A program made the position numbers and the translations under genes. 64,000 nucleotides of DNA from an uncultured Actinomycetota bacterium (GTDB lineage: Bacteria; Actinomycetota; Actinomycetes; Actinomycetales; Dermatophilaceae). Every line of letters begins with the position of its first letter. The stretch's first letter is position 1. Under the pieces are notes generated by a model. The model did not search any database, was not told the DNA's origin, and saw only the letters and a list, made by a program, of their open reading frames with translations. Below are positions 1 through 64,000 of this stretch, in pieces. Location of the stretch: contig CAWGWN010000003.1 in assembly GCA_963826375.1 (NCBI GenBank), positions 64,352 through 128,351 on the forward strand, read 5' to 3'.

Positions 1-69
1 CTCTCCATGGCGCAGCACGACGACCCGTCGCGGCTCCTGCGCTCTCGCGCCAGCAGTGGCCGGGCTCAC
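1..69 (-). CDS. Histidine phosphatase family protein, 5' part only (runs off window)
   Basis: GTG at 69 overlaps the rsfS stop (GTGA); reads MSPATAGARAQEPRRVVVLRHGE with the RHG motif; usual neighbour of rsfS. Confidence 0.8.
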   Translation of the reverse strand, partial: MSPATAGARAQEPRRVVVLRHGE

Positions 70-434
70 GGGGCCGAGACGGACGCGAGGTCGACCTCCG
101 GGCAGTCCTTCCAGAGCCGCTCCAGCTGGTAGAACTCGCGCTCGTCGGCGTGCTGCACGTGCACGACGATGTCCCCGAAGTCGATGAGCACCCAGCGACC
201 CTCCCGCTGGCCTTCGCGGCGGATCGGCTTGCAGCCGAACTCACGCAGCTTGTCCTCGATCTCGTCGACGATCGCGGCGACCTGCCGCTCGTTGCTCGCC
301 GAGGCGATGACGAAGATGTCGGTGAGGGCGAGCTGGTCGCTGACGTCGATGGCCAGGACGTCCTGGGCGATCTTGTCCTCGGCGGCCAGGGCGGCCACCT
401 TGGCGAGCGTCAGGGCGCGGGATGTGGCGGGCAC
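66..434 (-). CDS. rsfS: Ribosome silencing factor (Iojap/RsfS)
   Basis: IFVIASASNERQVAAIVDEI...WVLIDFGDIVVHVQ...FYQLERLW; AGGAG RBS before GTG at 434. Confidence 0.95.
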   Translation of the reverse strand: MPATSRALTLAKVAALAAEDKIAQDVLAIDVSDQLALTDIFVIASASNERQVAAIVDEIEDKLREFGCKPIRREGQREGRWVLIDFGDIVVHVQHADEREFYQLERLWKDCPEVDLASVSAP

Positions 435-441
435 GGTTCTC

Positions 442-1053
442 CTAGGTGCGAGGGACTGCAAGCGCCGCGTTCGCGGCATACAGGCTGTACTTGTTGATGT
501 ACTGGACGACCCCGTCGGGGACGAGGTACCAGACCGGCTGACCCCCTGCCACCCGAGCCCGGCAGTCGCTCGAGCTGATCGCCATGGCGGGCACCTCGAG
601 CAGGTCGACCCCGCTGGTCGGCAGGCCGTCGGTGCTGAGCAGATGCCCGGGCCGGGTGACCCCGACGAAGTGGGCCAGGCCCCACAGCTCGTCGACGTCC
701 TTCCAGGTGAGGATCTGGGCCAGCGCGTCCGCACCGGTGATGAAGAACAGCTCGGCGTCAGGTCGCTCCGCATGCAGGTCGCGCAGGGTGTCCCCGGTGT
801 AGGTCTTGCCGGGCCGGTCGATGTCGACCCGGCTGACCGTGAAGTGCGGGTTGGACGCGGTCGCGATGACGGTCATCAGGTAGCGGTGCTCCGCCGGGCT
901 GACCTGCCGCCGCTCCTTCTGCCACGGCTCCCCGGTCGGCACGAAGACGACCTCGTCGAGGTCGAAGCGCGCCTGCACCTCGCTGGCCGCGACGAGGTGC
1001 CCGTGGTGGATGGGGTCGAACGTGCCGCCCATCACCCCGAGCCGCTCGCTCAG
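442..1053 (-). CDS. nadD: Nicotinate-nucleotide adenylyltransferase
   Basis: [17 protein letters not shown] and ISSS motifs; start uncertain (CTG at 1053 overlapping the upstream TGA, or a nearby GTG/ATG). Confidence 0.95.
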
Positions 1054-1241
1054 GGGTGCCCCTGGCTGGCCGACTCGTGCCGGTCGCCGACCTTCTGGCC
1101 GCTGTTGCGGAAGGTCCACAGCACCCCGAGCCCGGCGAGGAACAGGCCGAAGGCGATCGCCGCGAAGGCGATGGGGGGCATCGGGAGCTGCCGTTGGGCC
1201 TCCTCGGCGCGGACGAGGACGGGCAGGACGCTGGCTGACAT
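1050..1241 (-). CDS. Small single-TM membrane protein (63 aa)
   Basis: Hydrophobic core [25 protein letters not shown]; TAGTCT -10 six nt before the ATG; stop overlaps the nadD start. Confidence 0.7.
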
Positions 1242-1250
1242 GAGCACAGA

Positions 1251-1817
1251 CTACCGCTCAGCAGGCGCCTGGTGTCCCACCGGGAGCGCCCGAGACGCCA
1301 CCTCGACCCAGCGATGCCCGACACTGGCCCAGGGCTCCTCGCCCGACGCGATCGCGACCGTGAGCTCTGCGCAGCTGCGCTCGGCGAGGGCGACGAGGTC
1401 GGGTGGGTAGCCATAGCGGACCTGGTGCTCGGCGAACTCGTGCTCGTCGTCCACGAGGACGCTGCCGTCCAGCGCCCGGTAGACGTCCAGGTCGAGGTCC
1501 ACCGCCCTGACCGTCGCGCCGTCCCAGTCCGGCCCGGTGGTCACGTCGACGTAGATGTCGCAGGCGTCGTGGCCAGGCCCGTTGAACCTCGCCATCCACG
1601 CCTGGCCGGCCGGGATGAGCATGGCCACGTCGGTCCGGCTGTCGAGCGCCATCCCCGGCCGGTGCATGTGGAACCCGCGCGGGGCGCCCAGCCAGTGGCC
1701 GTGCTCGTCGGCGCCGAGATACCGCAGGTCCAGCTCCCAGTGCGGGCGCTCGCCCCACTTGGTGAAGCGGACCGCCACGAGGTCCCCGACCGGGCAGGGA
1801 GGTGGGGGGTGCGACAT
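1251..1817 (-). CDS. DUF402 domain protein
   Basis: [10 protein letters not shown]...YVDVTT...VDLDLDV...VDDEHEF pattern; TACGTT -10 six nt before the ATG. Confidence 0.85.
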
Positions 1818-1901
1818 ACCGCCAACGTATCGGTAACGCTTCACATCCCGGGCATACCTCACGCACAGGAACCCCCTTCCGCACGCCGTACTCTGGATGG
1901 C

Positions 1902-3009
1902 ATGACCCCCGAGCTGTCCGTCGTCATCCCGATGTACAACGAGGAGGATGTGCTGCCCCTCCTGGTGGAGCGGCTGCGTCCGCTCCTCGACGGCATCGGG
2001 ACGACGTATGAGGTGCTCGCGGTCGACGACGGCAGCACCGACCTCACGGCGGCCCTCCTGCAGCGCCTGCACCGGGAGTGGGACCAGTTCCGGGTCGTCC
2101 GGCTGCGGGCCAACGCCGGGCACCAGGCGGCCATCTCGGCCGGCCTGCTCTGCGCCCAGGGCGACTACGTGATCACCATCGACGCCGACCTGCAGGACCC
2201 ACCCGAGGTCATCGCCGAGATGCTGGCCAAGGCCCGAGGCGAGGGCGTCGACGTCGTCTACGGCATCCGGAACGACCGCTCGAGCGACTCCGTCTTCAAG
2301 CGGGTCACCGCCCGCGGCTTCTACTCGCTGATCCGAGCGGATCTCCGGCACGACCGCCCTCAGCGACGCCGGCGACTTCCGCCTCATGTCACGGGCCACG
2401 GTGGACGCCGTCAACGAGCTGCCCGAGCACAACCGGGTGCTGCGCTTCATCGTGCCGGCACTCGGCTTCCCCTCGGACACCGTCGAGTACCGCCGCGACG
2501 AGCGTGCAGCAGGCGCCTCGAAGTACCCCTTCCTCAAGATGCTCAAGCTGTCTCTGGACTCGGTCACCGGCTTCTCGATGGCGCCACTGCGCCTGGCGAC
2601 GGTCCTCGGGATCGGTGGCGGGGTGCTCGCCCTGCTCCTCGGGCTCTACGCGATCGTCCTCGGCGCCAGCGGGCATACGGTCGCCGGCTGGACCTCCACG
2701 GTGCTCATCGTCTCCGCGGTCGGCGCCGCCCAGCTGCTCTGCCTCGGGCTGCTCGGGGAGTACATCGGACGGATGTACACCCAGATGCAGGGACGACCGA
2801 CCTACTTCATCGCCTACGACTCGCTGACCGCCGCGGTCGGCCGGCACGGGCCGACCGACACTCCCCTGCCGCCGCCGGACCCCCGGGCCCGGACGGTGGA
2901 GCAGGCCGCGGCCACCCCGGTCAAGGGGACGCCCGTCCAGCCGACCCCGGGCCCCGTGCGGTCAGCGACTCCCGAGCCGGCTCGCGTCAGCGACGTGGCC
3001 GGGCGGTGA
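1902..3009 (+). pseudogene. GT2 glycosyltransferase (GtrB/polyprenyl-phosphate glycosyltransferase type) split by a +1 frameshift near 2336-2341
   Basis: VVIPMYNEE, VDDGSTD and IDADLQDPPE in one frame; continues as ISGTTALSDAGDFRLMSR plus two TM helices in another frame; removing one G from gagcggatc restores the ORF; may be a sequencing error. Confidence 0.8.
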
Positions 3010-3682
3010 CGAGCAGGCTGACTCCGGGCAGCTGCTTCACCGGGAGGTAGCGTTCCGCGGTGATGAGCGCCCGCAGGCCGGTGTTGACCAGCGGGTGCAG
3101 GTCGTCGAGGTCGCTGCCCGAGGTCTGCCTGCGGCGCAGGGCGACCAGCGGTCGGAGCAGGACGTTCCAGGACGTCATCTCGGCAACGTCGAACCCGCCG
3201 CGGTGGAGCACGCTCGACAGCGTCTCGCGGGTGTAGCGGCGGACGTGGTCCACGGCCACGTCGTGCGCGGACCACAGCCGGGGGTCGGCCGGCACGGCGA
3301 TGAGGTAGGTGCCGTCCGGGCGCAGCAGGCGGCGCACCTCGCGGACCGCCAGCTCGTCGTCCTCGATGTGCTCGAGGATGTCGAAGGCCACGACGAGGTC
3401 GAGTGACCCGTCGGCCAGCGGGATCCGGGTGGCGTCGGCGCGCAGCGTCTGCAGGCCGCGCTCGTGCGCCACCTCAGCGCCCTCGATGCCGTACTCCAGG
3501 GCCACCGGGCGCCAGCCGAGGTCGCGCAGCACGCGGGTGTTGCCCCCGCCGGCCGCGCCGACGTCCAGCGCGTCACCGGGTTGCACCCCGCTCAGGGCCT
3601 TGGCCAGCAGGTGCCGCCGCTCGCGGTACCACCAATGGGTGTCCTCGAGCTCGGCCAGCTTGCGTACCTCGGTGCCTTCCAC
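2987..3682 (-). CDS. Class I SAM-dependent methyltransferase
   Basis: LEDTHWWY, LDVGAAGG, DILEHIEDD, WSAHD...HVRRY; family often found near glycosylation genes. Confidence 0.88.
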   Translation of the reverse strand: MEGTEVRKLAELEDTHWWYRERRHLLAKALSGVQPGDALDVGAAGGGNTRVLRDLGWRPVALEYGIEGAEVAHERGLQTLRADATRIPLADGSLDLVVAFDILEHIEDDELAVREVRRLLRPDGTYLIAVPADPRLWSAHDVAVDHVRRYTRETLSSVLHRGGFDVAEMTSWNVLLRPLVALRRRQTSGSDLDDLHPLVNTGLRALITAERYLPVKQLPGVSLLVTARPRR

Positions 3683-3721
3683 GGTCGGTCATCATGCCAG
3701 TGCGGAGGGCCACCGAACGAA

Positions 3722-5008
3722 TCAGGTGCGGATCTGCCCGTCGCCGTCGACGACCCACTTCGTCGTCGTCAGCTCCGGGAGCGCCATCGGCCCCCGGGCG
3801 TGCAGCTTCTGGGTGGAGATGCCGATCTCCGCCCCGAACCCGAACTCGCCGCCGTCGGTAAACCGGCTCGACGCGTTGACGACCACGACCGCCGCATCCA
3901 CCTCCGCGGTGAACCGGCGTGCGGCAGCGCGGTCCTCCGTGAGGATGACCTCGGTGTGCTGGCTCCCGTAGGTGCGGATGTGCTCGAGCGCCTCGTCGAG
4001 GCTGTCGACGGTTCGCACGCTCATCTCCAACGCGTTCCACTCGGTGGCGAAGTCGTCCTCGGTCGCCTCGGTGTATGCCGCACCGGCAGCCTCGGCGTGC
4101 ACGCCCACCTCCGGCGAGGTGTGCAGCCGCACCCCCGCCGCCCCGAGGTCGGCGAGGACCTTGGGCAGGAAGCCTGAGGCGACGTCCGTGTGGACGAGCA
4201 GGGACTCGGCGGCGTTGCAGACGCTCGGGCGGTGGGTCTTGGCGTTGAGGACCACGGCGAGCGCCTTGTCCAGGTCGGCGGCGCGGTCGACATACACGTG
4301 GTTGACCCCGACGCCCGTCTCGATGACCGGCACGGTCGACTCGGTGACGACGGTCCGGATCAGGTCGGCTCCCCCTCGCGGGATCACCAGGTCGACCAGG
4401 CCCCGGGCGGTCATCAGGGCGCGGGCCGCGTCATGGCCTCCGCCGTCGAGCAGGCTGATCGAGTCGGCGGAGATCCCCTGTCGCTCCAAGGACGTGCGCA
4501 TGATGGTCACCAGCGCCCGGTTGGTCGCGCCGGCGGCCGAGCCGCCCCGCAGGATCACGGCGTTGCCACTCTTGAGGGTGAGCGCCGCCGCGTCGACCGT
4601 CACGTTGGGCCGGGCCTCGTAGATCATCCCGACGACCCCCATCGGGACCCGCACCTGCCGGATCTCGAGGCCGTTCGCCAAGGTGGTGCCGCGGACGACC
4701 TCACCGACGGGGTCGGGGAGGGCGGCGATGTCCCGCACGGCCTGGGCGATCGCGGCGACCCGGGGCCCGTCCAGCAGCAGCCGGTCCAGCAGACCGTCGG
4801 CCAGCCCGCGCGCGCGACCGCGCTCCTGGTCCTCGCGGTTGGCCTCGAGGATCGCCTCCGTGCCCGCCTCGAGCGCGTCCGCGATGGCCAGGAGGGCGTC
4901 GTCCTTGGGGGTGCGGGACAGCAGGGCCAGCTGCCGGGCGGCGGCGCCGGCCCGGCGGGCGACGTCGCCGACCTGGGCGACGACGGTGGGGTCGATCTCG
5001 GTGGGCAT
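3722..5008 (-). CDS. proA: Gamma-glutamyl phosphate reductase
   Basis: [43 protein letters not shown]. Confidence 0.97.
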
Positions 5009-5072
5009 ACCCTCAGGGTACGACGCGCGTGCCGACCAGCGGGCGCCTGTTCCGTCCCGTGGCCCGACTTAT

Positions 5073-5086
5073 ACAAGATCCCTTGT
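5073..5086. promoter_or_regulatory. Inverted repeat ACAAG-ATCC-CTTGT, candidate operator of the adjacent ArsR-like regulator
   Basis: Perfect 5-bp inverted repeat about 20 nt upstream of the TACCGT -10 (5106-5111). Confidence 0.5.
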
Positions 5087-5118
5087 GGATATCGCCGGCC
5101 GCTCCTACCGTCGGTCAC

Positions 5119-5763
5119 ATGCCCCGCCGCCCCGCCGTCGAACGTCACCGGGACTCCGCACCACCCTCGAGCGCCTCCCCGCCGGGAAGCCGGTCCCCTC
5201 TCCCCTCGGTCGAGGCCCTGGTCGCGATGTCCCACCCGCTGCGGCGTCGGCTGCTCGACGTCCTGCGGGTCGACGGCGCGGCGTCGGTGGGCATGCTCGC
5301 CGACCGGCTGGACGTCGCCGTGGGAAGCGTCAGCCACCACGTCAAGACCTTGCATGCCAACGGCTTCATCGAGCCCGCCCCTGACCTGGCACGCGACACC
5401 CGGGAGAGCTGGTGGCGCTCCATCCCGGTGCGGCTGAGCTGGTCGCGCCTGGACTACGCGGAGGGGACCAGCGGCCGCGAGGTCGCGGAGGTCGCCGAGC
5501 GGGTCAACGTCGAGCGTCACATCCAGCTGATCCGGACGAGCCTGGACCTGCGACGGAGGCAGGATCCCGAATGGGAGCGCGCCGCGATGATCAGCGACAC
5601 GCTCGTGCGAGCGACGCCGCAGCAGCTCGCCGACCTGTCAGCCGAGCTGGTCGCCGTGGTGGACGTCTGGCGCAGGCGCTGCGCCGACGAGGCCGAGGCC
5701 TCCTCGCCGAAGGACAGCGCCCCGGCGCTCATCGCGCTGTATGCCGTGCCGGTCCAGCCATGA
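5119..5763 (+). CDS. ArsR-like helix-turn-helix regulator
   Basis: HPLRRRLLDVL...LADRLDVAVGSVSHHVKTL...GFIE; TACCGT-N7-ATG supports the start at 5119. Confidence 0.85.
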   Translation: MPRRPAVERHRDSAPPSSASPPGSRSPLPSVEALVAMSHPLRRRLLDVLRVDGAASVGMLADRLDVAVGSVSHHVKTLHANGFIEPAPDLARDTRESWWRSIPVRLSWSRLDYAEGTSGREVAEVAERVNVERHIQLIRTSLDLRRRQDPEWERAAMISDTLVRATPQQLADLSAELVAVVDVWRRRCADEAEASSPKDSAPALIALYAVPVQP

Positions 5764-7016
5764 GCGACCAGAGCGCGACCGAGGTCGCCCCTGCCGTGCC
5801 GCCCCTGGCTCGGGACCGGGCGGTCCAGACCTGGGTTGGAGCGAGCTTCGTGTCGTTCGCCGGCGACAGCGTCTTCCTCATCGGCTTCGCCTGGGCCGCG
5901 GTCCACGAGGCGGCGCCGGCGCTGGCCGGCCTGCTCATCGGCATCGGCACCCTGCCCCAGGCTCTCGTCATGCTCTTCGGCGGTGCGCTGGCCGACCGGC
6001 TGGACACCCGTCGGATGGTGCTGTCGGCCAACGCCGTGCGGATCCTCGTGCTCGTCACGGGGGCGGTGGCGTGGCAGTCCGGCGCACCACGGGTCCCGCT
6101 CATGGTCGCGGTGGCCACCGCCTTCGGCATCACCGACGCGATCTACAACCCGGCCAACGCCACACTGCCCCGGCAGATGGTCAGGGCCGATGACCTGGGC
6201 CGCGTGTCGGGCATGTTCCAGGTCTCGCGGCGGCTGGCGACCTTCGCCGGTGCGGGAGTCGGCGGGTGGCTGGCCGGATCCTTCGGTCTCGGCGTCGCAA
6301 TGCTCGTCGACGCGGCCAGCTTCGCCGTCGTGGGCGTCGCGTTGGGCGTCGTCGTCCGGCCCCGGTTCCGGCTGCCGAGGACCCCGCCCGTCTCGATGCT
6401 GCTCGGCATCCGTGAGGGCCTGCGCTATGTCCACGGCGACGAGGTCGCCCGCACCTTCGTCATCGCGACGAGCGGCCTCAACCTCTTCATCGGTCCTGCA
6501 CTGGCCGTGGGGGTCGCTCTGCGAGTGTCCGAGTCAGGTTGGGGCGCAGGGACACTCGGCCTCGTCGAGGCCTGCGTCGGCGCCGGGGCCGCAGTCGGCG
6601 CGGCGGCGACCATCCGGTGGCGCCCGCACCGGGACGCCTACTGGGGCTTCGTCGCCCTGGTCCCTCAAGGACTGGCCATCGGCGGGCTCGGTGTGCCACA
6701 TCGCTCCGTCGTCGCGCTCTCGGCGGCCGTCATCGGCCTCACGGCCGGGATGGCGTCGGTCCTCATCGCCGGCGCCCTGCAGCGCAGTCTCGACCCGGCA
6801 TACCTCGGCCGCGCGTCGTCGATGATCCAGCTGGGCGACCTCACCCTCATGCCGGCGATGATGCCCCTGCTCGGATGGCTCGCCCACGCCACCTCGGTGA
6901 CGATGGCCTGTGCTGTCTTCGGCGGCGCCATGGTCCTGCTCGCCGGATGGGGTGCGAGCCGCCGCCCGCTGCGTATGCTGACGCGCACCTCGGCGCCGGA
7001 GCCCGTCCCGGCCTGA
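5760..7016 (+). CDS. MFS transporter (efflux type)
   Basis: About 12 hydrophobic segments, [11 protein letters not shown] motif A; ATGA overlap with the regulator. Confidence 0.9.
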
Positions 7017-7051
7017 CACACTGTGGCGCCGACTGGACAGGGGGCAGGGCA

Positions 7052-7663
7052 GTGAACGGTCTCTATGCACTCAAGCCGTGGTACTCCCGCCGGCTCGCCG
7101 TCGTCGTCGCGTCCGCCGTTCGCCGGGGCTGGTCGCCCGACCTGTTCACCGCCCTCGGGGTCCTCGCCGCTGCCGGTGCGGCCGCGACCATCTGGCGCGG
7201 CTGGTGGCTGCCCACCCTCGTCCTGCTCGGCGCCCGGCTCGCGGGTGCCAACCTCGACGGCGCCGTCGCCCGGGCCCGGGACGTCGCGCGCCCCTGGGGC
7301 TTCGTGCTCAACGAGATCGGCGACCGGACCAGCGACCTGCTCATGTATGCCGGGCTGGCGCTGCTGGCCGCCCGCGTCGGCGGCAGCTGGACCGACGGTG
7401 GGCTCCTCTGGGTGCTGGCCGCCGCGACGGCTGCCTCGCTGCCGACCTTCGCGTCACTGGCCGCCGCCGGCGCCGGCGGGACGCGACGCAACGGAGGGCC
7501 GCTGGGCAAGACCGAACGCTGCGCACTCGCGGTCGTCGCGGCCGGCGTCCCGGCATGGATCCCCGGGATCTGCGCCGTCATGGCGATCGGCTCGGTGCTG
7601 ACCGTCGCCGTGCGGCTGCACGGTGCGCACCGCGAGCTGGCCGAGACGGAAGGATGCGAGTGA
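7052..7663 (+). CDS. CDP-alcohol phosphatidyltransferase (YnbA-like)
   Basis: LYALKPWY N-terminus and ANLDGAVAR...[13 protein letters not shown] motif. Confidence 0.85.
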
Positions 7664-8577
7664 ACGACACGCTGACCCAGCTATGGATCCGACTGCTCGG
7701 CGACGACCGGACCGGTCTGGTCCTCGACCTGCGCCTCGGGCCGGTCCACCTCCACGCCGAGGGGCGAGCGGTCTTCTTCATGTGGGTGACCGTCGGGCTG
7801 CTGAGCGTCGCGGGGATCGCTGTGGCCCTCTCACGCCAGGCCGAGCTGCGCCGCCGCTGGGTGACCTGGGCCCTCATCGCCCCCGTCGTCGGCATCCCGA
7901 TCTGGCTGGGTGCGGGGCCGACCGCCCTGCTCGCGGCGGCGCTGGCCGTCCAGGCGGTCCGCGAGTTCGCCCGGCTCGTCGACCTTCCGCGTCCGGAGCG
8001 CGCCATCCTCCTCGTCCTGGCCGTCGGCTACCCGGCTGCGGCCTGGCTCGCGCCCCAGGCGCTCGGGCTGGCCCCGGTCATCGCCCTGCTGTGCGCGGTG
8101 CCGGCGTTGCTCGCCGGTGACCTCGAGCACGGCATCCGGCGCGCCACCTTCACGGCGTTCGGCTCGGTGTGGCTCTGCTGGTCTCTGGCGCACCTGGTGA
8201 TCCTCTGGGACGACGCCTTCCTCGTCTGCTTCGCCGCCGCCGCGGCGGACGTGGCGGCCTGGTCCGGTGGCCGTGGCCTGCGCCGTCTCGGCTGGGCACG
8301 GCGGCCGCTGTCGCCGCTGTCGCCCAACAAGACCCTCGGCGGCCTGGTGGGCGCGCTCGTCGGGACCGTCGTCGTGCTGCTCCTGCTGGGCACGATCTCC
8401 CTCGGGCTGGTCGTCGCCGTCGCGGTCGGGGGGATCGCCGGTGACCTGCTGGAGTCGATGGTCAAGCGCCAGGCCGGCGTCAAGGACGCCGGGCGGTGGC
8501 TGCCGGGGTTCGGCGGCCTGCTGGACCGCGTCGACTCGCTGCTGCTGGTCCTACCCCTCGCCGCGGTGCTCGCGTGA
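7660..8577 (+). CDS. Phosphatidate cytidylyltransferase (YnbB/CdsA-like)
   Basis: [24 protein letters not shown] and GGLLDRVDS signatures. Confidence 0.9.
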
Positions 8578-9809
8578 CGACGGGGAAGAGCCCCCGAGGC
8601 ACGCCGTCGTCCGGCGCCTCCCCGGTCGGGGCGATCCTGCGTCAGGGCCTCTGGCGTGCCGTCCTCAGTCTCACCGGTGGCCTGACCGTCACCGGTCCCC
8701 GGCCGCGCGGGGCGGCGATCCTCGTCGCGAACCACTCCTCCCACGCGGACACCGCGGCGCTGCTCGCGGCCATCCCCGGCCGCAGCAAGCCGGTCTTCGC
8801 CGCGGCCGCCGACTACTGGTTCGATCGACCGGTCCGCCGGCTGCTCGTCACCAGCCTCGCCGCCGCCGTGCCCGTCCACCGCGACGAGCAGGGCGCGTAT
8901 GCCGCCCTGCTCGCCGCCAGCGCCGAGGTGCTCGCCCGCGGCGGCATCGTCATCGTCTACCCCGAGGGGACCCGGACGACCACCGGCGAGGTGGGCGAGT
9001 TCCACCCGGGAGCGGTTCGCCTCGCCGACGACCTTGGCGTCGACCTCGTCCCCGCGGCGGTGCTCGGCACCCGGGACGTCCTGCCGAAGAACGGCCGCTT
9101 CCGGCCCGCGGCCGTGGAGGTGCGGTTCGGACCGCCGTTCGACTCCGAGGGGCTGGGCGCGGATCCGCATCGTGCTGCGGCGGCCTCGGACCGGCTGCGG
9201 CACACCGTGATCCGACTGCTCGGCACCGGAGAGCCGGCCGACCCCAGCTCCCCGCTCTGGGACCGCACCGTCCGTCGTGTCGACGGTCCGGCCGGGCTCC
9301 TCGGCGCCTTCGCCTGGGGCGCGGCGGAGGCGACCAGCTGGCCGGTGATCGCCGAGATGTATCTCGCCTTCTTCGCGGCGACGCGTCCTCGCCGTGTGCT
9401 GCCCTGCGCCGTGGCGCTCGCGGCGGGGTCGGTGACCGGAGTCGCCGTCAACGCCGCACTGAGCCGCCACGGCGTGACCCTCCCGGCGCCGTTGACCACA
9501 CGGCGGATGCGGGTCGCTGCGGCCGGACACCTGCGCGAAGGGGCATGGGGCATCCGCCGGCAGGCGTTCAGCGGCATACCCGTCAAGGTCTACGCCGCGC
9601 AGGCGGGCCGGATGGGTCTGCCGCTCGGCGAGCTGACCCTGGCCACCGCCGCTGCCCGGACCGCTCGGATCGTCGGCATGGGGGTGGCCGGCACCACCGC
9701 CGCCGCGCTCTTCCCGGCCACGGTGCGCAGGCGGTATGGCGCGTACCTGCTCGTCGCGGCGGCCGTCTGGGTCGTGGGTGAGCGCGCGGCCCTCCGGCGT
9801 TGGCGCTAG
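8574..9809 (+). CDS. Lysophospholipid acyltransferase (PlsC type) fused to a C-terminal DedA/YqaA-like membrane domain
   Basis: NHSSHAD (HxxxxD) and YPEGTR motifs; the C-terminal about 170 aa ([12 protein letters not shown]...[10 protein letters not shown]) is hydrophobic and DedA-like (inferred). Confidence 0.8.
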
Positions 9810-9883
9810 CCGACTGCAGACACCGTCCTGGCGCTCATGGACAGGTCCACCGGCGCCACTGGAGCGCCCCTAGACTCGCCGTC

Positions 9884-10993
9884 GTGTCCAGGTCCGTGAT
9901 CGCTGCCGCGCGCCGTCTGGTGGTCAAGGTCGGGTCCTCGTCCCTGACCGGACCCGACGGACGCATCGACGCCGCCCACCTGCAGGCGCTGGTCGACGTC
10001 ATCGCGGCCCGACACCTGCGCGGCGATGCCGTGGTCCTCGTCTCGTCCGGAGCGATCGCCGCCGGGCTGGGTCCGCTGAACCTGCCGCGCCGTCCCCGCG
10101 ACCTGGCCACCCAGCAGGCTGCCGCGAGCGTCGGGCAGGGAGCCCTGGTCGCGGCATACCAGCAGGCGTTCGGTGTCCACGGGCTCACCGTCGGGCAGGT
10201 GCTGCTCACCGCCGACGACGTGACTCGGCGCTCCCACTACGCCAACGCCCGCCGCACCCTGGACCGCCTCATCGACCTCGGCATCGTGCCGGTCGTCAAC
10301 GAGAACGACACCGTCGCCACGCACGAGATCCGGTTCGGCGACAACGACCGGCTCGCCGCCCTCGTCGCGCACCTCGTCCACGCGGACGCGCTCGTCCTGC
10401 TCTCCGACGTCGACGGGCTCTATGACGGGCCGCCGTCTCGTCCCGGCACCTCGCGCATACCCGTTGTCGGGCACCCGGACGACCTGTCCGGCGTCGTGGT
10501 CAAGGGGTCGCGGTCGCTCGTCGGGACCGGAGGGATGTCCACCAAGATCGAGGCGGCCGCGATCGCCAACGCCGCCGGCATCACCGCGCTGGTCACCTCG
10601 GCCGGCCAGGCGCAGGCGGCGCTCGACGGCGACGAGGTCGGGACGCTCTTCCTGCCCACCGGGTCACGCCGGGCTTCGCGGTTGCTGTGGCTCGCCCATG
10701 CGACCACCGCCCGGGGTCGGGTCATCCTCGACGACGGCGCCGTGACGGCAGTCGTCGACCGGCGCACCTCGCTGCTGCCCGCGGGCATCACGGCCGTCGA
10801 GGGCCAGTTCAGCGACGGGGACCCGGTGGACCTCTGTGCCGCCGACGGCAGGGTGGTCGCCCGAGGGCTGGTGAACTACTCGTCCGACGAGCTGCCCGGA
10901 CTGCTCGGGCGCTCAACCAAGGACCTGGCCCGCGAGCTCGGCCCGCAGTACGAGCGGGAGGTCATCCACCGCGACGACCTCGTCCTGCTCTGA
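9884..10993 (+). CDS. proB: Glutamate 5-kinase with PUA domain
   Basis: VVKVGSSSL, VNENDTVA, FGDND, GTGGMSTKIEAA; TAGACT-N7-GTG. Confidence 0.97.
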   Translation: MSRSVIAAARRLVVKVGSSSLTGPDGRIDAAHLQALVDVIAARHLRGDAVVLVSSGAIAAGLGPLNLPRRPRDLATQQAAASVGQGALVAAYQQAFGVHGLTVGQVLLTADDVTRRSHYANARRTLDRLIDLGIVPVVNENDTVATHEIRFGDNDRLAALVAHLVHADALVLLSDVDGLYDGPPSRPGTSRIPVVGHPDDLSGVVVKGSRSLVGTGGMSTKIEAAAIANAAGITALVTSAGQAQAALDGDEVGTLFLPTGSRRASRLLWLAHATTARGRVILDDGAVTAVVDRRTSLLPAGITAVEGQFSDGDPVDLCAADGRVVARGLVNYSSDELPGLLGRSTKDLARELGPQYEREVIHRDDLVLL

Positions 10994-10994
10994 G

Positions 10995-11040
10995 CCGGAC
11001 ATCCCCGCCTGTCCGGACAGGTCTGGCCGCCGCGGCGGCC
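10995..11040. terminator. Two hairpins between the convergent proB and obgE
   Basis: CCGGACA-N8-TGTCCGG (10995-11016) and palindrome GGCCGCCGCGGCGGCC (11025-11040). Confidence 0.5.
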
Positions 11041-11071
11041 GGTCTTGCGCCGGAGGCGGACCAGGTGAGGA

Positions 11072-12601
11072 TCAGCCTTCGTCGGGCTCGCTGCTCTTCG
11101 CCGTGGCCCAGTGCCCAGCGCGCCGCTCGGCGTCGAGCTCGGCCTGGGTGGCCTGCCGGGCGACGTAGCGGTCCCGGGCGGACTCGCGCTTCTCGTCCCG
11201 AGACGGGCGGGTCGGCTGGTCCAGCCGCAGGTCCGTGCCGCGCTGACCGAGCAGCTCGGCCCCGGCAGTCATCGTCGGCTCCCAGTCGAAGACGACGGCG
11301 TCGTCAGCCGTCCCGATGAGCACCGTGTCCCCGGCGACCGCGCCGGCCTTGTAGAGCGCCGCCTCCACGCCGAGCCGGCCCAGGCGGTCCGCGAGGTAGC
11401 CGATCGCCTCGTCGTTGCTGAAGTCGGTCTGGTGGATCCACCGGGTCGGTCGCTCGCCGACGATGCGGTAGACGACACCGTCCGAGGTGTTCTCCTTGCG
11501 GATCTCGAAGCCCGAGTCGTCGACGGAGCGGGGGCGCAGGACCACCCGTGGCGGGGCGATGTCCTCGATGAGCCGGCGTGCCTGCGCCACGTGGGCCGCC
11601 AGGGCGAACGACAGCTCCCTGAGCCCGGTCCGAGCCACCGCCGACACGATGAACACGTCCAGCCCGCGGGCCTCGAGGTCCTCCTTGACCAGCTCGGCCA
11701 GGTCGAGCGCTTCCGGCACGTCGGCCTTGTTGAGCACGACGATCCGCGTGCGCTCGGCCAGCGGCCGGCCACCGAGGTCGGCGTCCGGCACGTAGAGCGC
11801 GAGCTCCTGCTCGATCACGTCGAGGTCGGTCATCGGGTCGCGCCCGGGCTCGAGGGTCGCGCAGTCGATGACGTGGGCCAAAACCGAGCACCGCTCCACG
11901 TGGCGCAGGAACTCCAGGCCGAGTCCCTTGCCCTCGTGGGCGCCAGGGATCAGCCCGGGCACGTCCGCGATCGTGTAGCGCACGTCTCCGGCGCTGACGA
12001 CGCCGAGGTTGGGGACCAGTGTGGTGAACGGGTAGTCGGCGATCTTGGGACGGGCCGCCGAGAGCACGGAGACCAGCGACGACTTGCCGGCCGACGGGAA
12101 GCCGATGAGGGCGACGTCCGCGAGGGACTTCAGCTCCAGGACGACGTCGAGCGCGTCACCCGGCTCGCCGAGCAGGGCGAAGCCGGGGGCCTTGCGCCGG
12201 GCCGACGCGAGGGCCTTGTTGCCCAGACCTCCGCGACCCCCTCGGGCGATGACGAACTCGGTGCCCTTGCCGACGAGGTCGACGATGATCCGGCCCTGAG
12301 CGTCCTTGACGACCGTCCCCTCGGGGACGTTGAGGATCAGGTCGTCGCCGTCGGCGCCGTTGCGCTCGTCTCCGGCTCCCGGCTTGCCGTTCGGCGCGTG
12401 ACGGTGCGGGTGGTGGTGGAAGTCCAGCAGCGTCGTCGCCTGCGGGTCGACGCGGACGATGACCGAGCCACCCTTGCCGCCGTTGCCGCCGTCGGGGCCA
12501 CCGAGCGGCTTGAACTTCTCCCGCTTGACCGACGCGACGCCGTGGCCCCCGGCCCCACCGGCGACGTGCAGCGGCGCGCGGTCGACGAATGTCGTCGCCA
12601 T
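11072..12601 (-). CDS. obgE: GTPase ObgE/CgtA
   Basis: [32 protein letters not shown] and a C-terminal DUF1967-type tail. Confidence 0.97.
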
Positions 12602-12661
12602 GCTCGCTCCTCTCGTCGGTGACCCTCGGTATGCCGGGGTCGGGTGTGCGGTCTCTCAACG

Positions 12662-12696
12662 CGAGAAGGGGCAGGCCGTACGGCCCACCCCTCTCG
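12662..12696 (-). terminator. Hairpin downstream of rpmA
   Basis: CGAGA-AGGGG...GGCCGTACGGCC...CCCC-TCTCG nested stem. Confidence 0.5.
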
Positions 12697-12713
12697 TCAG
12701 CTGTCCAGCAGGC

Positions 12714-12986
12714 TCAGGCGTCGACCTGCGCCGCTTCGGGCTGCTCGATGTTCACGGTCTTGCGTCCGCGCTTCTTCCCGAACTTCACGGCACCCGCCAC
12801 AAGGGCGAAGAGCGTGTCGTCGCCTCCACGCCCCACACCCTCCCCCGGGTGGAAGTGGGTGCCGCGCTGGCGCACGAGGATCTCGCCCGCGTTGACGCGC
12901 TGGCCGCCGAAGCGCTTGACGCCGAGGAACTGTGCGTTGGAGTCGCGACCGTTGCGGGTCGAGGACGCACCCTTCTTGTGTGCCAT
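12714..12986 (-). CDS. rpmA: 50S ribosomal protein L27
   Basis: [28 protein letters not shown]. Confidence 0.98.
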
Positions 12987-13034
12987 GTCAGTGCCTGCCT
13001 TCTCTGTCTGTTGTCCGAAGTCGGGAGATCTCGG

Positions 13035-13343
13035 TCAGGCCTCGATGGCCGTGACCTTGATCTGGGTCAGGTGCTGACGGTGGCCCTGGCGCTTGCGGTA
13101 GCCGGTCTTGTTCTTGAACTTCATGATGGTGATCTTGGGGCCCTTGGCGGCCTTGACGACCTCGGCGGTGACCTTGACCTTGGCGAGCTTGGCAGCCTCG
13201 CTGGTCACGGTCGTGCCGTCGACGACGAGGAGGGGCGTCAGGTCGATGCTGTCGCCGACTGCGCCCTTCACCTTGTCGATGATGAGGACGTCCCCAACGG
13301 ACACCTTCTCCTGGCGACCGCCAGCGCGAACAATCGCGTACAC
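13035..13343 (-). CDS. rplU: 50S ribosomal protein L21
   Basis: [14 protein letters not shown]...[14 protein letters not shown]. Confidence 0.98.
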
Positions 13344-13520
13344 GTCAAGCTCACTCTCTACTGTCCATCACGGGTTGGTGCGCACTCTCAGTGACCGTCA
13401 CGTAGTCTCCCAGGCTCTGAACGACTGCATTGCTGCTGTCGTGTCCCAGGGCACAGATCGGTGGGCGCACCGAGGATCAAGGGTACCGGCTCGGGCCCAG
13501 CGGAACCAAACCGGAGCGCC

Positions 13521-16500
13521 TCACTCCTCGGTATGCGGCGCGGCTCCCCCACCGGGGGGACCTGCCGGAGCGACGACGCGGCCGCGCCGGCGCCGGCTGC
13601 GGGGCGCGGCCACCGGCTCCACATCCTGCTCCGGCTGCTTCTGCGGCTGGGCAGCCGGCTCGGTCCGGTCCGACCCGGCGTCGGCCCGGTCCTGCGACTG
13701 GTTCTGCGACTGGCCCTGCGACAGGTCCTCCGTGCGGGGCTGGGCGTCCGATAGGACCACGGCCTCCTCCTGGGTGACCCGTCCGTCCTCCTCCGCCTCG
13801 TGCTGCTCCGTCTCGGCCCGCTCCTGTGCCTCGTCGGTGACGAGGGCGGCCACGGTGGTCGGCTCGCCGCTCTTGAGGGCGGCCGCGTGCGCGGCGGCGG
13901 CGATCTGGGCGGGTGTGGGACCGGCCGGGCGCGAAGGGGCTGCCGGCTGCTCGGCCGTGGTCGCCTTGCCGCGGCGCCCTCGGGTGCCGCCACGACCGGA
14001 GGCAGCCGAGCCTCCGCTCTGCTGGGAGCCGTTGGAACCGCCGGAGCCGCCGCTCTGCTCGCCGGTGCCGCGGTCGACCGGGTCGGCGTGCACGATGATC
14101 CCGCGGCCGTTGCAGTGCTCGCACGTCTCGCCGAAGACCTCGATGAGGCCCGACCCGACGCGCTTACGCGTCATCTGGACGAGTCCGAGGGAGGTCACCT
14201 CGGCGACCTGGTGCTTGGTGCGGTCGCGGCCCAGGCACTCGAGCAGCCGCCGGACGACGAGGTCGCGGTTGGCCTCGAGGACCATGTCGATGAAGTCGAC
14301 GACGATGATGCCGCCGATGTCGCGCAGCCGAAGCTGTCGGACGATCTCCTCAGCCGCCTCGATGTTGTTCTTGGTGACCGTCTCCTCGAGGTTTCCGCCG
14401 GCGCCGATGAACTTGCCGGTGTTGACGTCGACGACGGTCATCGCCTCGGTGCGGTCGATGACCAGGGAGCCGCCCGACGGGAGCCAGACCTTGCGGTCCA
14501 TCGCCTTGGCGATCTGCTCGTCGATGCGGAAGTGGGTGAACAGGTCCTCCTCGGAGGTCCAGCGGGTGACTCGCTCGGCCAGGTCGGGCGCGACCGAGGA
14601 GACGTAGTCGGACACCTCGTCCCAGGCCTGCTGCCCGGCGACGACGAGCGAGGCGAAGTCCTCGTTGAAGACGTCACGGATGACCCGGACCGTGAGGTCA
14701 GGCTCCCCGTGCAGCAGCATCGGGGCACTGCCGCTCCCCTTGCCCTTGCCCTTGCCGGCGCGGTCGGCCTTGGCGCTGATGTCCTCCCACGTCGCCGTGA
14801 GCCGCTCGACGTCGGCGCGCAGCTCGGCCTCCGAGGCGCCTTCAGCGGCGGTGCGCACGATGACGCCGGCCGAGTCGGGGACGACCTCCTTGAGGATCTT
14901 CTTGAGTCGGGTCCGCTCGGTGTCCGGCAGCTTGCGGGAGATGCCGGTCATCGAGCTGTTGGGGACGTAGACCAGGTAGCGCCCCGGCAGCGAGATCTGG
15001 GAGGTGAGCCGGGCGCCCTTGTGCCCGATCGGGTCCTTGGTCACCTGGACGAGGACGCTCTCACCCGAGGAGAGCGCGTTCTCGATGCGCTTCGGCTGGT
15101 TGGCCTCCATCCCGGCGGCGTCCCAGTTGACCTCACCGGCGTACAGGACGGCGTTGCGACCCTTGCCGATGTCGACGAAGGCGGCCTCCATCGAGGGCAG
15201 CACGTTCTGCACGCGCCCGAGGTAGATGTTGCCGGCCATGGACACGTTCGTCTCGCGGGAGATGTAGTGCTCGACGAGCACGTCGTCCTCGAGGACGGCG
15301 ATCTGGGTGCGGTCGTCCTTGTTGCGGACCACCATGACCCGCTCGACGCTCTCGCGACGGGACAGGAACTCGGCCTCGGTGATGATCGTGCGGCGCCGGC
15401 CGGCCTCGCGGCCCTCGCGGCGACGCTGCTTCTTGGCCTCCAGCCGGGTGGAGCCCTTCAGGCTGGTGACCTCGTCGCGGTCGCGCTCGCGGCGCGGCTC
15501 GCGGACGCGGGTGACCACGCCCGGGGCGTCGTCGCCGTCTCCGGAGGAACCGCTGCGGCGACGGCGACGGGTGCGCCGCCGGCTTCCGCCACCGGAGCCC
15601 TCGGCGTCGTCCGCCTCGTCGTCGCGGCTGCGGCCGGACCCCTCCGCCTGGTCGGCGGCGTCCTCAGTGTCGTCGGTGGATGCGGTGGATGCGGCGGATG
15701 CGGCGGATGCGGCGGATGCGGCGGCCGCGCCGCGGCGGCCCCGGCGGGCGGGGGGCTGGTCAGCGGTCTCGGTCTCCTCGGCGGAGTCGGTGTCGCCGCC
15801 ACGGCCCCGGCGGCCCTTGCCCCCGCGCCGCCGGCGCCGACGCGGGCCGTCGCCGGAGTCGTCATCGTCGGATGGGGAGTCCTCGCGCGTCGAGGGCGCC
15901 TCGTCGTCGTTGGGCGCGTCCTGCTCGCTGAGCCCGGCCGCATCGTCAGGAGCGGACGCGTCGGACACCGGGGGCTGCGCGCTCGGTGACGTCGCGCGCC
16001 GGCGGGACCGCGTCGGGGCCGGCGCCTGGAAGAGGACGCCGAAGGACCCCGGCTGGTCCGACTCGGTGACGTCGGACTCGGTGTCGGGCTTGCTGGCCTG
16101 GGCGTCGGTCGCGGTGGTGTCCTCGCCACTGGGGTTGCTGACCGCCGGCTCCGCGGGCGCCGGGGTGGCGACCTTGGCGCTCGCCCGACCGCGGCGGCGC
16201 CGCGGAGCCGGAGCGCTCTCGCTGTCCGGGTCGCCGGGCGCGTCCGCGGGCAGGCTCGAGTCGTCCTGGGCAGGCACCGGCGGCGCGGGCTCGTCGGCCG
16301 GTGTGCCGGGCTCGGCGGAGGTCTGCGCCGCAGCGGCGCTGGGCGCGGCGGTCTTGCGGCTGGCCCGCTTGCGGGCGGCCTTCTTGGCCGGGGCGGCGGC
16401 CGGCAGGTCGGCCCCGGCAGGGTCCGTCTCCGGCGTGGCCGTGGCCTCCTCGGCAGGAAGAGGCAGCGACGCCGTCTCTGGTGCCGCTGCTGGGGCGGCG

Positions 16501-16646
16501 GCGCCGGCCTTGCTCGTGGCCCGCTTGCGGGTGGCCTTCTTGGCGGTCTTGCGTGGCGCCTTCTCCGGCGCCGTCGCGTCCCCCTCGACGGTGGACTGCG
16601 TCCGCTCGTCGGTCTGGGTGGTGCTCGTGTCGTTGGTGGAAGCCAT
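13521..16646 (-). CDS. rne: Ribonuclease E/G family with long disordered N- and C-terminal regions
   Basis: GNIYLGRVQNVLPSMEAAFVD, DVNTG and GGIIVVDFIDM; start placed at MASTND after a GAGAGG RBS. Confidence 0.95.
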   Translation of the reverse strand: MASTNDTSTTQTDERTQSTVEGDATAPEKAPRKTAKKATRKRATSKAGAAAPAAAPETASLPLPAEEATATPETDPAGADLPAAAPAKKAARKRASRKTAAPSAAAAQTSAEPGTPADEPAPPVPAQDDSSLPADAPGDPDSESAPAPRRRRGRASAKVATPAPAEPAVSNPSGEDTTATDAQASKPDTESDVTESDQPGSFGVLFQAPAPTRSRRRATSPSAQPPVSDASAPDDAAGLSEQDAPNDDEAPSTREDSPSDDDDSGDGPRRRRRRGGKGRRGRGGDTDSAEETETADQPPARRGRRGAAAASAASAASAASTASTDDTEDAADQAEGSGRSRDDEADDAEGSGGGSRRRTRRRRRSGSSGDGDDAPGVVTRVREPRRERDRDEVTSLKGSTRLEAKKQRRREGREAGRRRTIITEAEFLSRRESVERVMVVRNKDDRTQIAVLEDDVLVEHYISRETNVSMAGNIYLGRVQNVLPSMEAAFVDIGKGRNAVLYAGEVNWDAAGMEANQPKRIENALSSGESVLVQVTKDPIGHKGARLTSQISLPGRYLVYVPNSSMTGISRKLPDTERTRLKKILKEVVPDSAGVIVRTAAEGASEAELRADVERLTATWEDISAKADRAGKGKGKGSGSAPMLLHGEPDLTVRVIRDVFNEDFASLVVAGQQAWDEVSDYVSSVAPDLAERVTRWTSEEDLFTHFRIDEQIAKAMDRKVWLPSGGSLVIDRTEAMTVVDVNTGKFIGAGGNLEETVTKNNIEAAEEIVRQLRLRDIGGIIVVDFIDMVLEANRDLVVRRLLECLGRDRTKHQVAEVTSLGLVQMTRKRVGSGLIEVFGETCEHCNGRGIIVHADPVDRGTGEQSGGSGGSNGSQQSGGSAASGRGGTRGRRGKATTAEQPAAPSRPAGPTPAQIAAAAHAAALKSGEPTTVAALVTDEAQERAETEQHEAEEDGRVTQEEAVVLSDAQPRTEDLSQGQSQNQSQDRADAGSDRTEPAAQPQKQPEQDVEPVAAPRSRRRRGRVVAPAGPPGGGAAPHTEE
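15674..15718. repeat. 9-bp tandem repeat (CGGYGGATG)x5 inside rne
   Basis: Five consecutive units coding ASA/AST tripeptides. Confidence 0.85.
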
Positions 16647-16800
16647 CTGGCGTCCCTCTCCGTCTCCACGCGTGTCGACCCACACCGGACCATCTCGGTC
16701 CATCAACCCGCGTGTGCGGTAAGCAGTCGTCACGCCGCGGTCGCGGCGGAAGTCGTCTTGCTACAGAAGAGTCGGCTCGCGGTGTGTGCGCGGCACCAGC

Positions 16801-17589
16801 TCAGCTGCCGTCGGCGCCCTCGTCGGTGGCCAGTGGATCAACCACCCTCGCGGTTGCGTCCTGCAGCGGACCTTGGGCCAGCCGGGTCACCAGGGGCGGT
16901 GTCGGCGGCTCCAGCTCGGCAACTGCACGCAGCGCGGTGAGAATGTCGTCGGGGCGAACGGCCGGTGTGGTGTGCCGTACGACCACCCTCAGTATCGCAC
17001 ACCCCTCTGTGCCCGCCGGAAGGACGCCCGGCGCGGCGCCCACCACGGTGTCCGACGAGGCCGCCTCCATCGAGACCACCGCCGAGCGGACATCGAAGGT
17101 TCGCAGCCCGGTCTTGAACATCCGCGAGACCTCGATGGCCTGATGACCGAGGAAGACGGCCGCAGCCGCCTCGAGCCGCTCGAGAGGGACCTCCCGGAAC
17201 GCCAGCACCCAGTCGCTGGCCTGGAGCCTGTCGGCCAGCGCGCCCGGCTGTGCCTCGACGACCTCCAGCACGTCGAGACCGTCGGGGAGGGCTGCGTCGA
17301 GCGCCACGCGCACCGCGAGCGGGTCGACCCGGGCGGTCACCGAGATCTCGAAGTACTCGCTCTCGCTCGCCGTCCCCGTGGGCGCGGCGTTCGCATACGA
17401 GATCTTGGGGTGAGGGTGGAAGCCGGCGCTGAAGGCCATCGGCACATCGGCCCGCCGCAGCGCCCGCTCGAGGGCACGCTGGAAGTCACGGGTGGAGGAG
17501 AAGCGCAGCCGTCCCCGTTTGGCATAGCGCACCCGCAGCTTCTGCACCGCCGGGTCGGGGGCGGGGCCCTCTGGCGTCCGTCTGGCCAT
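16801..17589 (-). CDS. TIGR03936-family radical SAM-linked protein
   Basis: LRVRYAKRGRLRFSSTRDFQRALERALRR..FSAGFHPHPKISY...SESEYFEI; usual position upstream of rne. Confidence 0.9.
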   Translation of the reverse strand: MARRTPEGPAPDPAVQKLRVRYAKRGRLRFSSTRDFQRALERALRRADVPMAFSAGFHPHPKISYANAAPTGTASESEYFEISVTARVDPLAVRVALDAALPDGLDVLEVVEAQPGALADRLQASDWVLAFREVPLERLEAAAAVFLGHQAIEVSRMFKTGLRTFDVRSAVVSMEAASSDTVVGAAPGVLPAGTEGCAILRVVVRHTTPAVRPDDILTALRAVAELEPPTPPLVTRLAQGPLQDATARVVDPLATDEGADGS

Positions 17590-17596
17590 GACCGGT

Positions 17597-18379
17597 CTAC
17601 GCCTGCGGCGGGCGGTTGGCCTTGCGCTCGGCGCTGGCGCGCCGGATCTGCTCGCGTCGCTCGTCGTCGTCGGCCTTGGTGGCCTCCTCGAGAGTCGGCG
17701 CCGACCCGCCGAGGCGGGCCGGCAGGTACTTCAGGTCCTCGCCCGTCATCGGCTCGTAGCCGTCCTGGAGGGTGTGCAGCATGGTCTCCATCACCGCGTG
17801 GATCCGGCTCGTCGCCTCGTCGATGCTCTCGTCGGGCCCCACGGGGATCGGCGCCCCGACGGCGATGTGGATCGGCACGTTGGTGCGCCCGAGCCGCTTG
17901 GGGTGGCCCTTGGTCCAGACCCGCTGCGAGCCCCAGATGACGGTCGGGATCATCGGCACCCCGGCCTCTCGCGCCATCCGGGCGGCTCCGTTCTTGAACT
18001 CCTTGAGCTCGAAGGAGCGCGAGATGGTCGCCTCGGGGAAGACCCCGACGATCTCCCCCGCCCGCAGGTCGCGCACGGCGTGCAGGTATGACGCGCCGCC
18101 GGCTGCGCGGTCGACGGGGATGTGCTTCATCCCGCGCATCAGCGGACCACTGACCCGGTGTCGGAAGACGGACTCCTTGGCCATGAACCGGACCAGCCGC
18201 TTCGACGGCACGGCAGCGAGCCCGGCGTAGGTGAAGTCCATGTAGCCGGTGTGGTTGATGACCAGCACGGCTCCCCCGGACCGGGGGATGTTCTCCGTGC
18301 CGCGCATGGTGAACTTCAGGCCCTGCACGGCGAACACGCCGCGGGCGAGGCTGACGACGGACGAGTACACCGGCTCCAT
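17597..18379 (-). CDS. Lysophospholipid acyltransferase family protein
   Basis: NHTGYMD, FMAKES and FPEATISRS. Confidence 0.9.
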   Translation of the reverse strand: MEPVYSSVVSLARGVFAVQGLKFTMRGTENIPRSGGAVLVINHTGYMDFTYAGLAAVPSKRLVRFMAKESVFRHRVSGPLMRGMKHIPVDRAAGGASYLHAVRDLRAGEIVGVFPEATISRSFELKEFKNGAARMAREAGVPMIPTVIWGSQRVWTKGHPKRLGRTNVPIHIAVGAPIPVGPDESIDEATSRIHAVMETMLHTLQDGYEPMTGEDLKYLPARLGGSAPTLEEATKADDDERREQIRRASAERKANRPPQA

Positions 18380-18495
18380 GACGACAACCTACGGGACGCT
18401 GCCCACGACGACGGCCGCCAGTGGCCCGGTCCGGTGAGCCACGGCATACGGAACGGGTTGGAGAGCAGCCCCGCGGGTCTGGGAAGATCACCGGC

Positions 18496-21135
18496 ATGAC
18501 CACTGACTCCCCCATCCGCTCCACACAGATCCCGGAGAAGCCGTCCGTCGACGGCCTCGAGGAGAAGTGGGCGCAGGTATGGCGCGAGCAGGGCACCTAC
18601 ACCTTCGACCGTGAGCGGGCGCTCGCCGGCAGCCGCGAGGGCATCTGGGCGATCGACACCCCACCGCCCACGGCGAGCGGGTCGCTGCACATCGGTCACG
18701 TCTTCGGCTACACCCAGGCCGACTGCATCGCCCGCTACAAGCGGATGACCGGCCTCGAGGTCTTCTACCCGATCGGCTGGGACGACAACGGCCTGCCGAC
18801 GGAGAAGCGGGTGCAGAACTTCTACGGCGTGCGCGGCGATGCGACGCTGCCCTACGACCCGGACTTCGCGCCGGCCCAGGAGGGCGGGGAGGGCAGGTCC
18901 GCCAGGGCCGCCGACCAGCAGCCGATCAGCCGGCGCAACTTCATCGAGCTGTGCGACATCCTCACCGTCCGGGACGAGGTGACCTTCGAGGACACCTTCC
19001 GCCGGCTCGGCCTGTCGGTCGACTGGGACATCACCTACCGGACGATCGACGACCGCTCGCGCCAGACCTCGCAGGCGATGTTCCTCGGCAACCTCGAGCG
19101 CGGGGAGGCCTACCAGGCCGAGGCCCCGGGCCTGTGGGACGTCACCTTCCAGACCGCGGTCGCCCAGGCCGAGCTCGAGGCCCGCGACTACCCGGGCGCC
19201 TACCACCGGGTGGCCTTCCACCAGCCGGACGGCTCCCCGGTCCACATCGAGACCACCCGACCCGAGCTGCTCCCGGCCTGCGTGGCGCTGATCGCCCACC
19301 CCGACGACCAGCGGTATGCCGGGCTGTTCGGCAGCACGGTGACCTCACCGCTGTTCGGCGTCGAGGTCCCGGTGGTGGCGCACCACCTGGCCGAGATGGA
19401 CAAGGGCGCCGGCATCGCCATGTGCTGCACCTTCGGCGACCTCACCGACGTGCTGTGGTGGCGTGAGCTGCAGCTGCCGACCCGCTCGGTGGTCACCCGC
19501 GACGGCCGGGTCCAGGCGGAGACCCCGTCGTGGATCGCTGCCGAGCGCGGCCGGGACGTGTTCGCCCAGATGGCGACCAAGACGACGTTCTCGGCGCGTG
19601 CCGCCGTGGTCGAGGCCCTGCGCGAGTCAGGAGACCTCGACGGCGAGCCCACGGCGACCCAGCGCAAGGCCAACTTCTACGAGCGCGGCGACAAGCCGCT
19701 CGAGATCGTCACCTCGCGGCAGTGGTACATCAGCAACGGGGGGCGCGACGAGACGGTCCGCGCCGCGATGATCGCCCGGGGCCGGGAGCTGGACTTCCAC
19801 CCGTCCTTCATGCGCACCCGCTACGAGAACTGGGTCGGCGGCCTCAACGGCGACTGGCTGATCAGCCGGCAGCGGTTCTTCGGGGTCCCGATCCCGGTCT
19901 GGTACCCCGTGACGGACACCGGCGAGGTGGACCACGACCACCCGATCGTCCCGGACCGCGCGGACCTGCCGGTGGACCCGGTGGCCGAGGCGCCAGCGGG
20001 CTACCTCGAGTCGCAGCGCGACCAGCCGGGCGGCTTCACCGGCGACCCCGACGTGATGGACACGTGGGCCACCTCCTCGGTCTCGCCGCAGATCGCCGCC
20101 GGGTGGCTGGACGACCCGGAGCTGTTCGCGGCGGTGTTCCCGATGGACCATCGCCCCCAGGGGCACGACATCATCCGCACCTGGCTGTTCGGCACGGTGG
20201 TCCGGGCGCACTACGAGCACGGCACGCTCCCGTGGCGGCACGCGACGCTGAACGGGTTCATCCTCGACCCGGACCGCAAGAAGATGAGCAAGTCGAAGGG
20301 GAACGCGACGACACCGATCGACATGCTCGTCGAGCACGGCACCGACGCCATCCGCTACTGGGCTGCCTCGGCCCGGCTCGGCATCGACGCGGCGCTGGAC
20401 ACCGCGCAGATGAAGGTCGGCCGCCGGCTCGCCATCAAGATCCTCAACGCCAGCAAGTTCGCCCTGTCCTTCGGTGACGTGGACCCGTCAACCGACCTCG
20501 CGTCGCTCGTCAGCGAGCCGCTGGACCGCGCCATGCTGGCGGCGCTCGGTGACGTCGTCGAGCAGGCCTCCCGCGCCTACGAGTCGATGGACTACGCGAA
20601 GGCGCTCGAGGTCAGTGAGACCTTCTTCTGGACCTTCTGCGACGACTACCTCGAGCTGGTCAAGGACCGGGCCTACGGCGGGCGCGACGTGCCCGTCAGC
20701 GAGCAGGCTGCCGCCTCCGCCCGGGCCGCCCTGCGCCTGGCTCTGAGCGTCCAGCTGCGGCTGCTCGCCCCGGTCGTCGTCTACGCCACCGAGGAGGTCT
20801 GGTCCTGGTTCAACCCCGGATCGGTCCACCGCGCCCCGTGGCCGGACCGGACCGAGCTCGCCGACGTGGAGCCGGAGCAGGCCGCCCTGCTCGCGTCGGT
20901 CGGTGAGGTGCTTGCCGGAGTCCGCCGGGTCAAGTCCGAGGCCAAGGTCGGGATGCGCGCCGAGGTCGCCTCGATGACGCTCAGCGGCACCGAGACCCAG
21001 CTCGCGCACGTGCGCGCTGCCGAGGCGGACCTCAAGGCCGCCGGCCGGATCACGACGCTGGAGTACGCCGCCGGTGAGGCGCTGGGGGTCAGCGACGCCG
21101 AGATCGTCCCGCCGGAGCCGCGGCAGCGCGGCTGA
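18496..21135 (+). CDS. valS: Valine--tRNA ligase (short type, no obvious C-terminal coiled coil)
   Basis: DTPPPTASGSLHIGH, W.ISRQRFFG and KMSKS. Confidence 0.96.
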   Translation: MTTDSPIRSTQIPEKPSVDGLEEKWAQVWREQGTYTFDRERALAGSREGIWAIDTPPPTASGSLHIGHVFGYTQADCIARYKRMTGLEVFYPIGWDDNGLPTEKRVQNFYGVRGDATLPYDPDFAPAQEGGEGRSARAADQQPISRRNFIELCDILTVRDEVTFEDTFRRLGLSVDWDITYRTIDDRSRQTSQAMFLGNLERGEAYQAEAPGLWDVTFQTAVAQAELEARDYPGAYHRVAFHQPDGSPVHIETTRPELLPACVALIAHPDDQRYAGLFGSTVTSPLFGVEVPVVAHHLAEMDKGAGIAMCCTFGDLTDVLWWRELQLPTRSVVTRDGRVQAETPSWIAAERGRDVFAQMATKTTFSARAAVVEALRESGDLDGEPTATQRKANFYERGDKPLEIVTSRQWYISNGGRDETVRAAMIARGRELDFHPSFMRTRYENWVGGLNGDWLISRQRFFGVPIPVWYPVTDTGEVDHDHPIVPDRADLPVDPVAEAPAGYLESQRDQPGGFTGDPDVMDTWATSSVSPQIAAGWLDDPELFAAVFPMDHRPQGHDIIRTWLFGTVVRAHYEHGTLPWRHATLNGFILDPDRKKMSKSKGNATTPIDMLVEHGTDAIRYWAASARLGIDAALDTAQMKVGRRLAIKILNASKFALSFGDVDPSTDLASLVSEPLDRAMLAALGDVVEQASRAYESMDYAKALEVSETFFWTFCDDYLELVKDRAYGGRDVPVSEQAAASARAALRLALSVQLRLLAPVVVYATEEVWSWFNPGSVHRAPWPDRTELADVEPEQAALLASVGEVLAGVRRVKSEAKVGMRAEVASMTLSGTETQLAHVRAAEADLKAAGRITTLEYAAGEALGVSDAEIVPPEPRQRG

Positions 21136-21159
21136 CCCGGCTTGGCCGCACCTGCGTCG

Positions 21160-21786
21160 TCACTGCGCCCGCGGCTGGACGACGCACCAGGGGACCGGCC
21201 AGCCGGCGACCGCGAGACGGCGGGTGGCGAACGCGTCGACGTCCAGCGCCTGAACGCTGCCGGCGGACGGGTCGTAGACCTCGAGGCCCGGCCCGGTCTC
21301 GCTGGCGACGAGCAGGGTGACATGGCGCGGCAGCGTCGAGCTGCCGAGGTAGAGCAGCGCCGGCAGATCCTGCCCCACCCGGTCCCGGACCTGTCCGACC
21401 CGCTCACGCAGCCCCTGCTCGCTCCCCCACCGGCACCAGCGGACCTCATACCGGGTCCCAGCCGGGGCGGCGCCGTTCTCGAGCTCGGCCCGGGCACCCC
21501 AGGGCGGCGTGCCGAGCCGGCGGGGCCAGGGCAGCTGGAGCCGGCGTCCCGGGCCGACCAGGGCGGTCGTCCGAGCCAGCACCTGCTCCTCCACCGCCGC
21601 CAGCCGCTCGTCCGGGGTCGATCCGGCCGGCAGCGTCTGATCCTCGCTCGTCCCCTCGCTCACCCACCCCGCGAAGGTCGGGTCGGCGAGCATCCGGGCG
21701 ACGGTCAGCGACGACGACCCGCAGGTGAACGCGCTGTGCTGCACCGGCAGGTGGTCGCCCACCTGGATCCGGAACGGCTGGGCCAT
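21160..21786 (-). CDS. Hypothetical protein with papain/C39-like peptidase motifs
   Basis: PVQHSAFTCGSSSL (Q..C), LPRHVTL (H) and VYDPSAG (D). Confidence 0.65.
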   Translation of the reverse strand: MAQPFRIQVGDHLPVQHSAFTCGSSSLTVARMLADPTFAGWVSEGTSEDQTLPAGSTPDERLAAVEEQVLARTTALVGPGRRLQLPWPRRLGTPPWGARAELENGAAPAGTRYEVRWCRWGSEQGLRERVGQVRDRVGQDLPALLYLGSSTLPRHVTLLVASETGPGLEVYDPSAGSVQALDVDAFATRRLAVAGWPVPWCVVQPRAQ

Positions 21787-21848
21787 GAGGCCATTGTCAC
21801 GCGGCGGCCCGCCCAGGCCGGATGCTACTCACGGGTAACCTTCGAGCC

Positions 21849-22026
21849 ATGGACACCCTCGCGCTCTACCGCAGGCTCGAGCATCGCCGAGACCGACCCG
21901 CAGCAGTGGGCCGGCACTGACCCTGACGTGCCCGTCCGGGTGCGGGCGGTGCGCACCGACGGCCTGGTCGCGGCCGAGGGCGTCATCCGGCTCTGGGTCA
22001 CCCCGAGGGCACCCGCCACGGCATAG
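21849..22026 (+). pseudogene. Internally deleted DUF4442/hotdog-fold thioesterase remnant
   Basis: N-terminus MDTLALYRRL joined out of frame to IAETDPQQWAGTDPDVPVRVRAVRTDGLVAAEGVIRLWVTPR; intact TAACCT-N7-ATG; family assigned from recall. Confidence 0.65.
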
Positions 22027-22039
22027 CGGCCAGGCCGCA

Positions 22040-22059
22040 CGGCATACCCCCGTATGCCG
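22040..22059. terminator. Hairpin CGGCATAC-CCCC-GTATGCCG downstream of clpX
   Basis: Perfect 8-bp stem between convergent genes, formed from two copies of the iterated octamer. Confidence 0.65.
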
Positions 22060-22073
22060 GGAGCGCGCGACCG

Positions 22074-23360
22074 TCAGGCACTCTCCTTGCGCTGGGTGCG
22101 CTTCGCCCGGGCGGGGACCTCACGGCGGACGATCGTCGGGTTGACGTTGTCGAGGACCACCTCGCGGGTCACCACGACGCGGGCGATGTCGTCCTGGCTG
22201 GGCACGTCGAACATCACCGGGAGGAGCACCTCCTCCATGATCGCGCGCAGCCCCCGAGCGCCGATCCCGCGCAGCAGCGCCTGGTCGGCGACGGCCTCGA
22301 TGGCCTCCTGGGTGAACTCGAGCTCGACGCCGTCGATGTCGAACATCTTCTGGTACTGCTTCACCAGCGCGTTGCGCGGCTCGGTGAGGATCTGCACGAG
22401 AGCCGCCTGGTCGAGCGGGCTCACGGTGGTGATGACCGGGAGCCGGCCGATGAACTCGGGGATGAGCCCGAACTTCATCAGGTCCTCGGGCATGACCTCG
22501 TGGATCGACTCGGCGAGGTCCTTCGGGGTGTGCAGCTCGGAGCCGAAGCCGAGGCCCTTCTTGCCGTTGCGCGACTCGATCAGCTTCTCCAGCCCGGCGA
22601 AGGCACCCCCGACGATGAAGAGCACGTTCGTCGTGTCGATCTGGATGAACTCCTGGTGCGGGTGCTTGCGTCCGCCCTGCGGCGGCACCGAGGCCGTGGT
22701 CCCCTCGAGGATCTTCAGCAGGGCCTGCTGCACGCCCTCGCCGGACACGTCGCGGGTGATCGACGGGTTCTCGCTCTTGCGGGCGATCTTGTCGACCTCG
22801 TCGATGTAGATGATGCCCGTCTCGGCCTTCTTGACGTCGTAGTCGGCCGCCTGGATGAGCTTGAGCAGGATGTTCTCGACGTCCTCACCGACATAGCCCG
22901 CTTCGGTGAGCGCGGTGGCGTCGGCGATGGCGAACGGCACGTTGAGCATCCGGGCCAACGTCTGCGCCAGGTAGGTCTTGCCGCAGCCGGTCGGGCCGAT
23001 GAGCAGGATGTTGGACTTGCTGATGTCGACGTGGTCGGCGTCCTTCTTCGCCGGGCCGCCCTCGCCCGCCTGGATCCGCTTGTAGTGGTTGTAGACCGCG
23101 ACGGCGAGAGCCCGCTTGGCGACGTCCTGGCCGATGACGTAGTTCTCGAGGAAGTCGAAGATCTCGCGCGGCTTGGGCAGCTCGTCGAGGCCGAGCTCGG
23201 ACGACTCCGCGAGCTCCTCCTCGATGATCTCGTTGCAGAGGTCGATGCACTCGTCGCAGATGTAGACACCCGGCCCGGCGATCAGCTTCTTGACCTGCTT
23301 CTGCGACTTGCCGCAGAACGAGCACTTGAGCAGGTCGCCACCGTCTCCGATGCGTGCCAC
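22074..23360 (-). CDS. clpX: ATP-dependent Clp protease ATP-binding subunit
   Basis: CSFCGKSQ zinc finger, [14 protein letters not shown] and GGRKHP; GGAGG RBS. Confidence 0.98.
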
Positions 23361-23614
23361 GTGGTGCCTCCTGTTGCTGTGCTGCGGTTGGCGCGTTTGC
23401 TGGTGCGACGGTACCTGTCCAGGGCGGGCTATGCCCCCTATTACACGCGGACGCCCGGCGCGCCGCACCCGCTGAAGGGTGCGTTCCGCTGTCGGCTGAC
23501 AAATCCCTGGGTGGTGGACCGGCCGGGCCGCGGCGCCGGTGACCTCTGACGCGGAACGGCCAGCCGCCCGAGGACGGGTGACCGGCCGAACCACACTGTC
23601 GGGCCGCAGCCGGG

Positions 23615-24280
23615 CTACGTCGCGAACGAGGTCTTCCGCGAGAGCAGCACCTCGTCGATGAGGCCGTAGGCCTTGGCCTCGGCGGCCGAGAGGATCTTGT
23701 CGCGCTCGATGTCCTCGTTGACCTGCTCCGGGGTCCTGCCGGTGTGCCCGGCCAGGGTCTCCTCGAGCCAGGTCCGCATCCGCAGCACCTCGTTGGCCTG
23801 GATCTCCAGGTCGGAGGCCTGGCCGAAGTCCCCACCGGCGAGCGCGGGCTGGTGGATGAGGATCCGGGCGTTGGGCAGCGCGAACCGCTTGCCAGGGGCT
23901 CCCGCGGCGGTGAGCACGGCAGCCGCCGAGGCGGCCTGACCCACGACGAAGGTCTGCACGTCCGGGCGGATGTACTGCATCGTGTCGTAGATCGCCGTCA
24001 TGGCGGTGAAGGAGCCGCCGGGGCTGTTGATGTAGAGGATGATGTCGCGGTCCGGGTCCTGGGACTCGAGCACGATGAGCTGAGCGATGATGTCGTCAGC
24101 CGAGGCGTCGTCGACCTGGACCCCGAGGAAGATGATCCGGTCCTCGAACATCTTCGTGTAGGGGTCAAGCCGCTTCATGCCGTACGAGGTGCGCTCCTCG
24201 AACTGCGGCAGGATGTAACGGCTCGACGGCTGCGGCACGCGCAGACCACCGGCGGTGGCACCGAACGGGTTCACTGTCAT
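23615..24280 (-). CDS. clpP2: Clp protease proteolytic subunit 2
   Basis: [18 protein letters not shown] and RILIHQP. Confidence 0.95.
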
Positions 24281-24309
24281 GGCTTCTCCAATAGTCCGGT
24301 CTGCTGCCG

Positions 24310-24987
24310 TCACGAGCCGGCCGGCGTCTCGCCGGCCGCCTCGTCTGCCTTGTCGCCGGTCAGGGGCGAGTCGCGCTTCGAGGTGGTGCGCTCCGCCTGC
24401 TCTGCCCGGGTGAACACGTGGTCGACGAAGCCGTACTGCTTGGCCTCCTCGGCGGCGAACCAGCGGTCGCGGTCGGAGTCCTTCTCGATCTGCGCGACAG
24501 TCTGCCCCGTGTGCTCGGCGATCAGCTCGGCCATCTGCTTCTTGATGTGCAGCATCTGCTCCGCCTGGATCTTGATGTCGCTGGCCGTGCCGCCGATGCC
24601 GCCGGACGGCTGGTGCATCATCACGCGGGCGTGCGGCGTCGCATACCGCTTGCCGGGGGTCCCGGCGCTGAGCAGGAACTGGCCCATCGACGCGGCCATG
24701 CCCATCGCCACGGTCGCGACGTCGTTCGGCACCCACTGCATCGTGTCGAAGATCGCCATCCCCGCAGTCACCGAGCCGCCCGGGCTGTTGATGTAGAGCC
24801 AGATGTCCTTGTCCGCGTCCTCTGCCGCGAGAAGCAGCATCTGGGCACAGATCGCGTTGGCGTTGTCGTCGCGCACCTCGGAGCCGAGGAAGATGATCCG
24901 CTCCTTGAGCAAGCGGTTGTAGATGTGGTCGTCCAGGCCGCCGGCCATGCCTTCACCGGCGGCGACGATCTCGGTCCTGTGGGCCAC
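24310..24987 (-). CDS. clpP1: Clp protease proteolytic subunit 1
   Basis: [29 protein letters not shown] and MMHQP; GTG at 24987 after GGAG (alternative ATG at 24999). Confidence 0.95.
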
Positions 24988-25074
24988 CTTGGTCTCCATC
25001 GTCAATAGGTTGAGCCTGCTGCTGTCAATGACCCTAACGTCCGCCCGCGACGCAGGAATCCCCAAAACGGCGGT

Positions 25075-25088
25075 GTTCGCCCTGAGCG
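25075..25088. promoter_or_regulatory. ClgR-type operator GTTCGC-N5-GCG upstream of clpP1P2
   Basis: Exact match to the Streptomyces ClgR consensus; TAGGGT -10 on the minus strand at 25031-25036. Confidence 0.75.
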
Positions 25089-25160
25089 CACAGCGCCCCC
25101 GCCGACGTGCCTGCCTCCAGCCCGTCCTGAGCCGAGGTCGATGGCTGGAGCCGGCCAGCC

Positions 25161-26564
25161 TCAACGGGCGACGGCGCTGACCTGCCAGCTCGACAGCACG
25201 TGGACCCAGCCCTTGAGGGCCGGGTTCGTCACCGGCGGGAAGGCCTCGAACGAGCCCGTCACGTCGAACCGCAGCTGGGTCGGGCCGGTGGTCGTCGCCA
25301 GGTCGAGAGCGTTGGTCGGGCCGAGCTCCGGCTGCACCGCGACCGACGTGGTCACGCCGGCCGGGGCCTGGAGGTCAGCGATCTCCGGCTGGACCGCGTC
25401 GTGCGGCCACAGCGTCACCTCGGTGGCTGACGTCGGGCTGACCGCGGTGAGCACTCCGACGAGCGCCACGGTGCTGTCGCCGGCGACGCCGGACGGCGCC
25501 TGGAGGGTCGCCGGCGTGTCAGTGACCAGGGCAGCGGTGCCGAGGCGGCTGGGCGAGTCCACCACCCTGGTCGGGGTCAGTGGGCGGAACCGCAGGTTCG
25601 GGCCGAGTCCTCCGTCGTCGTAGAAGCCCACGAGGTCGACGGTCACGTCGACTGCCGCGCTCCCAGAGTTGGCCAGCTCGACATCGAGCCCGCCGTCCGG
25701 TCCGGCCTGGACCGGCACCACAGCGAGGTTCGTCGCGGGGCGATCGGTGGAGTACGAGACGGTGGAGAGCGGAGGGCGGGCCCCATCGCCCCATACCGTC
25801 AGCGCTCCGGCCGCGCTCGGGGCCACCGCGGAGACGCGCAGGGCGAGCGCCACCACGTGGGCGGCGACGCCGCGGCCGAGGTCCACGCGCAGGCTGGTCT
25901 GACCGGTGGGGGGGACCGGACCGGCTGTCGGCGCTGCCAACGGACCGTCAGCCGGACCGGCGGACAGGTCGAAGACGGAGCCCTGGGCCGCTGGCTGGCT
26001 GTCGTAGAGCCGCACGGGGTCGGCTGGCTGGTAGCCGCCGCTGACCCCTCTGCTGGCGACGATCGTGTCGTCCGAGGCATAGAACCCGACGAGGTCCGCG
26101 GTGACGGCGACGGGGCCGCCGACGGCGCGCAGGTCGAACGAGCCGGTGGTGCCCAGGGGGAGCGTGAGCAGGGTCGAGACCGTGGCGCCGGGCGGCACGG
26201 TGACCATCGGCGTCTGCGACGCAGACGGCGTCCCGCCGGCACCGAGCATCGCCCCGGACGGGCCCGCGCCGGCCGTGACGTTGACCACGGCCGCCGAGAT
26301 GCCGCTGGACGGCAGCGCACCTTGGCCCACGACGGGGACGGTGACGTCGGTGTCTGCCGAGAGGGGGTAGCCGGCCCCGGAGCCGAGCAGCCGCTGGACC
26401 TCGGTCGGGTAGTAGGTGCCGGCAGCCGGGACGGCGTACGGCGCGCCACCGGGAGGGGTCGCCGCGAGGGCCGGAGAGAGCATGCCGACCCCGGCGACCG
26501 TCGCCAGGACGGCTGCAGCCAGCAGGCCGCGAAGGCGTCGTCCCCGGCGCAGGGCCTCTGGCAT
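25161..26564 (-). CDS. Secreted protein with three tandem ~130-aa beta-rich domains, no catalytic domain seen
   Basis: Sec signal ([16 protein letters not shown]...ALA); three P.R(L/V).D...D(L/V).G(F/S) units. Confidence 0.75.
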
Positions 26565-26666
26565 CTCGTCCCACCTCTCAGGCGTCGTCGGCTCAACAGC
26601 GAACTCCCCATGTTACGGGGGGGACGCGAGGGGCGACAGCGGAACCGGATAGCGGTCCAGTAACAG

Positions 26667-26700
26667 GGCCGCAGCTCCCGAAGGGTCGGGGGCTGCGGCC
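26667..26700 (-). terminator. Hairpin terminator after tig
   Basis: GGCCGCAGC...GCTGCGGCC stem just downstream of the tig stop. Confidence 0.7.
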
Positions 26701-26712
26701 GGTGGTACGAGG

Positions 26713-28050
26713 TCAGGCCGGAGCGGGCTCGTCGGACTCGACGCGCTCGTCCGCTCCGTCCTGCTGGGTGTCCTGCTCGGTGTCCTGCGCGTCGACCTCG
26801 TTGAGGTCGATCTCAGCGCCGTCCGTGTCGACGACCTTGGCGAGCTCGAGGACGTGTGCCAGCGCCTTGCGGCGGCCGACCTCGGCCACCATCGCCGGCA
26901 CCTGGCCCTGGCTGTCGATCGCCTGGGCGAACTGGTTCGGGTCCATGCCGTACTGCTGGGCCGACATGACGATGTACTCGATGAGCTCGGGCTGCTCGAC
27001 CTGGATCTCTTCCTTCTCGACGATCGCGTCGAGCAGGAACTGGGCCTTCAGCGCCTTGCGGGTGCTCGCGTCGACCTCGGCGCGGTGCTCGTCGTCCTCG
27101 ACCCGGCTCTCGCCTTCGAGGTGGGAGGTGACCTCGGCCTCGACGATGCTGTCCGGCACGGGGATCTCGACGGAGTCCATCAGGTGCTCGAGGATCCGGT
27201 CGCGGGCCTGCACCCCCTGCTCGAACCGCTTGGCCTGCTGCGCCTGCTTGACGACGTCGGCGCGCAGCTCCTCAAGGGTGTCGAACTCCGAGGCGAGCTG
27301 GGCGAAGTCGTCGTCGAGATCGGGCAGCTCTCGCTCCTTGACCGACTGGACGGTGACGACGCATTCGGCGTCCTCACCCTCCTTGTCGCCGCCGGCGAGG
27401 GGGGCGGTGAAGGTGGTGGTCTCCTCGGCGCTGAGGCCGACCAGGGCCTCGTCCAGGCCCTCGAGCATGTTCTTGCTGCCGACCTCGTAGGAGACGCCGG
27501 TGACCGAGTCGATCTCCTCGTCGCCGATGGTGGCCCGCAGGTCGATCGAGACGAAGTCGCCGTCCTGAGCGGCTCGGTCCACGCCCTTCAGCGTGCCGAA
27601 GCGCTGCCGCAGCGCGGTGAGGCGCTCCTCGATGTCCTCGTCCGTGGCGGTGACCGCGTCGACCTCGACCCGGATGCCGGCGTAGTCCGGCAGGGTGATC
27701 TCCGGGCGGACGTCGACCTCGACGGTGAACTTGAGGTCCTGGCCCTCCTCGCCGGGGACCTCGGTCACGTCGATCTCGGGCTGGCCGAGCGGGCGGACCT
27801 TGAACTCGTCGATGGCCTGGCCGTAGAAACGTGGCAGGGCCTCGTTGACGGCCTCCTGGAGCACCGCACCGCGGCCCACCCGCTGGTCGATGATGCGGGA
27901 CGGCACCTTGCCCTTGCGGAAGCCGGGCACCTGGATCTGCTGGCCGATCGTCGTGTAGGCCGTGTCGAGGCTCGGCTTGAGCTCCTCGTAGGGGACCTCG
28001 ACGGTCATCTTGACCCGGGTCGGGTTGAGGGTCTCGAGGGCACTCTTCAC
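26713..28050 (-). CDS. tig: Trigger factor
   Basis: KSALETLNPTRVKMTVEVP and VPGFRKGKVP. Confidence 0.97.
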   Translation of the reverse strand: MKSALETLNPTRVKMTVEVPYEELKPSLDTAYTTIGQQIQVPGFRKGKVPSRIIDQRVGRGAVLQEAVNEALPRFYGQAIDEFKVRPLGQPEIDVTEVPGEEGQDLKFTVEVDVRPEITLPDYAGIRVEVDAVTATDEDIEERLTALRQRFGTLKGVDRAAQDGDFVSIDLRATIGDEEIDSVTGVSYEVGSKNMLEGLDEALVGLSAEETTTFTAPLAGGDKEGEDAECVVTVQSVKERELPDLDDDFAQLASEFDTLEELRADVVKQAQQAKRFEQGVQARDRILEHLMDSVEIPVPDSIVEAEVTSHLEGESRVEDDEHRAEVDASTRKALKAQFLLDAIVEKEEIQVEQPELIEYIVMSAQQYGMDPNQFAQAIDSQGQVPAMVAEVGRRKALAHVLELAKVVDTDGAEIDLNEVDAQDTEQDTQQDGADERVESDEPAPA

Positions 28051-28203
28051 TGCGGGTTCTCCGAACATGGTGAGGTGGGATGACGAGCGGGGTTCGCGCG
28101 GCGAAGAACGTGCGGGTGTCGCGCACCCCGCATCCAGCCGCCCCAAGGATCCATGTTAGCCGCTCGGCGTGCTGAGGCCGAATGCGTGGCTAGGTTGGGA
28201 GCC

Positions 28204-28740
28204 ATGACCCCTCGCGAGCAGCCGTCGCCCATGGACGCGCCCGGTCCCGGCGCCGTCACCCCGGTCCTGCAGTCGCTGAGGGTCCTCGTTGGGGGCGTGG
28301 CAGGCGGCATCGCGGTCATGGCGCTCGCCCTCGCATTCATCCTCACCTTCAGCCCACCCCCGATGGTGGCCGTGGCCGGTCTGCTGGCCCTCGGCCTCGC
28401 CGTCCACCTCGTGGCCCGGGCCGTCGGCTACCGGGCGTCTCCGGTGCCGCGGCAGGCTGCTCCCGAGGTGGCCTCCGCCCAGGCGATGCGGGTCTTCCGG
28501 TCCCTGCTGATGCTCCGCATGGCGATGTCCGAGAGCGTGGTGCTCGTCGCCATGGTGCTGGCGTTCGTCACACCCGCCCGGTCCTGGTTCCTTGTCGCGC
28601 TCGGCGCCGCGCTCTCGCTCCTGCTCCTCGCACTGCACGTCTGGCCCTCGCGGTCCACCGGCGAGCAGGTGGTCACCCGTCTCGAGTCTGGCGGCGCCGT
28701 GACGGGGCTCGGGGCGGTGCTGGGCTGGGACGGTCGCTGA
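28204..28740 (+). CDS. Hypothetical four-TM membrane protein
   Basis: Four hydrophobic segments; TAGGTT-N7-ATG. Confidence 0.7.
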   Translation: MTPREQPSPMDAPGPGAVTPVLQSLRVLVGGVAGGIAVMALALAFILTFSPPPMVAVAGLLALGLAVHLVARAVGYRASPVPRQAAPEVASAQAMRVFRSLLMLRMAMSESVVLVAMVLAFVTPARSWFLVALGAALSLLLLALHVWPSRSTGEQVVTRLESGGAVTGLGAVLGWDGR

Positions 28741-28750
28741 GCCGCACCGG

Positions 28751-28824
28751 TCGGGGTAACAGGATTCGAACCTGCGGCCTTCCGCTCCCAAAGCGGACGC
28801 GCTACCAAGCTGCGCCATACCCCG
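28751..28824 (-). tRNA. tRNA-Pro(TGG)
   Basis: CGGGGTATGGCGCAGCTTGGTAGCGCG..TCCGC-TTTGGGA-GCGGA..GGTTCGAATCC..ACCCCGA; CCA not encoded. Confidence 0.97.
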
Positions 28825-28931
28825 TTACGTGCCCTCACGGCATACCGGTCCGTCAAGGGGCCGGGTTGGGTCGCCGCCAGTGCGGGCATTAGGCTAACGC
28901 CCCGGACGAGCCGGTCCTATCCGGGTCGCCC

Positions 28932-29005
28932 GCGGGCGTAGCTCAATGGTAGAGCCCCAGTCTTCCAAACTGGCTACGCGAGTTCGATTCTCGTCGCCCG
29001 CTCCA
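28932..29005 (+). tRNA. tRNA-Gly(TCC)
   Basis: GCGGGCGTAGCTCAATGGTAGAGC..CCAGT-CTTCCAA-ACTGG..GTTCGATTC..GCCCGCTCCA. Confidence 0.97.
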
Positions 29006-29028
29006 CGCCTTCCCCCTCGTCCATCTGC

Positions 29029-29442
29029 TCAGCCGACGAAGATGCAGAACGGATGCCCGGACGGGTCCGCGAGGACGTAGAGCGGCTCGTCCTCCTCGTC
29101 CGTGCGGTCCAGCAGCAGCACCGCCCCGAGCGCTTCCGCGCGCCGCCGCTGGCGCTTCAGGTCGTCGAGACTCGAGACCGTGAAGTCGAGGTGCATCTGC
29201 ATCGGGACGTCGTGGGCGGGCCAGGTTGTGCGCTCCAGGCGGTCCACCTGCTGGAAGGCGAGCTTGCGCGCACCCCCGGCGTCGACCAGCACGAGCCAGT
29301 CCGCCTCGTCGGGCGTCCCCTGCGGCGGCGTTTCGTCGCCCGGCCGGTACTGCAGGCCGAGGAGCTCTCGGTAGAACTCGGCGAGCGCCCGGGCGTCCAC
29401 CGTGTCGATGGCGACGTGCAGCAGCTGCGGGTAGTCGGACAC
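29029..29442 (-). CDS. VOC/glyoxalase family protein
   Basis: VAIDTVDARALAEFY...LAFQQV...MHLDF...DPSGHPFC; GGAGG RBS. Confidence 0.88.
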   Translation of the reverse strand: MSDYPQLLHVAIDTVDARALAEFYRELLGLQYRPGDETPPQGTPDEADWLVLVDAGGARKLAFQQVDRLERTTWPAHDVPMQMHLDFTVSSLDDLKRQRRRAEALGAVLLLDRTDEEDEPLYVLADPSGHPFCIFVG

Positions 29443-29539
29443 GATCGCCTCCTCTCTGCCTCGATCCTTCCATCGGCCCCGGACGCGCGCATCCGGCCGG
29501 CGACCGCGCCCCAGTCGACCTGGGGAAGAGCGGGCCGGC

Positions 29540-30568
29540 TCAGGCGGTGAGGAGCCGGATCGCGCAACGCAGGTCCGGAGCCCAGCGCACGTTCGGAGGC
29601 AGCGCCACCCGGGCCCACCCGTCCCCGCCGACGACGGACGGAGCCAGCATCCCGTCGGGAACGAGCCAGCTGCCCGGGGTGAGGGAGCCGCCCTCCACCC
29701 TGTGCGACCAGGACGATCCGGCCGGTGCGGCCGCGTCGGCACTCTGCCGCCAGATGAAGACCATCCGGGCGCCCATCCGACGGGCGGCCGTCGGCAGGGC
29801 TCCGACGGGCACCTGGTTGCCGACGACGATGGAGCCGATCCGCCGCTCGGTGAGCACCGCGCGCAGGATCTGCAGCGGCAACGTGTGCGCCTCGCCCGGC
29901 GCACACGCGAGCAGCACCGGTCGGCGTCGCTCCGGCGTCGGCAGGAAGCCGCAGTAACCCCGGATGGCCTCGATCATCGCCTCGGTCAGGACGTGCTCGA
30001 CCTCGAGGCCGTCCTGGTCGGTCGTCCCCCGCTGACCGATCGACTGCAGCAGAGGCGCCACGACCCCGAACCACGTCTCCTCGGCGCCGCGGCGCAGCAG
30101 CAGGTCGCTGATCTGCCCGCTCGTCCCGTCGGCGTCGAGCCGGACGACCGACCGGTCCAGCCCGCGGGCCGCCGACCGACCGCCGGACGTGCCAGCGGGT
30201 CTGGGCCCGGGGACAGCGCGTGGCCGGCCCATCTGGGTGAGCTCGGCTGGAGAGCCGTCGACCGCGGAGTCGGCGTGCCCCCCGAGCACCCGACGGGCTG
30301 CCTCAGAGGGGGTTATCCCCGCATCGACCAGGGCCTGCATGGTCCGCAGGCGGGCCACCTCGTCCGGGGCGTAGCGCCGATGTCCGCCCCCCGTCCTGGC
30401 GGCGGGCACGATGCCATACCGACGTCCCCAGCTGCGCAGCGTGGCTGGCGCCACGCGCAGCAGGGCGGCCACCGCTCCGACGCTGAGGTACTCCGGGAGG
30501 CCGTACCCCTCGCCGGCGCGCAGGCCGTCACCCGGGTAAGCCGGCTCGTAGCTGGCGTGCGTCATCAC
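29540..30568 (-). CDS. MerR-type HTH plus cobalamin-binding-like domain (CarH/LitR-like)
   Basis: VAALLRVAPATLRSWGRRYG..RTGGGHRRY; EH and GEAHTL (ExH) motifs. Confidence 0.85.
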   Translation of the reverse strand: MMTHASYEPAYPGDGLRAGEGYGLPEYLSVGAVAALLRVAPATLRSWGRRYGIVPAARTGGGHRRYAPDEVARLRTMQALVDAGITPSEAARRVLGGHADSAVDGSPAELTQMGRPRAVPGPRPAGTSGGRSAARGLDRSVVRLDADGTSGQISDLLLRRGAEETWFGVVAPLLQSIGQRGTTDQDGLEVEHVLTEAMIEAIRGYCGFLPTPERRRPVLLACAPGEAHTLPLQILRAVLTERRIGSIVVGNQVPVGALPTAARRMGARMVFIWRQSADAAAPAGSSWSHRVEGGSLTPGSWLVPDGMLAPSVVGGDGWARVALPPNVRWAPDLRCAIRLLTA

Positions 30569-30789
30569 GGCCGCCTGGGGCCCGGCACAGGCGAGGCGGG
30601 GGCCTGCGTGGTGACCGGCGCCACGCTGTTCCCGACCTGTTCGTGCTGAGCGTGAGGGGAGCGCACTCCTTCACGGTAGCCAGTTGTCAGATTGTTTACC
30701 GGCGTTCACGTATGGTCGACTGAGTTTGCGGCGGTTTGTCCCAAAGGTTCCAGATGCGGGCTTTAACGGCTATGCGAGGTATGCCCGGG

Positions 30790-31464
30790 TCACTCGGCGC
30801 GCTCGACCCGCAGCTCCGCCACCGGCCGCCCGGCGGCGCGCGCCTTCGCCTCGAAGCCCGCGACCGGTCGCCAGGGCGGACGCTCGACCTCGCGGACGGT
30901 GAATGCCCCATGCGCCAGGACCTGCTGGCGTACGTGGGCCGCGTAGCCGGCCTGGTCGGTGGCGAGGAGCAGGTGCCCGGTGGCCGACAGCCTGAGAGCG
31001 AGCAGGTCGAGCGTGTGGGCGCTGACGAAACGACGTTTCGCGTGCTTGACCTTCGGCCACGGGTCCGGGAAGAACAGGTGGACCGCGTCGAGGCTGGCTG
31101 GCCCGAGCCGCTCGGCGAGGAACAGCACGGCGTCCGTGTGCTCGATCCGCAGGTTCGCCACCCGCGCCGCGCCGGCAGCGGCGAGCATCCGGGCGATGCC
31201 GGGCGTATGCACGTCGATCGCGACGACGTCGTGCCCCGGATGGCTCACGGCATACGCGATCGCGGCCTCGCCGTGCCCGCAGCCGATCTCGAGGACCAGC
31301 GGCGCAGTCCGCCCGAACGTCCGCATCGGGTCGAGGCGTCCCGGCGGGACGGCGCGCTCCGGTCCCAGGGTGTCCAACCGAGCCCGGTTGACCGGCCCCA
31401 CCCGACCCCGCCGCGCGGAGAACGTGCGCACGAGGCTGGGGTGCCCCAGGTCGTGGGAGGTCAT
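30790..31464 (-). CDS. trmB: tRNA (guanine-N7)-methyltransferase
   Basis: VLEIGCGHG and FFPDPWPKVKHAKRR. Confidence 0.93.
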   Translation of the reverse strand: MTSHDLGHPSLVRTFSARRGRVGPVNRARLDTLGPERAVPPGRLDPMRTFGRTAPLVLEIGCGHGEAAIAYAVSHPGHDVVAIDVHTPGIARMLAAAGAARVANLRIEHTDAVLFLAERLGPASLDAVHLFFPDPWPKVKHAKRRFVSAHTLDLLALRLSATGHLLLATDQAGYAAHVRQQVLAHGAFTVREVERPPWRPVAGFEAKARAAGRPVAELRVERAE

Positions 31465-31495
31465 GAACCGTTCGCTCCGGGCCCAGATCGCCTGG

Positions 31496-31993
31496 TCAGG
31501 CCTGCGAACCCGCGATCCTGCGCTGGCGAAGGCTGATGTCTGCGCACTCGACGCAGACCTCCTCGGGCACCAGCCCCAGGCGCATGAGCGCGGAGAACAT
31601 GAGACAGCCCGCGCAGATGCCGAGCAGCGACTCGAGCGCGGGGAAGACCACCATGACGACGCCCAGCCCGACCATCAGCGGGTAGGCGGCCCCGGTGACC
31701 CAGAGGGCCACGATGGCGGCACTCATGACGAGTCCGATCGTCGCGGCGAACCGCTTGGGCGGTCCCGCGGTGGGACGGGTGGCCGCTGGCACGCGCGGGC
31801 GCACCCACCGGGTGACCGTGAGGGCGATCGGGCTCACCTGCGGCCCGACGCCCGCCCGGAGGGTGAAGTCGGCCAGCAGGACGAGGTAGAGCCACCAGGA
31901 GCCGGACGCCAGCGCGACGGTGGTGAGAACGAGAACGACGGCCGCGATCAGACGCACTGAGACGTCGTCGACGACCCGCGGGAAGCGGCTCAT
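31496..31993 (-). CDS. DUF4395 membrane protein
   Basis: FPRVVDDVSVR, PKRFAATIG, LES..GICAGC and a C-terminal CxxC. Confidence 0.85.
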   Translation of the reverse strand: MSRFPRVVDDVSVRLIAAVVLVLTTVALASGSWWLYLVLLADFTLRAGVGPQVSPIALTVTRWVRPRVPAATRPTAGPPKRFAATIGLVMSAAIVALWVTGAAYPLMVGLGVVMVVFPALESLLGICAGCLMFSALMRLGLVPEEVCVECADISLRQRRIAGSQA

Positions 31994-32075
31994 GTGGGGT
32001 ACAGCACTCGGGCACGGCCACATCATTCCCCGCCGCGCCGATATCTCACCATCCGGGCAGCGTCGAGCGCGCCGG

Positions 32076-33185
32076 TCAGTCGCGCCAGAGCATGACGACC
32101 GCCCGGTCGTCGCTCTCGCCGTCGATGGCGGTCGCGGACAGCCGCTTGGCGCCCCCGGTGAACCCCTTCGGCACGAGGCGCTCAGCCGCCCCGAGCATCC
32201 GGTCCACCCCGGCGGTCAGGTCACGGTCGCGCGTCTCGATCACCCCGTCCGTGTAGAGGATCAGCGCGTCCCCCCGGTCGAGCTGCCCTGTGCCGCGGAG
32301 GTATGCCGCGTCGGGGATGACGCCGAGCAGCGGTCCGGAGCTCTCGCTGAGCAGGAGCCAGCTGCCCGACCCGCCGAAGTACTGCGCCGGTGACGGGTGT
32401 CCGGCGTTGCCGAAGGTGAACTCACCGGTCACCAGGTCGATGGACAGGTGCACCGCGGTGGCGAACCCTTCGGCCCAGTTCTGCCGCACGAGATAGGAGT
32501 TCGCTGCTCCGAGAAAGCGCTCCGGTGTCGTCTCACCGAGCAGGCCACCGAGAGCACCCGACAACAGGAGGGAACGCGTCCCCGCCTGGAGGCCCTTGCC
32601 CGAGACATCCACCAGGACGACCTCGAACCACCGCTCACATCCGGACCGGGTCGCCACGACGAAGTCCCCGGAGAAGGACTGTCCGTAGGCGGACTCGACG
32701 GACGCCTCCACATGCCACCGAGGGGGCAGCTCGGGCAGCTCACCGAACGCCCGCAGCCGGTCGCGCAGGTCGACGAACATCGACTCGCCGCTATGGCCTT
32801 GGACGCCCAGCCTGGCCCGCGAGCGGGCCGTCGACAGCATGATGAACGCGACGAGGCCGATCGCCGTGAAGGCGAGCCAGGAGGCCGGGGTGTTGATCCG
32901 CTGGAACGTGTCGACCGACAGCTCGATGAAGTAGGTCGCGCTGACGAGGATCAGCCAGCGCGGGGTCAGGAAGAGACCCGCCAGCAGGATCAGTGGCGCG
33001 TAGGCGCACGGAGGCACCCATCCGGGGGCGTAGGCGAGGGCGGCGAAGAGAGCCACCCCCAGCACGACGAGCCCCGCCGCCCGCACCGGCAGGGAGACGT
33101 ACCAGCGCCGGGCCCGGCTGCCCCGCAGTGCGCGGGGCAGCAGGCTCGCGGGCCGCTGTCGTCGGCGACTGCTTGACGTCCGCAT
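32076..33185 (-). CDS. Membrane-anchored PP2C/SpoIIE-type phosphatase
   Basis: N-terminal TM helices; SGDF, DVSGKG, NAGHP, YTDGV and DDRA. Confidence 0.9.
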   Translation of the reverse strand: MRTSSSRRRQRPASLLPRALRGSRARRWYVSLPVRAAGLVVLGVALFAALAYAPGWVPPCAYAPLILLAGLFLTPRWLILVSATYFIELSVDTFQRINTPASWLAFTAIGLVAFIMLSTARSRARLGVQGHSGESMFVDLRDRLRAFGELPELPPRWHVEASVESAYGQSFSGDFVVATRSGCERWFEVVLVDVSGKGLQAGTRSLLLSGALGGLLGETTPERFLGAANSYLVRQNWAEGFATAVHLSIDLVTGEFTFGNAGHPSPAQYFGGSGSWLLLSESSGPLLGVIPDAAYLRGTGQLDRGDALILYTDGVIETRDRDLTAGVDRMLGAAERLVPKGFTGGAKRLSATAIDGESDDRAVVMLWRD

Positions 33186-33268
33186 CCCTGGAACCCTATG
33201 CCGTGGTGCGGGCTCCCGGGCTGCCATTTGACGAAGACCTGACAGCCGTGGGGTCCGTCTCGTCGTCC

Positions 33269-33736
33269 TCAGCGGGGGTCCGGCAGCGTTCCGTTCGCCT
33301 CGTACTGCGTGACCATGGCCAGCCGGCGGGCGTGCCGCTCCTCGCCGCTGAAGGGTGTCTCGAGGAAGACGTCGACGATCGCCCGCGCGTCGTCCGCCGA
33401 GGTGAAGCGGCCGCCGATCGAGACGACCTGCGCGTCGTTGTGCTCCCTCGCGAGCCGGGCGAGCTCAGGAGAGCCAGCGAGCGCGGCGCGGATGCCGGTC
33501 ACCTTGTTGGCCGCCATCTGCTCGCCGTTGCCCGAGCCGCCGAGCACGACGCCGCGTGACTCGGGGTCCTGCGACACGGCGTGCGCCGCCCGGAGCACCG
33601 CCACGGGGTAGTCGTCCTCGGCGTCGTAGCGGTGGGGACCGTGGTTGGTCACCTCGTGTCCGGACTGCTCGAGGTGGGCGATGAGCGCCACCTGCAGCTC
33701 GTATGCCGCGTGGTCGCCGCCGATGTGGACGCGCAT
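33269..33736 (-). CDS. rpiB: Ribose-5-phosphate isomerase B
   Basis: GGDHAAY, GGSGNGEQMAANK, REHNDA and RHARR. Confidence 0.95.
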   Translation of the reverse strand: MRVHIGGDHAAYELQVALIAHLEQSGHEVTNHGPHRYDAEDDYPVAVLRAAHAVSQDPESRGVVLGGSGNGEQMAANKVTGIRAALAGSPELARLAREHNDAQVVSIGGRFTSADDARAIVDVFLETPFSGEERHARRLAMVTQYEANGTLPDPR

Positions 33737-33979
33737 GGGTGTGCTCCTCGAAGTGGTCAGGCGAAGGTCGGACGTTCGGTGCGGCCCGGCTGCAGCCCGA
33801 GGAGACCGGCCACCGCGGCAGCGGGTGTCGGGCTCGGCGCGCGTACGTCGAGACGGTGCGCGGGCCTCATGCCCGGCATCCTCTCACCGGCGCGGGTGGC
33901 CCTCGCGCGGTGGGTTCCTTTCGGCTATGCGTGCGATCATGGCGGGCGTCCACCCCGACACCCCCCAGGAGTGAAGCCT

Positions 33980-36567
33980 GTGCCCGGCACCAACCTGACC
34001 CTCGACGAGGCCACCACGCGCGCTGCGTCGCTGTCCGTCTCCAGCTACGACGTCGTCCTCGACCTCACCACCGGCGATCGGACCTTCGACACCAGCACCA
34101 CGGTGCGCTTCAACTCGACGACGCCGGGCGCGGAGAGCTTCATCGACTTCATCGGGGACGAGGTGCGCTCCATCACCCTCAACGGCCAGCGGCTCGACCC
34201 GGCTGCGCACTGGCACGACTCCCGCATCTCGCTGCCCGGCCTGGCCACGGACAACGAGCTCGTCGTCGAGGCCACCGGCCTCTACACGAACACCGGCGAG
34301 GGCATGCACCGCTTCGTCGACCCGGTCGACGAAGAGGTCTACCTCTACAGCCAGTTCGAGGTCCCGGACTCGCGGCGGGTGTATGCCGTCTTCGAGCAGC
34401 CCGACCTCAAGGCCACCTTCGCCTTCACCCTCACGGTGCCCGAGCACTGGACCGTGCTGTCCAACCAGCCGTCTCCGGAGCCGACCGAGGCCGAGGAGCG
34501 GAACGGCATCCGGACCCGGACGTGGGCGTTCGAGCCGACGCCACGGATGAGCTCGTACATCACCGCTCTCGTCGCGGGGCCCTACGTGGGCGTCCACGAC
34601 GAGGTGGCGACCCGCAACGGCTCGCTGCCGCTGGGGATCTATGCGCGCAAGTCGCTGATCGAGCATGTCGACGCGGAGAACATCTTCGACGTCACCAAGC
34701 GCGGGTTCACCTTCTTCGAGGAGGAGTTCGACTGCGCCTACCCGTTCGCGAAGTACGACCAGGTGTTCACGCCGGAGTACAACGCTGGGGCGATGGAGAA
34801 CGCGGGGCTGGTGACCATCACCGAGATCTACGTCTTCCGCAGCAAGGTCACCGACACCATCGTCGAGCGCCGCGCGCTGACCATCCTCCACGAGATCGCG
34901 CACATGTGGTTCGGCGACCTCGTGACGATGACCTGGTGGGACGACCTCTGGCTCAACGAGTCGTTCGCCGAGTGGGCCTCGACCGTGGCGCAGTCCGAGG
35001 CGACCCAGTGGACCGACGCCTGGACGACGTTCCAGAGCCACGAGAAGACGTGGGCCTACCAGCAGGACCAGCTCCCCTCGACCCACCCGGTCTACGCGGA
35101 CATCCAGGACCTCGAGGACGTCCTCATCAACTTCGACGGGATCACCTACGCCAAGGGCGGCTCGATCCTCAAGCAGCTCGTGGCCTACGTCGGCCGCGAG
35201 GCGTTCGTGGACGGGCTGCGTTCGTACTTCCGGAAGTACGCCTGGGGCAACACGCGGTTCGCCGACCTGCTGGCCGAGTTCGAGGCGAGCTCCGGCCGCG
35301 ACCTGTCGACGTGGTCACAGGTCTGGCTCAAGACCGCCGGCGTCAACACGATCGAGATCGAGGTCGAGACCGACGAGCAGGACGTCATCACCGCCGCGAC
35401 CGTCGTCCAGACGGCGACCACCGCCTACCCCACCCTGCGGCCGCACCGCCTCGCCGTCGGGCGCTACGACCTTCGCGATGGGCGGCTCGTGCGCACCGGG
35501 CGCCACGAGCTGGACCTCGTCGGCGAGCGCACCGAGGTGACCGAGCTGGTCGGGCTCCCGCGGCCTGACCTGCTCCTGGCCAACGACGACGACCTCACCT
35601 ACGCCAAGCTGCGCTTCGACGAGCGGTCGCTCGCCACCGCGCTCGCGCATGCTCCGGCCTTCGCCGAGAGCCTCCCCCGGTCGCTCGTCCTCGGGGCGTT
35701 CTGGGAGATGGTCCGCGACGGTGACCTCGCCGCCAGGGACTTCATCCCCCTGCTGCTGGACTGCGCCGAGGTCGAGCACCACTCGACGGTGCTGCGCACG
35801 ATCCTCACCACGACGAAGCAGATCCCCGCCCAGCTGGGCACCGCGGCGGCGGCGTACTGCGCTCCGCAGCACCGGGCCGCAACGCTGCGGGTGGTGGCCG
35901 AGCGCCTCGGCGCGATGGCCGAGTCGGCTGAGCCCGGCACGGACCGGCAGTTCCAGCTGGTCGGCGCCTTCGCCAAGGTCGCGCACAGCGAGGCCGACGT
36001 CGCCCGCATCCGGGCCGCCTTCGACGGATCCCAGCCCTACCCGGGGCTGGAGGTCGACCAGGACCTGCGCTGGCATCTGCTGACCTCCCTCGCCGCGGCA
36101 GGAGCAGCCGGGGCGGCGGAGATCGACGCGGAGCTGGAGCGGGACAACACGACGAACGGCCGCGAGCACGCCTTCTTGGCCATGGCGGCTCGTCCGACGG
36201 CCGAGGCCAAGGCGGAGGCCTGGCGGCTGGCCGTCGAGGAGGAGGGGCAGCCCAACTCCGTCGTCGTGGCCCTCGGGAACGGCTTCAACCGGGCGCACGA
36301 CCCTCAGGCGCTGCTCTCGGACTATGTGGCGAAGTGGCATGACGCCCTCGTGCCGATCTGGCAGACGAGGTCCGCCGCCATCCGAGAGCGGTTCGTCAAG
36401 TACTTCTACCCTTCAGCCTCGTCGGGCCGGAGCTCGCGGCCGCCACGGAGCAGTGGCTGGACGCGAACCCGGACGCCCCCACCGCGCTGCGGCGGCTCGT
36501 CGGCGAGCACCTGGACACGGTCCGGACCGGCGTCCGGGCGCAGGAGGTAGACGCCAAGCGTGACTGA
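33980..36567 (+). CDS. pepN: Aminopeptidase N with a -1 frameshift at about 36410; true C-terminus ends at 36567
   Basis: GAMEN, HEIAHMW..E and ITYAKG; TAC CC TTC AGC lacks one base, and adding it gives YPFSLVGPELAAATEQWLD...VDAKRD* overlapping the mscS start. Confidence 0.93.
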
Positions 36568-37552
36568 CCTCGTCGCTCGTGCTGCGCCGACCGCGTCGGC
36601 GCTCCCGGGGCTTCCGGCGCTGCGCGTGGTGTGGGACGTCGTCCGGGAGGCGTGGGACACGGCCGGCGGCGCCGTCATCCTCATCGCCCTCACCCTGCTC
36701 GGGGCGGTCGTCCTGCGCTGGCTGGCCAACCGGCTCATCTCTCGGATGATCGCCACGGCGACGGCCCGCAGCGATGCCCGGCTGGCCCAGACCCCGAACC
36801 GGGCTGGGCGGGTGCTGGCCGACGTGACCGGGCTGGCCCACGCCCGGCACGTCCAGCGGACGACGACGATGGGCGCCATCCTGCGCAGCATCACCACCTT
36901 CGTCGTCTTCGGCATCGCCGCCCTCACCGTGATGTCGATCATCGGCCTCCCGCTCGGCCCACTGCTGGCCTCTGCCGGCGTCGGCGGGGTCGCCCTCGGG
37001 TTCGGTGCCCAGTCGCTCGTCAAGGACTTCCTCTCGGGCGTCTTCATGATCATCGAGGACCAGTACGGCGTCGGCGACGTCGTCGACACCGGATCGGCCA
37101 CCGGCACCGTCGAGGACGTGACGTTGCGGATCACCAAGGTGCGCGACGCCAACGGCGTGGTCTGGTACGTGCGCAACGGCGAGATCCTGCGGATCGGCAA
37201 CAAGTCGCAGGGATGGTCGGTGGCCCAGGTCGACATCCAGGTGGGCTTCGGCGAGGACGTCCCGCGGGTGACCCGCCTGCTCACCGACGTCGTCACCTCG
37301 ATCGGCGCGAGCGAGCAGTGGCGCGCCGTCGTCCTCGAGCCGGCCTCGGTGGTCGGGATCGAGTCGATGTCCGGCGGCTACGTCACGCTCCGCGTGCGCG
37401 TCAAGTGCGTGGCGAACGAGAACTTCGGCGTGCAGCGCGAGATCCGCGAGCGGGTCAAGGCGGCCTTCGACGAGGCCGGGATCGTCGTGCCGCTGCTCCC
37501 GCCCATGCCGCCATACAGCGGTGGCCCCACGGTCGCTGGCCCGCCCGCCTGA
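36560..37552 (+). CDS. mscS: Small-conductance mechanosensitive channel family protein
   Basis: GVALGFGAQSLVKDFLSG..EDQYGVGD..GTVE..LRIT..NG.I. Confidence 0.9.
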   Translation: MTDLVARAAPTASALPGLPALRVVWDVVREAWDTAGGAVILIALTLLGAVVLRWLANRLISRMIATATARSDARLAQTPNRAGRVLADVTGLAHARHVQRTTTMGAILRSITTFVVFGIAALTVMSIIGLPLGPLLASAGVGGVALGFGAQSLVKDFLSGVFMIIEDQYGVGDVVDTGSATGTVEDVTLRITKVRDANGVVWYVRNGEILRIGNKSQGWSVAQVDIQVGFGEDVPRVTRLLTDVVTSIGASEQWRAVVLEPASVVGIESMSGGYVTLRVRVKCVANENFGVQREIRERVKAAFDEAGIVVPLLPPMPPYSGGPTVAGPPA

Positions 37553-37571
37553 GCACCACCCCACGAGCCGG

Positions 37572-37958
37572 TCAAGGCGCCGGCTCCTCCTCGAGCTGGT
37601 TCACCAGCGAGTATGCAGCGCGAGTGAGGTAGTCCCGCAGCGCCTCGTCGTGCGCGGCGTCGAGGCCGAGCGAGTCGACGGCCGCGAGCATGTGGGTCAG
37701 CCAGCGGTCCCGCTGGGTGGGCGTCACCGCGAACGGGTGGTGGCGCATCCGCAGCCGGGGGTGCCCTCGCTCCTGCGAGTAGGTCGTCGGACCGCCCCAG
37801 TACTGCTCGAGGAAGCCGCGCAGCCGGTCCTCCGCCGGACCGAGGTCCTCGTCCGGGTAGAGCGCCCGCAGCTGCGGGTCCCCAGCCACCCCGACGTAGA
37901 ACTCGTGAACCAGCTTGGCGAATACCGGGTGTCCACCCACCTCGTCGAAGAACGTCAC
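37572..37958 (-). CDS. glbO: Group II truncated hemoglobin
   Basis: FFDEVGG, FY..V..D..L, FLEQYWGGP, HPRLRMRH and WL..M. Confidence 0.93.
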   Translation of the reverse strand: MTFFDEVGGHPVFAKLVHEFYVGVAGDPQLRALYPDEDLGPAEDRLRGFLEQYWGGPTTYSQERGHPRLRMRHHPFAVTPTQRDRWLTHMLAAVDSLGLDAAHDEALRDYLTRAAYSLVNQLEEEPAP

Positions 37959-38027
37959 CCTGCCATCCTCGCATCCCGGGGTGGAACGGATTTGCACCAG
38001 ATTTCCGGAACCACCACCCTTGGTCGC

Positions 38028-39788
38028 GTGACTCAGACCTCCACCGCCCCTGCCGTGGCCGCACTCCCCCCCCTCGACGCGAGTGCCTGGTGGCGACACG
38101 CCGTGATCTACCAGATCTACCCGCGCTCCTGGGCCGACAGCGACGGCGACGGTGTCGGTGACCTGCCCGGGATCACGGCCCGGCTGGGATACCTCAAGGA
38201 CCTCGGGGTCGACGCGGTCTGGCTCTCCCCGTTCTTCACCTCACCGCAGGCTGACGCGGGCTACGACGTCGCGGACTACCGTGCCGTCGACCCCCGCTTC
38301 GGGGACCTCGAGGACGCCGACCTCCTCATCGAGACCGCCCACGACCTGGGCATCAAGGTCATCATCGACCTCGTCCCGAACCACTCCTCGGACGAGCACG
38401 CCTGGTTCCAGCAGGCTCTGGCGGCAGCGCCCGGGTCTCCCGAGCGGGAGCGCTACATCTTCCGCGACGGGCTCGGCCCGGACGGCGAGCTGCCCCCGAA
38501 CAACTGGAAGTCCGTGTTCGGAGGGCCCGGCTGGACCCGGGTCCCCGCCCCGGACGGACCGGGCCAGTGGTACCTGCACCTCTTCGACCGCAAGCAGCCC
38601 GACTTCAACTGGGACAACCCCGAGGTACGCGCGGAGTTCGAGGCCGTGCTGCGCTTCTGGCTCGACCGCGGAGTCGACGGCTTCCGCGTCGACGTCGCCC
38701 ACGGGCTGGTCAAGGAGGCCGGCTTGCCGGACTGGGACGAGGAGCAGAAGATCCTCGGGGGCATCGGGGACCTCGGCGCGACATCCGGCGAGCACCTGTC
38801 CATCGACGCCGACGAGCGGGAAGGCCGGCCACGGCCGCCGATGTGGGACCAGGACGGCGTCCACGAGATCTACGAGGCCTGGCGCGAGATCCTCAACTCC
38901 TACGGGAGCCCCGACCGGATCCTCTGTGCCGAGGCCTGGGTCGAGCCCGTGGAGCGCGCGGTCCGCTACGTCCGCCCGACTGAGATGCACCAGGCGTTCA
39001 ACTTCGACTTCCTGGAGTGCGGCTGGGACGCGGCCCGGCTCGTCACGGTGATCGACCACTCGCTGTCGGCAGCAGAATCGGTAGGCGCCCCGAGCACCTG
39101 GGTGCTGTCCAACCACGACGTGGTCCGGCACGCCTCCCGGCTGGGACTGCGTCAGGACCGGCGCCGGCCCAACGGGATCGGTCCGGGCGACGTGCAGCCC
39201 GACGGTGAGCTCGGCCTGCGCCGGGCTCGAGCGGCGACCGCCCTGATGCTGGCCCTGCCCGGGGCGGCGTACATCTACCAGGGCGAGGAGCTCGGGCTCC
39301 CCGACTCCACAGACATGCCGGACGAGTTCCGTCAGGACCCGACCTTCCTGCGCAGCAACGGCGCCGAGCTCGGTCGCGACGGCTGCCGGGTGCCCATGCC
39401 GTGGACCAAAGATGCGCCCTCGCTGGGCTTCGGGCCGGGCCCCGCGACCTGGCTGCCGCAGCCGGCGAGCTACGCCGACTACGCCGTGGACCAGCAGGCC
39501 GGGAGGGAGGGGTCCACGCTCGAGCTCTACCGCTCGATGCTCGCCCTCCGCAGCGAGCAGCGCCTCGGCGAGGGGTCGCTGCGCTGGCTCGAGGAGTATG
39601 CCGGGCACCCGGACGTCGTGGCGTTCGCCAACGACCGGGCGACCGGACGCTCGATCGGGGTCGTCACCAACCTCGGAGCGGCTCCGCTCGAGCTGCCGTC
39701 GGGAGCGCGGGTGCTCCTCGCCTCGGCCGACCTCCAGGACGGGGCCCTGCCGACCGACACCACGGCCTGGGTGCAGCTGCCCGGCTGA
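38028..39788 (+). CDS. GH13 alpha-glucosidase
   Basis: YQIYPRSW.D, DLVPNH, GFRVDVAH, EAW, NHD and YQGEELG; syntenic with mycobacterial aglA. Confidence 0.93.
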   Translation: MTQTSTAPAVAALPPLDASAWWRHAVIYQIYPRSWADSDGDGVGDLPGITARLGYLKDLGVDAVWLSPFFTSPQADAGYDVADYRAVDPRFGDLEDADLLIETAHDLGIKVIIDLVPNHSSDEHAWFQQALAAAPGSPERERYIFRDGLGPDGELPPNNWKSVFGGPGWTRVPAPDGPGQWYLHLFDRKQPDFNWDNPEVRAEFEAVLRFWLDRGVDGFRVDVAHGLVKEAGLPDWDEEQKILGGIGDLGATSGEHLSIDADEREGRPRPPMWDQDGVHEIYEAWREILNSYGSPDRILCAEAWVEPVERAVRYVRPTEMHQAFNFDFLECGWDAARLVTVIDHSLSAAESVGAPSTWVLSNHDVVRHASRLGLRQDRRRPNGIGPGDVQPDGELGLRRARAATALMLALPGAAYIYQGEELGLPDSTDMPDEFRQDPTFLRSNGAELGRDGCRVPMPWTKDAPSLGFGPGPATWLPQPASYADYAVDQQAGREGSTLELYRSMLALRSEQRLGEGSLRWLEEYAGHPDVVAFANDRATGRSIGVVTNLGAAPLELPSGARVLLASADLQDGALPTDTTAWVQLPG

Positions 39789-39873
39789 CCGTCGTCACGG
39801 CATACCTCGGGTCGCCGGGTGGGCCTGTGGACGACGGCGGCCAAGGTCGCCGGGGCCGCCCTAGCCTCAGGCC

Positions 39874-40185
39874 ATGGCCAGGTACACCTCGTCACCCGAC
39901 GACCTCGAGGTAGCGGCCGGGCAGGTCCGCCGCGACGCGGAGCTGCTGCGGGGGCTCGCCCCCACCCTGGATGCAGCCACCTCCGAGGGGCGCACCGGAG
40001 TGGGGGTGAGCCATCCGCGGCTCGCGCAGGCGGTGGGCGAGCTGGGTCGGGTGGAGAGCGCCGTGCTGCTCGCCCTGGCCGACGCCGCCGAGATCCTCAC
40101 GGCCGGCTTCGCCGGAGCCGCCGAGGACTACCGGGACGCGGAGATCCGCGCCGCCGCGATGATGCGTCCGGGCGGTGGGTCGTGA
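39874..40185 (+). CDS. Small helical WXG100/ESAT-6-like type VII secretion substrate (putative)
   Basis: 103 aa, Ala-rich helices, C-terminal YRDAE (YxxxD/E signal); TAGCCT-N6-ATG. Confidence 0.7.
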   Translation: MARYTSSPDDLEVAAGQVRRDAELLRGLAPTLDAATSEGRTGVGVSHPRLAQAVGELGRVESAVLLALADAAEILTAGFAGAAEDYRDAEIRAAAMMRPGGGS

Positions 40186-42731
40186 GTGTCCGTACCGGCC
40201 GCGATGACGGCCAGGGGGACGGCCTCGGTGTCCGGCCGGCCGTGGCCGATGGCAGCCTCGAGCTACCCCTGCCCCCCGGGGCGCCTGGGTCGCTCTGGCG
40301 TTCGGCCGGCCTGCTCACGAGCGTCGCCAGCCAGGCCGGCGCCGGCCCCCTGGCGACCCAGGGCGGCCAGGCGTTCTTCCTCGCCCGGACGTGGGCCGGA
40401 GCCGCCTTCGACGCGGCCCGTCAGGATGCGGCCCGGACGGCCGAGCGGATCACCGGGCAGGGTGAGCGGCTGGGCGACGCGGCCGCGGCCCTCGCCGGCT
40501 TCGGAGACGCCCTGGACCTCGCCCAGCGTCGGGTGCTGGTGCTGCAGCGCGCCTGGGACGCCGCCCACCGCGCCGCCGTCACGACGCTGACAGACCTGCC
40601 CTTCGCCGGCACTCCGGACGGAGGATCGGTCGGCCACACCGCCGAGACAGCGCGACGTGCGGCGTGCGCCGAGCTGACCCGTCATTACGCCGACTGCCTG
40701 GCGGAGCTCGACACTGCCGCCGGCCGAGCGACCCAGGCTCTGCTCTCGCTGGCGGATCGGGCAACTCAGCGCGTCGTGCCGGCCGGGGCTGGGGGGTCAG
40801 CGGCGGCAGAGACGCCGTCGCAGAACGCTCGCTCCGCCGCCCTCGCCGGGCTGGACGTGGTGACGGGCCGACTGGCGACGCTGCGGGCCGAGGCGGACGC
40901 GGTGGAGCTGCAGGGACTGCTCGACAGCGTGGCGCGGGGGCGGGTGGAGGCGGTGGACGACGCAGCCCGGCTGCTGTCCGGCCGCGGCGCCGACCCGATC
41001 TTCGCCACGGCGGTGATGGCGTCGATGAGCCCAGCACAGCTCGGCGCGGTCGTCGCCGCCTGCGCGGTCCGGGGTCCCGAGTCCTGGGCCGTGGACCCGA
41101 CCTGGCTCGCAGCGCGTAGCGCCGCCCTCGTATCGGGGCTCGGCGTCGCGATGACGACTGCCGCCGACCCTCGCCGCACCAGGGCGCTCGACCCCGCCAC
41201 CGCCGGCCGGATCGACCGCTGGCGCGCCGGGTGGCTCCCGAGGCTGTCGGCGTCGGTGGGCCAGTCCGTGCATCGTCCCGACGGGTCGACGGTCGGCGGT
41301 GGCTGGGTGCAGGGGCAGCTCCTTGCGGGCGCGGCCCGCGAGGGCCCCGGCCACAGCCCCGGCCCGCTCTACGCCGCGAGCGTCGGCATGGCGATGGTCG
41401 GCCTCGAGCGGGCGGTGGTCCGCCGTGCCGGCTCGGGCGAGGGGATGCACTTCACGGGGACCACCGGAGGTCGCATCAGCGTGTTCGGGCCGGGGTTGGA
41501 GGACGGGATCCTCGCGCTCGAACAGTCCCTGCGCGCCGATCCCGAGTCGAGCCGGGCGTTCCTGCTGGGCCCGGTGCCTGCGGAGCGTGACGTGCTCGTC
41601 GTCGACCACCTCGTCGGTGACCGCTTCCGGCTGCTGCCGGACGAGCAGGCCGCCGCCTCGCTGGCCGCACTGGGCGAGCTGGTCGTCGAGGCGGGTTCGG
41701 ACCCCCGAGACATGAAGTCGACACATCTCGCGGCCCGGTTCGTCAACGACGTCGGGGCCACGGCCGCGAGTGCGCAGGACCTGCCCCGGTTCCGCCGTGC
41801 CCTCGCCCCGGCCCTCTACCCTCTCGCGACCGTCATCGGCTCCCATCCGGATGCCCTCTGCGACCTCCTCGACGGGACGACCCAGCAAGGGGTCGACGCC
41901 CAGCAGCTCGACTCGGTCGAGCGGCTGGTGCGCCAGGGACGCGAACCCGGCACGTCCGACATCGTCTGGGCCGACCGGCGGACGGCAGCGGCGGCCCTCG
42001 GTGAGCTGGCCCTCGACCGGGTCGACGGCGCCTCCGCGTCCGACGGGCCGACCCGTGCGCCCGCTCTCGTGCACGTCGTCGAGTCCCTGGCGGAACGCCA
42101 GCAACCAGACCTCCTGTCGGCGGTGGCACGCGACGGGGCCGGTGACCCCCATGCACTCGACGCGGCCGCTCGCCGGGTCGGCAGCACGGTCGGCTTCACC
42201 GTGGCGAGCGGCGGCGAGACCCTGGCCGTTGTCCGGGCGACGCAGGACGCGGAGCACACGGCGATGACGGCCGTCGCCGACCTGGTCGTCGACGACATGC
42301 CGCTGCCGCACCAGCTGGGCAAGGTCGGGGCTGCGCTCGCCCGGCACGCGGCGGCCGGGGTCGTGGCCGAGCTGCTGCCGACCGATGCGGAGTCGACCCA
42401 GCGTGCGGCCACCGCCGCGACGCTGGGCAGGATCGGCGACGACGCCACCGCCGCCGGCCGGACGGTGGTCAGCGAAGCCGCCCCGTGGTCCGCGGCCCAG
42501 TCACCCCAGACCTGGGCGGCCGGCACGACCCGCCACGTCACGCCGTTCTGGGGCGCCGACGGGCGTCCGCGGCCGGAGACCGAGCTGCAGACCGCCGAGC
42601 TGCGCTCGTTCAACGACTGGCGCCGCGACCTGGCGCTGTCGGTCTACGACGAGGTGCCGGCGCGGATCCGGGCCGGCATCGAGGCCGGCGCCGCCCAGGC
42701 CCTGACCCAGGTCCCTCGCCACCCCTCGTAG
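40182..42731 (+). CDS. Large putative T7SS effector with an N-terminal WXG100-like domain; C-terminal region of unknown function
   Basis: PGAPGSLWRSA...TWAGAAFDAAR...L..AAAAL..F...L..AQ; GTGA overlap with the small partner. Confidence 0.65.
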   Translation: MSVRTGRDDGQGDGLGVRPAVADGSLELPLPPGAPGSLWRSAGLLTSVASQAGAGPLATQGGQAFFLARTWAGAAFDAARQDAARTAERITGQGERLGDAAAALAGFGDALDLAQRRVLVLQRAWDAAHRAAVTTLTDLPFAGTPDGGSVGHTAETARRAACAELTRHYADCLAELDTAAGRATQALLSLADRATQRVVPAGAGGSAAAETPSQNARSAALAGLDVVTGRLATLRAEADAVELQGLLDSVARGRVEAVDDAARLLSGRGADPIFATAVMASMSPAQLGAVVAACAVRGPESWAVDPTWLAARSAALVSGLGVAMTTAADPRRTRALDPATAGRIDRWRAGWLPRLSASVGQSVHRPDGSTVGGGWVQGQLLAGAAREGPGHSPGPLYAASVGMAMVGLERAVVRRAGSGEGMHFTGTTGGRISVFGPGLEDGILALEQSLRADPESSRAFLLGPVPAERDVLVVDHLVGDRFRLLPDEQAAASLAALGELVVEAGSDPRDMKSTHLAARFVNDVGATAASAQDLPRFRRALAPALYPLATVIGSHPDALCDLLDGTTQQGVDAQQLDSVERLVRQGREPGTSDIVWADRRTAAAALGELALDRVDGASASDGPTRAPALVHVVESLAERQQPDLLSAVARDGAGDPHALDAAARRVGSTVGFTVASGGETLAVVRATQDAEHTAMTAVADLVVDDMPLPHQLGKVGAALARHAAAGVVAELLPTDAESTQRAATAATLGRIGDDATAAGRTVVSEAAPWSAAQSPQTWAAGTTRHVTPFWGADGRPRPETELQTAELRSFNDWRRDLALSVYDEVPARIRAGIEAGAAQALTQVPRHPS

Positions 42732-42743
42732 CCGGCGCGACGC

Positions 42744-42959
42744 CTACCGGGTGGGCTCGCCGTCCTCCCGTTCCCGCCGGACCGCGTCGGGCACCTGCCC
42801 CTCCCAGTCGGCCGGGGTCCAGGACTGCGAGCGGACCCACTCGCTGCCGCAGGAGCGGCAGGCGAAGAGCCGCTCCCCGTCGAGCTCGTCGCCGGTCGCG
42901 TCCCACGCGCACTCGGACAGGCACGCGGAGATCGCCAGCGCGCGGGTCGGTCGGTCCAT
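42744..42959 (-). CDS. Small Cys-rich protein (71 aa), possible zinc ribbon
   Basis: CLSEC and CRSC, Trp-rich (EWVRSQSWTP); GAGGAT-N6-ATG. Confidence 0.65.
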   Translation of the reverse strand: MDRPTRALAISACLSECAWDATGDELDGERLFACRSCGSEWVRSQSWTPADWEGQVPDAVRREREDGEPTR

Positions 42960-43016
42960 GGACCCATCCTCGCAAGGGTGGCGGCATCCGCCGTCACCAC
43001 GTGCCAGGGTGAGGGG

Positions 43017-43805
43017 GTGAGGACCGCGTCGCAGCACCCGTACTTCGACGCTCCCCCTGTGGCGCTGGCCCATCAGGGTGGCGACGGCCACCCGCCCACC
43101 CGCGGCCTCGGGAACACCATGGCGGCGTTCCGGTCCGCAGTGGAGCTGGGCTACCGCTATCTCGAGACCGACGTGCACGCCACCCGGGACGGGCACCTCG
43201 TCGTCTTCCACGACGACCGGCTGGACCGGGTGACCGACGGGCAGGGCCTCATCGCCCAGCTGCCTTGGCGGACCGTGCAGTCGGCCCGGGTTCGCGGCGT
43301 GGAGCCGATCCCGGAGCTGAGCGAGGTGCTCGAGACGTTCCCCGGCATGCGGGTCAACGTCGACATCAAGGCACCCGGGGCCATCGGACCGCTGTGGCGG
43401 GTGATCCGAGAGCACGGCGCCGAGGACCGGGTCTGCGTCGGGTCGTTCTCCAACCGTCGGCTGGCGGCGTTTCGCCGGCTCAGCGGACCTCGGGTGGCCA
43501 CCGCGGCCGGGGTGCTCGGGACGGCGGCTCTGCGCTTCGCCCCCGACTGGGTCTCGACCTGGCTGCACTCGCCGGCTCAGGCCCTGCAGGTCCCGGCGTC
43601 CGTGTCGCTGTGGGGGCTGACCCGACCGGTCGTCACCCCCCAGCTGCTCCGCACCGCGCACCGACTGGGCAAGCAGGTCCATGTCTGGACCGTCGACGAG
43701 GCGCCCGAGATGGAGCGTCTGCTCGACCTCGGCGTCGACGGGATCGTCAGCGACCGGATCGAGGTCCTGCGCGACGTCCTCGTCGCCCGGGGGCAGTGGC
43801 ACTGA
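43017..43805 (+). CDS. Glycerophosphodiester phosphodiesterase family protein
   Basis: AHQGG, NT.AAF, ETDVHATRDG..VVFHD and HVWTVD..DGIVSD. Confidence 0.9.
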   Translation: MRTASQHPYFDAPPVALAHQGGDGHPPTRGLGNTMAAFRSAVELGYRYLETDVHATRDGHLVVFHDDRLDRVTDGQGLIAQLPWRTVQSARVRGVEPIPELSEVLETFPGMRVNVDIKAPGAIGPLWRVIREHGAEDRVCVGSFSNRRLAAFRRLSGPRVATAAGVLGTAALRFAPDWVSTWLHSPAQALQVPASVSLWGLTRPVVTPQLLRTAHRLGKQVHVWTVDEAPEMERLLDLGVDGIVSDRIEVLRDVLVARGQWH

Positions 43806-43853
43806 CGGAAACCCGGTCGTCGGGCCTCCCCGCCCGACCGTAGACTCCACCCA

Positions 43854-45269
43854 GTGAGCACCGGGGACCTGAGCAGCGAGGCCACCGTCACGGGTGAGGC
43901 CGCGGCTGGCCCGTTCGCCCCGGCATACCGGCTGATCACCGTCGCCCTCGTGGCGCTGGTGACGATCATCGCCTTCGAGTTCATGGCGATCGCCACAGCG
44001 ATGCCGAGCGCCGCCGTCGAGCTCGACGCCGTCCGCAGCTACGGCCTCGCCTTCTCCGTCATGCTCACCGCGGAGCTGCTCGGCATCGTCGTGGCCGGGG
44101 TCTGGGCCGACCGGTCGGGACCGATGCCGGGCCTCTACACCGGGCAGCTGCTCTTCATCCTGGGGGCGGCGACCTGCGGCCTGGCCACCTCCTTCCCGAT
44201 GCTGCTCGTGGGCCGTGTCATCACCGGCCTGGGCTCGGGCATCGTCGTCGTGGTCCTCTACGTCGTCGTCGGCCAGGTCTACCCGGCAGCGGTCCGACCG
44301 CGGGTGTTCAGCTACGTGTCCGCGGCGTGGGTGCTGCCGTCGCTCGTCGGGGCACCGCTCGCGGGCTGGCTCGCCTCGGCCTTCACCTGGCGGCTGGTGT
44401 TCTGGGTGGTCGTCCCGCCCGCCCTGGCGACCCTGGCGATCGTCCGCAGGCAGTCCGCGGCGATCCGCGGCCGGGACGACCGGGCCGAGCACGGTGCCGC
44501 GGAGCGGTCCCGTCACCGGCGCACCGCCCAGCTCGGGGTCCTCGTCGCGCTCGCGGCCGGGCTCGTCCAGCTCGGGACGCATGAGCGGTTCCCGTTGCTC
44601 TCGTGGCAGAGCGTGGCTGCCGTCGTCGGGGTGGCCGGCCTGGTCGTCGTGACCCCCCGGCTGCTTCCTGCGGGGACGGCTCGGATGGCCCGCGGGATGC
44701 CGTCGGTCATCCTCAGCCGGTTCCTGCTCAACACCGCCTTCAACGGCTCGATCACCTTCATCCCGCTGATGCTCACCCAGATCCGAGGCGCTCCCCTGTC
44801 GTTCGCCGGAGCCGTCCTCGCCGTCGGCTCGCTCGGCTGGACGGCCGGCTCATGGATCCAGGGCCTGCGCTCGATGGCCGGGCGCCGCGCCGACCTCGTC
44901 TCCCTCGGTGGGATGTTTCTCGCCTCCGGCTGCGCCTCCCTCGCTCTCATCGCGTGGAGCGGTGTGTCGGTCTGGTACTTCGGGCTGGCCATGGTGCTGG
45001 CCGGCGTCGGCATGGGGCTGGCCTCGACCTCCCTCTCGGTCCTCGTGCTCGACCTCGCCGCTGTCGGCGAGTTCGGCAACGCCTCCGCCTCGTTGCAGCT
45101 GTCCGACGTCCTCGGCAGCGTCATCGGCATCGCGGCGGCGAGCGCCATCTTCGCCTCCCTCCACGTGACCGGTGGCGACAGCAGCACCTACGTCGTCATC
45201 TGGGGCCTGCTGGCCGCCGTCGCCGCCCTGGTCGTCGTCGGTGGCCGGCGCTGCGCGCCGCGGGGCTGA
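43854..45269 (+). CDS. MFS transporter
   Basis: About 14 hydrophobic segments, G.WADRSG motif; TAGACT-N7-GTG. Confidence 0.9.
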   Translation: MSTGDLSSEATVTGEAAAGPFAPAYRLITVALVALVTIIAFEFMAIATAMPSAAVELDAVRSYGLAFSVMLTAELLGIVVAGVWADRSGPMPGLYTGQLLFILGAATCGLATSFPMLLVGRVITGLGSGIVVVVLYVVVGQVYPAAVRPRVFSYVSAAWVLPSLVGAPLAGWLASAFTWRLVFWVVVPPALATLAIVRRQSAAIRGRDDRAEHGAAERSRHRRTAQLGVLVALAAGLVQLGTHERFPLLSWQSVAAVVGVAGLVVVTPRLLPAGTARMARGMPSVILSRFLLNTAFNGSITFIPLMLTQIRGAPLSFAGAVLAVGSLGWTAGSWIQGLRSMAGRRADLVSLGGMFLASGCASLALIAWSGVSVWYFGLAMVLAGVGMGLASTSLSVLVLDLAAVGEFGNASASLQLSDVLGSVIGIAAASAIFASLHVTGGDSSTYVVIWGLLAAVAALVVVGGRRCAPRG

Positions 45270-45278
45270 CGACCGACG

Positions 45279-45908
45279 TCACCGCACGAGGACGTGACCG
45301 CGCCGCATCGCCACGCGGACCCAGCGCCCATGCGTGAGGACGCGGGCCACACCGTCCGGCTCAAGGAACCCCAGGACGTATGCCGCGAACGCGGCGCCCG
45401 CAGGCACCGGCGGCGTGGTCTCGGTCAGGCGTCCCCACACGGACTGTCGCAGCATCGCCACCGCGGGACCCCCGGATGAGGGAGGCGACCCCTGCGCCAC
45501 CTCGGCGATGCCCGTCCGGGCGGCGAGCTCGAGCTCGGCATGGGCCAGCTCGCCGACCGGCTCCCACCCACTGCGGCTCGGAGCCAGGGACGCCCACACC
45601 GCCGTCACCGTGACCGGCGGCACCGCGAGCTCATACCCGACCGGCTGGCGTGCGAAGCGGTCGGCCAGACTGGCGAGCGAGACGACGACGTCGACGTCTG
45701 ACGGCTCGCCGAGCGTCATGACCCGCATCCCCGTCACCGTGCCCTCACCGAGCAGCCCGCGGCCGGGGAGCACCCCCACCTGGGCCGTCAGGGTCGTCCC
45801 GAACGCGGTCAGGTGTATGGCGCCCTCCGGGTCGACGGTGCGCGCTCGCCCGACGAAGGTGGCGAGGTCGGCATACCCCTGCTCGTCGTCGAGGACGAGC
45901 CCGCTCAT
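45279..45908 (-). CDS. Conserved actinobacterial protein (Rv2474c-like)
   Basis: DLATFVGRAR.VDP.GAI.L; ATGA-coupled to the thioesterase, as in the mycobacterial Rv2475c-Rv2474c pair. Confidence 0.75.
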   Translation of the reverse strand: MSGLVLDDEQGYADLATFVGRARTVDPEGAIHLTAFGTTLTAQVGVLPGRGLLGEGTVTGMRVMTLGEPSDVDVVVSLASLADRFARQPVGYELAVPPVTVTAVWASLAPSRSGWEPVGELAHAELELAARTGIAEVAQGSPPSSGGPAVAMLRQSVWGRLTETTPPVPAGAAFAAYVLGFLEPDGVARVLTHGRWVRVAMRRGHVLVR

Positions 45909-46354
45909 CGGCTGCGCCAGCGGAACGGCACCGGCTCGCCCAGGTGAGCCTGCAGGATCTCGCGCTCGTCGGGACGGATCCGTCGCGGGCTCGACGCGGG
46001 GAAGTCGTAGACCACCAGGCCCGTCTCGGCGCGGGCGTAGTGCCCTGCGCCGACCCCGTCCGGGTCGCGGACGTCGTAGCCGAGGTCGAACCCCGCGCCG
46101 CCGACCTTCGTGCACCACATGTCGACCGCGATCGGGGCGTGCCGGAAGGTCAGTGGCGCGATGTACTCGATCTCGTGCCGGGTGACGAGGACGCCCTCGT
46201 CGAGCAGGGCCTTGTCCCGACCGAACCACTGCTCGAACCCGGTGACCCGGGCGTCCTCGAGCAGGCGGAGGAACTGGACGTTGTTGACGTGCCCGTAGGC
46301 GTCCATGTCGGACCAGCGCAGCGGGACACTCACGCGGTAGTGCGAGGACGGCAT
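45905..46354 (-). CDS. Acyl-CoA thioesterase (4HBT/hotdog)
   Basis: LRWSDMDAYGHVNNVQFLRLLEDAR. Confidence 0.92.
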   Translation of the reverse strand: MPSSHYRVSVPLRWSDMDAYGHVNNVQFLRLLEDARVTGFEQWFGRDKALLDEGVLVTRHEIEYIAPLTFRHAPIAVDMWCTKVGGAGFDLGYDVRDPDGVGAGHYARAETGLVVYDFPASSPRRIRPDEREILQAHLGEPVPFRWRSR

Positions 46355-46439
46355 ACCCCATCTTGGCAGGCCCGACCCCTGGGGGGCCGCCTACCCCGCT
46401 GCTCTGTCCGGCCGACCAGGGACGACGCCCGATCACCCT

Positions 46440-46461
46440 TGTCCGGCCCGCCCCGTACGGT
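46440..46461 (+). promoter_or_regulatory. Possible PafBC/RecA-NDp-type DNA-damage promoter TGTCCG-N10-TACGGT
   Basis: 5/6 match to TGTCGG with correct N10 spacing to the -10; ATG follows 6 nt later. Confidence 0.4.
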
Positions 46462-46467
46462 GGCCGG

Positions 46468-48594
46468 ATGAGTGCTCCTCCGGCCACCGAGCCTGCTGAC
46501 AACCTCGCGGCTGACGCCACGACAGCACTGGGTCGCCTCGTGGGCCGCGACGACGTCGAGTTCCGCGACGGGCAGCTCTCGGCGATCGAAGCGCTCGTCG
46601 GTGGCCGGCAGCGGGTCCTCGTGGTCCAGCGCACCGGGTGGGGCAAGTCGGCGGTGTACTTCGTCTCGACAGCGCTGCGACGGGCGGCCGGCGCCGGTCC
46701 GAGCATCATCATCTCCCCGCTGCTCGCCCTCATGCGCGACCAGATCGCCGCCGCCGAGCGGGCCGGCATCCGTGCCGTCTCGATGAACTCGGCGAACGCG
46801 CAGGAGTGGGGCGACATCGCCGCGGCTCTGGCTCGCGACGAGGTCGACGTCCTTCTGGTCAGCCCGGAACGGCTCAACAACCCGCGCTTCCGTGAGGAGC
46901 AGCTGCCCGACCTCGCGCGCCGGTGCGGGCTGCTCGTCGTCGACGAGGCGCACTGCGTCAGCGACTGGGGGCACGACTTCCGGCCGGACTACCGCCGGAT
47001 CCGCGACCTGCTGACCACCCTGCCGTCCGACACCCCTGTCCTCGCGACGACCGCGACGGCCAACGCCCGGGTCGTCACCGATGTCGCCGAGCAGCTGGGA
47101 GCCGGCGGTCACGACGTGCTCACCCTCCGGGGTGGCCTGGCTCGGGAGTCGCTGCGACTCGGCGTGCTGCCGCTCGCCGCGCCGGAGCAGCGGGTCGCCT
47201 GGCTGCTCGCCCACCTCGACGAGCTGCCGGGCAGCGGGATCATCTACACGCTGACGGTGTCGGGCGCGGACGACGTCGCGGCCACCCTGCGTGAGGCCGG
47301 ACATGAGGTGCGCTCCTACACCGGCCGCACCGACCCGGCAGACCGCGAGAGCCTTGAGGCGGCCCTACGGGACAACCGGGTCAAGGCGCTGGTCGCGACC
47401 AGCGCCTTGGGCATGGGGTTCGACAAGCCCGACCTCGGGTTCGTCCTCCATCTCGGTGCGCCGTCCTCGCCGGTCGCTTACTACCAGCAGGTCGGACGTG
47501 CCGGACGTGCGACGAGCAGCGCCGACGTCCTGCTGCTGCCCGGGCCCGAGGACAAGGACATCTGGCGCTACTTCGCGTCGGCGTCGATGCCGAGGCAGGA
47601 GCAGGCCGACGCGGTGCTCACGGCCCTCGCCGAGTCGCCGAAGCCGCTGTCCACACCGGCCCTGGAGACCATCGTCGACATCCGACGCACCCGGCTCGAG
47701 CTGCTCCTCAAGGTCCTGGACGTGGACGGAGCCGTCGCCAAGGTGCCCGGCGGGTGGACCTCGACCGGGACGCCGTGGAGCTATGACGCCGAGCGGTATG
47801 AGCGAGTGGCCCAGGCCCGCGACCGCGAGCAGCAGCTGATGCTCGACTACGAGAGCGGCACGGGCTGCCGAATGGAGTTCTTGCAGCGGTCCCTCGACGA
47901 CGACACCGCTGCCCCGTGCGGGCGGTGCGACCAGTGCGCTGGCGTGTGGTTCGCCGACACCGTCCCCGACGCGGCCCTGCTCACCGCCCGTGGGCAGCTG
48001 CAGCGGGTCGGGGTCGACCTCGAGCCACGGGGGCAGTGGCCGAGCGGTATGGCGCGCCTGGGGGTCCCGCTCTCCGGCAAGATCGCCGCGAACGAGGCCG
48101 TGTCGGCCGGCCGCGCTCTGGCCCGGCTGACCGACCTCGGCTGGGGCCAGCGGCTGCGCGAGCTGCTCCGGGCGGACGCTCCGGTGTCTCCGGAGCTGCT
48201 CCGCGCCTGCGTCGGCGTCCTGCGCGACTGGGGCTGGTCGCAGCGCCCGACCGGGGTGGTCGCCGTGCCGTCGCGGTCGCGTCCGGAGCTCGTCGACTCG
48301 CTCGCCCGGGGGCTCTCGGAGATCGGCCGGCTGCCGTTCCTCGGGACGCTCGACCTCGTCGAGGACGGCCCGACCGGGGAGGCTGGCGGGAACAGCGCCT
48401 TCCGGCTCGCCGGGGTCTGGGGCCGGATCGCGGTGCCCCCGGAGCTCGCGTCGACGCTCGCCGCCTCCTCCGGTCCAGTGCTGCTGGTCGACGACCTCGT
48501 CGACTCTCGCTGGACCATGACGGTGTGCGGGCAGGCGGTTCGAGCGGCCGGCGCCGACGCCGTGCTGCCCTTCGCCCTCGCCACCGCCGGCTGA
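46468..48594 (+). CDS. RecQ-family helicase with Zn domain and C-terminal PRTase-like domain (RqlH-like)
   Basis: TGWGKS, DEAH, QQVGRAGR, C..F....D...CGRCD.C and VLLVDDLVDS.WT. Confidence 0.93.
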   Translation: MSAPPATEPADNLAADATTALGRLVGRDDVEFRDGQLSAIEALVGGRQRVLVVQRTGWGKSAVYFVSTALRRAAGAGPSIIISPLLALMRDQIAAAERAGIRAVSMNSANAQEWGDIAAALARDEVDVLLVSPERLNNPRFREEQLPDLARRCGLLVVDEAHCVSDWGHDFRPDYRRIRDLLTTLPSDTPVLATTATANARVVTDVAEQLGAGGHDVLTLRGGLARESLRLGVLPLAAPEQRVAWLLAHLDELPGSGIIYTLTVSGADDVAATLREAGHEVRSYTGRTDPADRESLEAALRDNRVKALVATSALGMGFDKPDLGFVLHLGAPSSPVAYYQQVGRAGRATSSADVLLLPGPEDKDIWRYFASASMPRQEQADAVLTALAESPKPLSTPALETIVDIRRTRLELLLKVLDVDGAVAKVPGGWTSTGTPWSYDAERYERVAQARDREQQLMLDYESGTGCRMEFLQRSLDDDTAAPCGRCDQCAGVWFADTVPDAALLTARGQLQRVGVDLEPRGQWPSGMARLGVPLSGKIAANEAVSAGRALARLTDLGWGQRLRELLRADAPVSPELLRACVGVLRDWGWSQRPTGVVAVPSRSRPELVDSLARGLSEIGRLPFLGTLDLVEDGPTGEAGGNSAFRLAGVWGRIAVPPELASTLAASSGPVLLVDDLVDSRWTMTVCGQAVRAAGADAVLPFALATAG

Positions 48595-48634
48595 GCTCAG
48601 CCCATCGAGCTCAGCCCCTCGAGCTCAGCCCATC
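48593..48634. repeat. 14-bp tandem repeat GAGCTCAGCCCMTC x3 between convergent genes
   Basis: Units at 48593, 48607 and 48621. Confidence 0.85.
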
Positions 48635-49416
48635 GACAGGGCACGGACATGACTGGTGAGCCGCTGGTCCGCCCAGACATGCACGGTGAAGGCCGGCGGC
48701 AGAGCCGGGTCGATGACGGCGCCGTCCGCGACCATCGCCGACTCGCTCGCAAGGACGAGCGTGGACACCACGCCGGGCGCGACGAGCACCGGACGGCCCG
48801 CGAACGTCGACGCCGCTGCGGTGTGCGCGTGACCGCACAGGACGGCAACGACCTGCTCGTGCCGCCGCAGGACGGAGGCCAGCCGCTCCGGCTCGAGGAG
48901 GCGCAGCGCGTCGATGGACGGCACGTGCAGCGACACGGGCGGGTGGTGGAAGCACACGAAGCTCGGTGTCCCCGCAGCACCGGCCAGCTGCTCCTCGAGC
49001 CAGTCGAGGGTGGTGTCGTCGAGAAGGCCCTCGTCGCGGCCCGGGATGCTCGAGTCGCACATCAGGAACCGCACGCCGCCGATGTCGAAGGCCTGGTTCA
49101 CCGGACCCGGTTCGCCGGCGCCGGTGAGGCCGACGCGTCCGCCGAGCAGCTGCGTCGTCATCGGCTCCCGGCGGTCGTGGTTACCGGGGCAGACGAGGAC
49201 CGGCACGGGGGCCAGACGTCCCAGCAGCCGTCCGACCTCGGCATACTCCTGCGGCAGGCCGTGGTCCGCGAGGTCGCCCGTCACCACGACGACGTCGGGC
49301 GGCGGGTCCATCGCGAGGACGTGCTCGACGACGCGACCTGCCCTGGCGGCGGCCCGCGGCGCGCCGTCGAGGTGCAGGTCGCTCAGCTGGACGACGACCA
49401 GCGGCGGCTCGGTCAC
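48625..49416 (-). CDS. CpdA/Icc-like metallophosphoesterase
   Basis: SDLH, TGDLAD, PGNHD, HHPP and GHAH; GTGA overlap with yczE. Confidence 0.9.
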   Translation of the reverse strand: MTEPPLVVVQLSDLHLDGAPRAAARAGRVVEHVLAMDPPPDVVVVTGDLADHGLPQEYAEVGRLLGRLAPVPVLVCPGNHDRREPMTTQLLGGRVGLTGAGEPGPVNQAFDIGGVRFLMCDSSIPGRDEGLLDDTTLDWLEEQLAGAAGTPSFVCFHHPPVSLHVPSIDALRLLEPERLASVLRRHEQVVAVLCGHAHTAAASTFAGRPVLVAPGVVSTLVLASESAMVADGAVIDPALPPAFTVHVWADQRLTSHVRALSMG

Positions 49417-50117
49417 GGCATAACCACCACGGTGGATGCCTCGCCGCAGGACGGGTCCCCGGGGGAGAGCTCGTCGAGGCGCACGGTCACGCGGGGCAGG
49501 AAGTACTGGACGAGCGGACCGATGAGCAACGCGTAGGCGACAGTGCCGACGCCGACGACCCCGCCCAGCAGCCAGCCGACGCTGAGCACGGTCACCTCGA
49601 TCCCGGTGCGCACCAGCCGAAGGCTCCACCCGGATCGGCGCGCGAAGCCTGTCATCAGCCCGTCCCGCGGGCCCGGTCCGAGCTGGCTGCCGATGTAGAG
49701 GCCGCCCGCGAGCCCGTTGAGCACGATGCCGCCGACGAGGAGCGCTCCTCGTGGCAGCAGCGCCGCCGGCTCGGGGACCAGGGCCAGAGCCGCGTCGGTG
49801 GCGAGCCCGATGACGACGACGTTGGCGACCGTGCCGACCCCGGGCCACTGCCGCAGCGGGAGCCAGAGCAGCAGCACGAGCGCGCCGACCACCATGGTCA
49901 CCTGGCCGAAGGTGATCGGCAGCCGGTGGGCCAGGCCGTAGTGCAGCACGTCCCACGGGTCGAGGCCCAGCTGGCTGCGGATCATCATCGCCATGGAGAC
50001 GCCGTAGAGGGTCAGCCCCAGGACCAGCTGGGAGAGCCGGCGCGGCAGGCGACCGGCGCGCAGCTGCTCCCGGGGCGTGAGGACGGAGAGCGGGACGAGC
50101 ACCATACCCAGCACCAT
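49413..50117 (-). CDS. yczE: YczE/YyaS/YitT membrane protein
   Basis: LGLDPWDVLHYG, PGVGTVAN and GPGPRDGLMTG. Confidence 0.88.
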   Translation of the reverse strand: MVLGMVLVPLSVLTPREQLRAGRLPRRLSQLVLGLTLYGVSMAMMIRSQLGLDPWDVLHYGLAHRLPITFGQVTMVVGALVLLLWLPLRQWPGVGTVANVVVIGLATDAALALVPEPAALLPRGALLVGGIVLNGLAGGLYIGSQLGPGPRDGLMTGFARRSGWSLRLVRTGIEVTVLSVGWLLGGVVGVGTVAYALLIGPLVQYFLPRVTVRLDELSPGDPSCGEASTVVVMP

Positions 50118-50168
50118 GCCTGCCGACTGGTCTGGTATTCCATGGCCAATCGTGTTTCACTGGCCTGC

Positions 50169-51623
50169 ATGTCAGGCCCGTCCCGGCGCCCCCGGACCGT
50201 CTCCGCTCGCAGCGTCGTCGGCCAGCTCGGCGCCGTTCCCTCCGCGGGCGGACCCGCCTACCAGGAGCTCGCCGAGGGGCTGCGGCGCCTCGTCGCGGAC
50301 GGGCGCATCCTCGACGGGACCCGGCTGCCGAGCGAGCGTGAGCTGACGGCGGCGCTCGGTGTCAGCCGCACCACCGTGGCCGGTGCGTATGCCGTGCTGC
50401 GCGACCGCGGCTACCTGCACTCGCGACGTGGTTCGGGCAGTGTCGTCACGGTGCCGGGCGGCCGCCGGGCAGGCGGACCGCTGCATCCCGGGGCGAATTC
50501 CGATGCCGACATCGACCTGTCCATCGCGGCCCCCAGCGCGCCTCCCGGGATCGCCGAGGCCTTCGAGGACGCCGTCCAGGAGCTGCCCCACCACCTCAGC
50601 GGCGCGGGGTACTCCCCGTTCGGCCTGCCCGAGCTGCGCGAGGTGCTCGCCGACCGGTACGCGCAGCGCGGGCTGCCGACCAGCCCGGGCCAGATCATGG
50701 TCACGACGGGAGCCCTGGCAGCCCTGTCGGTCGTCCTGCGCGGCAGCATCGGCCCCGGTGACCGGGTCCTCATGGAGTCGCCGACCTACCCGAACGCGCT
50801 GGCGTCAGTGCGGGACTCGGGCGCCCGAACAGTCGGGCTCCCGCTCGACCCCGAGGGACTCGAGGCGCACGCGCTCGAGGTCGCGCTGCGTCAGAGCTCG
50901 GCGACCCTGGCCTACCTCATCCCGGACTTCCAGAACCCCACCGGCCTGCTCGTCGACGACGCGACGCGAGAGCGGGCGGGGGCGGCGCTGCGACGCCAGC
51001 GAACCATCGCGGTCGTCGACGAGACTCCGGTCGACCTCGGCATCGACGTCGCGCCGGAGCAGATGCCTCGGCCCATGGCGGCGTTCGCCGACAGCGCAGT
51101 GACCATCGGCAGCTCGAGCAAGACCTACTGGGGCGGGCTGCGGGTCGGCTGGCTGCGTGCCCCTGAGCGGGAGCTGCCCCGCTTCGAGCAGTCCCGGCTC
51201 GGCCTCGACCTCGGCGTCCCGGTCCTCGAGCAGCTCGTCCTGCGTCGCCTGCTGAGCGAGGGTGACCAGGGGCCCGCCCACCGCCGCGAACAGCTGCGGA
51301 GCTCGCGCGACGCCCTGGTGTCGGCGTTGCGCGGCCAGCTGCCGGACTGGCGCTTCGTCGTCCCCGCCGGTGGCCTGAGCGTCTGGTGCGAGCTCCCGGG
51401 GCCCCGCTCGAGCGCCGTGTGCGATGCCGCTGCCGGGCTCGGGGTGCGGCTGGCGCCCGGCTCCGCCTTCGGCGTCGAGGGCGGCCTGGAGTCCTTCCTG
51501 CGCATCCCGTTCGCACTCACACCGGAGGTCCTCACCGACGCGGTCGGCCGGATCGCCCGGGCGTGGGAGCTCGCCGAGCAGGGACACTCGCCGCAGCGGC
51601 CCCGCGTGAGCCTCATCGCCTAG
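50169..51623 (+). CDS. MocR/GntR regulator with PLP aminotransferase domain (YczR-like)
   Basis: RLPSERELT..LGVSRTTV.AY..L..RGSGS; PDFQNPTG and SKTYWGGLRVGW; divergent from yczE. Confidence 0.92.
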   Translation: MSGPSRRPRTVSARSVVGQLGAVPSAGGPAYQELAEGLRRLVADGRILDGTRLPSERELTAALGVSRTTVAGAYAVLRDRGYLHSRRGSGSVVTVPGGRRAGGPLHPGANSDADIDLSIAAPSAPPGIAEAFEDAVQELPHHLSGAGYSPFGLPELREVLADRYAQRGLPTSPGQIMVTTGALAALSVVLRGSIGPGDRVLMESPTYPNALASVRDSGARTVGLPLDPEGLEAHALEVALRQSSATLAYLIPDFQNPTGLLVDDATRERAGAALRRQRTIAVVDETPVDLGIDVAPEQMPRPMAAFADSAVTIGSSSKTYWGGLRVGWLRAPERELPRFEQSRLGLDLGVPVLEQLVLRRLLSEGDQGPAHRREQLRSSRDALVSALRGQLPDWRFVVPAGGLSVWCELPGPRSSAVCDAAAGLGVRLAPGSAFGVEGGLESFLRIPFALTPEVLTDAVGRIARAWELAEQGHSPQRPRVSLIA

Positions 51624-51661
51624 CACCGCCGGGCGGCATCCACAGTCGGTAAGGTCCGGGT

Positions 51662-52669
51662 GTGACCCCTGACGAGCCGCCGCGACCCGTCCGTCCCACC
51701 GAGTCTGCACTGACCGAGAGCCGCGAGAGCACCGAGACACCGTCCGCGCTGGCCGAGCTTCTCGAGGTCCTCGACCTTGAGCGGCTCGGCGACGCCCACA
51801 TCGCGGTCCGTGGCGCAGCCGGGGACACCGAGTCGGAGCTGGGCGAGTCGGATGCGTCGGTGTTCGTCGGACAGAGCCAGCGGCAGCCGCACGGACGCGT
51901 CTTCGGCGGCCAGGTCCTTGCCCAGTCGATCATCGCGGCCGGGCGCACCGTGGTCGACGTGGACCCGGCCCGACCCCGGCATATCCACTCCCTGCACGGC
52001 TACTTCGTCCGCCCCGGTGACGACAACCACCCCATCCGCTTCGCGGTCGAGCGGATCCGCGACGGCAACTCCTTCTCCACGCGGCGGGTTCACGCCATCC
52101 AGTACGGCAAGCCGATCCTGTCGATGATCGCGTCGTTCCAGGCCGAGGCGGAGGGGATGGACCACCAGGACTCCATGCCAGCGGCCCCCGAGCCCGAGTT
52201 GCTGCCCAGTGCCCGTGAGCTGCTCGAACGGATGGACAACCCGGTCGCGCAGGCCTTCGCCGAAGGGCGCCCGATCGACCTGCGGCACGTCGAGGGCAAC
52301 CTCTACTTCAAGCCCGGGCAGCAGCAGGCCGCCCGGCAGAGCGTCTGGCTCCGGGCCATCGGCTCGCTGCCCGACGACCCGCTGCTGCACGCGGCGGTGC
52401 TCGCCTACGCGTCCGACTACTCGCTGCTTGAGCCCGTGCTGCGACGGCACGGCATCGCCTGGTCCGACCGACGGCTCCGGCCGGCCAGCCTGGACCATGC
52501 GATGTGGTTCCACCGCCCCGCCCGCGCGGACGAGTGGATCCTCTACACCCAGCACTCGCCCTCCGCCCAGGGCGGGCGAGGGCTGGCCGCGGGCCGGATG
52601 TTCTCCGCCGACGGCCGCCTCGTCGCCTCGGTCGCCCAGGAGGGCATGCTCCGGCTGAAGCAGCCGTGA
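51662..52669 (+). CDS. tesB: Acyl-CoA thioesterase II
   Basis: FGGQVLAQS, SLHGYF, YASD, SLDHAMWFH and SVAQEG. Confidence 0.92.
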   Translation: MTPDEPPRPVRPTESALTESRESTETPSALAELLEVLDLERLGDAHIAVRGAAGDTESELGESDASVFVGQSQRQPHGRVFGGQVLAQSIIAAGRTVVDVDPARPRHIHSLHGYFVRPGDDNHPIRFAVERIRDGNSFSTRRVHAIQYGKPILSMIASFQAEAEGMDHQDSMPAAPEPELLPSARELLERMDNPVAQAFAEGRPIDLRHVEGNLYFKPGQQQAARQSVWLRAIGSLPDDPLLHAAVLAYASDYSLLEPVLRRHGIAWSDRRLRPASLDHAMWFHRPARADEWILYTQHSPSAQGGRGLAAGRMFSADGRLVASVAQEGMLRLKQP

Positions 52670-52710
52670 GCGGGACCAGGGCCGACGACACCGGGGCCCA
52701 GCGACACCCG

Positions 52711-52787
52711 GTGCGTCCGGGTCCGGGCGGGTCGGGACCCGTCTCGACCCGGACGCACGGGGGCAGTGGGGCGGTGGGGCAGTGGGG
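52711..52787 (+). repeat. Long hairpin (52711-52758) followed by a G-rich 8-bp tandem repeat (52759-52787)
   Basis: GTGCGTCCGGGTC...GACCCGGACGCAC stem; GGGGG-CAGT-GGGG-CGGT-GGGG-CAGT-GGGG. Confidence 0.8.
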
Positions 52788-52881
52788 CGGACGACACCGG
52801 TTGACCTGCGCGTGACGAGGTAAGCGTGCGCTCAGTAGACTCGGGCGGCACCGCCGTCCCCCATGCTGAGGAGCCACCCTC

Positions 52882-53640
52882 GTGACCACGACCCCCCGGA
52901 CCGCCATCGTCACCGGAGCCGCCCGCGGCATCGGCGCAGCGACCGCGAAACGGCTCGGCGCCGACGGACATGCTGTCGCGGTGCTCGACCTCGACGAGTC
53001 GGCATGCGCGGACACGGTCTCGGCGATCACCGACGCCGGAGGCCGCGCACTCGCGGTCGGTGTCGACGTCGCCCGGGCCGACCAGGTCTCCGCCGCCGTC
53101 CAGCGGGTCGTGGGGGAGCTCGGAGTGCCGACCATCCTCGTCAACAACGCCGGCATCACGCGGGACAACCTCATCTTCAAGATGTCGGAGGAGGACTGGG
53201 ACGCCGTGATCAACGTCCACCTGCGCGGCTCGTTCCTCATGACCAAGGCCGTCCAGGCCCACATGACGACGGAGAAGTTCGGCCGGATCGTGAACCTCTC
53301 GTCGACCTCGGCACTGGGCAACCGCGGCCAGGTGAACTACTCGGCCGCCAAGGCGGGGCTCCAGGGCTTCACCAAGACCCTGGCGATCGAGCTCGGCCGG
53401 TTCGGCGTCACCGCCAACGCCGTCGCCCCCGGCTTCATCCAGACGGAGATGACCAAGGCCACGGCTGACCGGCTGGGAGTGTCCTTCGAGGACTTCATCG
53501 CCCACTCTGCCAAGGAGATCCCCGTGCAGCGGGTGGGCCAGCCGGACGACATCGCTGCGACCGTGTCGTTCCTCACCAGCGACGAAGCCGGCTTCGTCAG
53601 CGGGCAGGTCATCTATGTCGCCGGGGGCCCGCAGGACTGA
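52882..53640 (+). CDS. fabG: SDR oxidoreductase, 3-oxoacyl-ACP reductase-like
   Basis: TGAARGIG, NNAGITRD and YSAAK. Confidence 0.85.
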   Translation: MTTTPRTAIVTGAARGIGAATAKRLGADGHAVAVLDLDESACADTVSAITDAGGRALAVGVDVARADQVSAAVQRVVGELGVPTILVNNAGITRDNLIFKMSEEDWDAVINVHLRGSFLMTKAVQAHMTTEKFGRIVNLSSTSALGNRGQVNYSAAKAGLQGFTKTLAIELGRFGVTANAVAPGFIQTEMTKATADRLGVSFEDFIAHSAKEIPVQRVGQPDDIAATVSFLTSDEAGFVSGQVIYVAGGPQD

Positions 53641-53733
53641 CGAGGCGAACAGCCGGTCGCGGTCCGGACGGCACCGGGTCCAGATACGGCACGGGGTTCA
53701 GCCAACACACTGGCTTCAGCTCCGGCAGGGGGT

Positions 53734-54010
53734 TCAGCTGGTCTTGCCGATCCGGATCGCGGTGCCGAACGGGTCGCGGAGGCCGAAGTCGACCCCATAG
53801 GGCTGCTCGATGGGCTCCTCGGGGAGCTCGACTCCCTTCGCTTTCAGCTCGGCGTGCGCCTGGTCGACGTCGTCCGTCGAGAAGATCAGCCACCCGGCCG
53901 CCCTTCGTCACGAGGGACCGCGCGGTCGCGGCAGCTGCGTCATCCACGACAGGAGGCCCGGGCATGTCGAGCATGATCTCGCGGTCTGGGTCCCCATGGA
54001 TGCCGCTGAT
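53734..54010 (-). pseudogene. VOC/glyoxalase remnant with N-terminal loss and an internal frameshift
   Basis: GDPDREIMLDMPGPP...LVTKG in one frame, WLIFSTDDVDQAHAELKAKGVE..E...PYGVDFGLRDPFG in another. Confidence 0.75.
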
Positions 54011-54039
54011 CTTGAGGTCTCGCTCTCAGCCGCGCCATC

Positions 54040-54150
54040 GCCGCGCACGAGGGCAGCGCCACGACCGGTGCCCGGCGGTAGGCCGTGGGCGACTCCCCCA
54101 GGACCTCGCGGAAGGTCCGGCTGAAGGTGCCCAGGCTGCTGAAGCCGCGG
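54040..54150 (-). pseudogene. C-terminal remnant of an AraC-family regulator
   Basis: GFSSLGTFSRTFREVLGESPTAYRR with no upstream coding part or start. Confidence 0.75.
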
Positions 54151-54173
54151 GGGCGCGGAACCGCCGCGGGACG

Positions 54174-55328
54174 TCAGAGGCCGAGGTCGCGGCCGATGAG
54201 CTCCTTCATGATCTCGTTCGAGCCGGCCCAGATCTTCGTGACACGTGCGTCACGCCAGGCTCGGGCCACGCGGTACTCGTTCATGTAGCCGTAGCCGCCG
54301 TAGAGCTGGACGCACTCGTCGAGCACGTCGTTCTGCACCTGCGCGCTCCACCACTTGGCCTTGGCGGCATCGACAGCGGTCAGCTCGCGCTTCGCGTGGG
54401 CGGCGACGCAGTCGTCGACGTAGGCCTGGGTGACCTCGATCTTCGTGACGAGCTCGGCGATCTTGAACTTGTTGTGCTGGAACGACCCGATCGGCTGGCC
54501 GAACGCCTTGCGCTCCTTGGTGTACTCGATGGTCTCGGTGAGGATCTGCGCCGCGTGCGCGGTGTTGGCGACCGCGGCCCCGACCCGCTCCTGCGGGAGG
54601 CGCTCCATCATCGCGATGAAACCGCGACCCTCCTCGCCGATGCGGTTGCCGTCGGAGACGCGGACGTTCTCGAAGAACAGCTCGGCGGTGTCCGCCTCGA
54701 CCTGGCCGACCTTGTCGAGCTTGCGACCCCGAGTGAACCCCGCCATCCCGTCCTCGAGCATGAACAACGTGATGCCCTTCGCGCCCTTGCTCGGGTCGGT
54801 CCTGGTAGCCACGATGACGAGGTCGGCTTGGAAGCCGTTGGTGATGAACGTCTTGCTGCCGTTGATGACCCAGTCGCCGCTGCCGTCATCCGTGCGAACC
54901 GCCGTCGTCTTCAGCGCGGCCAGGTCGGAGCCGCCGGAGGGCTCGGTCATCGCGATCGCGCAGATGAGGTCGCCGGCCGCCATACCGGGGAGCCACCGCT
55001 GCTTCTGCTCCTCGGTGCCGAGGTCCACGAGGTAGGGCGGGCAGACATCGGCATGGATGCCGAAGCAGGACGAGGCGGAGGCACTGAACTTCGCGATCTC
55101 CTCGGCGGAGATGGCGTTGAACCGGTAGTCCCCCGCTCCGGCACCGCCGAACTCCTCAGGGATGTCCAGGCCGAAGAGCCCCTGCTTGCCGGCCTCCGTC
55201 CAGATGTCCCGGGGGATCGTGCGGCCCTCGATCATCTCCTCCGCTCGGGGCTTCAGCGTGCGGTCGACGAACTCCCGCACGGTGCTGCGGAATGACTCGT
55301 GGTCCTCGTCGTAGACGTTGCGTGGCAT
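54174..55328 (-). CDS. Acyl-CoA dehydrogenase
   Basis: AIAMTEPSGGSDL, NGSKTFITNG, QLYGGYGYM.EY and IWAGSNEIMK. Confidence 0.95.
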   Translation of the reverse strand: MPRNVYDEDHESFRSTVREFVDRTLKPRAEEMIEGRTIPRDIWTEAGKQGLFGLDIPEEFGGAGAGDYRFNAISAEEIAKFSASASSCFGIHADVCPPYLVDLGTEEQKQRWLPGMAAGDLICAIAMTEPSGGSDLAALKTTAVRTDDGSGDWVINGSKTFITNGFQADLVIVATRTDPSKGAKGITLFMLEDGMAGFTRGRKLDKVGQVEADTAELFFENVRVSDGNRIGEEGRGFIAMMERLPQERVGAAVANTAHAAQILTETIEYTKERKAFGQPIGSFQHNKFKIAELVTKIEVTQAYVDDCVAAHAKRELTAVDAAKAKWWSAQVQNDVLDECVQLYGGYGYMNEYRVARAWRDARVTKIWAGSNEIMKELIGRDLGL

Positions 55329-55345
55329 GCGACCTACCTCCAGGT

Positions 55346-55365
55346 AACTAAGCGCTTGCTTAGTT
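55346..55365. promoter_or_regulatory. TetR operator AACTAAGC-GCTT-GCTTAGTT
   Basis: Perfect 8-bp inverted repeat between the divergent acyl-CoA dehydrogenase and TetR genes. Confidence 0.75.
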
Positions 55366-55391
55366 TCGCCGACCTGCGGCATGCTGTCAAC

Positions 55392-55988
55392 GTGAGTGCC
55401 ACGACAACCGCCTCGGGAGCCCAGACGGTCGACCGCCTGCTCGTGGCGGCGGCCGGCGCCTTCGCCGACAAGGGTTTCCACGCGACGACGACCCGCGACA
55501 TCGCCTCGCGCGCGGGGCTCTCCCCGGCCGGGGTCTACGTCCACTTCTCCTCCAAGGAGGACCTGCTGCACGCCCTGAGCCGCAGCGGTCACGAGGCGGC
55601 GCTGCAGCTGGTCAAGGCGGCCGCGGCTCCACCCGGCGACCCCGCGCAACGCCTGTCGCGCATCATGTCCAGCTTCTCCGCCTGGCACGCCGAGCACTAC
55701 GAGGTCGCTCGAGTGGTGCAGTACGAGTTCCCCCATCTCACCGCGGCGCACCGCGAGGAGGTGCTCGCGCTGCGCAAGGAGATCGACGCCACGGTGCGCG
55801 ATGTCATCCAGGAGGGCGTCGACAGCGGTCAGCTTGCCGTCGACGACGTCCCCGACACCGCGTTGGCCCTCATGTCGCTCTGCATCGACGTCGCGCGCTG
55901 GTACTCGCCCGCGATCAGCCGCCGCCCTGCCGAGATCGGGTCGGCCTACGCCGCCCTCGGGTTGCGTCTCGTCACCGTCCGGCAGTGA
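55392..55988 (+). CDS. TetR-family regulator
   Basis: F..KGFHATTTRDIA.RAGLS.A.VY.HF.SKEDLL. Confidence 0.93.
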   Translation: MSATTTASGAQTVDRLLVAAAGAFADKGFHATTTRDIASRAGLSPAGVYVHFSSKEDLLHALSRSGHEAALQLVKAAAAPPGDPAQRLSRIMSSFSAWHAEHYEVARVVQYEFPHLTAAHREEVLALRKEIDATVRDVIQEGVDSGQLAVDDVPDTALALMSLCIDVARWYSPAISRRPAEIGSAYAALGLRLVTVRQ

Positions 55989-56028
55989 TGCCCTTGACCA
56001 ACCACATACCGGGCATAGAGGAACCCAG

Positions 56029-56062
56029 GGGTCATTTGTCCCCATAACGGGACAACTGTCCC
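56029..56062. promoter_or_regulatory. Tandem palindromic boxes GGGTCATTTGTCCC and GGGACAACTGTCCC (DosR/NarL-like)
   Basis: Second box is a perfect GGGACA-N2-TGTCCC; boxes are 20 bp apart, upstream of the DUF3494 gene. Confidence 0.55.
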
Positions 56063-56178
56063 ATGGACCGGCTTCGTCCCTCGGGGTGATAGTGAGTGGA
56101 GCACGACGTGGAGGGTCCAGCGAGAGCGCCCCCGTGGCATTCCCTCTCGCAAACCTTCGCTTGATAGGGCGCCCCCTG

Positions 56179-57339
56179 ATGCTCAGCACCCGCCTCGTTT
56201 CCCCCCGCTCACGTTCCCGAAGGCTGGCCGGCGCAACGGGAGTGCTGACCGCGTGCACCCTGTCCATCCTCGTCGTGGGTGTCGGGCCGGCAGCCGCCGC
56301 CCAGCCGCCGGTGGGCCTGGGGACGGCCGAGAGCTTCGCCGTCCTCGCCGCCGCGACCGTCACCAACACCGGTCCCTCCGTGATCAGCGGGAGCGTCGGG
56401 GTCTCGCCCGGGACGGCCATCACAGGCTTCCCCCCGGGTCTGGTGACCAACGGCACGATCCACGCAGCCGACGCCGTAGCGCTGCAAGCCCAGGTGCATC
56501 TCACCACTGCCTATGTGGACGCGGCAGGGCGCATACCGGTCAGCGTGGTCACCGCCGACCTCAGCGGGCAACAGCTCACCGCCGGCGTGTATGCCGGCGC
56601 GACCCTCGGACTGACCGGCACGGTGACGCTCGATGCGGAGAACGACCCCAACGCGGTCTTCATCTTCGAGTCGCAGAGCACCCTCGTCACCGGCAGCTCC
56701 AGCGTCGTCGCCCTCACCAACGGCGCCAAATGGTGCAACGTCTTCTGGCGGGTCGGAAGCTCGATCACCCTCGGGACGACCTCGACCTTCGTCGGGACGG
56801 CGATGGCGTTGACGTCGATCAGCGCCCAGACGGATGCGACCATCGAAGGCAGGTTGCTGGCACGCACCGGGGAGGTCACGCTCGACAGCAACGTCATCAC
56901 CCGGCCCGGGTGCGTCCCGGCCTCGGCGAACGCCACGCCGAGCTCGAGCAGCACCACGTCTTCGAGCAGCACCACGTCTTCGAGCAGCACGACGTCTTCG
57001 AGCAGCACGACGTCTTCGGGCACGACCACCTCCTCTGGTTCAACCACCGCAGCAGGCACGGACACCCTGTCCGGCGCCGCTCTCGGCCAAGGCACCTCGT
57101 CTGGCTCGGGCACGACGACACCGGCCCCCACCTCGGACGGAGCGGCGAACGCGCCGGTGCGGCCGCGGCTGGGCGGCGGGACCCCCGAACGCAGTACGTC
57201 GAGCTCGGTCCCCGGTCTCCCCAGCACCGGCAGCACCGTAGGTGGACCGGTCGCCGCAGGCGTGGCCGCCCTCGTCCTCGGCTGCTGGATGATGCTCGCG
57301 GCGCATCACGGCAGGCGCGTCGGGCGTCACCGCGGGTGA
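56179..57339 (+). CDS. Secreted DUF3494 ice-binding-like protein with Ser/Thr stalk and LPxTG-type anchor
   Basis: Signal peptide; LGTAESFAVLA..TVTNTG.S...G.VG.SPGTAITGF, TLDA..DPNAVFIF, NVFW.VGSS.TLG..S.F.G; LPSTG, TM helix and basic tail. Confidence 0.9.
   Translation: MLSTRLVSPRSRSRRLAGATGVLTACTLSILVVGVGPAAAAQPPVGLGTAESFAVLAAATVTNTGPSVISGSVGVSPGTAITGFPPGLVTNGTIHAADAVALQAQVHLTTAYVDAAGRIPVSVVTADLSGQQLTAGVYAGATLGLTGTVTLDAENDPNAVFIFESQSTLVTGSSSVVALTNGAKWCNVFWRVGSSITLGTTSTFVGTAMALTSISAQTDATIEGRLLARTGEVTLDSNVITRPGCVPASANATPSSSSTTSSSSTTSSSSTTSSSSTTSSGTTTSSGSTTAAGTDTLSGAALGQGTSSGSGTTTPAPTSDGAANAPVRPRLGGGTPERSTSSSVPGLPSTGSTVGGPVAAGVAALVLGCWMMLAAHHGRRVGRHRG
56944..57051 (+). repeat. 18-bp tandem repeat coding SSSTTS x4 plus 2 degenerate units
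   Basis: TCGAGCAGCACSACGTCT units at 56944, 56962, 56980 and 56998. Confidence 0.9.
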
Positions 57340-57376
57340 GCTGCAGCGCGGGCTCGTTCCTGCCTAGCGCGGCGGC

Positions 57377-57859
57377 TCAGTCCGGTTGGTCTAGGCCCAC
57401 GGCTATCGCGGCAAGGCGCTGGTCGGGCGCCCACCTGAAGTCGAGCTGAAGTCCCTGCTCGGCGCTATGGAACTGCGCCAGCCGTACGGACTGCCCGTGC
57501 ATGGCCCAGGCGATCCGGGCGAAGTCACCGGGGACCTGTCCTCGGGCGAGCACGACGGTCCCGTCGGCGAAGCAGACTCGCACCGCCCGCTCGCCCGGCG
57601 CCCGTCGAATGGCTCGGACGGGCACCCCGCGCAGGACGAGCTGGTGCAACCTGGCACCGAGCAGGATCCCGACCTCGTGACCGTGCGCCGCGCAGACCCG
57701 CTCGAACGCGTCGTCGAGGTCTTCCACCACCCGCGCCTGGGCGGCGGGCGCCTGGCCCGCTGGCGCCGCCTTGAAGGCGCCGGACGGCTGCGGCCGACGC
57801 AGCCGGATGGCGCCGAGCACCCCGGCACCGAGCGCGAGAAGGACGAGCCACGTACCCAC
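57377..57859 (-). CDS. Hypothetical protein with N-terminal membrane anchor
   Basis: WLVLLALGAGVLGAI TM segment followed by a globular beta-rich region; CACACT-N6-GTG. Confidence 0.6.
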   Translation of the reverse strand: MGTWLVLLALGAGVLGAIRLRRPQPSGAFKAAPAGQAPAAQARVVEDLDDAFERVCAAHGHEVGILLGARLHQLVLRGVPVRAIRRAPGERAVRVCFADGTVVLARGQVPGDFARIAWAMHGQSVRLAQFHSAEQGLQLDFRWAPDQRLAAIAVGLDQPD

Positions 57860-57998
57860 CAGCCCAGTGTGCTCCCAGATCCGGGAGCAGTCACCTCTGT
57901 CGATGTTTTGCCGATGTGGGTGTGTGGGCTCGTCGACCGGCGGATAGTGGTGGGCGACGATCTCGGCTTCATCACGTCGCAGATCGGAAAGGACGGTC

Positions 57999-59132
57999 AT
58001 GAGCACAGCGTCAAGCCCGACCTCCACGGCGCCCGCCACTGCCGACGAGCTCGGAGAGCGCGTCTTCACCGCAGCGCTGGGGATGCTCGACACGCTCTCG
58101 ATCTATGTCGGGGACAAGCTGGGGTGGTACCGCTGTCTGGCCGAGGCGGGCCCCATGACGGCGGACCGGCTGGCCGCTGCCACCGGCACTCACCCTCGCT
58201 ACGTCCGCGAGTGGCTGGAGCAGCAGGCCGTCGCCGGACTCCTCACGGCGCAGGACGACCCTGCCGACCCTGGTGTCGCGGCGCACGACCCGGAGTGGGA
58301 CCGCGGCAGCTCGCGGCGCTTCTCCATCTCACCGGCTGCGGTCGAGGTCTTCACCGACACCACGAGTCTTGGCTATCTCGCCCCCCTCGCCAGGATGCTG
58401 GCCGGGGTGAGTGTCCAGCTGCCCGCCCTCCTCGGCGCCTACCGGTCGGGGGGCGGCGTGAGCTGGGAGCAGTTCGGGTCCGAGGTCCGAGAGGCCCAGG
58501 CCGACATCAACCGCCCCTGGTTCGAGCGCGAGCTGGCTGGAGCACTGTTTGGCGTCACCGATGTGCACCAGGCGCTGAGCGCGGACGGTGCCCGCGTCGC
58601 CGATGTGGGTTGCGGCGCCGGGTGGTCGAGCATCGCGCTCGCCAGGGCCTACCCGCAGCTGCGGGTCGACGGCATCGACATCGATGAGCCGTCCGTCACG
58701 ATGGCCAGAGCCCATGCGGAGACCGCAGGGCTGGCCGACCGGGTGAGCTTCGTCGCGGCCGATGCCGCGCACCTCGAGGAGGGCGGGTACGCCGTCGCCT
58801 TCGCCTTCGAGTGCCTGCACGACGTCCCGAGACCCGTCGAGCTGCTTGCCGCAGTGCGCCGCTCGCTCGCCCCAGGAGGGTTTCTCGTCGTCATGGACGA
58901 AGCCGTGGCACCGCAGTTCGAGCCGGACGGGGACGAGGTGGAACGGGTGATGTACGGCTACAGCCTGTTCCTGTGCCTGCCGGACGCCATGTCGTCCCCG
59001 CCGAGCGCGGGCACCGGCACGGTCATGCGGGAGTCGGTGCTGCGCTCCTACGCGAAGCAGGCGGGTTTCACGCAGGTCAGCGTGCTTCCGATCGAAGGCT
59101 TCGCCTTCTTCCGGTTCTACCTGCTGCGCTGA
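57999..59132 (+). CDS. Class I SAM methyltransferase with N-terminal winged helix
   Basis: GDKLGWY, RYVREWL, DVGCGAG and FECLHD. Confidence 0.9.
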   Translation: MSTASSPTSTAPATADELGERVFTAALGMLDTLSIYVGDKLGWYRCLAEAGPMTADRLAAATGTHPRYVREWLEQQAVAGLLTAQDDPADPGVAAHDPEWDRGSSRRFSISPAAVEVFTDTTSLGYLAPLARMLAGVSVQLPALLGAYRSGGGVSWEQFGSEVREAQADINRPWFERELAGALFGVTDVHQALSADGARVADVGCGAGWSSIALARAYPQLRVDGIDIDEPSVTMARAHAETAGLADRVSFVAADAAHLEEGGYAVAFAFECLHDVPRPVELLAAVRRSLAPGGFLVVMDEAVAPQFEPDGDEVERVMYGYSLFLCLPDAMSSPPSAGTGTVMRESVLRSYAKQAGFTQVSVLPIEGFAFFRFYLLR

Positions 59133-59164
59133 GCTGGCCGCCCCCTGATCACGCGTGCCGGGAG

Positions 59165-60847
<1,683 letters not shown>

Positions 60848-60889
60848 GCAGGCAGGCTATCCGCGCGCCCCCTCCCCGACCCAATCGTC

Positions 60890-61504
60890 CTAGCCGCCGG
60901 ACGCGGCGACCACGTACTCGTCGGTGTCCGCGTCCTCCACCGTCCGGTCGAAGCCGCCACGCACCAGCGTGCGAACGCCCGAGCCTGCAGACGGCGGCTC
61001 GGGCTCGCCGGTCGGCGCGTCCGGTGTCATGCCGTCGCCGATCTGGTGGCTCTCGTCCGGCGTCTGCTGCTGTTGGCCGGCGTCCTCGAGCGAGGCCTGG
61101 ATGTGCGGGTCGGCCAGCCGGTCGTGCGACTCGTACTGCACGCGCTCGACCTTCGAGAACGCGCTCTGGCCGCGGGTGAGGTCGTGACCCACGTTGAAGG
61201 CATCCACCTCGACGCTGGTCATGTTCGTCCCGTCGGCGTTCACCCACTGGTTCACGCGCAGGCGCCCGTAGACGATGACCGGGTCGCCCTTCTTCAGGCT
61301 GCTCATGACGTTGCCGCCGAGGGCGTTGAAGCCCACGACGTTGACGAAGTTGGTGCTCCCGTCGACGAACCGCCTGGCCTCCGGGTCCCACCTCCGCGTG
61401 GTGGAGGCCACACGGAACGACGCGAACGGCTTGCCTGCCTTGGTCGAGCGTCCCTGCGGGTCCCCGACGAGGTTGCCCACGACGGTCACGAAGCTCTCGT
61501 TCAT
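60890..61504 (-). CDS. ssb: Second single-stranded DNA-binding protein (SsbB type)
   Basis: VTVVGNL, FRVAST.RR and KGDPVIVYGRL; no DDxPF tail. Confidence 0.88.
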   Translation of the reverse strand: MNESFVTVVGNLVGDPQGRSTKAGKPFASFRVASTTRRWDPEARRFVDGSTNFVNVVGFNALGGNVMSSLKKGDPVIVYGRLRVNQWVNADGTNMTSVEVDAFNVGHDLTRGQSAFSKVERVQYESHDRLADPHIQASLEDAGQQQQTPDESHQIGDGMTPDAPTGEPEPPSAGSGVRTLVRGGFDRTVEDADTDEYVVAASGG

Positions 61505-61660
61505 CCCTGTTCCCCTTTGTCGCGTTCGCTTCCCGCCGCCTGGCGGGTCCTGTCAGCATGCGGGGGCGATGACAGACCGTCGAGCGAGCCGCCCTCGAGT
61601 GTGGACCGCGCGGTGCTGAGGTCGGCGGGTGTGGAGAACCCAGGACCGAGGACGGCTGCC

Positions 61661-63340
61661 TCAGGAGTCCTGGGCGGCGTCGAGATGGGTCCGCGTGGCG
61701 GCGTGGCGCTCGACAACCTGACGCACCGGCGCCACGAGGCGGGCGGTGGCGACCTGCTCGATCGCGGACTCCAACCGCTTCCGCACCACCTCGCGCCGTC
61801 GGACGGCGCCCCGACTCCCGAGCGCACGAGCGACGCTGGCGGCCAGTGGCCCGAGGACGATGCCGGCCGCCAGGAGCAGGACGGGGTAGGCGACGGGACC
61901 CAGCCGGGGGGTCTCGACCGGGGGCAGCTGCAGCCAGCCGATGACCGCGAGGCCGACGAGCCAGACGAGTCCGGTGACCAGGGCCAGCCCCAGGGCCCAC
62001 TGGAGGATGCCCATGACCCGCCACCACATCGGTGTGTGCGCCCGCAGCGATGTGCGGACCACGGCCTGGTCGAGAGCCTGGTCGAGCCGGTCGTCGTCCG
62101 GGTCGGTCACCTCGGAGATCGCCTGCGCCCAGCGCACCGGGAGCCCCGCTCCGGCCCGGTCGCCCAGATCACGGGCCGCGAGGCGCACCGCGGACCTGGC
62201 TGCCGGCGACGGCGCCGGGATCGAGGACCTGCCCAGGAGGGCACGCACCTCGGACGCCTCGACGCTGCCGATGACACCGGCCGCCTTGTCCAGACGCAAC
62301 CGGGTGAACGGGTCTGCCTTGAGATGGCGCCGCCAGCGCGTGAAGAGCCAGCCACTGCGGGCAACGGCCTCGCGGCGGTAGTCCTCCTCGACAGCCGTCA
62401 GGACGATGGGGACGCCGGCCGCTCGGCACAGCGCGTCGACGAGCTCGCTGCCCGCACCCGCCTCGACCTCCGGCTCGGTGTCAGCCACCCCGCGGCGCAG
62501 CCTTCCCGCCACGAGGGTGACGTCAGCGGACAGCCGCTGCCGCGCCGCGTGGCCACCCGCGACCGCGTTGCTGAGGCGCTGCCGGAGCTCGGGCACACCG
62601 GCCCCCGTCACGGCCGAGGTGGTCAGCACCTGGACGTTGCGCACACCGTCGGACCGCAGGATCTGACCGAGGTCGTCCTGGCACTGACGCACGGCCTCCG
62701 GACTGAGCCGGTCCGTCTGGTTCAGCACGACGAGCATCACGGCGTCGTGTCCGGACAGGGCCTTGACGTAGTCGTCATGTAGCAGGGCGTCGGCATACTT
62801 CTGCGGGTCGGTGACCCAGACGAAGACGTCGCACACCGCGAGCACCCGCTGCGCCTCGGCTCGATGGTCCAGCTCGCGGGAGTCGAAGTCGGGCAGGTCG
62901 AGCAGGACGAGCCCGTCGAGGCTGCCGACCGACTCACCCCTGCCCGGCGCCGCTGAGCGCCCGGTGACCGCATGCCGCTGGTCGACGCTGAGCCAGTCGA
63001 GCAGGTCGGCGGCCGGCTCCTCGCCCCATACGGCTGCGGTCGGCGTCGACGTCGTCGGCCGACGCGCGCCGATCGTCGCGAGGTCCGCTCCAGCCAGGGC
63101 GTTGAACAGCGACGACTTGCCGCTGCCGGTGGCGCCGGCCAACGCGACGACGGTGTGGTTGCCGGCCAGTGAGCTGCGCTGGCGGACCTTCTCGAGGATG
63201 CGCTGCGCCTCGGTCACCCCGGTCGGGTCGAGCTGTGGCCCACCGGCGTCGATGGCCTGGTCGAGTGCGGCCGTCTGCGTTCCGAGGGCCTCCACCGAGG
63301 GGGCGGTGATCCGCCGGGCACCCATGATCAGCGGACTCAT
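61661..63340 (-). CDS. Dynamin-like GTPase (DynB-like)
   Basis: GATGSGKSSLFN, DLPDFDS, DPQKYAD, NQTD and two C-terminal TM helices. Confidence 0.85.
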   Translation of the reverse strand: MSPLIMGARRITAPSVEALGTQTAALDQAIDAGGPQLDPTGVTEAQRILEKVRQRSSLAGNHTVVALAGATGSGKSSLFNALAGADLATIGARRPTTSTPTAAVWGEEPAADLLDWLSVDQRHAVTGRSAAPGRGESVGSLDGLVLLDLPDFDSRELDHRAEAQRVLAVCDVFVWVTDPQKYADALLHDDYVKALSGHDAVMLVVLNQTDRLSPEAVRQCQDDLGQILRSDGVRNVQVLTTSAVTGAGVPELRQRLSNAVAGGHAARQRLSADVTLVAGRLRRGVADTEPEVEAGAGSELVDALCRAAGVPIVLTAVEEDYRREAVARSGWLFTRWRRHLKADPFTRLRLDKAAGVIGSVEASEVRALLGRSSIPAPSPAARSAVRLAARDLGDRAGAGLPVRWAQAISEVTDPDDDRLDQALDQAVVRTSLRAHTPMWWRVMGILQWALGLALVTGLVWLVGLAVIGWLQLPPVETPRLGPVAYPVLLLAAGIVLGPLAASVARALGSRGAVRRREVVRKRLESAIEQVATARLVAPVRQVVERHAATRTHLDAAQDS

Positions 63341-64000
63341 CGGTTGACCTTGACGGCGAGTGCTGCCGCGGCGAGGCGGCCGGCCTGGTCGACCGACGTC
63401 TCCTGAGCTTCCACCGTCTGGGTGAAGCGTGCCTCTTCGTCGTCGTACAGCTGTTCCACCCTTTCGATGAGCGCCTGTCTCGCCTTGGTGGCGAGCGTGC
63501 GCACGGCCTGGTCCCCGAAGATCGCCTCGAGCAGCTTCTGCCCGAGAATCGCTGTGCCCCCGGCGATCCCGGCCTCGGCGCCGGTCAGCCCGCCGGTGTG
63601 CGCGAAGGTGACGAGGATGAGCACCGTCCCCACGGCGTTCACCCCGTATGCCGTGACCCGCGCCGTCGTGCGCCGGTCCTGTCCCTGCGTCCGCACGAGG
63701 TCCAGCACGTCACCCTGCCAGTCGTGGACGAGGGCGGCGACCCTCTCGCAGAAGGCGGGTGAGACGGACCCGAGGGCCGGGTGCTCCTCGACGAGTGCCG
63801 GACCTCCGGGCAGCGAGCGCCATTGGCGGACCGTGGCCGCGGCGGCGGACTGGGCGTGGGCACGGACGAGCTCCGAGACCCCCGTCTCGAGCGCCTCACC
63901 GAGGTCCCCCGAGGGCGGCGGGTCGCCCTTGACCGCCGCGACCACCCGGTCCCGGAGCCGCGAGACGGTGGTCTCCACCTGCTTGAAGAACTCTCCGGTG
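63337..64000 (-). CDS. Dynamin-like protein (DynA-like), 3' part only
   Basis: ORF stays open past the window end; helical C-terminus with a hydrophobic hairpin (GVNAVGTVLILVTFA..GGLTGAE); ATGA-coupled to the next GTPase. Confidence 0.75.
   Translation of the reverse strand, partial: TGEFFKQVETTVSRLRDRVVAAVKGDPPPSGDLGEALETGVSELVRAHAQSAAAATVRQWRSLPGGPALVEEHPALGSVSPAFCERVAALVHDWQGDVLDLVRTQGQDRRTTARVTAYGVNAVGTVLILVTFAHTGGLTGAEAGIAGGTAILGQKLLEAIFGDQAVRTLATKARQALIERVEQLYDDEEARFTQTVEAQETSVDQAGRLAAAALAVKVNR

What the first reader, a model, noticed from the sequence alone, without database searches (positions are those of the whole stretch)
474..63653. Highly iterated non-palindromic octamer CGGCATAC/GTATGCCG across the window
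Seen: a manual scan found about 33 copies of the heptamer GGCATAC/GTATGCC. Start positions are 475, 1851, 2672, 4073, 5004, 5739, 6797, 7345, 8897, 9573, 10153, 12629, 18443, 19314, 22041, 22052, 28839, 30779, 31249, 32301, 33701, 34381, 39596, 39799, 43922, 45378, 45870, 46350, 49240, 50387, 56589, 62792 and 63646. About 29 of these are the octamer CGGCATAC. At about 72% GC the zero-order expectation is about 6 heptamers and about 2 octamers. Orientation is balanced (17 vs 16). In genes the motif is often spelled with codons rare in high-GC actinobacteria: TAT-GCC in nadD, arsR, ynbA, plsC, valS, pepN, aglA, yczR and the IBP; GCA-TAC; and ATA at 9576. It also covers the proA and thioesterase start codons and forms both arms of the clpX hairpin. 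I found none in rplU, rpmA, obgE, rne, clpX, clpP, tig or ettA. The synonymous G-TAC-GCC alternative still occurs (for example 21063, 35236, 58787), so the bias is not absolute. Established: Chi and KOPS are strand-skewed; DNA-uptake sequences and cyanobacterial HIP1 are not. Inference: a genome-wide maintained signal such as an uptake sequence, a methyltransferase or nucleoid-protein target, or a repair-linked motif. I know of no description of it for this group.
Basis: partly seen in the sequence, partly recalled or inferred. Interest (0 to 1): 0.85.

Follow-up and report, generated by a model that had tools for sequence, protein, structure and literature searches.

The report
Uptake-sequence-like octamer saturating an actinobacterial genome
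The eight-letter DNA word CGGCATAC/GTATGCCG occurs about every 2 kb on both strands of this high-GC actinobacterium and most of its family, against codon preference and even changing proteins, which matches the 'self-DNA' uptake tags of Haemophilus and Neisseria, a signal I found no report of in this phylum; its function here is not shown.

Summary
The window holds 29 octamers and 33 heptamers, where about 1-2 are expected. The whole 3.56-Mb genome holds 1699 copies (857/842 by strand). It is the top outlier octamer genome-wide. It is 10x enriched over a synonymous-codon shuffle, in all six frames and between genes.

It is not a codon, adapter or repeat-element artefact. There is no replichore skew. 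Copies are missing from low-GC islands. Motif-encoded tripeptides are enriched in step with motif density. The word is family-wide (Dermatophilaceae/Intrasporangiaceae-like): about 40 of 67 genera carry 500-5400 copies. Some poor lineages carry other words instead.

New here: copies in the same orientation avoid each other up to about 1 kb, while opposite copies do not. I found the same asymmetry for the canonical Haemophilus-type USS, but not for E. coli Chi.

This genome has none of the three main DNA methyltransferase families. RecC is absent from most motif-rich genomes. ComEA, ComEC and Tad pilins are present in rich and poor genomes alike.

Best reading (about 0.5): a DNA-uptake-sequence-like self tag kept up by transformation-linked drive. 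The reader protein and the function are unproven.

The parts
474..481 (+). octamer CGGCATAC
   Evidence: My ORF call here is doubtful. The minus-strand frame with coding GC3 reads ..G TAT GCC G...
4073..4080 (-). octamer in proA, read on the coding strand as xCG-GCA-TAC (A-A-Y)
   Evidence: The syntenic site in G016 is not the motif.
5739..5746 (-). octamer, not inside any of my gene calls
6796..6803 (+). octamer, not inside any of my gene calls
7345..7352 (-). octamer in a minus-strand ORF (7066-7581), P-A-Y
8897..8904 (-). octamer in a plus-strand ORF (8496-9806), G-TAT-GCC-G (Y-A)
9572..9579 (+). octamer in the same ORF, C-GGC-ATA-C (G-I), using the rare Ile codon ATA
   Evidence: The genome has only 356 ATA codons.
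10152..10159 (+). octamer in a plus-strand ORF (9800-10990), xCG-GCA-TAC (A-A-Y)
   Evidence: G016 has CGGCGTAC at the orthologous site.
12629..12636 (-). octamer between obgE and the next small minus-strand ORF (12717-12986)
18442..18449 (+). octamer at the 5' end of valS, CGG-CAT-ACn (R-H-T)
19314..19321 (-). octamer in valS. The conserved R-Y-Q (cgC TAC CAG) is rewritten to R-Y-A (cgG TAT GCC G).
   Evidence: Eight motif-rich genomes share the rewrite, and the ValS tree needs at least 4 changes.
22040..22059 (.). inverted octamer pair CGGCATAC-CCCC-GTATGCCG, forming an 8-bp hairpin stem between a plus-strand ORF (ends 22026) and the clpX stop
28838..28845 (+). octamer, not inside any of my gene calls
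31248..31255 (+). octamer in a minus-strand ORF (30793-31464), G-TAT-GCC-G (A-Y-A-V)
32301..32308 (-). octamer in a minus-strand ORF (32079-33227), A-A-Y
33701..33708 (-). octamer in pepN, GTA-TGC-CGn (V-C-R)
34381..34388 (-). octamer in pepN, G-TAT-GCC-G (V-Y-A-V). G016 and L014 have F-A here.
39596..39603 (-). octamer in a plus-strand ORF (37521-39785), E-Y-A-G
39798..39805 (+). octamer in the short gap between ORFs 37521-39785 and 39819-42728
43921..43928 (+). octamer in a plus-strand ORF (43854-45266), P-A-Y
45378..45385 (-). octamer, not inside any of my gene calls
45869..45876 (+). octamer, not inside any of my gene calls
46349..46356 (+). octamer covering the ATG (minus strand, 46354-46352) of a YbgC-type thioesterase
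49239..49246 (+). octamer, not inside any of my gene calls
50387..50394 (-). octamer, not inside any of my gene calls
56589..56596 (-). octamer in a minus-strand ORF (56514-57236), P-A-Y
62791..62798 (+). octamer, not inside any of my gene calls
63646..63653 (-). octamer in a minus-strand ORF (63340-65085), T-A-Y. G016 has CGGCGTAC at the orthologous site.
1851..1857 (+). heptamer GGCATAC only (a one-off variant of the octamer)
2672..2678 (+). heptamer only
5004..5010 (+). heptamer only; covers the proA start codon (minus strand, gene 3725-5008)
30779..30785 (-). heptamer only

Best explanation
CGGCATAC/GTATGCCG is a maintained, DNA-level 'self' word of the uptake-sequence kind (USS of Pasteurellaceae, DUS of Neisseriaceae). 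It has a weak 5' extension, C at -2 and A/G at -1.

Proposed mechanism (inferred, not shown): these bacteria carry the ComEA/ComEC import channel and Tad-type pili that Micrococcus luteus uses for natural transformation. Some component of DNA binding, import or integration prefers fragments that carry the word. Alleles that match the word are therefore transmitted by recombination more often than alleles that do not. This molecular drive accumulates the word wherever the protein tolerates it. It overrides codon bias and replaces amino acids.

Foreign DNA (islands) lacks the word. Hairpin stems carry it on both arms.

Shown: the statistics, the phylogenetic spread, the effects on codons and proteins, the orientation-specific short-range avoidance and its presence in the canonical USS, and the absence of methyltransferases.

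Inferred: that uptake or transformation is the process that reads the word.
For: (1) Abundance. There are 1699 copies, the top octamer outlier. Enrichment is 10x over a synonymous shuffle, in all six frames, and between genes at about the same density.

(2) Strand balance. Strands are balanced in every 100-kb bin, and overall spacing is Poisson-like.

(3) Islands. Density falls to zero in low-GC bins with atypical composition.

(4) Codons and peptides. TAT reaches 82% and GCA 61% in motif context. Motif-encoded tripeptides are enriched in step with motif density across G016 < G000 < G124, for example YAV 0.95/1.64/2.65 and GMP 1.37/1.70/4.05. This is the property Findlay & Redfield list as shared by all uptake sequences (PMC2817400).

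(5) Hairpins. Within 60 bp there are 48 inverted pairs against 5 direct pairs, and many form perfect stems.

(6) Spread. The word is bimodal by genus across the family, with 500-5400 copies in about 40 of 67 genera and none in 16 other families of the order. Other words occur in poor lineages: CGCCGTACGG, CCCCCTTCG, CCGCATCG.

(7) Same-orientation avoidance. At 60-750 bp there are 106 same-orientation pairs against 330 opposite pairs (p = 8e-28). Twenty-two control octamers give a same-orientation share of 0.48-0.64. The canonical USS shows the same asymmetry, 2 against 15 at 60-300 bp. E. coli Chi does not, with 10 pairs against 13.1 expected.

(8) Convergent rewriting. Conserved ValS R-Y-Q becomes R-Y-A in at least 4 lineages, with 5 base changes. 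Treangen et al. made a comparable observation for DUS (PMC2397512).

(9) Machinery. ComEC and ComEA lie 8-10 kb left of the window. ComEC is intact in 79 of 80 family genomes, and TadE-like pilins are in all 70 tested.
Against: I know of no report of natural competence in this family, and none turned up in my searches.

ComEC, ComEA-type genes and Tad genes are just as present in motif-poor genomes, so they do not discriminate. No receptor candidate was found.

A simple uptake-drive model, in which one tag per fragment suffices in any orientation (PMC1939737, PMC7811141), predicts orientation-independent interference. What I see is orientation-specific, and the range is longer than for USS (about 0.75-1 kb against about 0.3 kb).

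Intergenic DNA is not richer in the word than coding DNA (about 22% of copies in about 21% of the sequence by my crude gene calls). USS and DUS, by contrast, are reported as over-represented outside genes.

The USS calibration rests on 17 pairs from metagenome contigs.
Confidence: 0.5

Rival explanations
1. An intracellular DNA-level signal of unknown reader, comparable to cyanobacterial HIP1. This could be a binding or loading site for a conserved chromosome-maintenance protein, or the target of an unknown biased gene-conversion process. Such a process would favour the word in heteroduplexes without any role for DNA uptake.
For: The same statistics fit any orientation-balanced maintained signal. 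The word is identical across about 40 genera, which suggests a conserved core reader. The same-orientation avoidance implies polar reading, which simple uptake models do not predict. The competence genes do not discriminate rich from poor genomes.
Against: No candidate reader emerged. FtsK-gamma is single-copy everywhere, RecC is mostly absent, and methyltransferases are absent. HIP1 is palindromic and linked to methyltransferases. Per-site selection for a binding site would have to overcome codon and protein constraints at thousands of sites. The USS-specific calibration favours the uptake class.
Confidence: 0.25
2. A Chi-like polar signal for the actinobacterial end-resection machine AdnAB. 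Each orientation would stop or modulate a nuclease-helicase coming from one side of a two-ended break. Both orientations would then be needed everywhere, and a second copy in the same orientation nearby would be redundant.
For: It is non-palindromic, 8 bases long like E. coli Chi, enriched in native DNA and absent from islands. Same-orientation redundancy with independent opposite copies is what a direction-specific reader predicts. AdnA and AdnB are present. Whether AdnAB responds to any Chi is an open question (PMC5314763, PMC4824097).
Against: There is no replichore skew at all, whereas E. coli Chi is known from the literature to be strongly skewed toward the leading strand. E. coli Chi shows no same-orientation avoidance in 100 sites, while USS does. 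RecC is absent from 30 of 37 motif-rich genomes. AdnA is not unusually divergent in the congener that has switched word: 66% identity in G016 against 63% in G124, and neighbouring genes behave similarly. Occupancy saturates beyond about 0.75 kb instead of rising with gap length. The force is strong enough to change conserved residues.
Confidence: 0.12
3. Target of a DNA methyltransferase, orphan or part of a restriction-modification system. The word would be maintained through methylation-dependent functions or very-short-patch-type repair.
For: The one-off neighbour GTATGCTG is depleted (9 copies against 22-87 expected). HIP1 has been linked to methyltransferases.
Against: G000 and G017 have no match to PF00145, PF01555 or PF02384. 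G124, the densest genome, has no C5 methyltransferase. A single-neighbour repair bias could supply only tens of copies, not 1699. Several neighbours are depleted and others are enriched. Fully specified asymmetric 8-mers are unusual methyltransferase sites (my knowledge).
Confidence: 0.03
4. A by-product of codon or dipeptide usage, base composition, a dispersed repeat element, or Illumina adapter contamination (GTATGCCG is part of the P7 adapter).
For: High-order Markov models absorb most of the excess. The literature hits for the word are adapter sequences.
Against: The synonymous shuffle gives 130 against 1330 observed. All six frames and intergenic DNA are enriched. Flanks are unconserved beyond 2 bases and do not continue as the adapter does. 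The same word is abundant in about 100 independent assemblies of one family and in none outside it.
Confidence: 0.01

Closest known systems
USS of Pasteurellaceae (AAGTGCGGT / ACAAGCGGT; receptor still unidentified, to my knowledge)
   Same: Both have a short non-palindromic core with a weaker flank. Both reach about one copy per 0.7-2 kb, with equal numbers on both strands and no replichore skew. Both occur in all reading frames with roughly 2x tripeptide enrichment. Both are rare in islands and in strongly constrained genes. Both form inverted pairs in hairpins. Both come as clade-level variants. Both show same-orientation avoidance at short range (PMC2817400, PMC7811141).
   Different: The phylum differs (Actinomycetota, Gram-positive envelope, Tad pili rather than type IV pili). 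Uptake bias is untested. The avoidance range is longer (about 0.75-1 kb against about 0.3 kb). There is no intergenic excess. The word is AT-richer than its 71% GC genome.
DUS of Neisseriaceae (GCCGTCTGAA and dialects; read by the minor pilin ComP)
   Same: Both are conserved family-wide with lineage 'dialects'. Both form inverted pairs in terminator-like hairpins. Spacing is of the order of conversion-tract length. New copies differ from the ancestral sequence at many bases at once (PMC2397512, PMC3868556).
   Different: I did not search for ComP-type pilins. The alternative words in poor lineages are not simple one-base dialects (CGCCGTACGG, CCCCCTTCG, CCGCATCG). Function is untested.
Chi of E. 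coli (GCTGGTGG; read by RecC in RecBCD)
   Same: Both are 8-base, non-palindromic, over-represented in native DNA, and plausibly read in a polar way.
   Different: E. coli Chi is known to be skewed toward the leading strand, while this word is 50:50 in every bin. Chi shows no same-orientation avoidance. RecC is absent from most motif-rich genomes. Chi fits preferred codons, while this word overrides them.
HIP1 of cyanobacteria (GCGATCGC)
   Same: Both are hyper-abundant octamers inside and outside genes, clade-specific, and of unknown function.
   Different: HIP1 is a palindrome that contains methyltransferase sites. This word is asymmetric, and the genome lacks the main methyltransferase families. 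The G016 word, with its palindromic CCGTACGG core, is closer to HIP1 in form.

Membership tests
DNA uptake sequences (USS/DUS) | Competent cells preferentially take up or are transformed by DNA that carries the word | not testable with these tools
   Needs uptake-competition or transformation assays. I found no competence report for this family.
DNA uptake sequences (USS/DUS) | Hundreds to thousands of copies, both strands equal, no replichore skew | tested here: met
   857/842 copies, balanced in every 100-kb bin. Balanced in about 190 related genomes.
DNA uptake sequences (USS/DUS) | Enrichment of the tripeptides that the word encodes | tested here: met
   1.2-4x, scaling with motif density across three genomes. 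Criterion from PMC2817400.
DNA uptake sequences (USS/DUS) | Under-representation in recently acquired DNA | tested here: met
   All nine empty 10-kb bins are below the genome's mean GC (0.62-0.69), most clearly so, and the most atypical sixth of bins by tetranucleotide composition has the lowest density. Density rises with GC.
DNA uptake sequences (USS/DUS) | Inverted pairs that form hairpins at gene ends | tested here: met
   48 inverted against 5 direct pairs within 60 bp. The window example lies past the clpX stop.
DNA uptake sequences (USS/DUS) | DNA import machinery present | tested here: met
   ComEC, ComEA and TadE-like pilins are present. They are equally present in motif-poor genomes, so this is permissive only.
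DNA uptake sequences (USS/DUS) | Excess in non-coding DNA | tested here: inconclusive
   About 22% of copies lie in about 21% 'non-coding' sequence, but my gene calls cover only 79% of the genome.
Chi sites | Orientation bias with respect to replication | tested here: not met
   382 against 368 copies on the 1.5-Mb replichore stretch of contig C9. No bin is skewed.
Chi sites | A cognate RecBCD/AddAB-type enzyme whose activity the word changes | tested here: inconclusive
   RecC is in only 7 of 37 motif-rich genomes. AdnAB is present, but whether it responds to any Chi is unknown. Biochemistry is not testable here.
KOPS/AIMS (FtsK-orienting words) | Strong skew that switches at the terminus | tested here: not met
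   No skew on either side of the gene-orientation switch at about 1.5 Mb of C9. One FtsK-gamma domain per genome in rich and poor genomes alike.
HIP1-type iterated palindromes | Palindromic word that contains methyltransferase sites | tested here: not met
   The word is asymmetric. PF00145, PF01555 and PF02384 are absent from G000 and G017.
REP/MITE-type dispersed repeats | Conserved sequence beyond the core, and intergenic location | tested here: not met
   Flank information is below 0.4 bits beyond the core, apart from codon periodicity. About 78% of copies lie inside genes.
Restriction-modification or orphan methyltransferase target | A methyltransferase encoded in every genome that carries the word | tested here: not met
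   No hit to the three main families in G000 and G017. Rarer methyltransferase families were not searched.

The most novel reading that the evidence does not exclude
The octamer could be the so-far unknown Chi-equivalent of the actinobacterial AdnAB resection machine. More generally, it could be a new class of polar 'self' signal. In that class each orientation is read separately over about 1 kb, and both are needed everywhere because breaks are two-ended (for instance those made by the NucS mismatch nuclease). This would explain the orientation-specific redundancy without involving DNA uptake.
Probability: 0.12. Interest if true: 0.95.

Novelty: new variant of a known kind. Interest (0 to 1): 0.8.

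Why it matters
To my knowledge, sequence-specific DNA uptake tags are established only in two proteobacterial families. A word with all their genomic hallmarks in a large family of high-GC actinobacteria would have three consequences. (This family includes the wastewater polyphosphate accumulators around Tetrasphaera/Phycicoccus, and Janibacter, Knoellia and Terrabacter.)

(a) It would point to widespread, self-biased natural transformation in a phylum where competence is known mainly from Micrococcus luteus.
(b) It would give a simple handle for making these organisms genetically tractable: put the word on the incoming DNA.
(c) It offers about 190 genomes with graded densities, and within-genus switches of the word, in which to look for the unknown reader.

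Two observations go beyond the analogy. First, same-orientation copies exclude each other while opposite copies do not. I also see this in the canonical USS. I found no analysis of it in the uptake-sequence papers I read, and simple one-tag-per-fragment drive models do not predict it. It suggests that uptake tags are read directionally. Second, the word has repeatedly overwritten a conserved residue of valyl-tRNA synthetase, which shows how strong the force is.

Tried and rejected
- **High-order Markov nulls.** Order 5-6 models give 1152-1610 expected copies. I rejected them as circular, because the sub-words come from the motif itself.
- **Single-neighbour repair signature.** GTATGCTG is depleted, but the pattern over all 24 neighbours does not fit a single-neighbour (very-short-patch-type) repair signature.
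- **Replichore skew.** None.
- **RecC profile.** Anticorrelated if anything: 7 of 37 rich against 15 of 33 poor genomes.
- **Extra FtsK-gamma or TraB-like reader.** Exactly one gamma domain everywhere.
- **Methyltransferases.** C5, N4/N6 and N6 families are absent from the window's genome.
- **ComEC and TadE.** Universal, so not discriminating.
- **Partial proteome screen.** I looked for proteins conserved in G124 but divergent in G016. Only 53 shared hits came out, and AdnA and AdnB are unremarkable. ComEA (47%) and ComEC (57%) are among the less conserved proteins of the syntenic block, but the ComEA N-terminal region is low-complexity and repetitive, which by itself lowers identity.
- **Polarity test.** I compared one-off variants upstream and downstream of intact copies. 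The distribution is symmetric.
- **Viral contigs.** A scan for inverted pairs gave only chance hits in phages of unrelated GC content.
- **Literature search by the word itself.** Swamped by Illumina adapter text.
- **CGGCATCC.** It looked like a dialect in L011, L034 and L038. It is about 2x enriched in all genomes tested, so it is more likely a GGC-ATC codon effect.

Full report
**1. The observation**

The window has 29 CGGCATAC/GTATGCCG octamers (15 +, 14 -) and 33 GGCATAC heptamers. Dinucleotide-preserving shuffles give 1.05 and 1.96.

The window is C3:64352-128351 of a 3.56-Mb, 71% GC, nine-contig genome. Genome-wide there are 1699 copies (857 +, 842 -), or one per 2.1 kb. Order 0-3 Markov models expect 52-125. 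Under an order-3 model the word is the first-ranked octamer (z = 141), and its sub-words and super-words fill the top of every list from k = 6 to k = 10. The word passes it.

Orders 5-6 approach the observed count only because the 6- and 7-mers used as 'background' come from the motif itself, so those nulls are circular.

The core is exactly 8 bases. Outside it there is only C at -2 (71%) and A/G at -1, plus codon periodicity. The word is therefore not a repeat element. It is also not the Illumina P7 adapter, which contains GTATGCCG but continues differently.

**2. It is a DNA-level signal**

I made crude gene calls from GC3 periodicity: 2932 ORFs covering 79% of the genome. With these, copies lie in all six frames and outside genes at about the genomic density.

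A shuffle of synonymous codons within each gene keeps every protein and each gene's codon usage. It gives 130 +/- 10 copies against 1330 observed. Enrichment is 3.9-19x in each frame.

Codon choice is overridden:
- G-TAY-GCC-G uses TAT in 82% of cases, against 13.7% genome-wide. This context holds 27% of all TAT codons.
- xCG-GCN-TAC uses GCA in 61% of cases, against 6% genome-wide.

Proteins are changed too. Tripeptides that the word encodes rise with motif density across three genomes, G016 (no motif) < G000 < G124 (14 copies per 10 kb):

| Tripeptide | G016 | G000 | G124 |
|---|---|---|---|
| YAV | 0.95 | 1.64 | 2.65 |
| TAY | 1.5 | 2.0 | 3.6 |
| RHT | 0.57 | 1.23 | 2.8 |
| VCR | 1.04 | 1.42 | 3.03 |
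| GMP | 1.37 | 1.70 | 4.05 |

One site shows the force plainly. In valS (window 19314) the conserved H-P-D-D-E-R-Y-Q, spelled cgC TAC CAG in all outgroups and motif-poor relatives, is rewritten to R-Y-A, cgG TAT GCC G. That is five base changes. Eight motif-rich genomes share the rewrite, and the ValS tree needs at least four separate changes.

**3. Distribution**

- There is no strand or replichore skew in any 100-kb bin. This includes both sides of the gene-orientation switch at about 1.5 Mb of contig C9.
- Overall spacing is Poisson-like, with CV 0.99.
- Density rises with local GC although the word is AT-richer than the genome. Density is zero in the low-GC bins with atypical composition that look like islands.
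- Within 60 bp there are 48 inverted pairs and 5 direct pairs. Many inverted pairs are perfect stems. The window's example is CGGCATAC-CCCC-GTATGCCG just past the clpX stop.
- In the window, obgE, rne, clpX, clpP, tig and ettA carry no copy. That is about 10 kb, where about 5 copies are expected.

**4. Phylogenetic spread**

- In 24 congeners the count runs from 19 to 3728. In 16 other families of the order it equals the control word.
- Across 151 genomes of the family (67 genera, at least 90% complete) the distribution is bimodal by genus. About 40 genera have 500-5400 copies; G124 has 5422 in 3.6 Mb. About 27 genera are at control level. Strands are always balanced.
- Named valS loci place the family as Dermatophilaceae/Intrasporangiaceae in the broad sense. 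Arsenicicoccus, Pedococcus, Intrasporangium, Terrabacter, Knoellia, Serinicoccus, Ornithinimicrobium and Metallococcus are rich. Cellulomonas, Oerskovia and Promicromonospora are not.
- Some poor lineages carry other strand-balanced hyper-abundant words with unconserved flanks. G016, a congener, has CGCCGTACGG (127 copies in 480 kb, 14x). G088 has CCCCCTTCG (14x). G048 has CCGCATCG (4.7x). In G000 these words are at 1.0-1.6x.

**5. An orientation-specific exclusion**

- In G000, the all-pairs density for same-orientation copies is 0.06-0.10 below 300 bp, 0.17-0.21 at 300-750 bp and 0.33-0.35 at 750-1500 bp. The baseline is 0.43. Opposite-orientation pairs sit at baseline throughout.
- At 60-750 bp there are 106 same-orientation and 330 opposite pairs (p = 8e-28).
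- Twenty-two control octamers give a same-orientation share of 0.48-0.64.
- The denser G124 shows the effect more weakly: 180 against 298.
- Occupancy of potential sites shows the same thing. I measured motif against its synonymous variant CGGCGTAC as a function of distance to the nearest same-orientation copy. Occupancy is 0.50, 0.60, 0.73 and 0.76 in the four bins up to 750 bp, then plateaus at about 0.9. It is flat with distance to opposite copies.
- There is no upstream/downstream asymmetry.

I first read this as arguing for a Chi-like polar reader and against an uptake tag, because uptake of USS is reported to be orientation-independent (PMC1939737). So I calibrated against both known systems.

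- *Canonical USS.* I used 77 non-redundant Pasteurellaceae metagenome contigs (560 kb, 470 AAGTGCGGT sites). After removing members of inverted pairs, USS shows the same asymmetry at 60-300 bp: 2 same-orientation pairs against 15 opposite. There is none beyond 300 bp.
- *E. coli Chi.* In E. coli K-12, the first 100 forward Chi sites give 10 same-orientation pairs at 60-750 bp against 13.1 expected, and 6 against 4.5 at 60-300 bp. That is no avoidance.

The peculiarity is therefore shared with a proven uptake sequence and not with Chi. It remains mechanistically unexplained.

**6. Candidate readers**

| Candidate | Result |
|---|---|
| FtsK-gamma | exactly one per genome everywhere |
| C5 methyltransferase (PF00145) | absent from G000, G017, G124 and many other rich genomes |
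| N4/N6 (PF01555) and N6 (PF02384) methyltransferases | absent from G000 and G017 |
| ComEC | intact in 79 of 80 genomes |
| TadE-like pilins | in all 70 genomes |

The methyltransferase results, together with the neighbour analysis, reject the methyltransferase and very-short-patch readings.

G000 has ComEC and ComEA 8-10 kb left of the window, and an AdnA/AdnB pair. The import machinery that M. luteus uses (PMC4322843) is therefore present, but it does not discriminate rich from poor genomes.

AdnA is not unusually divergent in the congener that has switched word. Whether AdnAB has a Chi at all is an open question in the literature.

**7. Verdict**

The word is real, maintained, and family-wide. 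It meets every sequence-based hallmark of uptake sequences that I could test. I found no description of it. Five earlier notes of this scan reported the same word in other genomes of the family; I treat them as leads, not as evidence.

My probabilities:
- Uptake-sequence-like self tag: about 0.5
- Unknown intracellular or gene-conversion signal: about 0.25
- AdnAB Chi-like signal: about 0.12
- Methylation target: about 0.03
- Artefact: about 0.01

**Limits**
- My gene calls are crude.
- Samples of relatives are 80-480 kb.
- The USS and Chi calibrations are small.
- No experiment links the word to any process.

Noticed in passing
G016:C1:1-480000 (loci L081-L084, L121-L140): This congener lacks CGGCATAC (19 copies in 4.6 Mb). 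It carries CGCCGTACGG instead (127 copies in 480 kb, 14x), with a palindromic CCGTACGG core. Its copies are depleted at 60-750 bp in both orientations (5 pairs against about 28 expected). Y-G dipeptides are raised (1.26).
   Followed up: partly
G088:C1:1-80000 (L089-L092) and G048:C1:1-80000 (L093-L096): Two other motif-poor genera have their own strand-balanced hyper-abundant words with unconserved flanks: CCCCCTTCG (36 copies in 80 kb, 14x) and CCGCATCG (55 copies in 80 kb, 4.7x).
   Followed up: partly
loci L262-L341 (Pasteurellaceae metagenome contigs): The canonical uptake sequence AAGTGCGGT shows same-orientation-specific avoidance at 60-300 bp (2 pairs against 15 opposite, after removing inverted-pair members). 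I found no analysis of this in the uptake-sequence papers I read.
   Followed up: partly
window 19270-19365 (valS) and loci L001-L020: In the invariant ValS segment HPDDERYQxLFG, Gln is replaced by Ala only in genomes where the octamer is written there. The ValS tree needs at least four independent changes.
   Followed up: yes
genome C3:55972-57036 (about 8 kb left of the window): The ComEA homologue (SLBB + HHH_3) has an N-terminal low-complexity part with a GPVGSR triple repeat. ComEA (47% identity) and ComEC (57%) are among the least conserved proteins of the block that is syntenic with G016.
   Followed up: partly
whole genome G000: No match at all to the three main DNA methyltransferase Pfam families (PF00145, PF01555, PF02384), which is unusual for a 3.6-Mb bacterium. 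RecC is patchy in the family (22 of 70 genomes).
   Followed up: partly
G016:C1:1-480000: The AT-rich 10-mers AATCGGATTC/AATCCGATTC and ACATTATCGG occur 8-9 times each, with essentially none expected. They could belong to a small dispersed repeat or an operator family.
   Followed up: no
window 11075-16733, 22077-28146 and 59168-60847: obgE, rne, clpX, clpP, tig and ettA together carry no copy in about 10 kb, where about 5 are expected. This is consistent with exclusion from highly expressed or strongly constrained genes, as reported for USS.
   Followed up: partly

Follow-up and report, generated by a model that had tools for sequence, protein, structure and literature searches.

A type VII secretion substrate-like gene pair with a DUF6571-type scaffold and a DnaA-box-like upstream element in a Dermatophilaceae genome

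What might be the role of two overlapping genes whose products resemble the paired substrates of type VII secretion systems (T7SS), at a locus that has neither ESX secretion genes nor a recognisable toxin? The pair lies in a window of 64,000 nucleotides (the whole stretch of DNA that was analysed) from an uncultured, soil-type member of the Dermatophilaceae, and no ecc or mycP genes were found in this window, in agreement with a preliminary description made from the sequence alone. The layout given in that description, a 103-aa and an 850-aa gene coupled through GTGA, was confirmed as a two-gene operon, with the large protein being 849 aa. ORF1 (39874–40185, + strand) encodes the small partner P0001 (103 aa; ORF call, AlphaFold2 and Foldseek) and ORF2 (40182–42731, + strand) the large partner P0002 (849 aa; ORF call, AlphaFold2 and profile search), with the GTG start of ORF2 overlapping the TGA stop of ORF1. 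This 4-nt overlap recurs at the pair loci L004, L005, L041 and L042. As residues 1–19 of ORF2 were modelled by AlphaFold2 at pLDDT <50 and several homologues begin near V21, translation of ORF2 may alternatively start at a second in-frame GTG, at 40242 (V21).

The small partner was predicted to fold as a helical hairpin (AlphaFold2 with 9 homologues, pLDDT 88.7), with a helix at residues 8–43, a turn, and a helix at residues 48–97. The motif Y86-R-D-A-E90 (nt 40129–40143) is present near the end of the second helix, as described before, but it is not literally the end of the protein, since 13 residues remain before the C-terminus. Almost all of the top ~40 Foldseek matches in the PDB were to EsxA, EsxB, other WXG100 proteins and PE25, with a probability of 1.00, TM of 0.7–0.83 and E of 0.07–1, for a shape, the helical hairpin, that matches easily; the resemblance to PE25 (27% identity, TM 0.69, E 0.55) is a structural one. 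The family T7SS_ESX_EspC (PF10824) was matched weakly by 4/9 P0001 homologues (best E 1.5e-4), and not by P0001 itself in the Pfam scan. The YxxxE motif is kept in 6/9 aligned small partners, with a seventh keeping the Y and having V in place of E, and is also found in two more remote small partners; it is absent from the small partners of both CdiA_C-type loci (L016 and L017). Neither P0001 nor P0002 passed a curated family threshold in Pfam or NCBIfam, and a Pfam scan of both proteins at E<=1 gave no LXG, Lap (DUF3130/DUF3958), PE or PPE match.

The large partner was predicted to be all-alpha (AlphaFold2 with 23 homologues, pLDDT 85.8, pTM 0.76), beginning with a WXG100-like helical domain (residues 22–196; 40245–40769, + strand; in-register profile alignment and AlphaFold2), in which W71-A72-G73 (nt 40392–40400) sits in the turn joining two long helices. 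The W-A-G motif had been placed in a helical N-terminus of ~100 aa, which holds for the motif but not for the length, the domain being ~175 aa with three long helices. All of 7 close homologues share the W and G of this motif, and each of the two residues reaches at least 90% conservation among 53 family members. The family profile matched 11 solved EsxA/EsxB/ESAT-6-like WXG100 chains at E 0.007–0.1, with WxG aligned on WxG, and two further WXG100 chains at E 0.4–0.5. Remote family members match WXG100, WXG100_2, T7SS_signal and EspA_EspE, and family-level matches to PF10824, PF18879 and TPR_23 are found across relatives, whilst P0002 itself has no Pfam match to PF06013 at E<=1 and its relatives score 15–18 bits for this model, under the threshold of 27.3. 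The links to T7SS families rest on weak sequence matches, transitive matches through homologues, or structural resemblance, and together the predicted folds and the motif logic support the P0002 N-terminus and P0001 as a T7SS-substrate-like pair. The composite T7SS signal suggested previously is supported in the same way, with Y86xxxE90 and W71xG73 being found on opposite partners.

Beyond this domain, sequence comparison places P0002 in a polymorphic effector family with a shared delivery and scaffold part and exchangeable C-terminal modules. The family profile search for P0002 gathered 108 representative clusters, and the C-terminal types across the effector family are CdiA_C, Peptidase_M91+RTX, 'KVHIR' and the DUF6571 type. 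Profile-profile comparison showed that the first ~690 aa of P0002 are a scaffold common to CdiA_C-type and 'KVHIR'-type proteins (hhalign of profile A4 against A7: probability 100, E 2.5e-44, 633 columns, A4 15–689 on A7 24–685), with relatives carrying a further scaffold stretch and a toxin domain at the position of the P0002 C-terminal module. The helical scaffold common to the toxin-bearing relatives covers residues ~210–696 (40809–42269, + strand; hhalign), and the C-terminal module of DUF6571-type members covers residues ~697–849 (42270–42728, + strand; homologue alignment and architecture survey). The proposal that P0002 represents a new, uncharacterised effector class was rejected, as its scaffold is that of a polymorphic effector family.

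The connection with DUF6571, which the preliminary description had offered from recall, was right insofar as P0002 is, by sequence, a divergent edge member of this family. Its sole Pfam match is a weak one to DUF6571 (PF20211; E 0.0036, 16.3 bits vs a gathering threshold of 27), spanning residues 628–747 and model positions 501–622. Two homologues with 54–58% identity, P0006 and P0123, bear a precomputed PF20211 match, and the model is matched by 7/53 family members (best E 1.3e-7). The sole NCBIfam match, to PPi-phosphofructokinase, is insignificant (E 0.015, 14 of 550 bits). No toxin family was matched in Pfam or NCBIfam, which bears out the earlier observation that P0002 has no recognisable toxin motif. 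Nor did a Foldseek search of the PDB, a check that had also been suggested, reveal a toxin fold, with no match at E<=1e-3 and the best being ARM/HEAT solenoids at E~0.05. The suggestion of a membrane-acting protein found no support, P0002 being acidic and soluble with no hydrophobic segment (maximum KD19 1.6).

The C-terminus of P0002 is not hypervariable and evolves no faster than the N-terminus, with residues 770–830 having the highest identity in the protein among close homologues (75%). The most conserved stretch of the C-terminal module reads ...TPFWGADGRPRPE...SFNDWRRD...YD..P, and in an alignment of 23 homologues conservation within the module is limited to G794 (invariant) and to P775 and F789 (at least 90%), with no conserved H/D/E/K/R set. 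This module was seen only in the DUF6571-type architecture and never on another delivery domain. Missing conserved catalytic residues would also be compatible with a non-enzymatic toxin.

No same-strand gene follows ORF2 at the locus, so that the small immunity gene reported as missing was indeed not found, and no co-directional downstream gene is present at any of the DUF6571-type loci examined (the window, L004, L005, L015 and L041). Facing ORF2, and ending 12 nt past its stop, is a convergent ORF of 71 aa whose four cysteines are arranged as CxxxC/CxxC pairs; a GDPD gene follows at 42978. In the congener G036 the cassette is missing and the aglA-GDPD interval holds just the small four-cysteine ORF, which is therefore not tied to the pair. 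This empty site is consistent with the earlier statement that the pair is inserted, but not with a recent insertion, as homologous cassettes fill the same slot in at least three other genera, making the aglA-GDPD interval an old effector slot. In other genera, CdiA_C cassettes are found in synteny, together with a conserved immunity-like gene.

A T7SS elsewhere in the genome, for which the preliminary description had recommended a search, was found on contig C8, as an ESX locus with a complete-looking core and an Esx pair. The ESX core is also present in the carrier G093, but EccB, ESX-type EccC and YukD/EccD are absent from 4/6 carrier genomes (G098, G118, G139 and G027). One of these, G098, belongs to the same genus, is 98% complete, and has an intact pair yet no ESX core, whilst two congeners with an ESX locus lack the pair. 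A WXG100 gene was found in the source genome (G000) and in the other five carriers, and in each of the four ESX-less carriers it is a strong, orphan one. An FHA-EssC-type ATPase was found in 151/151 sampled genomes of the family, with best models EssC (1.3e-145) and EccCa/EccCb, and FtsK at 3e-17. This ATPase adjoins tad genes and scores under the EssC/EccC cut-offs, and may therefore serve a purpose other than protein export.

Upstream of the pair is a conserved box, CCTGTGGACGAC (39824–39835, + strand), spanning -50 to -39 relative to the ATG of ORF1 and found at the same position in 8/8 pair loci examined for promoters, from several genera. Its reverse complement, TCGTCCACA, agrees with the actinobacterial DnaA box TTGTCCACA (consensus from PMC4285127 Table 1) at 8/9 positions, and the identical 11-mer CTGTGGACGAC is present in the source genome's own oriC, between dnaA and dnaN. 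The remaining seven pair loci have a perfect TTGTCCACA or TTATCCACA, for an expectation of 0.0013 TGTGGAYRA sites per oriented 100-nt window. A -10-like hexamer, TAGCCT (39862–39867, + strand), follows the box after 25+1 nt, with 6 nt separating it from the ATG. The heptamer cTA(G/C)nnT and both spacings are kept in 7/8 pair loci, the eighth (L042) having gTACGCG, with G at the last position. No purine-rich run that could act as a Shine-Dalgarno sequence was seen ahead of the ORF1 ATG, and this, together with the TAnnnT-N6-ATG geometry, makes a leaderless ORF1 transcript plausible.

The same box is found upstream of the WXG100 gene, which adjoins groEL, in strict form in the source genome and 4/5 further genomes and as a looser variant in G027. 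It is also found upstream of the FHA-EssC gene, strictly in the source genome and 6/7 further genomes, with G027 having the TGTGGA core only. A second pair, encoding a small YxxxE protein and a WxG/DUF1023 hydrolase (Abhydrolase_8), is located behind the same promoter type. The box-N25-TAnnnT spacing is the same at the WXG100 gene and the second pair, and the ATPase gene has the box at the same spacing with a TGGAAT-type hexamer. A motif scan found the box to be absent throughout the ESX locus. Dependence of the pair on ESX (EccB/C/D, MycP) is doubtful, given that 4/6 carriers lack ESX and that the promoter element ties the pair to the FHA-EssC-type ATPase. The putative operator would be bound by DnaA or a look-alike regulator; a site matching the DnaA box could be the target of another regulator. 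Nor would a shared promoter element by itself make the pair cargo of the ATPase. A literature search found no publication linking DnaA boxes to T7SS genes.

The joint reading favoured here, which we regard as having about an even chance of being correct, is that of a type VII-style pair with a non-enzymatic helical cargo and a DnaA-box promoter, with export likely via an EssC-type machine. The P0001 hairpin (EspC/PE/Esx-like, with YxxxE) would bind the WXG100-like N-terminal domain of P0002, and together they would form a composite export signal. P0002 has the build of a polymorphic effector, with the WXG domain, a ~500 aa alpha-solenoid scaffold (the DUF6571 core) and a C-terminal cargo module, which in the source lineage is a conserved ~150-aa helical module with no catalytic-looking residues and no immunity gene. 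Such a cargo suggests that P0002 is not an enzyme toxin but a secreted effector with a binding or structural function, which does no harm to the cell that makes it. Transcription would begin at the ATG of the P0001 gene, with the -50 to -39 box acting as operator. The exporter would likely be the FHA-EssC-type machine, and need not be the ESX locus on contig C8, as the same box precedes the pair, the FHA-EssC gene, the WXG100 gene and the second pair.

Alternatively, the pair may be a classical ESX (T7SSa) substrate, recognised by the EccC that the EccB/C/D-MycP locus of contig C8 encodes, in the manner of EspA/EspC or PE/PPE pairs that are encoded elsewhere. The complete-looking ESX core and Esx pair of the source genome agree with this, as do WxG plus YxxxE, which is T7SSa signal logic, and the matches of P0001 homologues to the EspC family. 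We nevertheless consider this quite improbable, as G098, G118, G027 and G139 keep intact pairs without EccB, ESX-type EccC or YukD/EccD, two ESX-bearing congeners are without the pair, and the ESX locus has no copy of the shared promoter box. Export may also be of an antibacterial polymorphic toxin, the last ~150 aa of which is unrecognised and perhaps non-enzymatic, with immunity encoded elsewhere or unneeded as the producer lacks the target. Against this, which appears unlikely, stand the lack of a co-directional downstream gene at the window, L004, L005, L015 and L041, the four-cysteine ORF being present at the empty G036 site as well, a C-terminus that is neither hypervariable nor faster evolving than the N-terminus, no conserved polar catalytic set, and a module never found on another delivery domain. 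It does draw on homology of architecture and scaffold with proteins tipped by CdiA_C, M91/RTX or 'KVHIR', a cargo position that holds the most conserved part of P0002, and presence or absence of the cassette among congeners, as in effector islands.

That the pair is not secreted at all, but forms a cytoplasmic helical complex of a replication- or competence-linked DnaA-box regulon, with the likeness to T7SS being just ancestral, is very unlikely. The conserved DnaA-box-like operator, the lack of an ESX system in most carrier genomes, and the position of the FHA-ATPase beside tad genes may all be explained this way, but homologues that share the N-terminal ~690 aa bear secreted-toxin modules and immunity-like genes, which make sense only if the proteins are exported. 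In addition, the same promoter type is found at the WXG100 gene and the DUF1023 hydrolase pair, and the ATPase scores as EssC/EccC rather than FtsK. The favoured joint reading of an exported pair could be taken further, to a regulon that we put forward as speculation and think unlikely to hold in full. The FHA-EssC ATPase beside the tad genes, and not ESX, would then be the family's ancestral T7-like machine, exporting the pairs with WXG100 as part of a DnaA-box, replication/competence-coupled 'attack and take up DNA' regulon, in which the operator would have its centre near -44 of leaderless promoters and the DUF6571 protein would be one of the non-enzymatic effectors. A parallel would be Vibrio cholerae, in which type VI secretion is coupled to competence.

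These results suggest a role for DUF6571 that can be tested, namely that of scaffold in a family of T7SS-type polymorphic effectors. They also offer a natural comparison in a single chromosomal slot, where the same scaffold bears either a nuclease-type tip with an immunity-like gene or a helical tip without one. As WXG-type substrates persist where ESX is missing, the FHA-EssC-type ATPase, which every sampled genome of the family has, becomes the candidate exporter. The shared DnaA-box-like operator bears on the control of Esx-like secretion outside mycobacteria, and how phosphorylation of EsrG changes transcription has been stated as not yet known (PMC13622651). Should the box be a target of DnaA itself, export of the effector would be linked to the state of replication.

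With regard to known systems, the pair is like EspA/EspC and EspE/EspF of mycobacterial ESX-1 in combining a ~100-aa helical partner with a larger WxG helical protein, in having genes that lie apart from those of the secretion system, and in lacking a toxin domain and an immunity gene. The gene order, however, is reversed here, with the small gene first and overlapping the large one. EspA and EspE are about 390–400 aa long, whereas P0002 is 849 aa, contains a DUF6571 scaffold and differs at the C-terminus. In contrast to the ESX-1 Esp pairs, P0001 and P0002 reach none of the corresponding Pfam models (EspA_EspE PF18879, TPR_23 and T7SS_ESX_EspC PF10824), and most carriers are without ESX.

A helical export domain, scaffold, exchangeable C-terminus and small hairpin partner are shared with T7SS polymorphic toxins, both the LXG toxins of Bacillota with their Lap1/Lap2 partners and actinobacterial WXG/T7SS_signal toxins, and relatives of P0002 in the same slot carry CdiA_C and an immunity-like gene. 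P0002 differs from these in having no known toxin domain or immunity gene, and a C-terminus that is conserved, not hypervariable. As for the promoter, DnaA acts as a transcription factor at single DnaA boxes, such as those of dnaA and nrdAB in Escherichia coli and of dnaA and sda in Bacillus subtilis. The pair loci likewise have a high-affinity DnaA-box sequence at a fixed promoter position, and that of the window has an identical copy in the oriC of its genome; unlike the E. coli and B. subtilis targets, the genes under control would be secretion genes, with the centre of the box near -44 of putative leaderless promoters.

A further parallel is AesA/AesB of Schaalia odontolytica (Wang et al., bioRxiv 2026, PMC13622651), a non-mycobacterial actinobacterial system with an N-terminal helical bundle, for which effector activity is unassigned, as for P0002. 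AesA and AesB, two helical-bundle partners that depend on each other, belong to the esx cluster, whilst candidate substrates outside the cluster each adjoin a gene for a small hairpin protein (PMC13622651). The terminal region of AesB is disordered and rich in glycine, in contrast to P0002, which is predicted to be a folded alpha-solenoid, and the DnaA-box promoter element of the pair loci is not described in that study. FHA(EsrG)-EccC fusions, together with orphan substrates beside small hairpin genes, have been reported in Actinomycetales (PMC13622651), and an EccC-type ATPase with an FHA domain is common to the systems of that study and to the genomes studied here.

The pair consists of ORF1 (39874–40185, + strand), encoding the 103-aa small partner P0001 with the C-terminal end ...AEDYRDAEIRAAAMMRPGGGS, and ORF2 (40182–42731, + strand), encoding the 849-aa large partner P0002 with W-A-G at residues 71–73. 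The GTG start of ORF2 shares GTGA with the TGA stop of ORF1, giving a 4-nt overlap, and the ORF calls bear out the preliminary description of a GTGA-coupled unit for a 103-aa protein and a large W-A-G protein. The YRDAE motif is present in the 103-aa protein, although not at its very end as had been described, but 13 residues from the C-terminus; likewise, a helical N-terminus carrying W-A-G is found in P0002, but this domain is about 175 aa long rather than ~100 aa. The true start of ORF2 may be a later GTG (V21, nt 40242); however, all related loci with examined gene calls likewise show a ~100-aa gene overlapping one of ~800 aa by 4 nt. Local G+C content around the pair is 71–78%, and scans for sigma-70 promoter and terminator consensus sequences, at 75% GC, gave no matches. 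As previously proposed, there is no small gene on the same strand 3′ of ORF2 at the locus, only a convergent 71-aa ORF (42744–42959, − strand) with CxxxC/CxxC cysteine pairs, which ends 12 nt past the ORF2 stop and is followed by the GDPD gene. This four-cysteine ORF is zinc-ribbon-like by eye (MDRPTRALAISACLSEC...CRSCGSEW...), is kept in genus-level relatives and has no Pfam family. In the same-genus genome G036 the aglA-GDPD interval (the slot) is empty of the pair, with aglA followed by the four-cysteine ORF and then GDPD, which indicates that the pair cassette is accessory and that the four-cysteine ORF occurs independently of it; the ORF was ruled out as an immunity gene on this same occurrence.

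The best-supported reading is that the pair is a T7SS-type effector pair from a polymorphic family, in its DUF6571 branch. The AlphaFold2 model of P0001 is a confident hairpin (helices 8–43 and 48–97, pLDDT 88.7), and nearly all of its best ~40 PDB neighbours are EsxA, EsxB, other WXG100 proteins and PE25 (TM 0.7–0.83, probability 1.00; 27% identity to PE25), with E-values of only 0.07–1, as is expected because the fold is so small. P0001 reached no curated Pfam or NCBIfam family threshold, and PF10824 (EspC family) was matched by four of nine homologous partners (best E 1.5e-4). The model of P0002 is almost all helix and also confident (pLDDT 85.8, pTM 0.76), placing WxG in the first hairpin turn. 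Using a profile of 23 homologues, residues ~13–99 align in register, WxG on WxG, with solved WXG100 chains, 11 of them at E 0.007–0.1 and two more at E 0.4–0.5, and remoter family members match WXG100, WXG100_2, T7SS_signal and EspA_EspE. Pfam and NCBIfam scans of P0002 returned nothing above threshold, the sole match of note being a weak one to DUF6571 (E 0.0036). The protein is acidic and without a hydrophobic segment, and no paralogues were found in G000, the genome carrying the window. P0084, a candidate natural fusion of the small partner to the large protein, was discarded, its metagenomic gene call being frameshifted.

Close homologues of P0002 are few (51–93% identity), and all that could be placed share the order pepN, mscS, glbO, aglA, [pair], GDPD, MFS. 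When 151 genomes of this family were searched, P0002 turned up in two of four congeners, and five further genera gave N-terminal matches, the one in G122 being marginal at E 1.7e-4. The slot in G093 (locus L015) holds a protein with the full-length architecture of P0002 at 27% identity end to end, while the slot in G118 (L016) holds a small partner, a 931-aa protein with a C-terminal CdiA_C domain (PF18451, E 3.8e-15) and a conserved 106-aa gene, and that in G139 (L017) a small partner, a 960-aa protein with C-terminal CdiA_C (E 1e-9) and a conserved 139-aa gene. These last genes, of one conserved family ('MSGWMINIDL...' in L016; L016 9280–9600, + strand; L017 4657–5076, − strand), lie directly 3′ of the CdiA_C-tipped homologues, are 34% identical between genera and match no Pfam family; they are plausibly a candidate new immunity family. 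An exhaustive profile search for the P0002 family gave 108 representative clusters, whose C-terminal ends include CdiA_C, Peptidase_M91 with RTX repeats, '...SGGATI...KVHIR' and the DUF6571 type. In P0054, P0059, P0061 and P0088 the C-terminal ~100 aa end in '...SGGATI(D/E)L.F.DG...KVHIR' on a P0002-type scaffold, and this module is a candidate for an undescribed toxin domain.

Between genera, the 70 nt 5′ of the small gene cannot be aligned save for two elements at fixed positions, a box (CCTGTGGA(C/T)AAC) at −50 to −39 of the ATG and a −10-like element (cTA(G/C)nnT) at −13 to −7, with 6 nt separating it from the ATG. Both are present in the window and in the related loci L004, L005, L015, L016, L017 and L041, as well as in L042 (66% GC; hexamer TACGCG) if its start is the ATG of 'MRFNVAPDNLL'. 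Read on the opposite strand, the box is TTGTCCACA, the high-affinity DnaA box of M. tuberculosis and S. coelicolor, or TTATCCACA, that of E. coli (PMC4285127, Table 1). A local consensus is given by the oriC of G000 (C7:192160–192732, between dnaA and dnaN), in which DnaA boxes, numbering four or more, occur on both strands and include the window's exact box 11-mer. A second orphan pair of the same promoter type lies ~16 kb before the window start (G000:C3:46155–48429, with the pair at C3:46155–48334; L039 656–2835, − strand). Its 137-aa member contains '...GGTYRWAEE', and the 625-aa member carries 'LWVGE' (W-V-G) and an Abhydrolase_8/DUF1023 domain (E 1.3e-38). The box also precedes, at equal spacing, an orphan WXG100 gene of G000 (box-N25-CTACCGT, ~50-nt leader) and a gene for an FHA-EssC ATPase (box-N25-GTGGAAT-N6-ATG), the latter having two DnaA-box-like sites 60 bp apart 5′ of a leaderless-type start. 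It was found 5′ of the WXG100 gene in five of five other genomes (one a looser variant) and of the FHA-EssC gene in seven of seven (one with the TGTGGA core only). The expected count of TGTGGAYRA is 0.0013 per oriented 100-nt window. The composite pattern TGTGGA-N4-N25-N-TAnnnT matched three times in the genome against about 0.5 in simulations; this count alone is modest evidence, and the weight rests on cross-genus conservation. Elsewhere in G000, a 511-aa ORF (C9:1051973–1053557, + strand) whose N-terminus appears Ser/Thr protein kinase-like, and which may bear on the ATPase's FHA domain, has a perfect box (CTGTGGACAAC) 49 nt 5′ of it, and a box (CTGTGGACGAC) lies 84 nt 5′ of a 320-aa ORF (C9:301168–302214, − strand) that is DUF559/AbiEi-like by eye.

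The pair is putatively co-regulated with the FHA-EssC/WXG100 system and is probably exported by it, although ESX-dependent export is a rival explanation. The search for eccC, eccB and mycP suggested earlier did recover an ESX locus in G000 (L002; C8:54642–69049), with an EccC scoring far above cut-off on EccCa/EccCb models, two EccD-like proteins, EccB, two S8 (MycP-like) proteases and an Esx pair, the last followed by a 205-aa ORF of no known family. No TGTGGAYRA was found in this locus. EccB occurs in only 32 of 151 family genomes and, among the six that carry the pair, in G000 and G093 only; EccB, ESX-type EccC and YukD/EccD are absent from carriers G098 (same genus; 98% complete, 5 contigs), G118 (100% complete, 3 contigs), G027 and G139, and two congeners have ESX without the pair. 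A ~1500-aa protein with an FHA domain, FtsK/SpoIIIE ATPase domains and, read from the sequence by eye, two transmembrane helices is present in 151 of 151 family genomes. In G000 it is ~1460 aa (C3:181117–185614, gene from 181225; L024 11117–15614), is encoded divergently from tadA and tadB, and scores best on the NCBIfam models EssC (1.3e-145), EccCa (1.2e-102) and EccCb (4.5e-88), compared with 3e-17 for FtsK, all under curated cut-offs. Each ESX-less carrier also retains one strong WXG100 gene, whose counterpart in G000 is the orphan WXG100 gene (C2:45087–45467, − strand, 95 aa) directly 3′ of groEL. That the pair is a non-secreted member of the regulon is a further rival explanation.

That P0002 is a cryptic toxin is another rival explanation. 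Profile-profile comparison shows homology between DUF6571-type and toxin-tipped proteins across 633 columns (probability 100, E 2.5e-44), reaching about residue 696 of P0002, which is therefore composed of a putative export domain, a ~500-aa scaffold and a ~150-aa terminal module, the last standing where relatives have a further scaffold stretch plus toxin. Among close homologues, conservation is highest in this module (75% identity over 770–830). Across the 23 homologues only G794, P775 and F789 are retained in it, and no polar catalytic residue set is conserved. Foldseek with the full-length P0002 model returned generic ARM/HEAT solenoids alone (E≥0.05, TM≤0.3), none of them with the fold of an enzyme or pore-former, and when the module was sought on other delivery domains only P0002's own family was recovered. 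On the best-supported reading this is a putative non-enzymatic helical module, for which an immunity protein would be unneeded.

Orphan Esx substrates accompanied by hairpin partners are a known kind of system, as are polymorphic families of T7SS effectors, and FHA(EsrG)-EccC fusions have been reported in Actinomycetales (2026 preprint, PMC13622651). Searches found no literature linking DnaA boxes to T7SS genes, and, relative to the literature searched, four aspects appear to be new: the assignment of DUF6571 to a T7SS effector role; a conserved tip without a toxin where, in other genomes, the slot is occupied by a CdiA_C-domain toxin and an immunity-like gene; the retention of the pair by genomes that lack ESX; and a DnaA-box-identical putative operator linking effector pairs, WXG100 and FHA-EssC genes.
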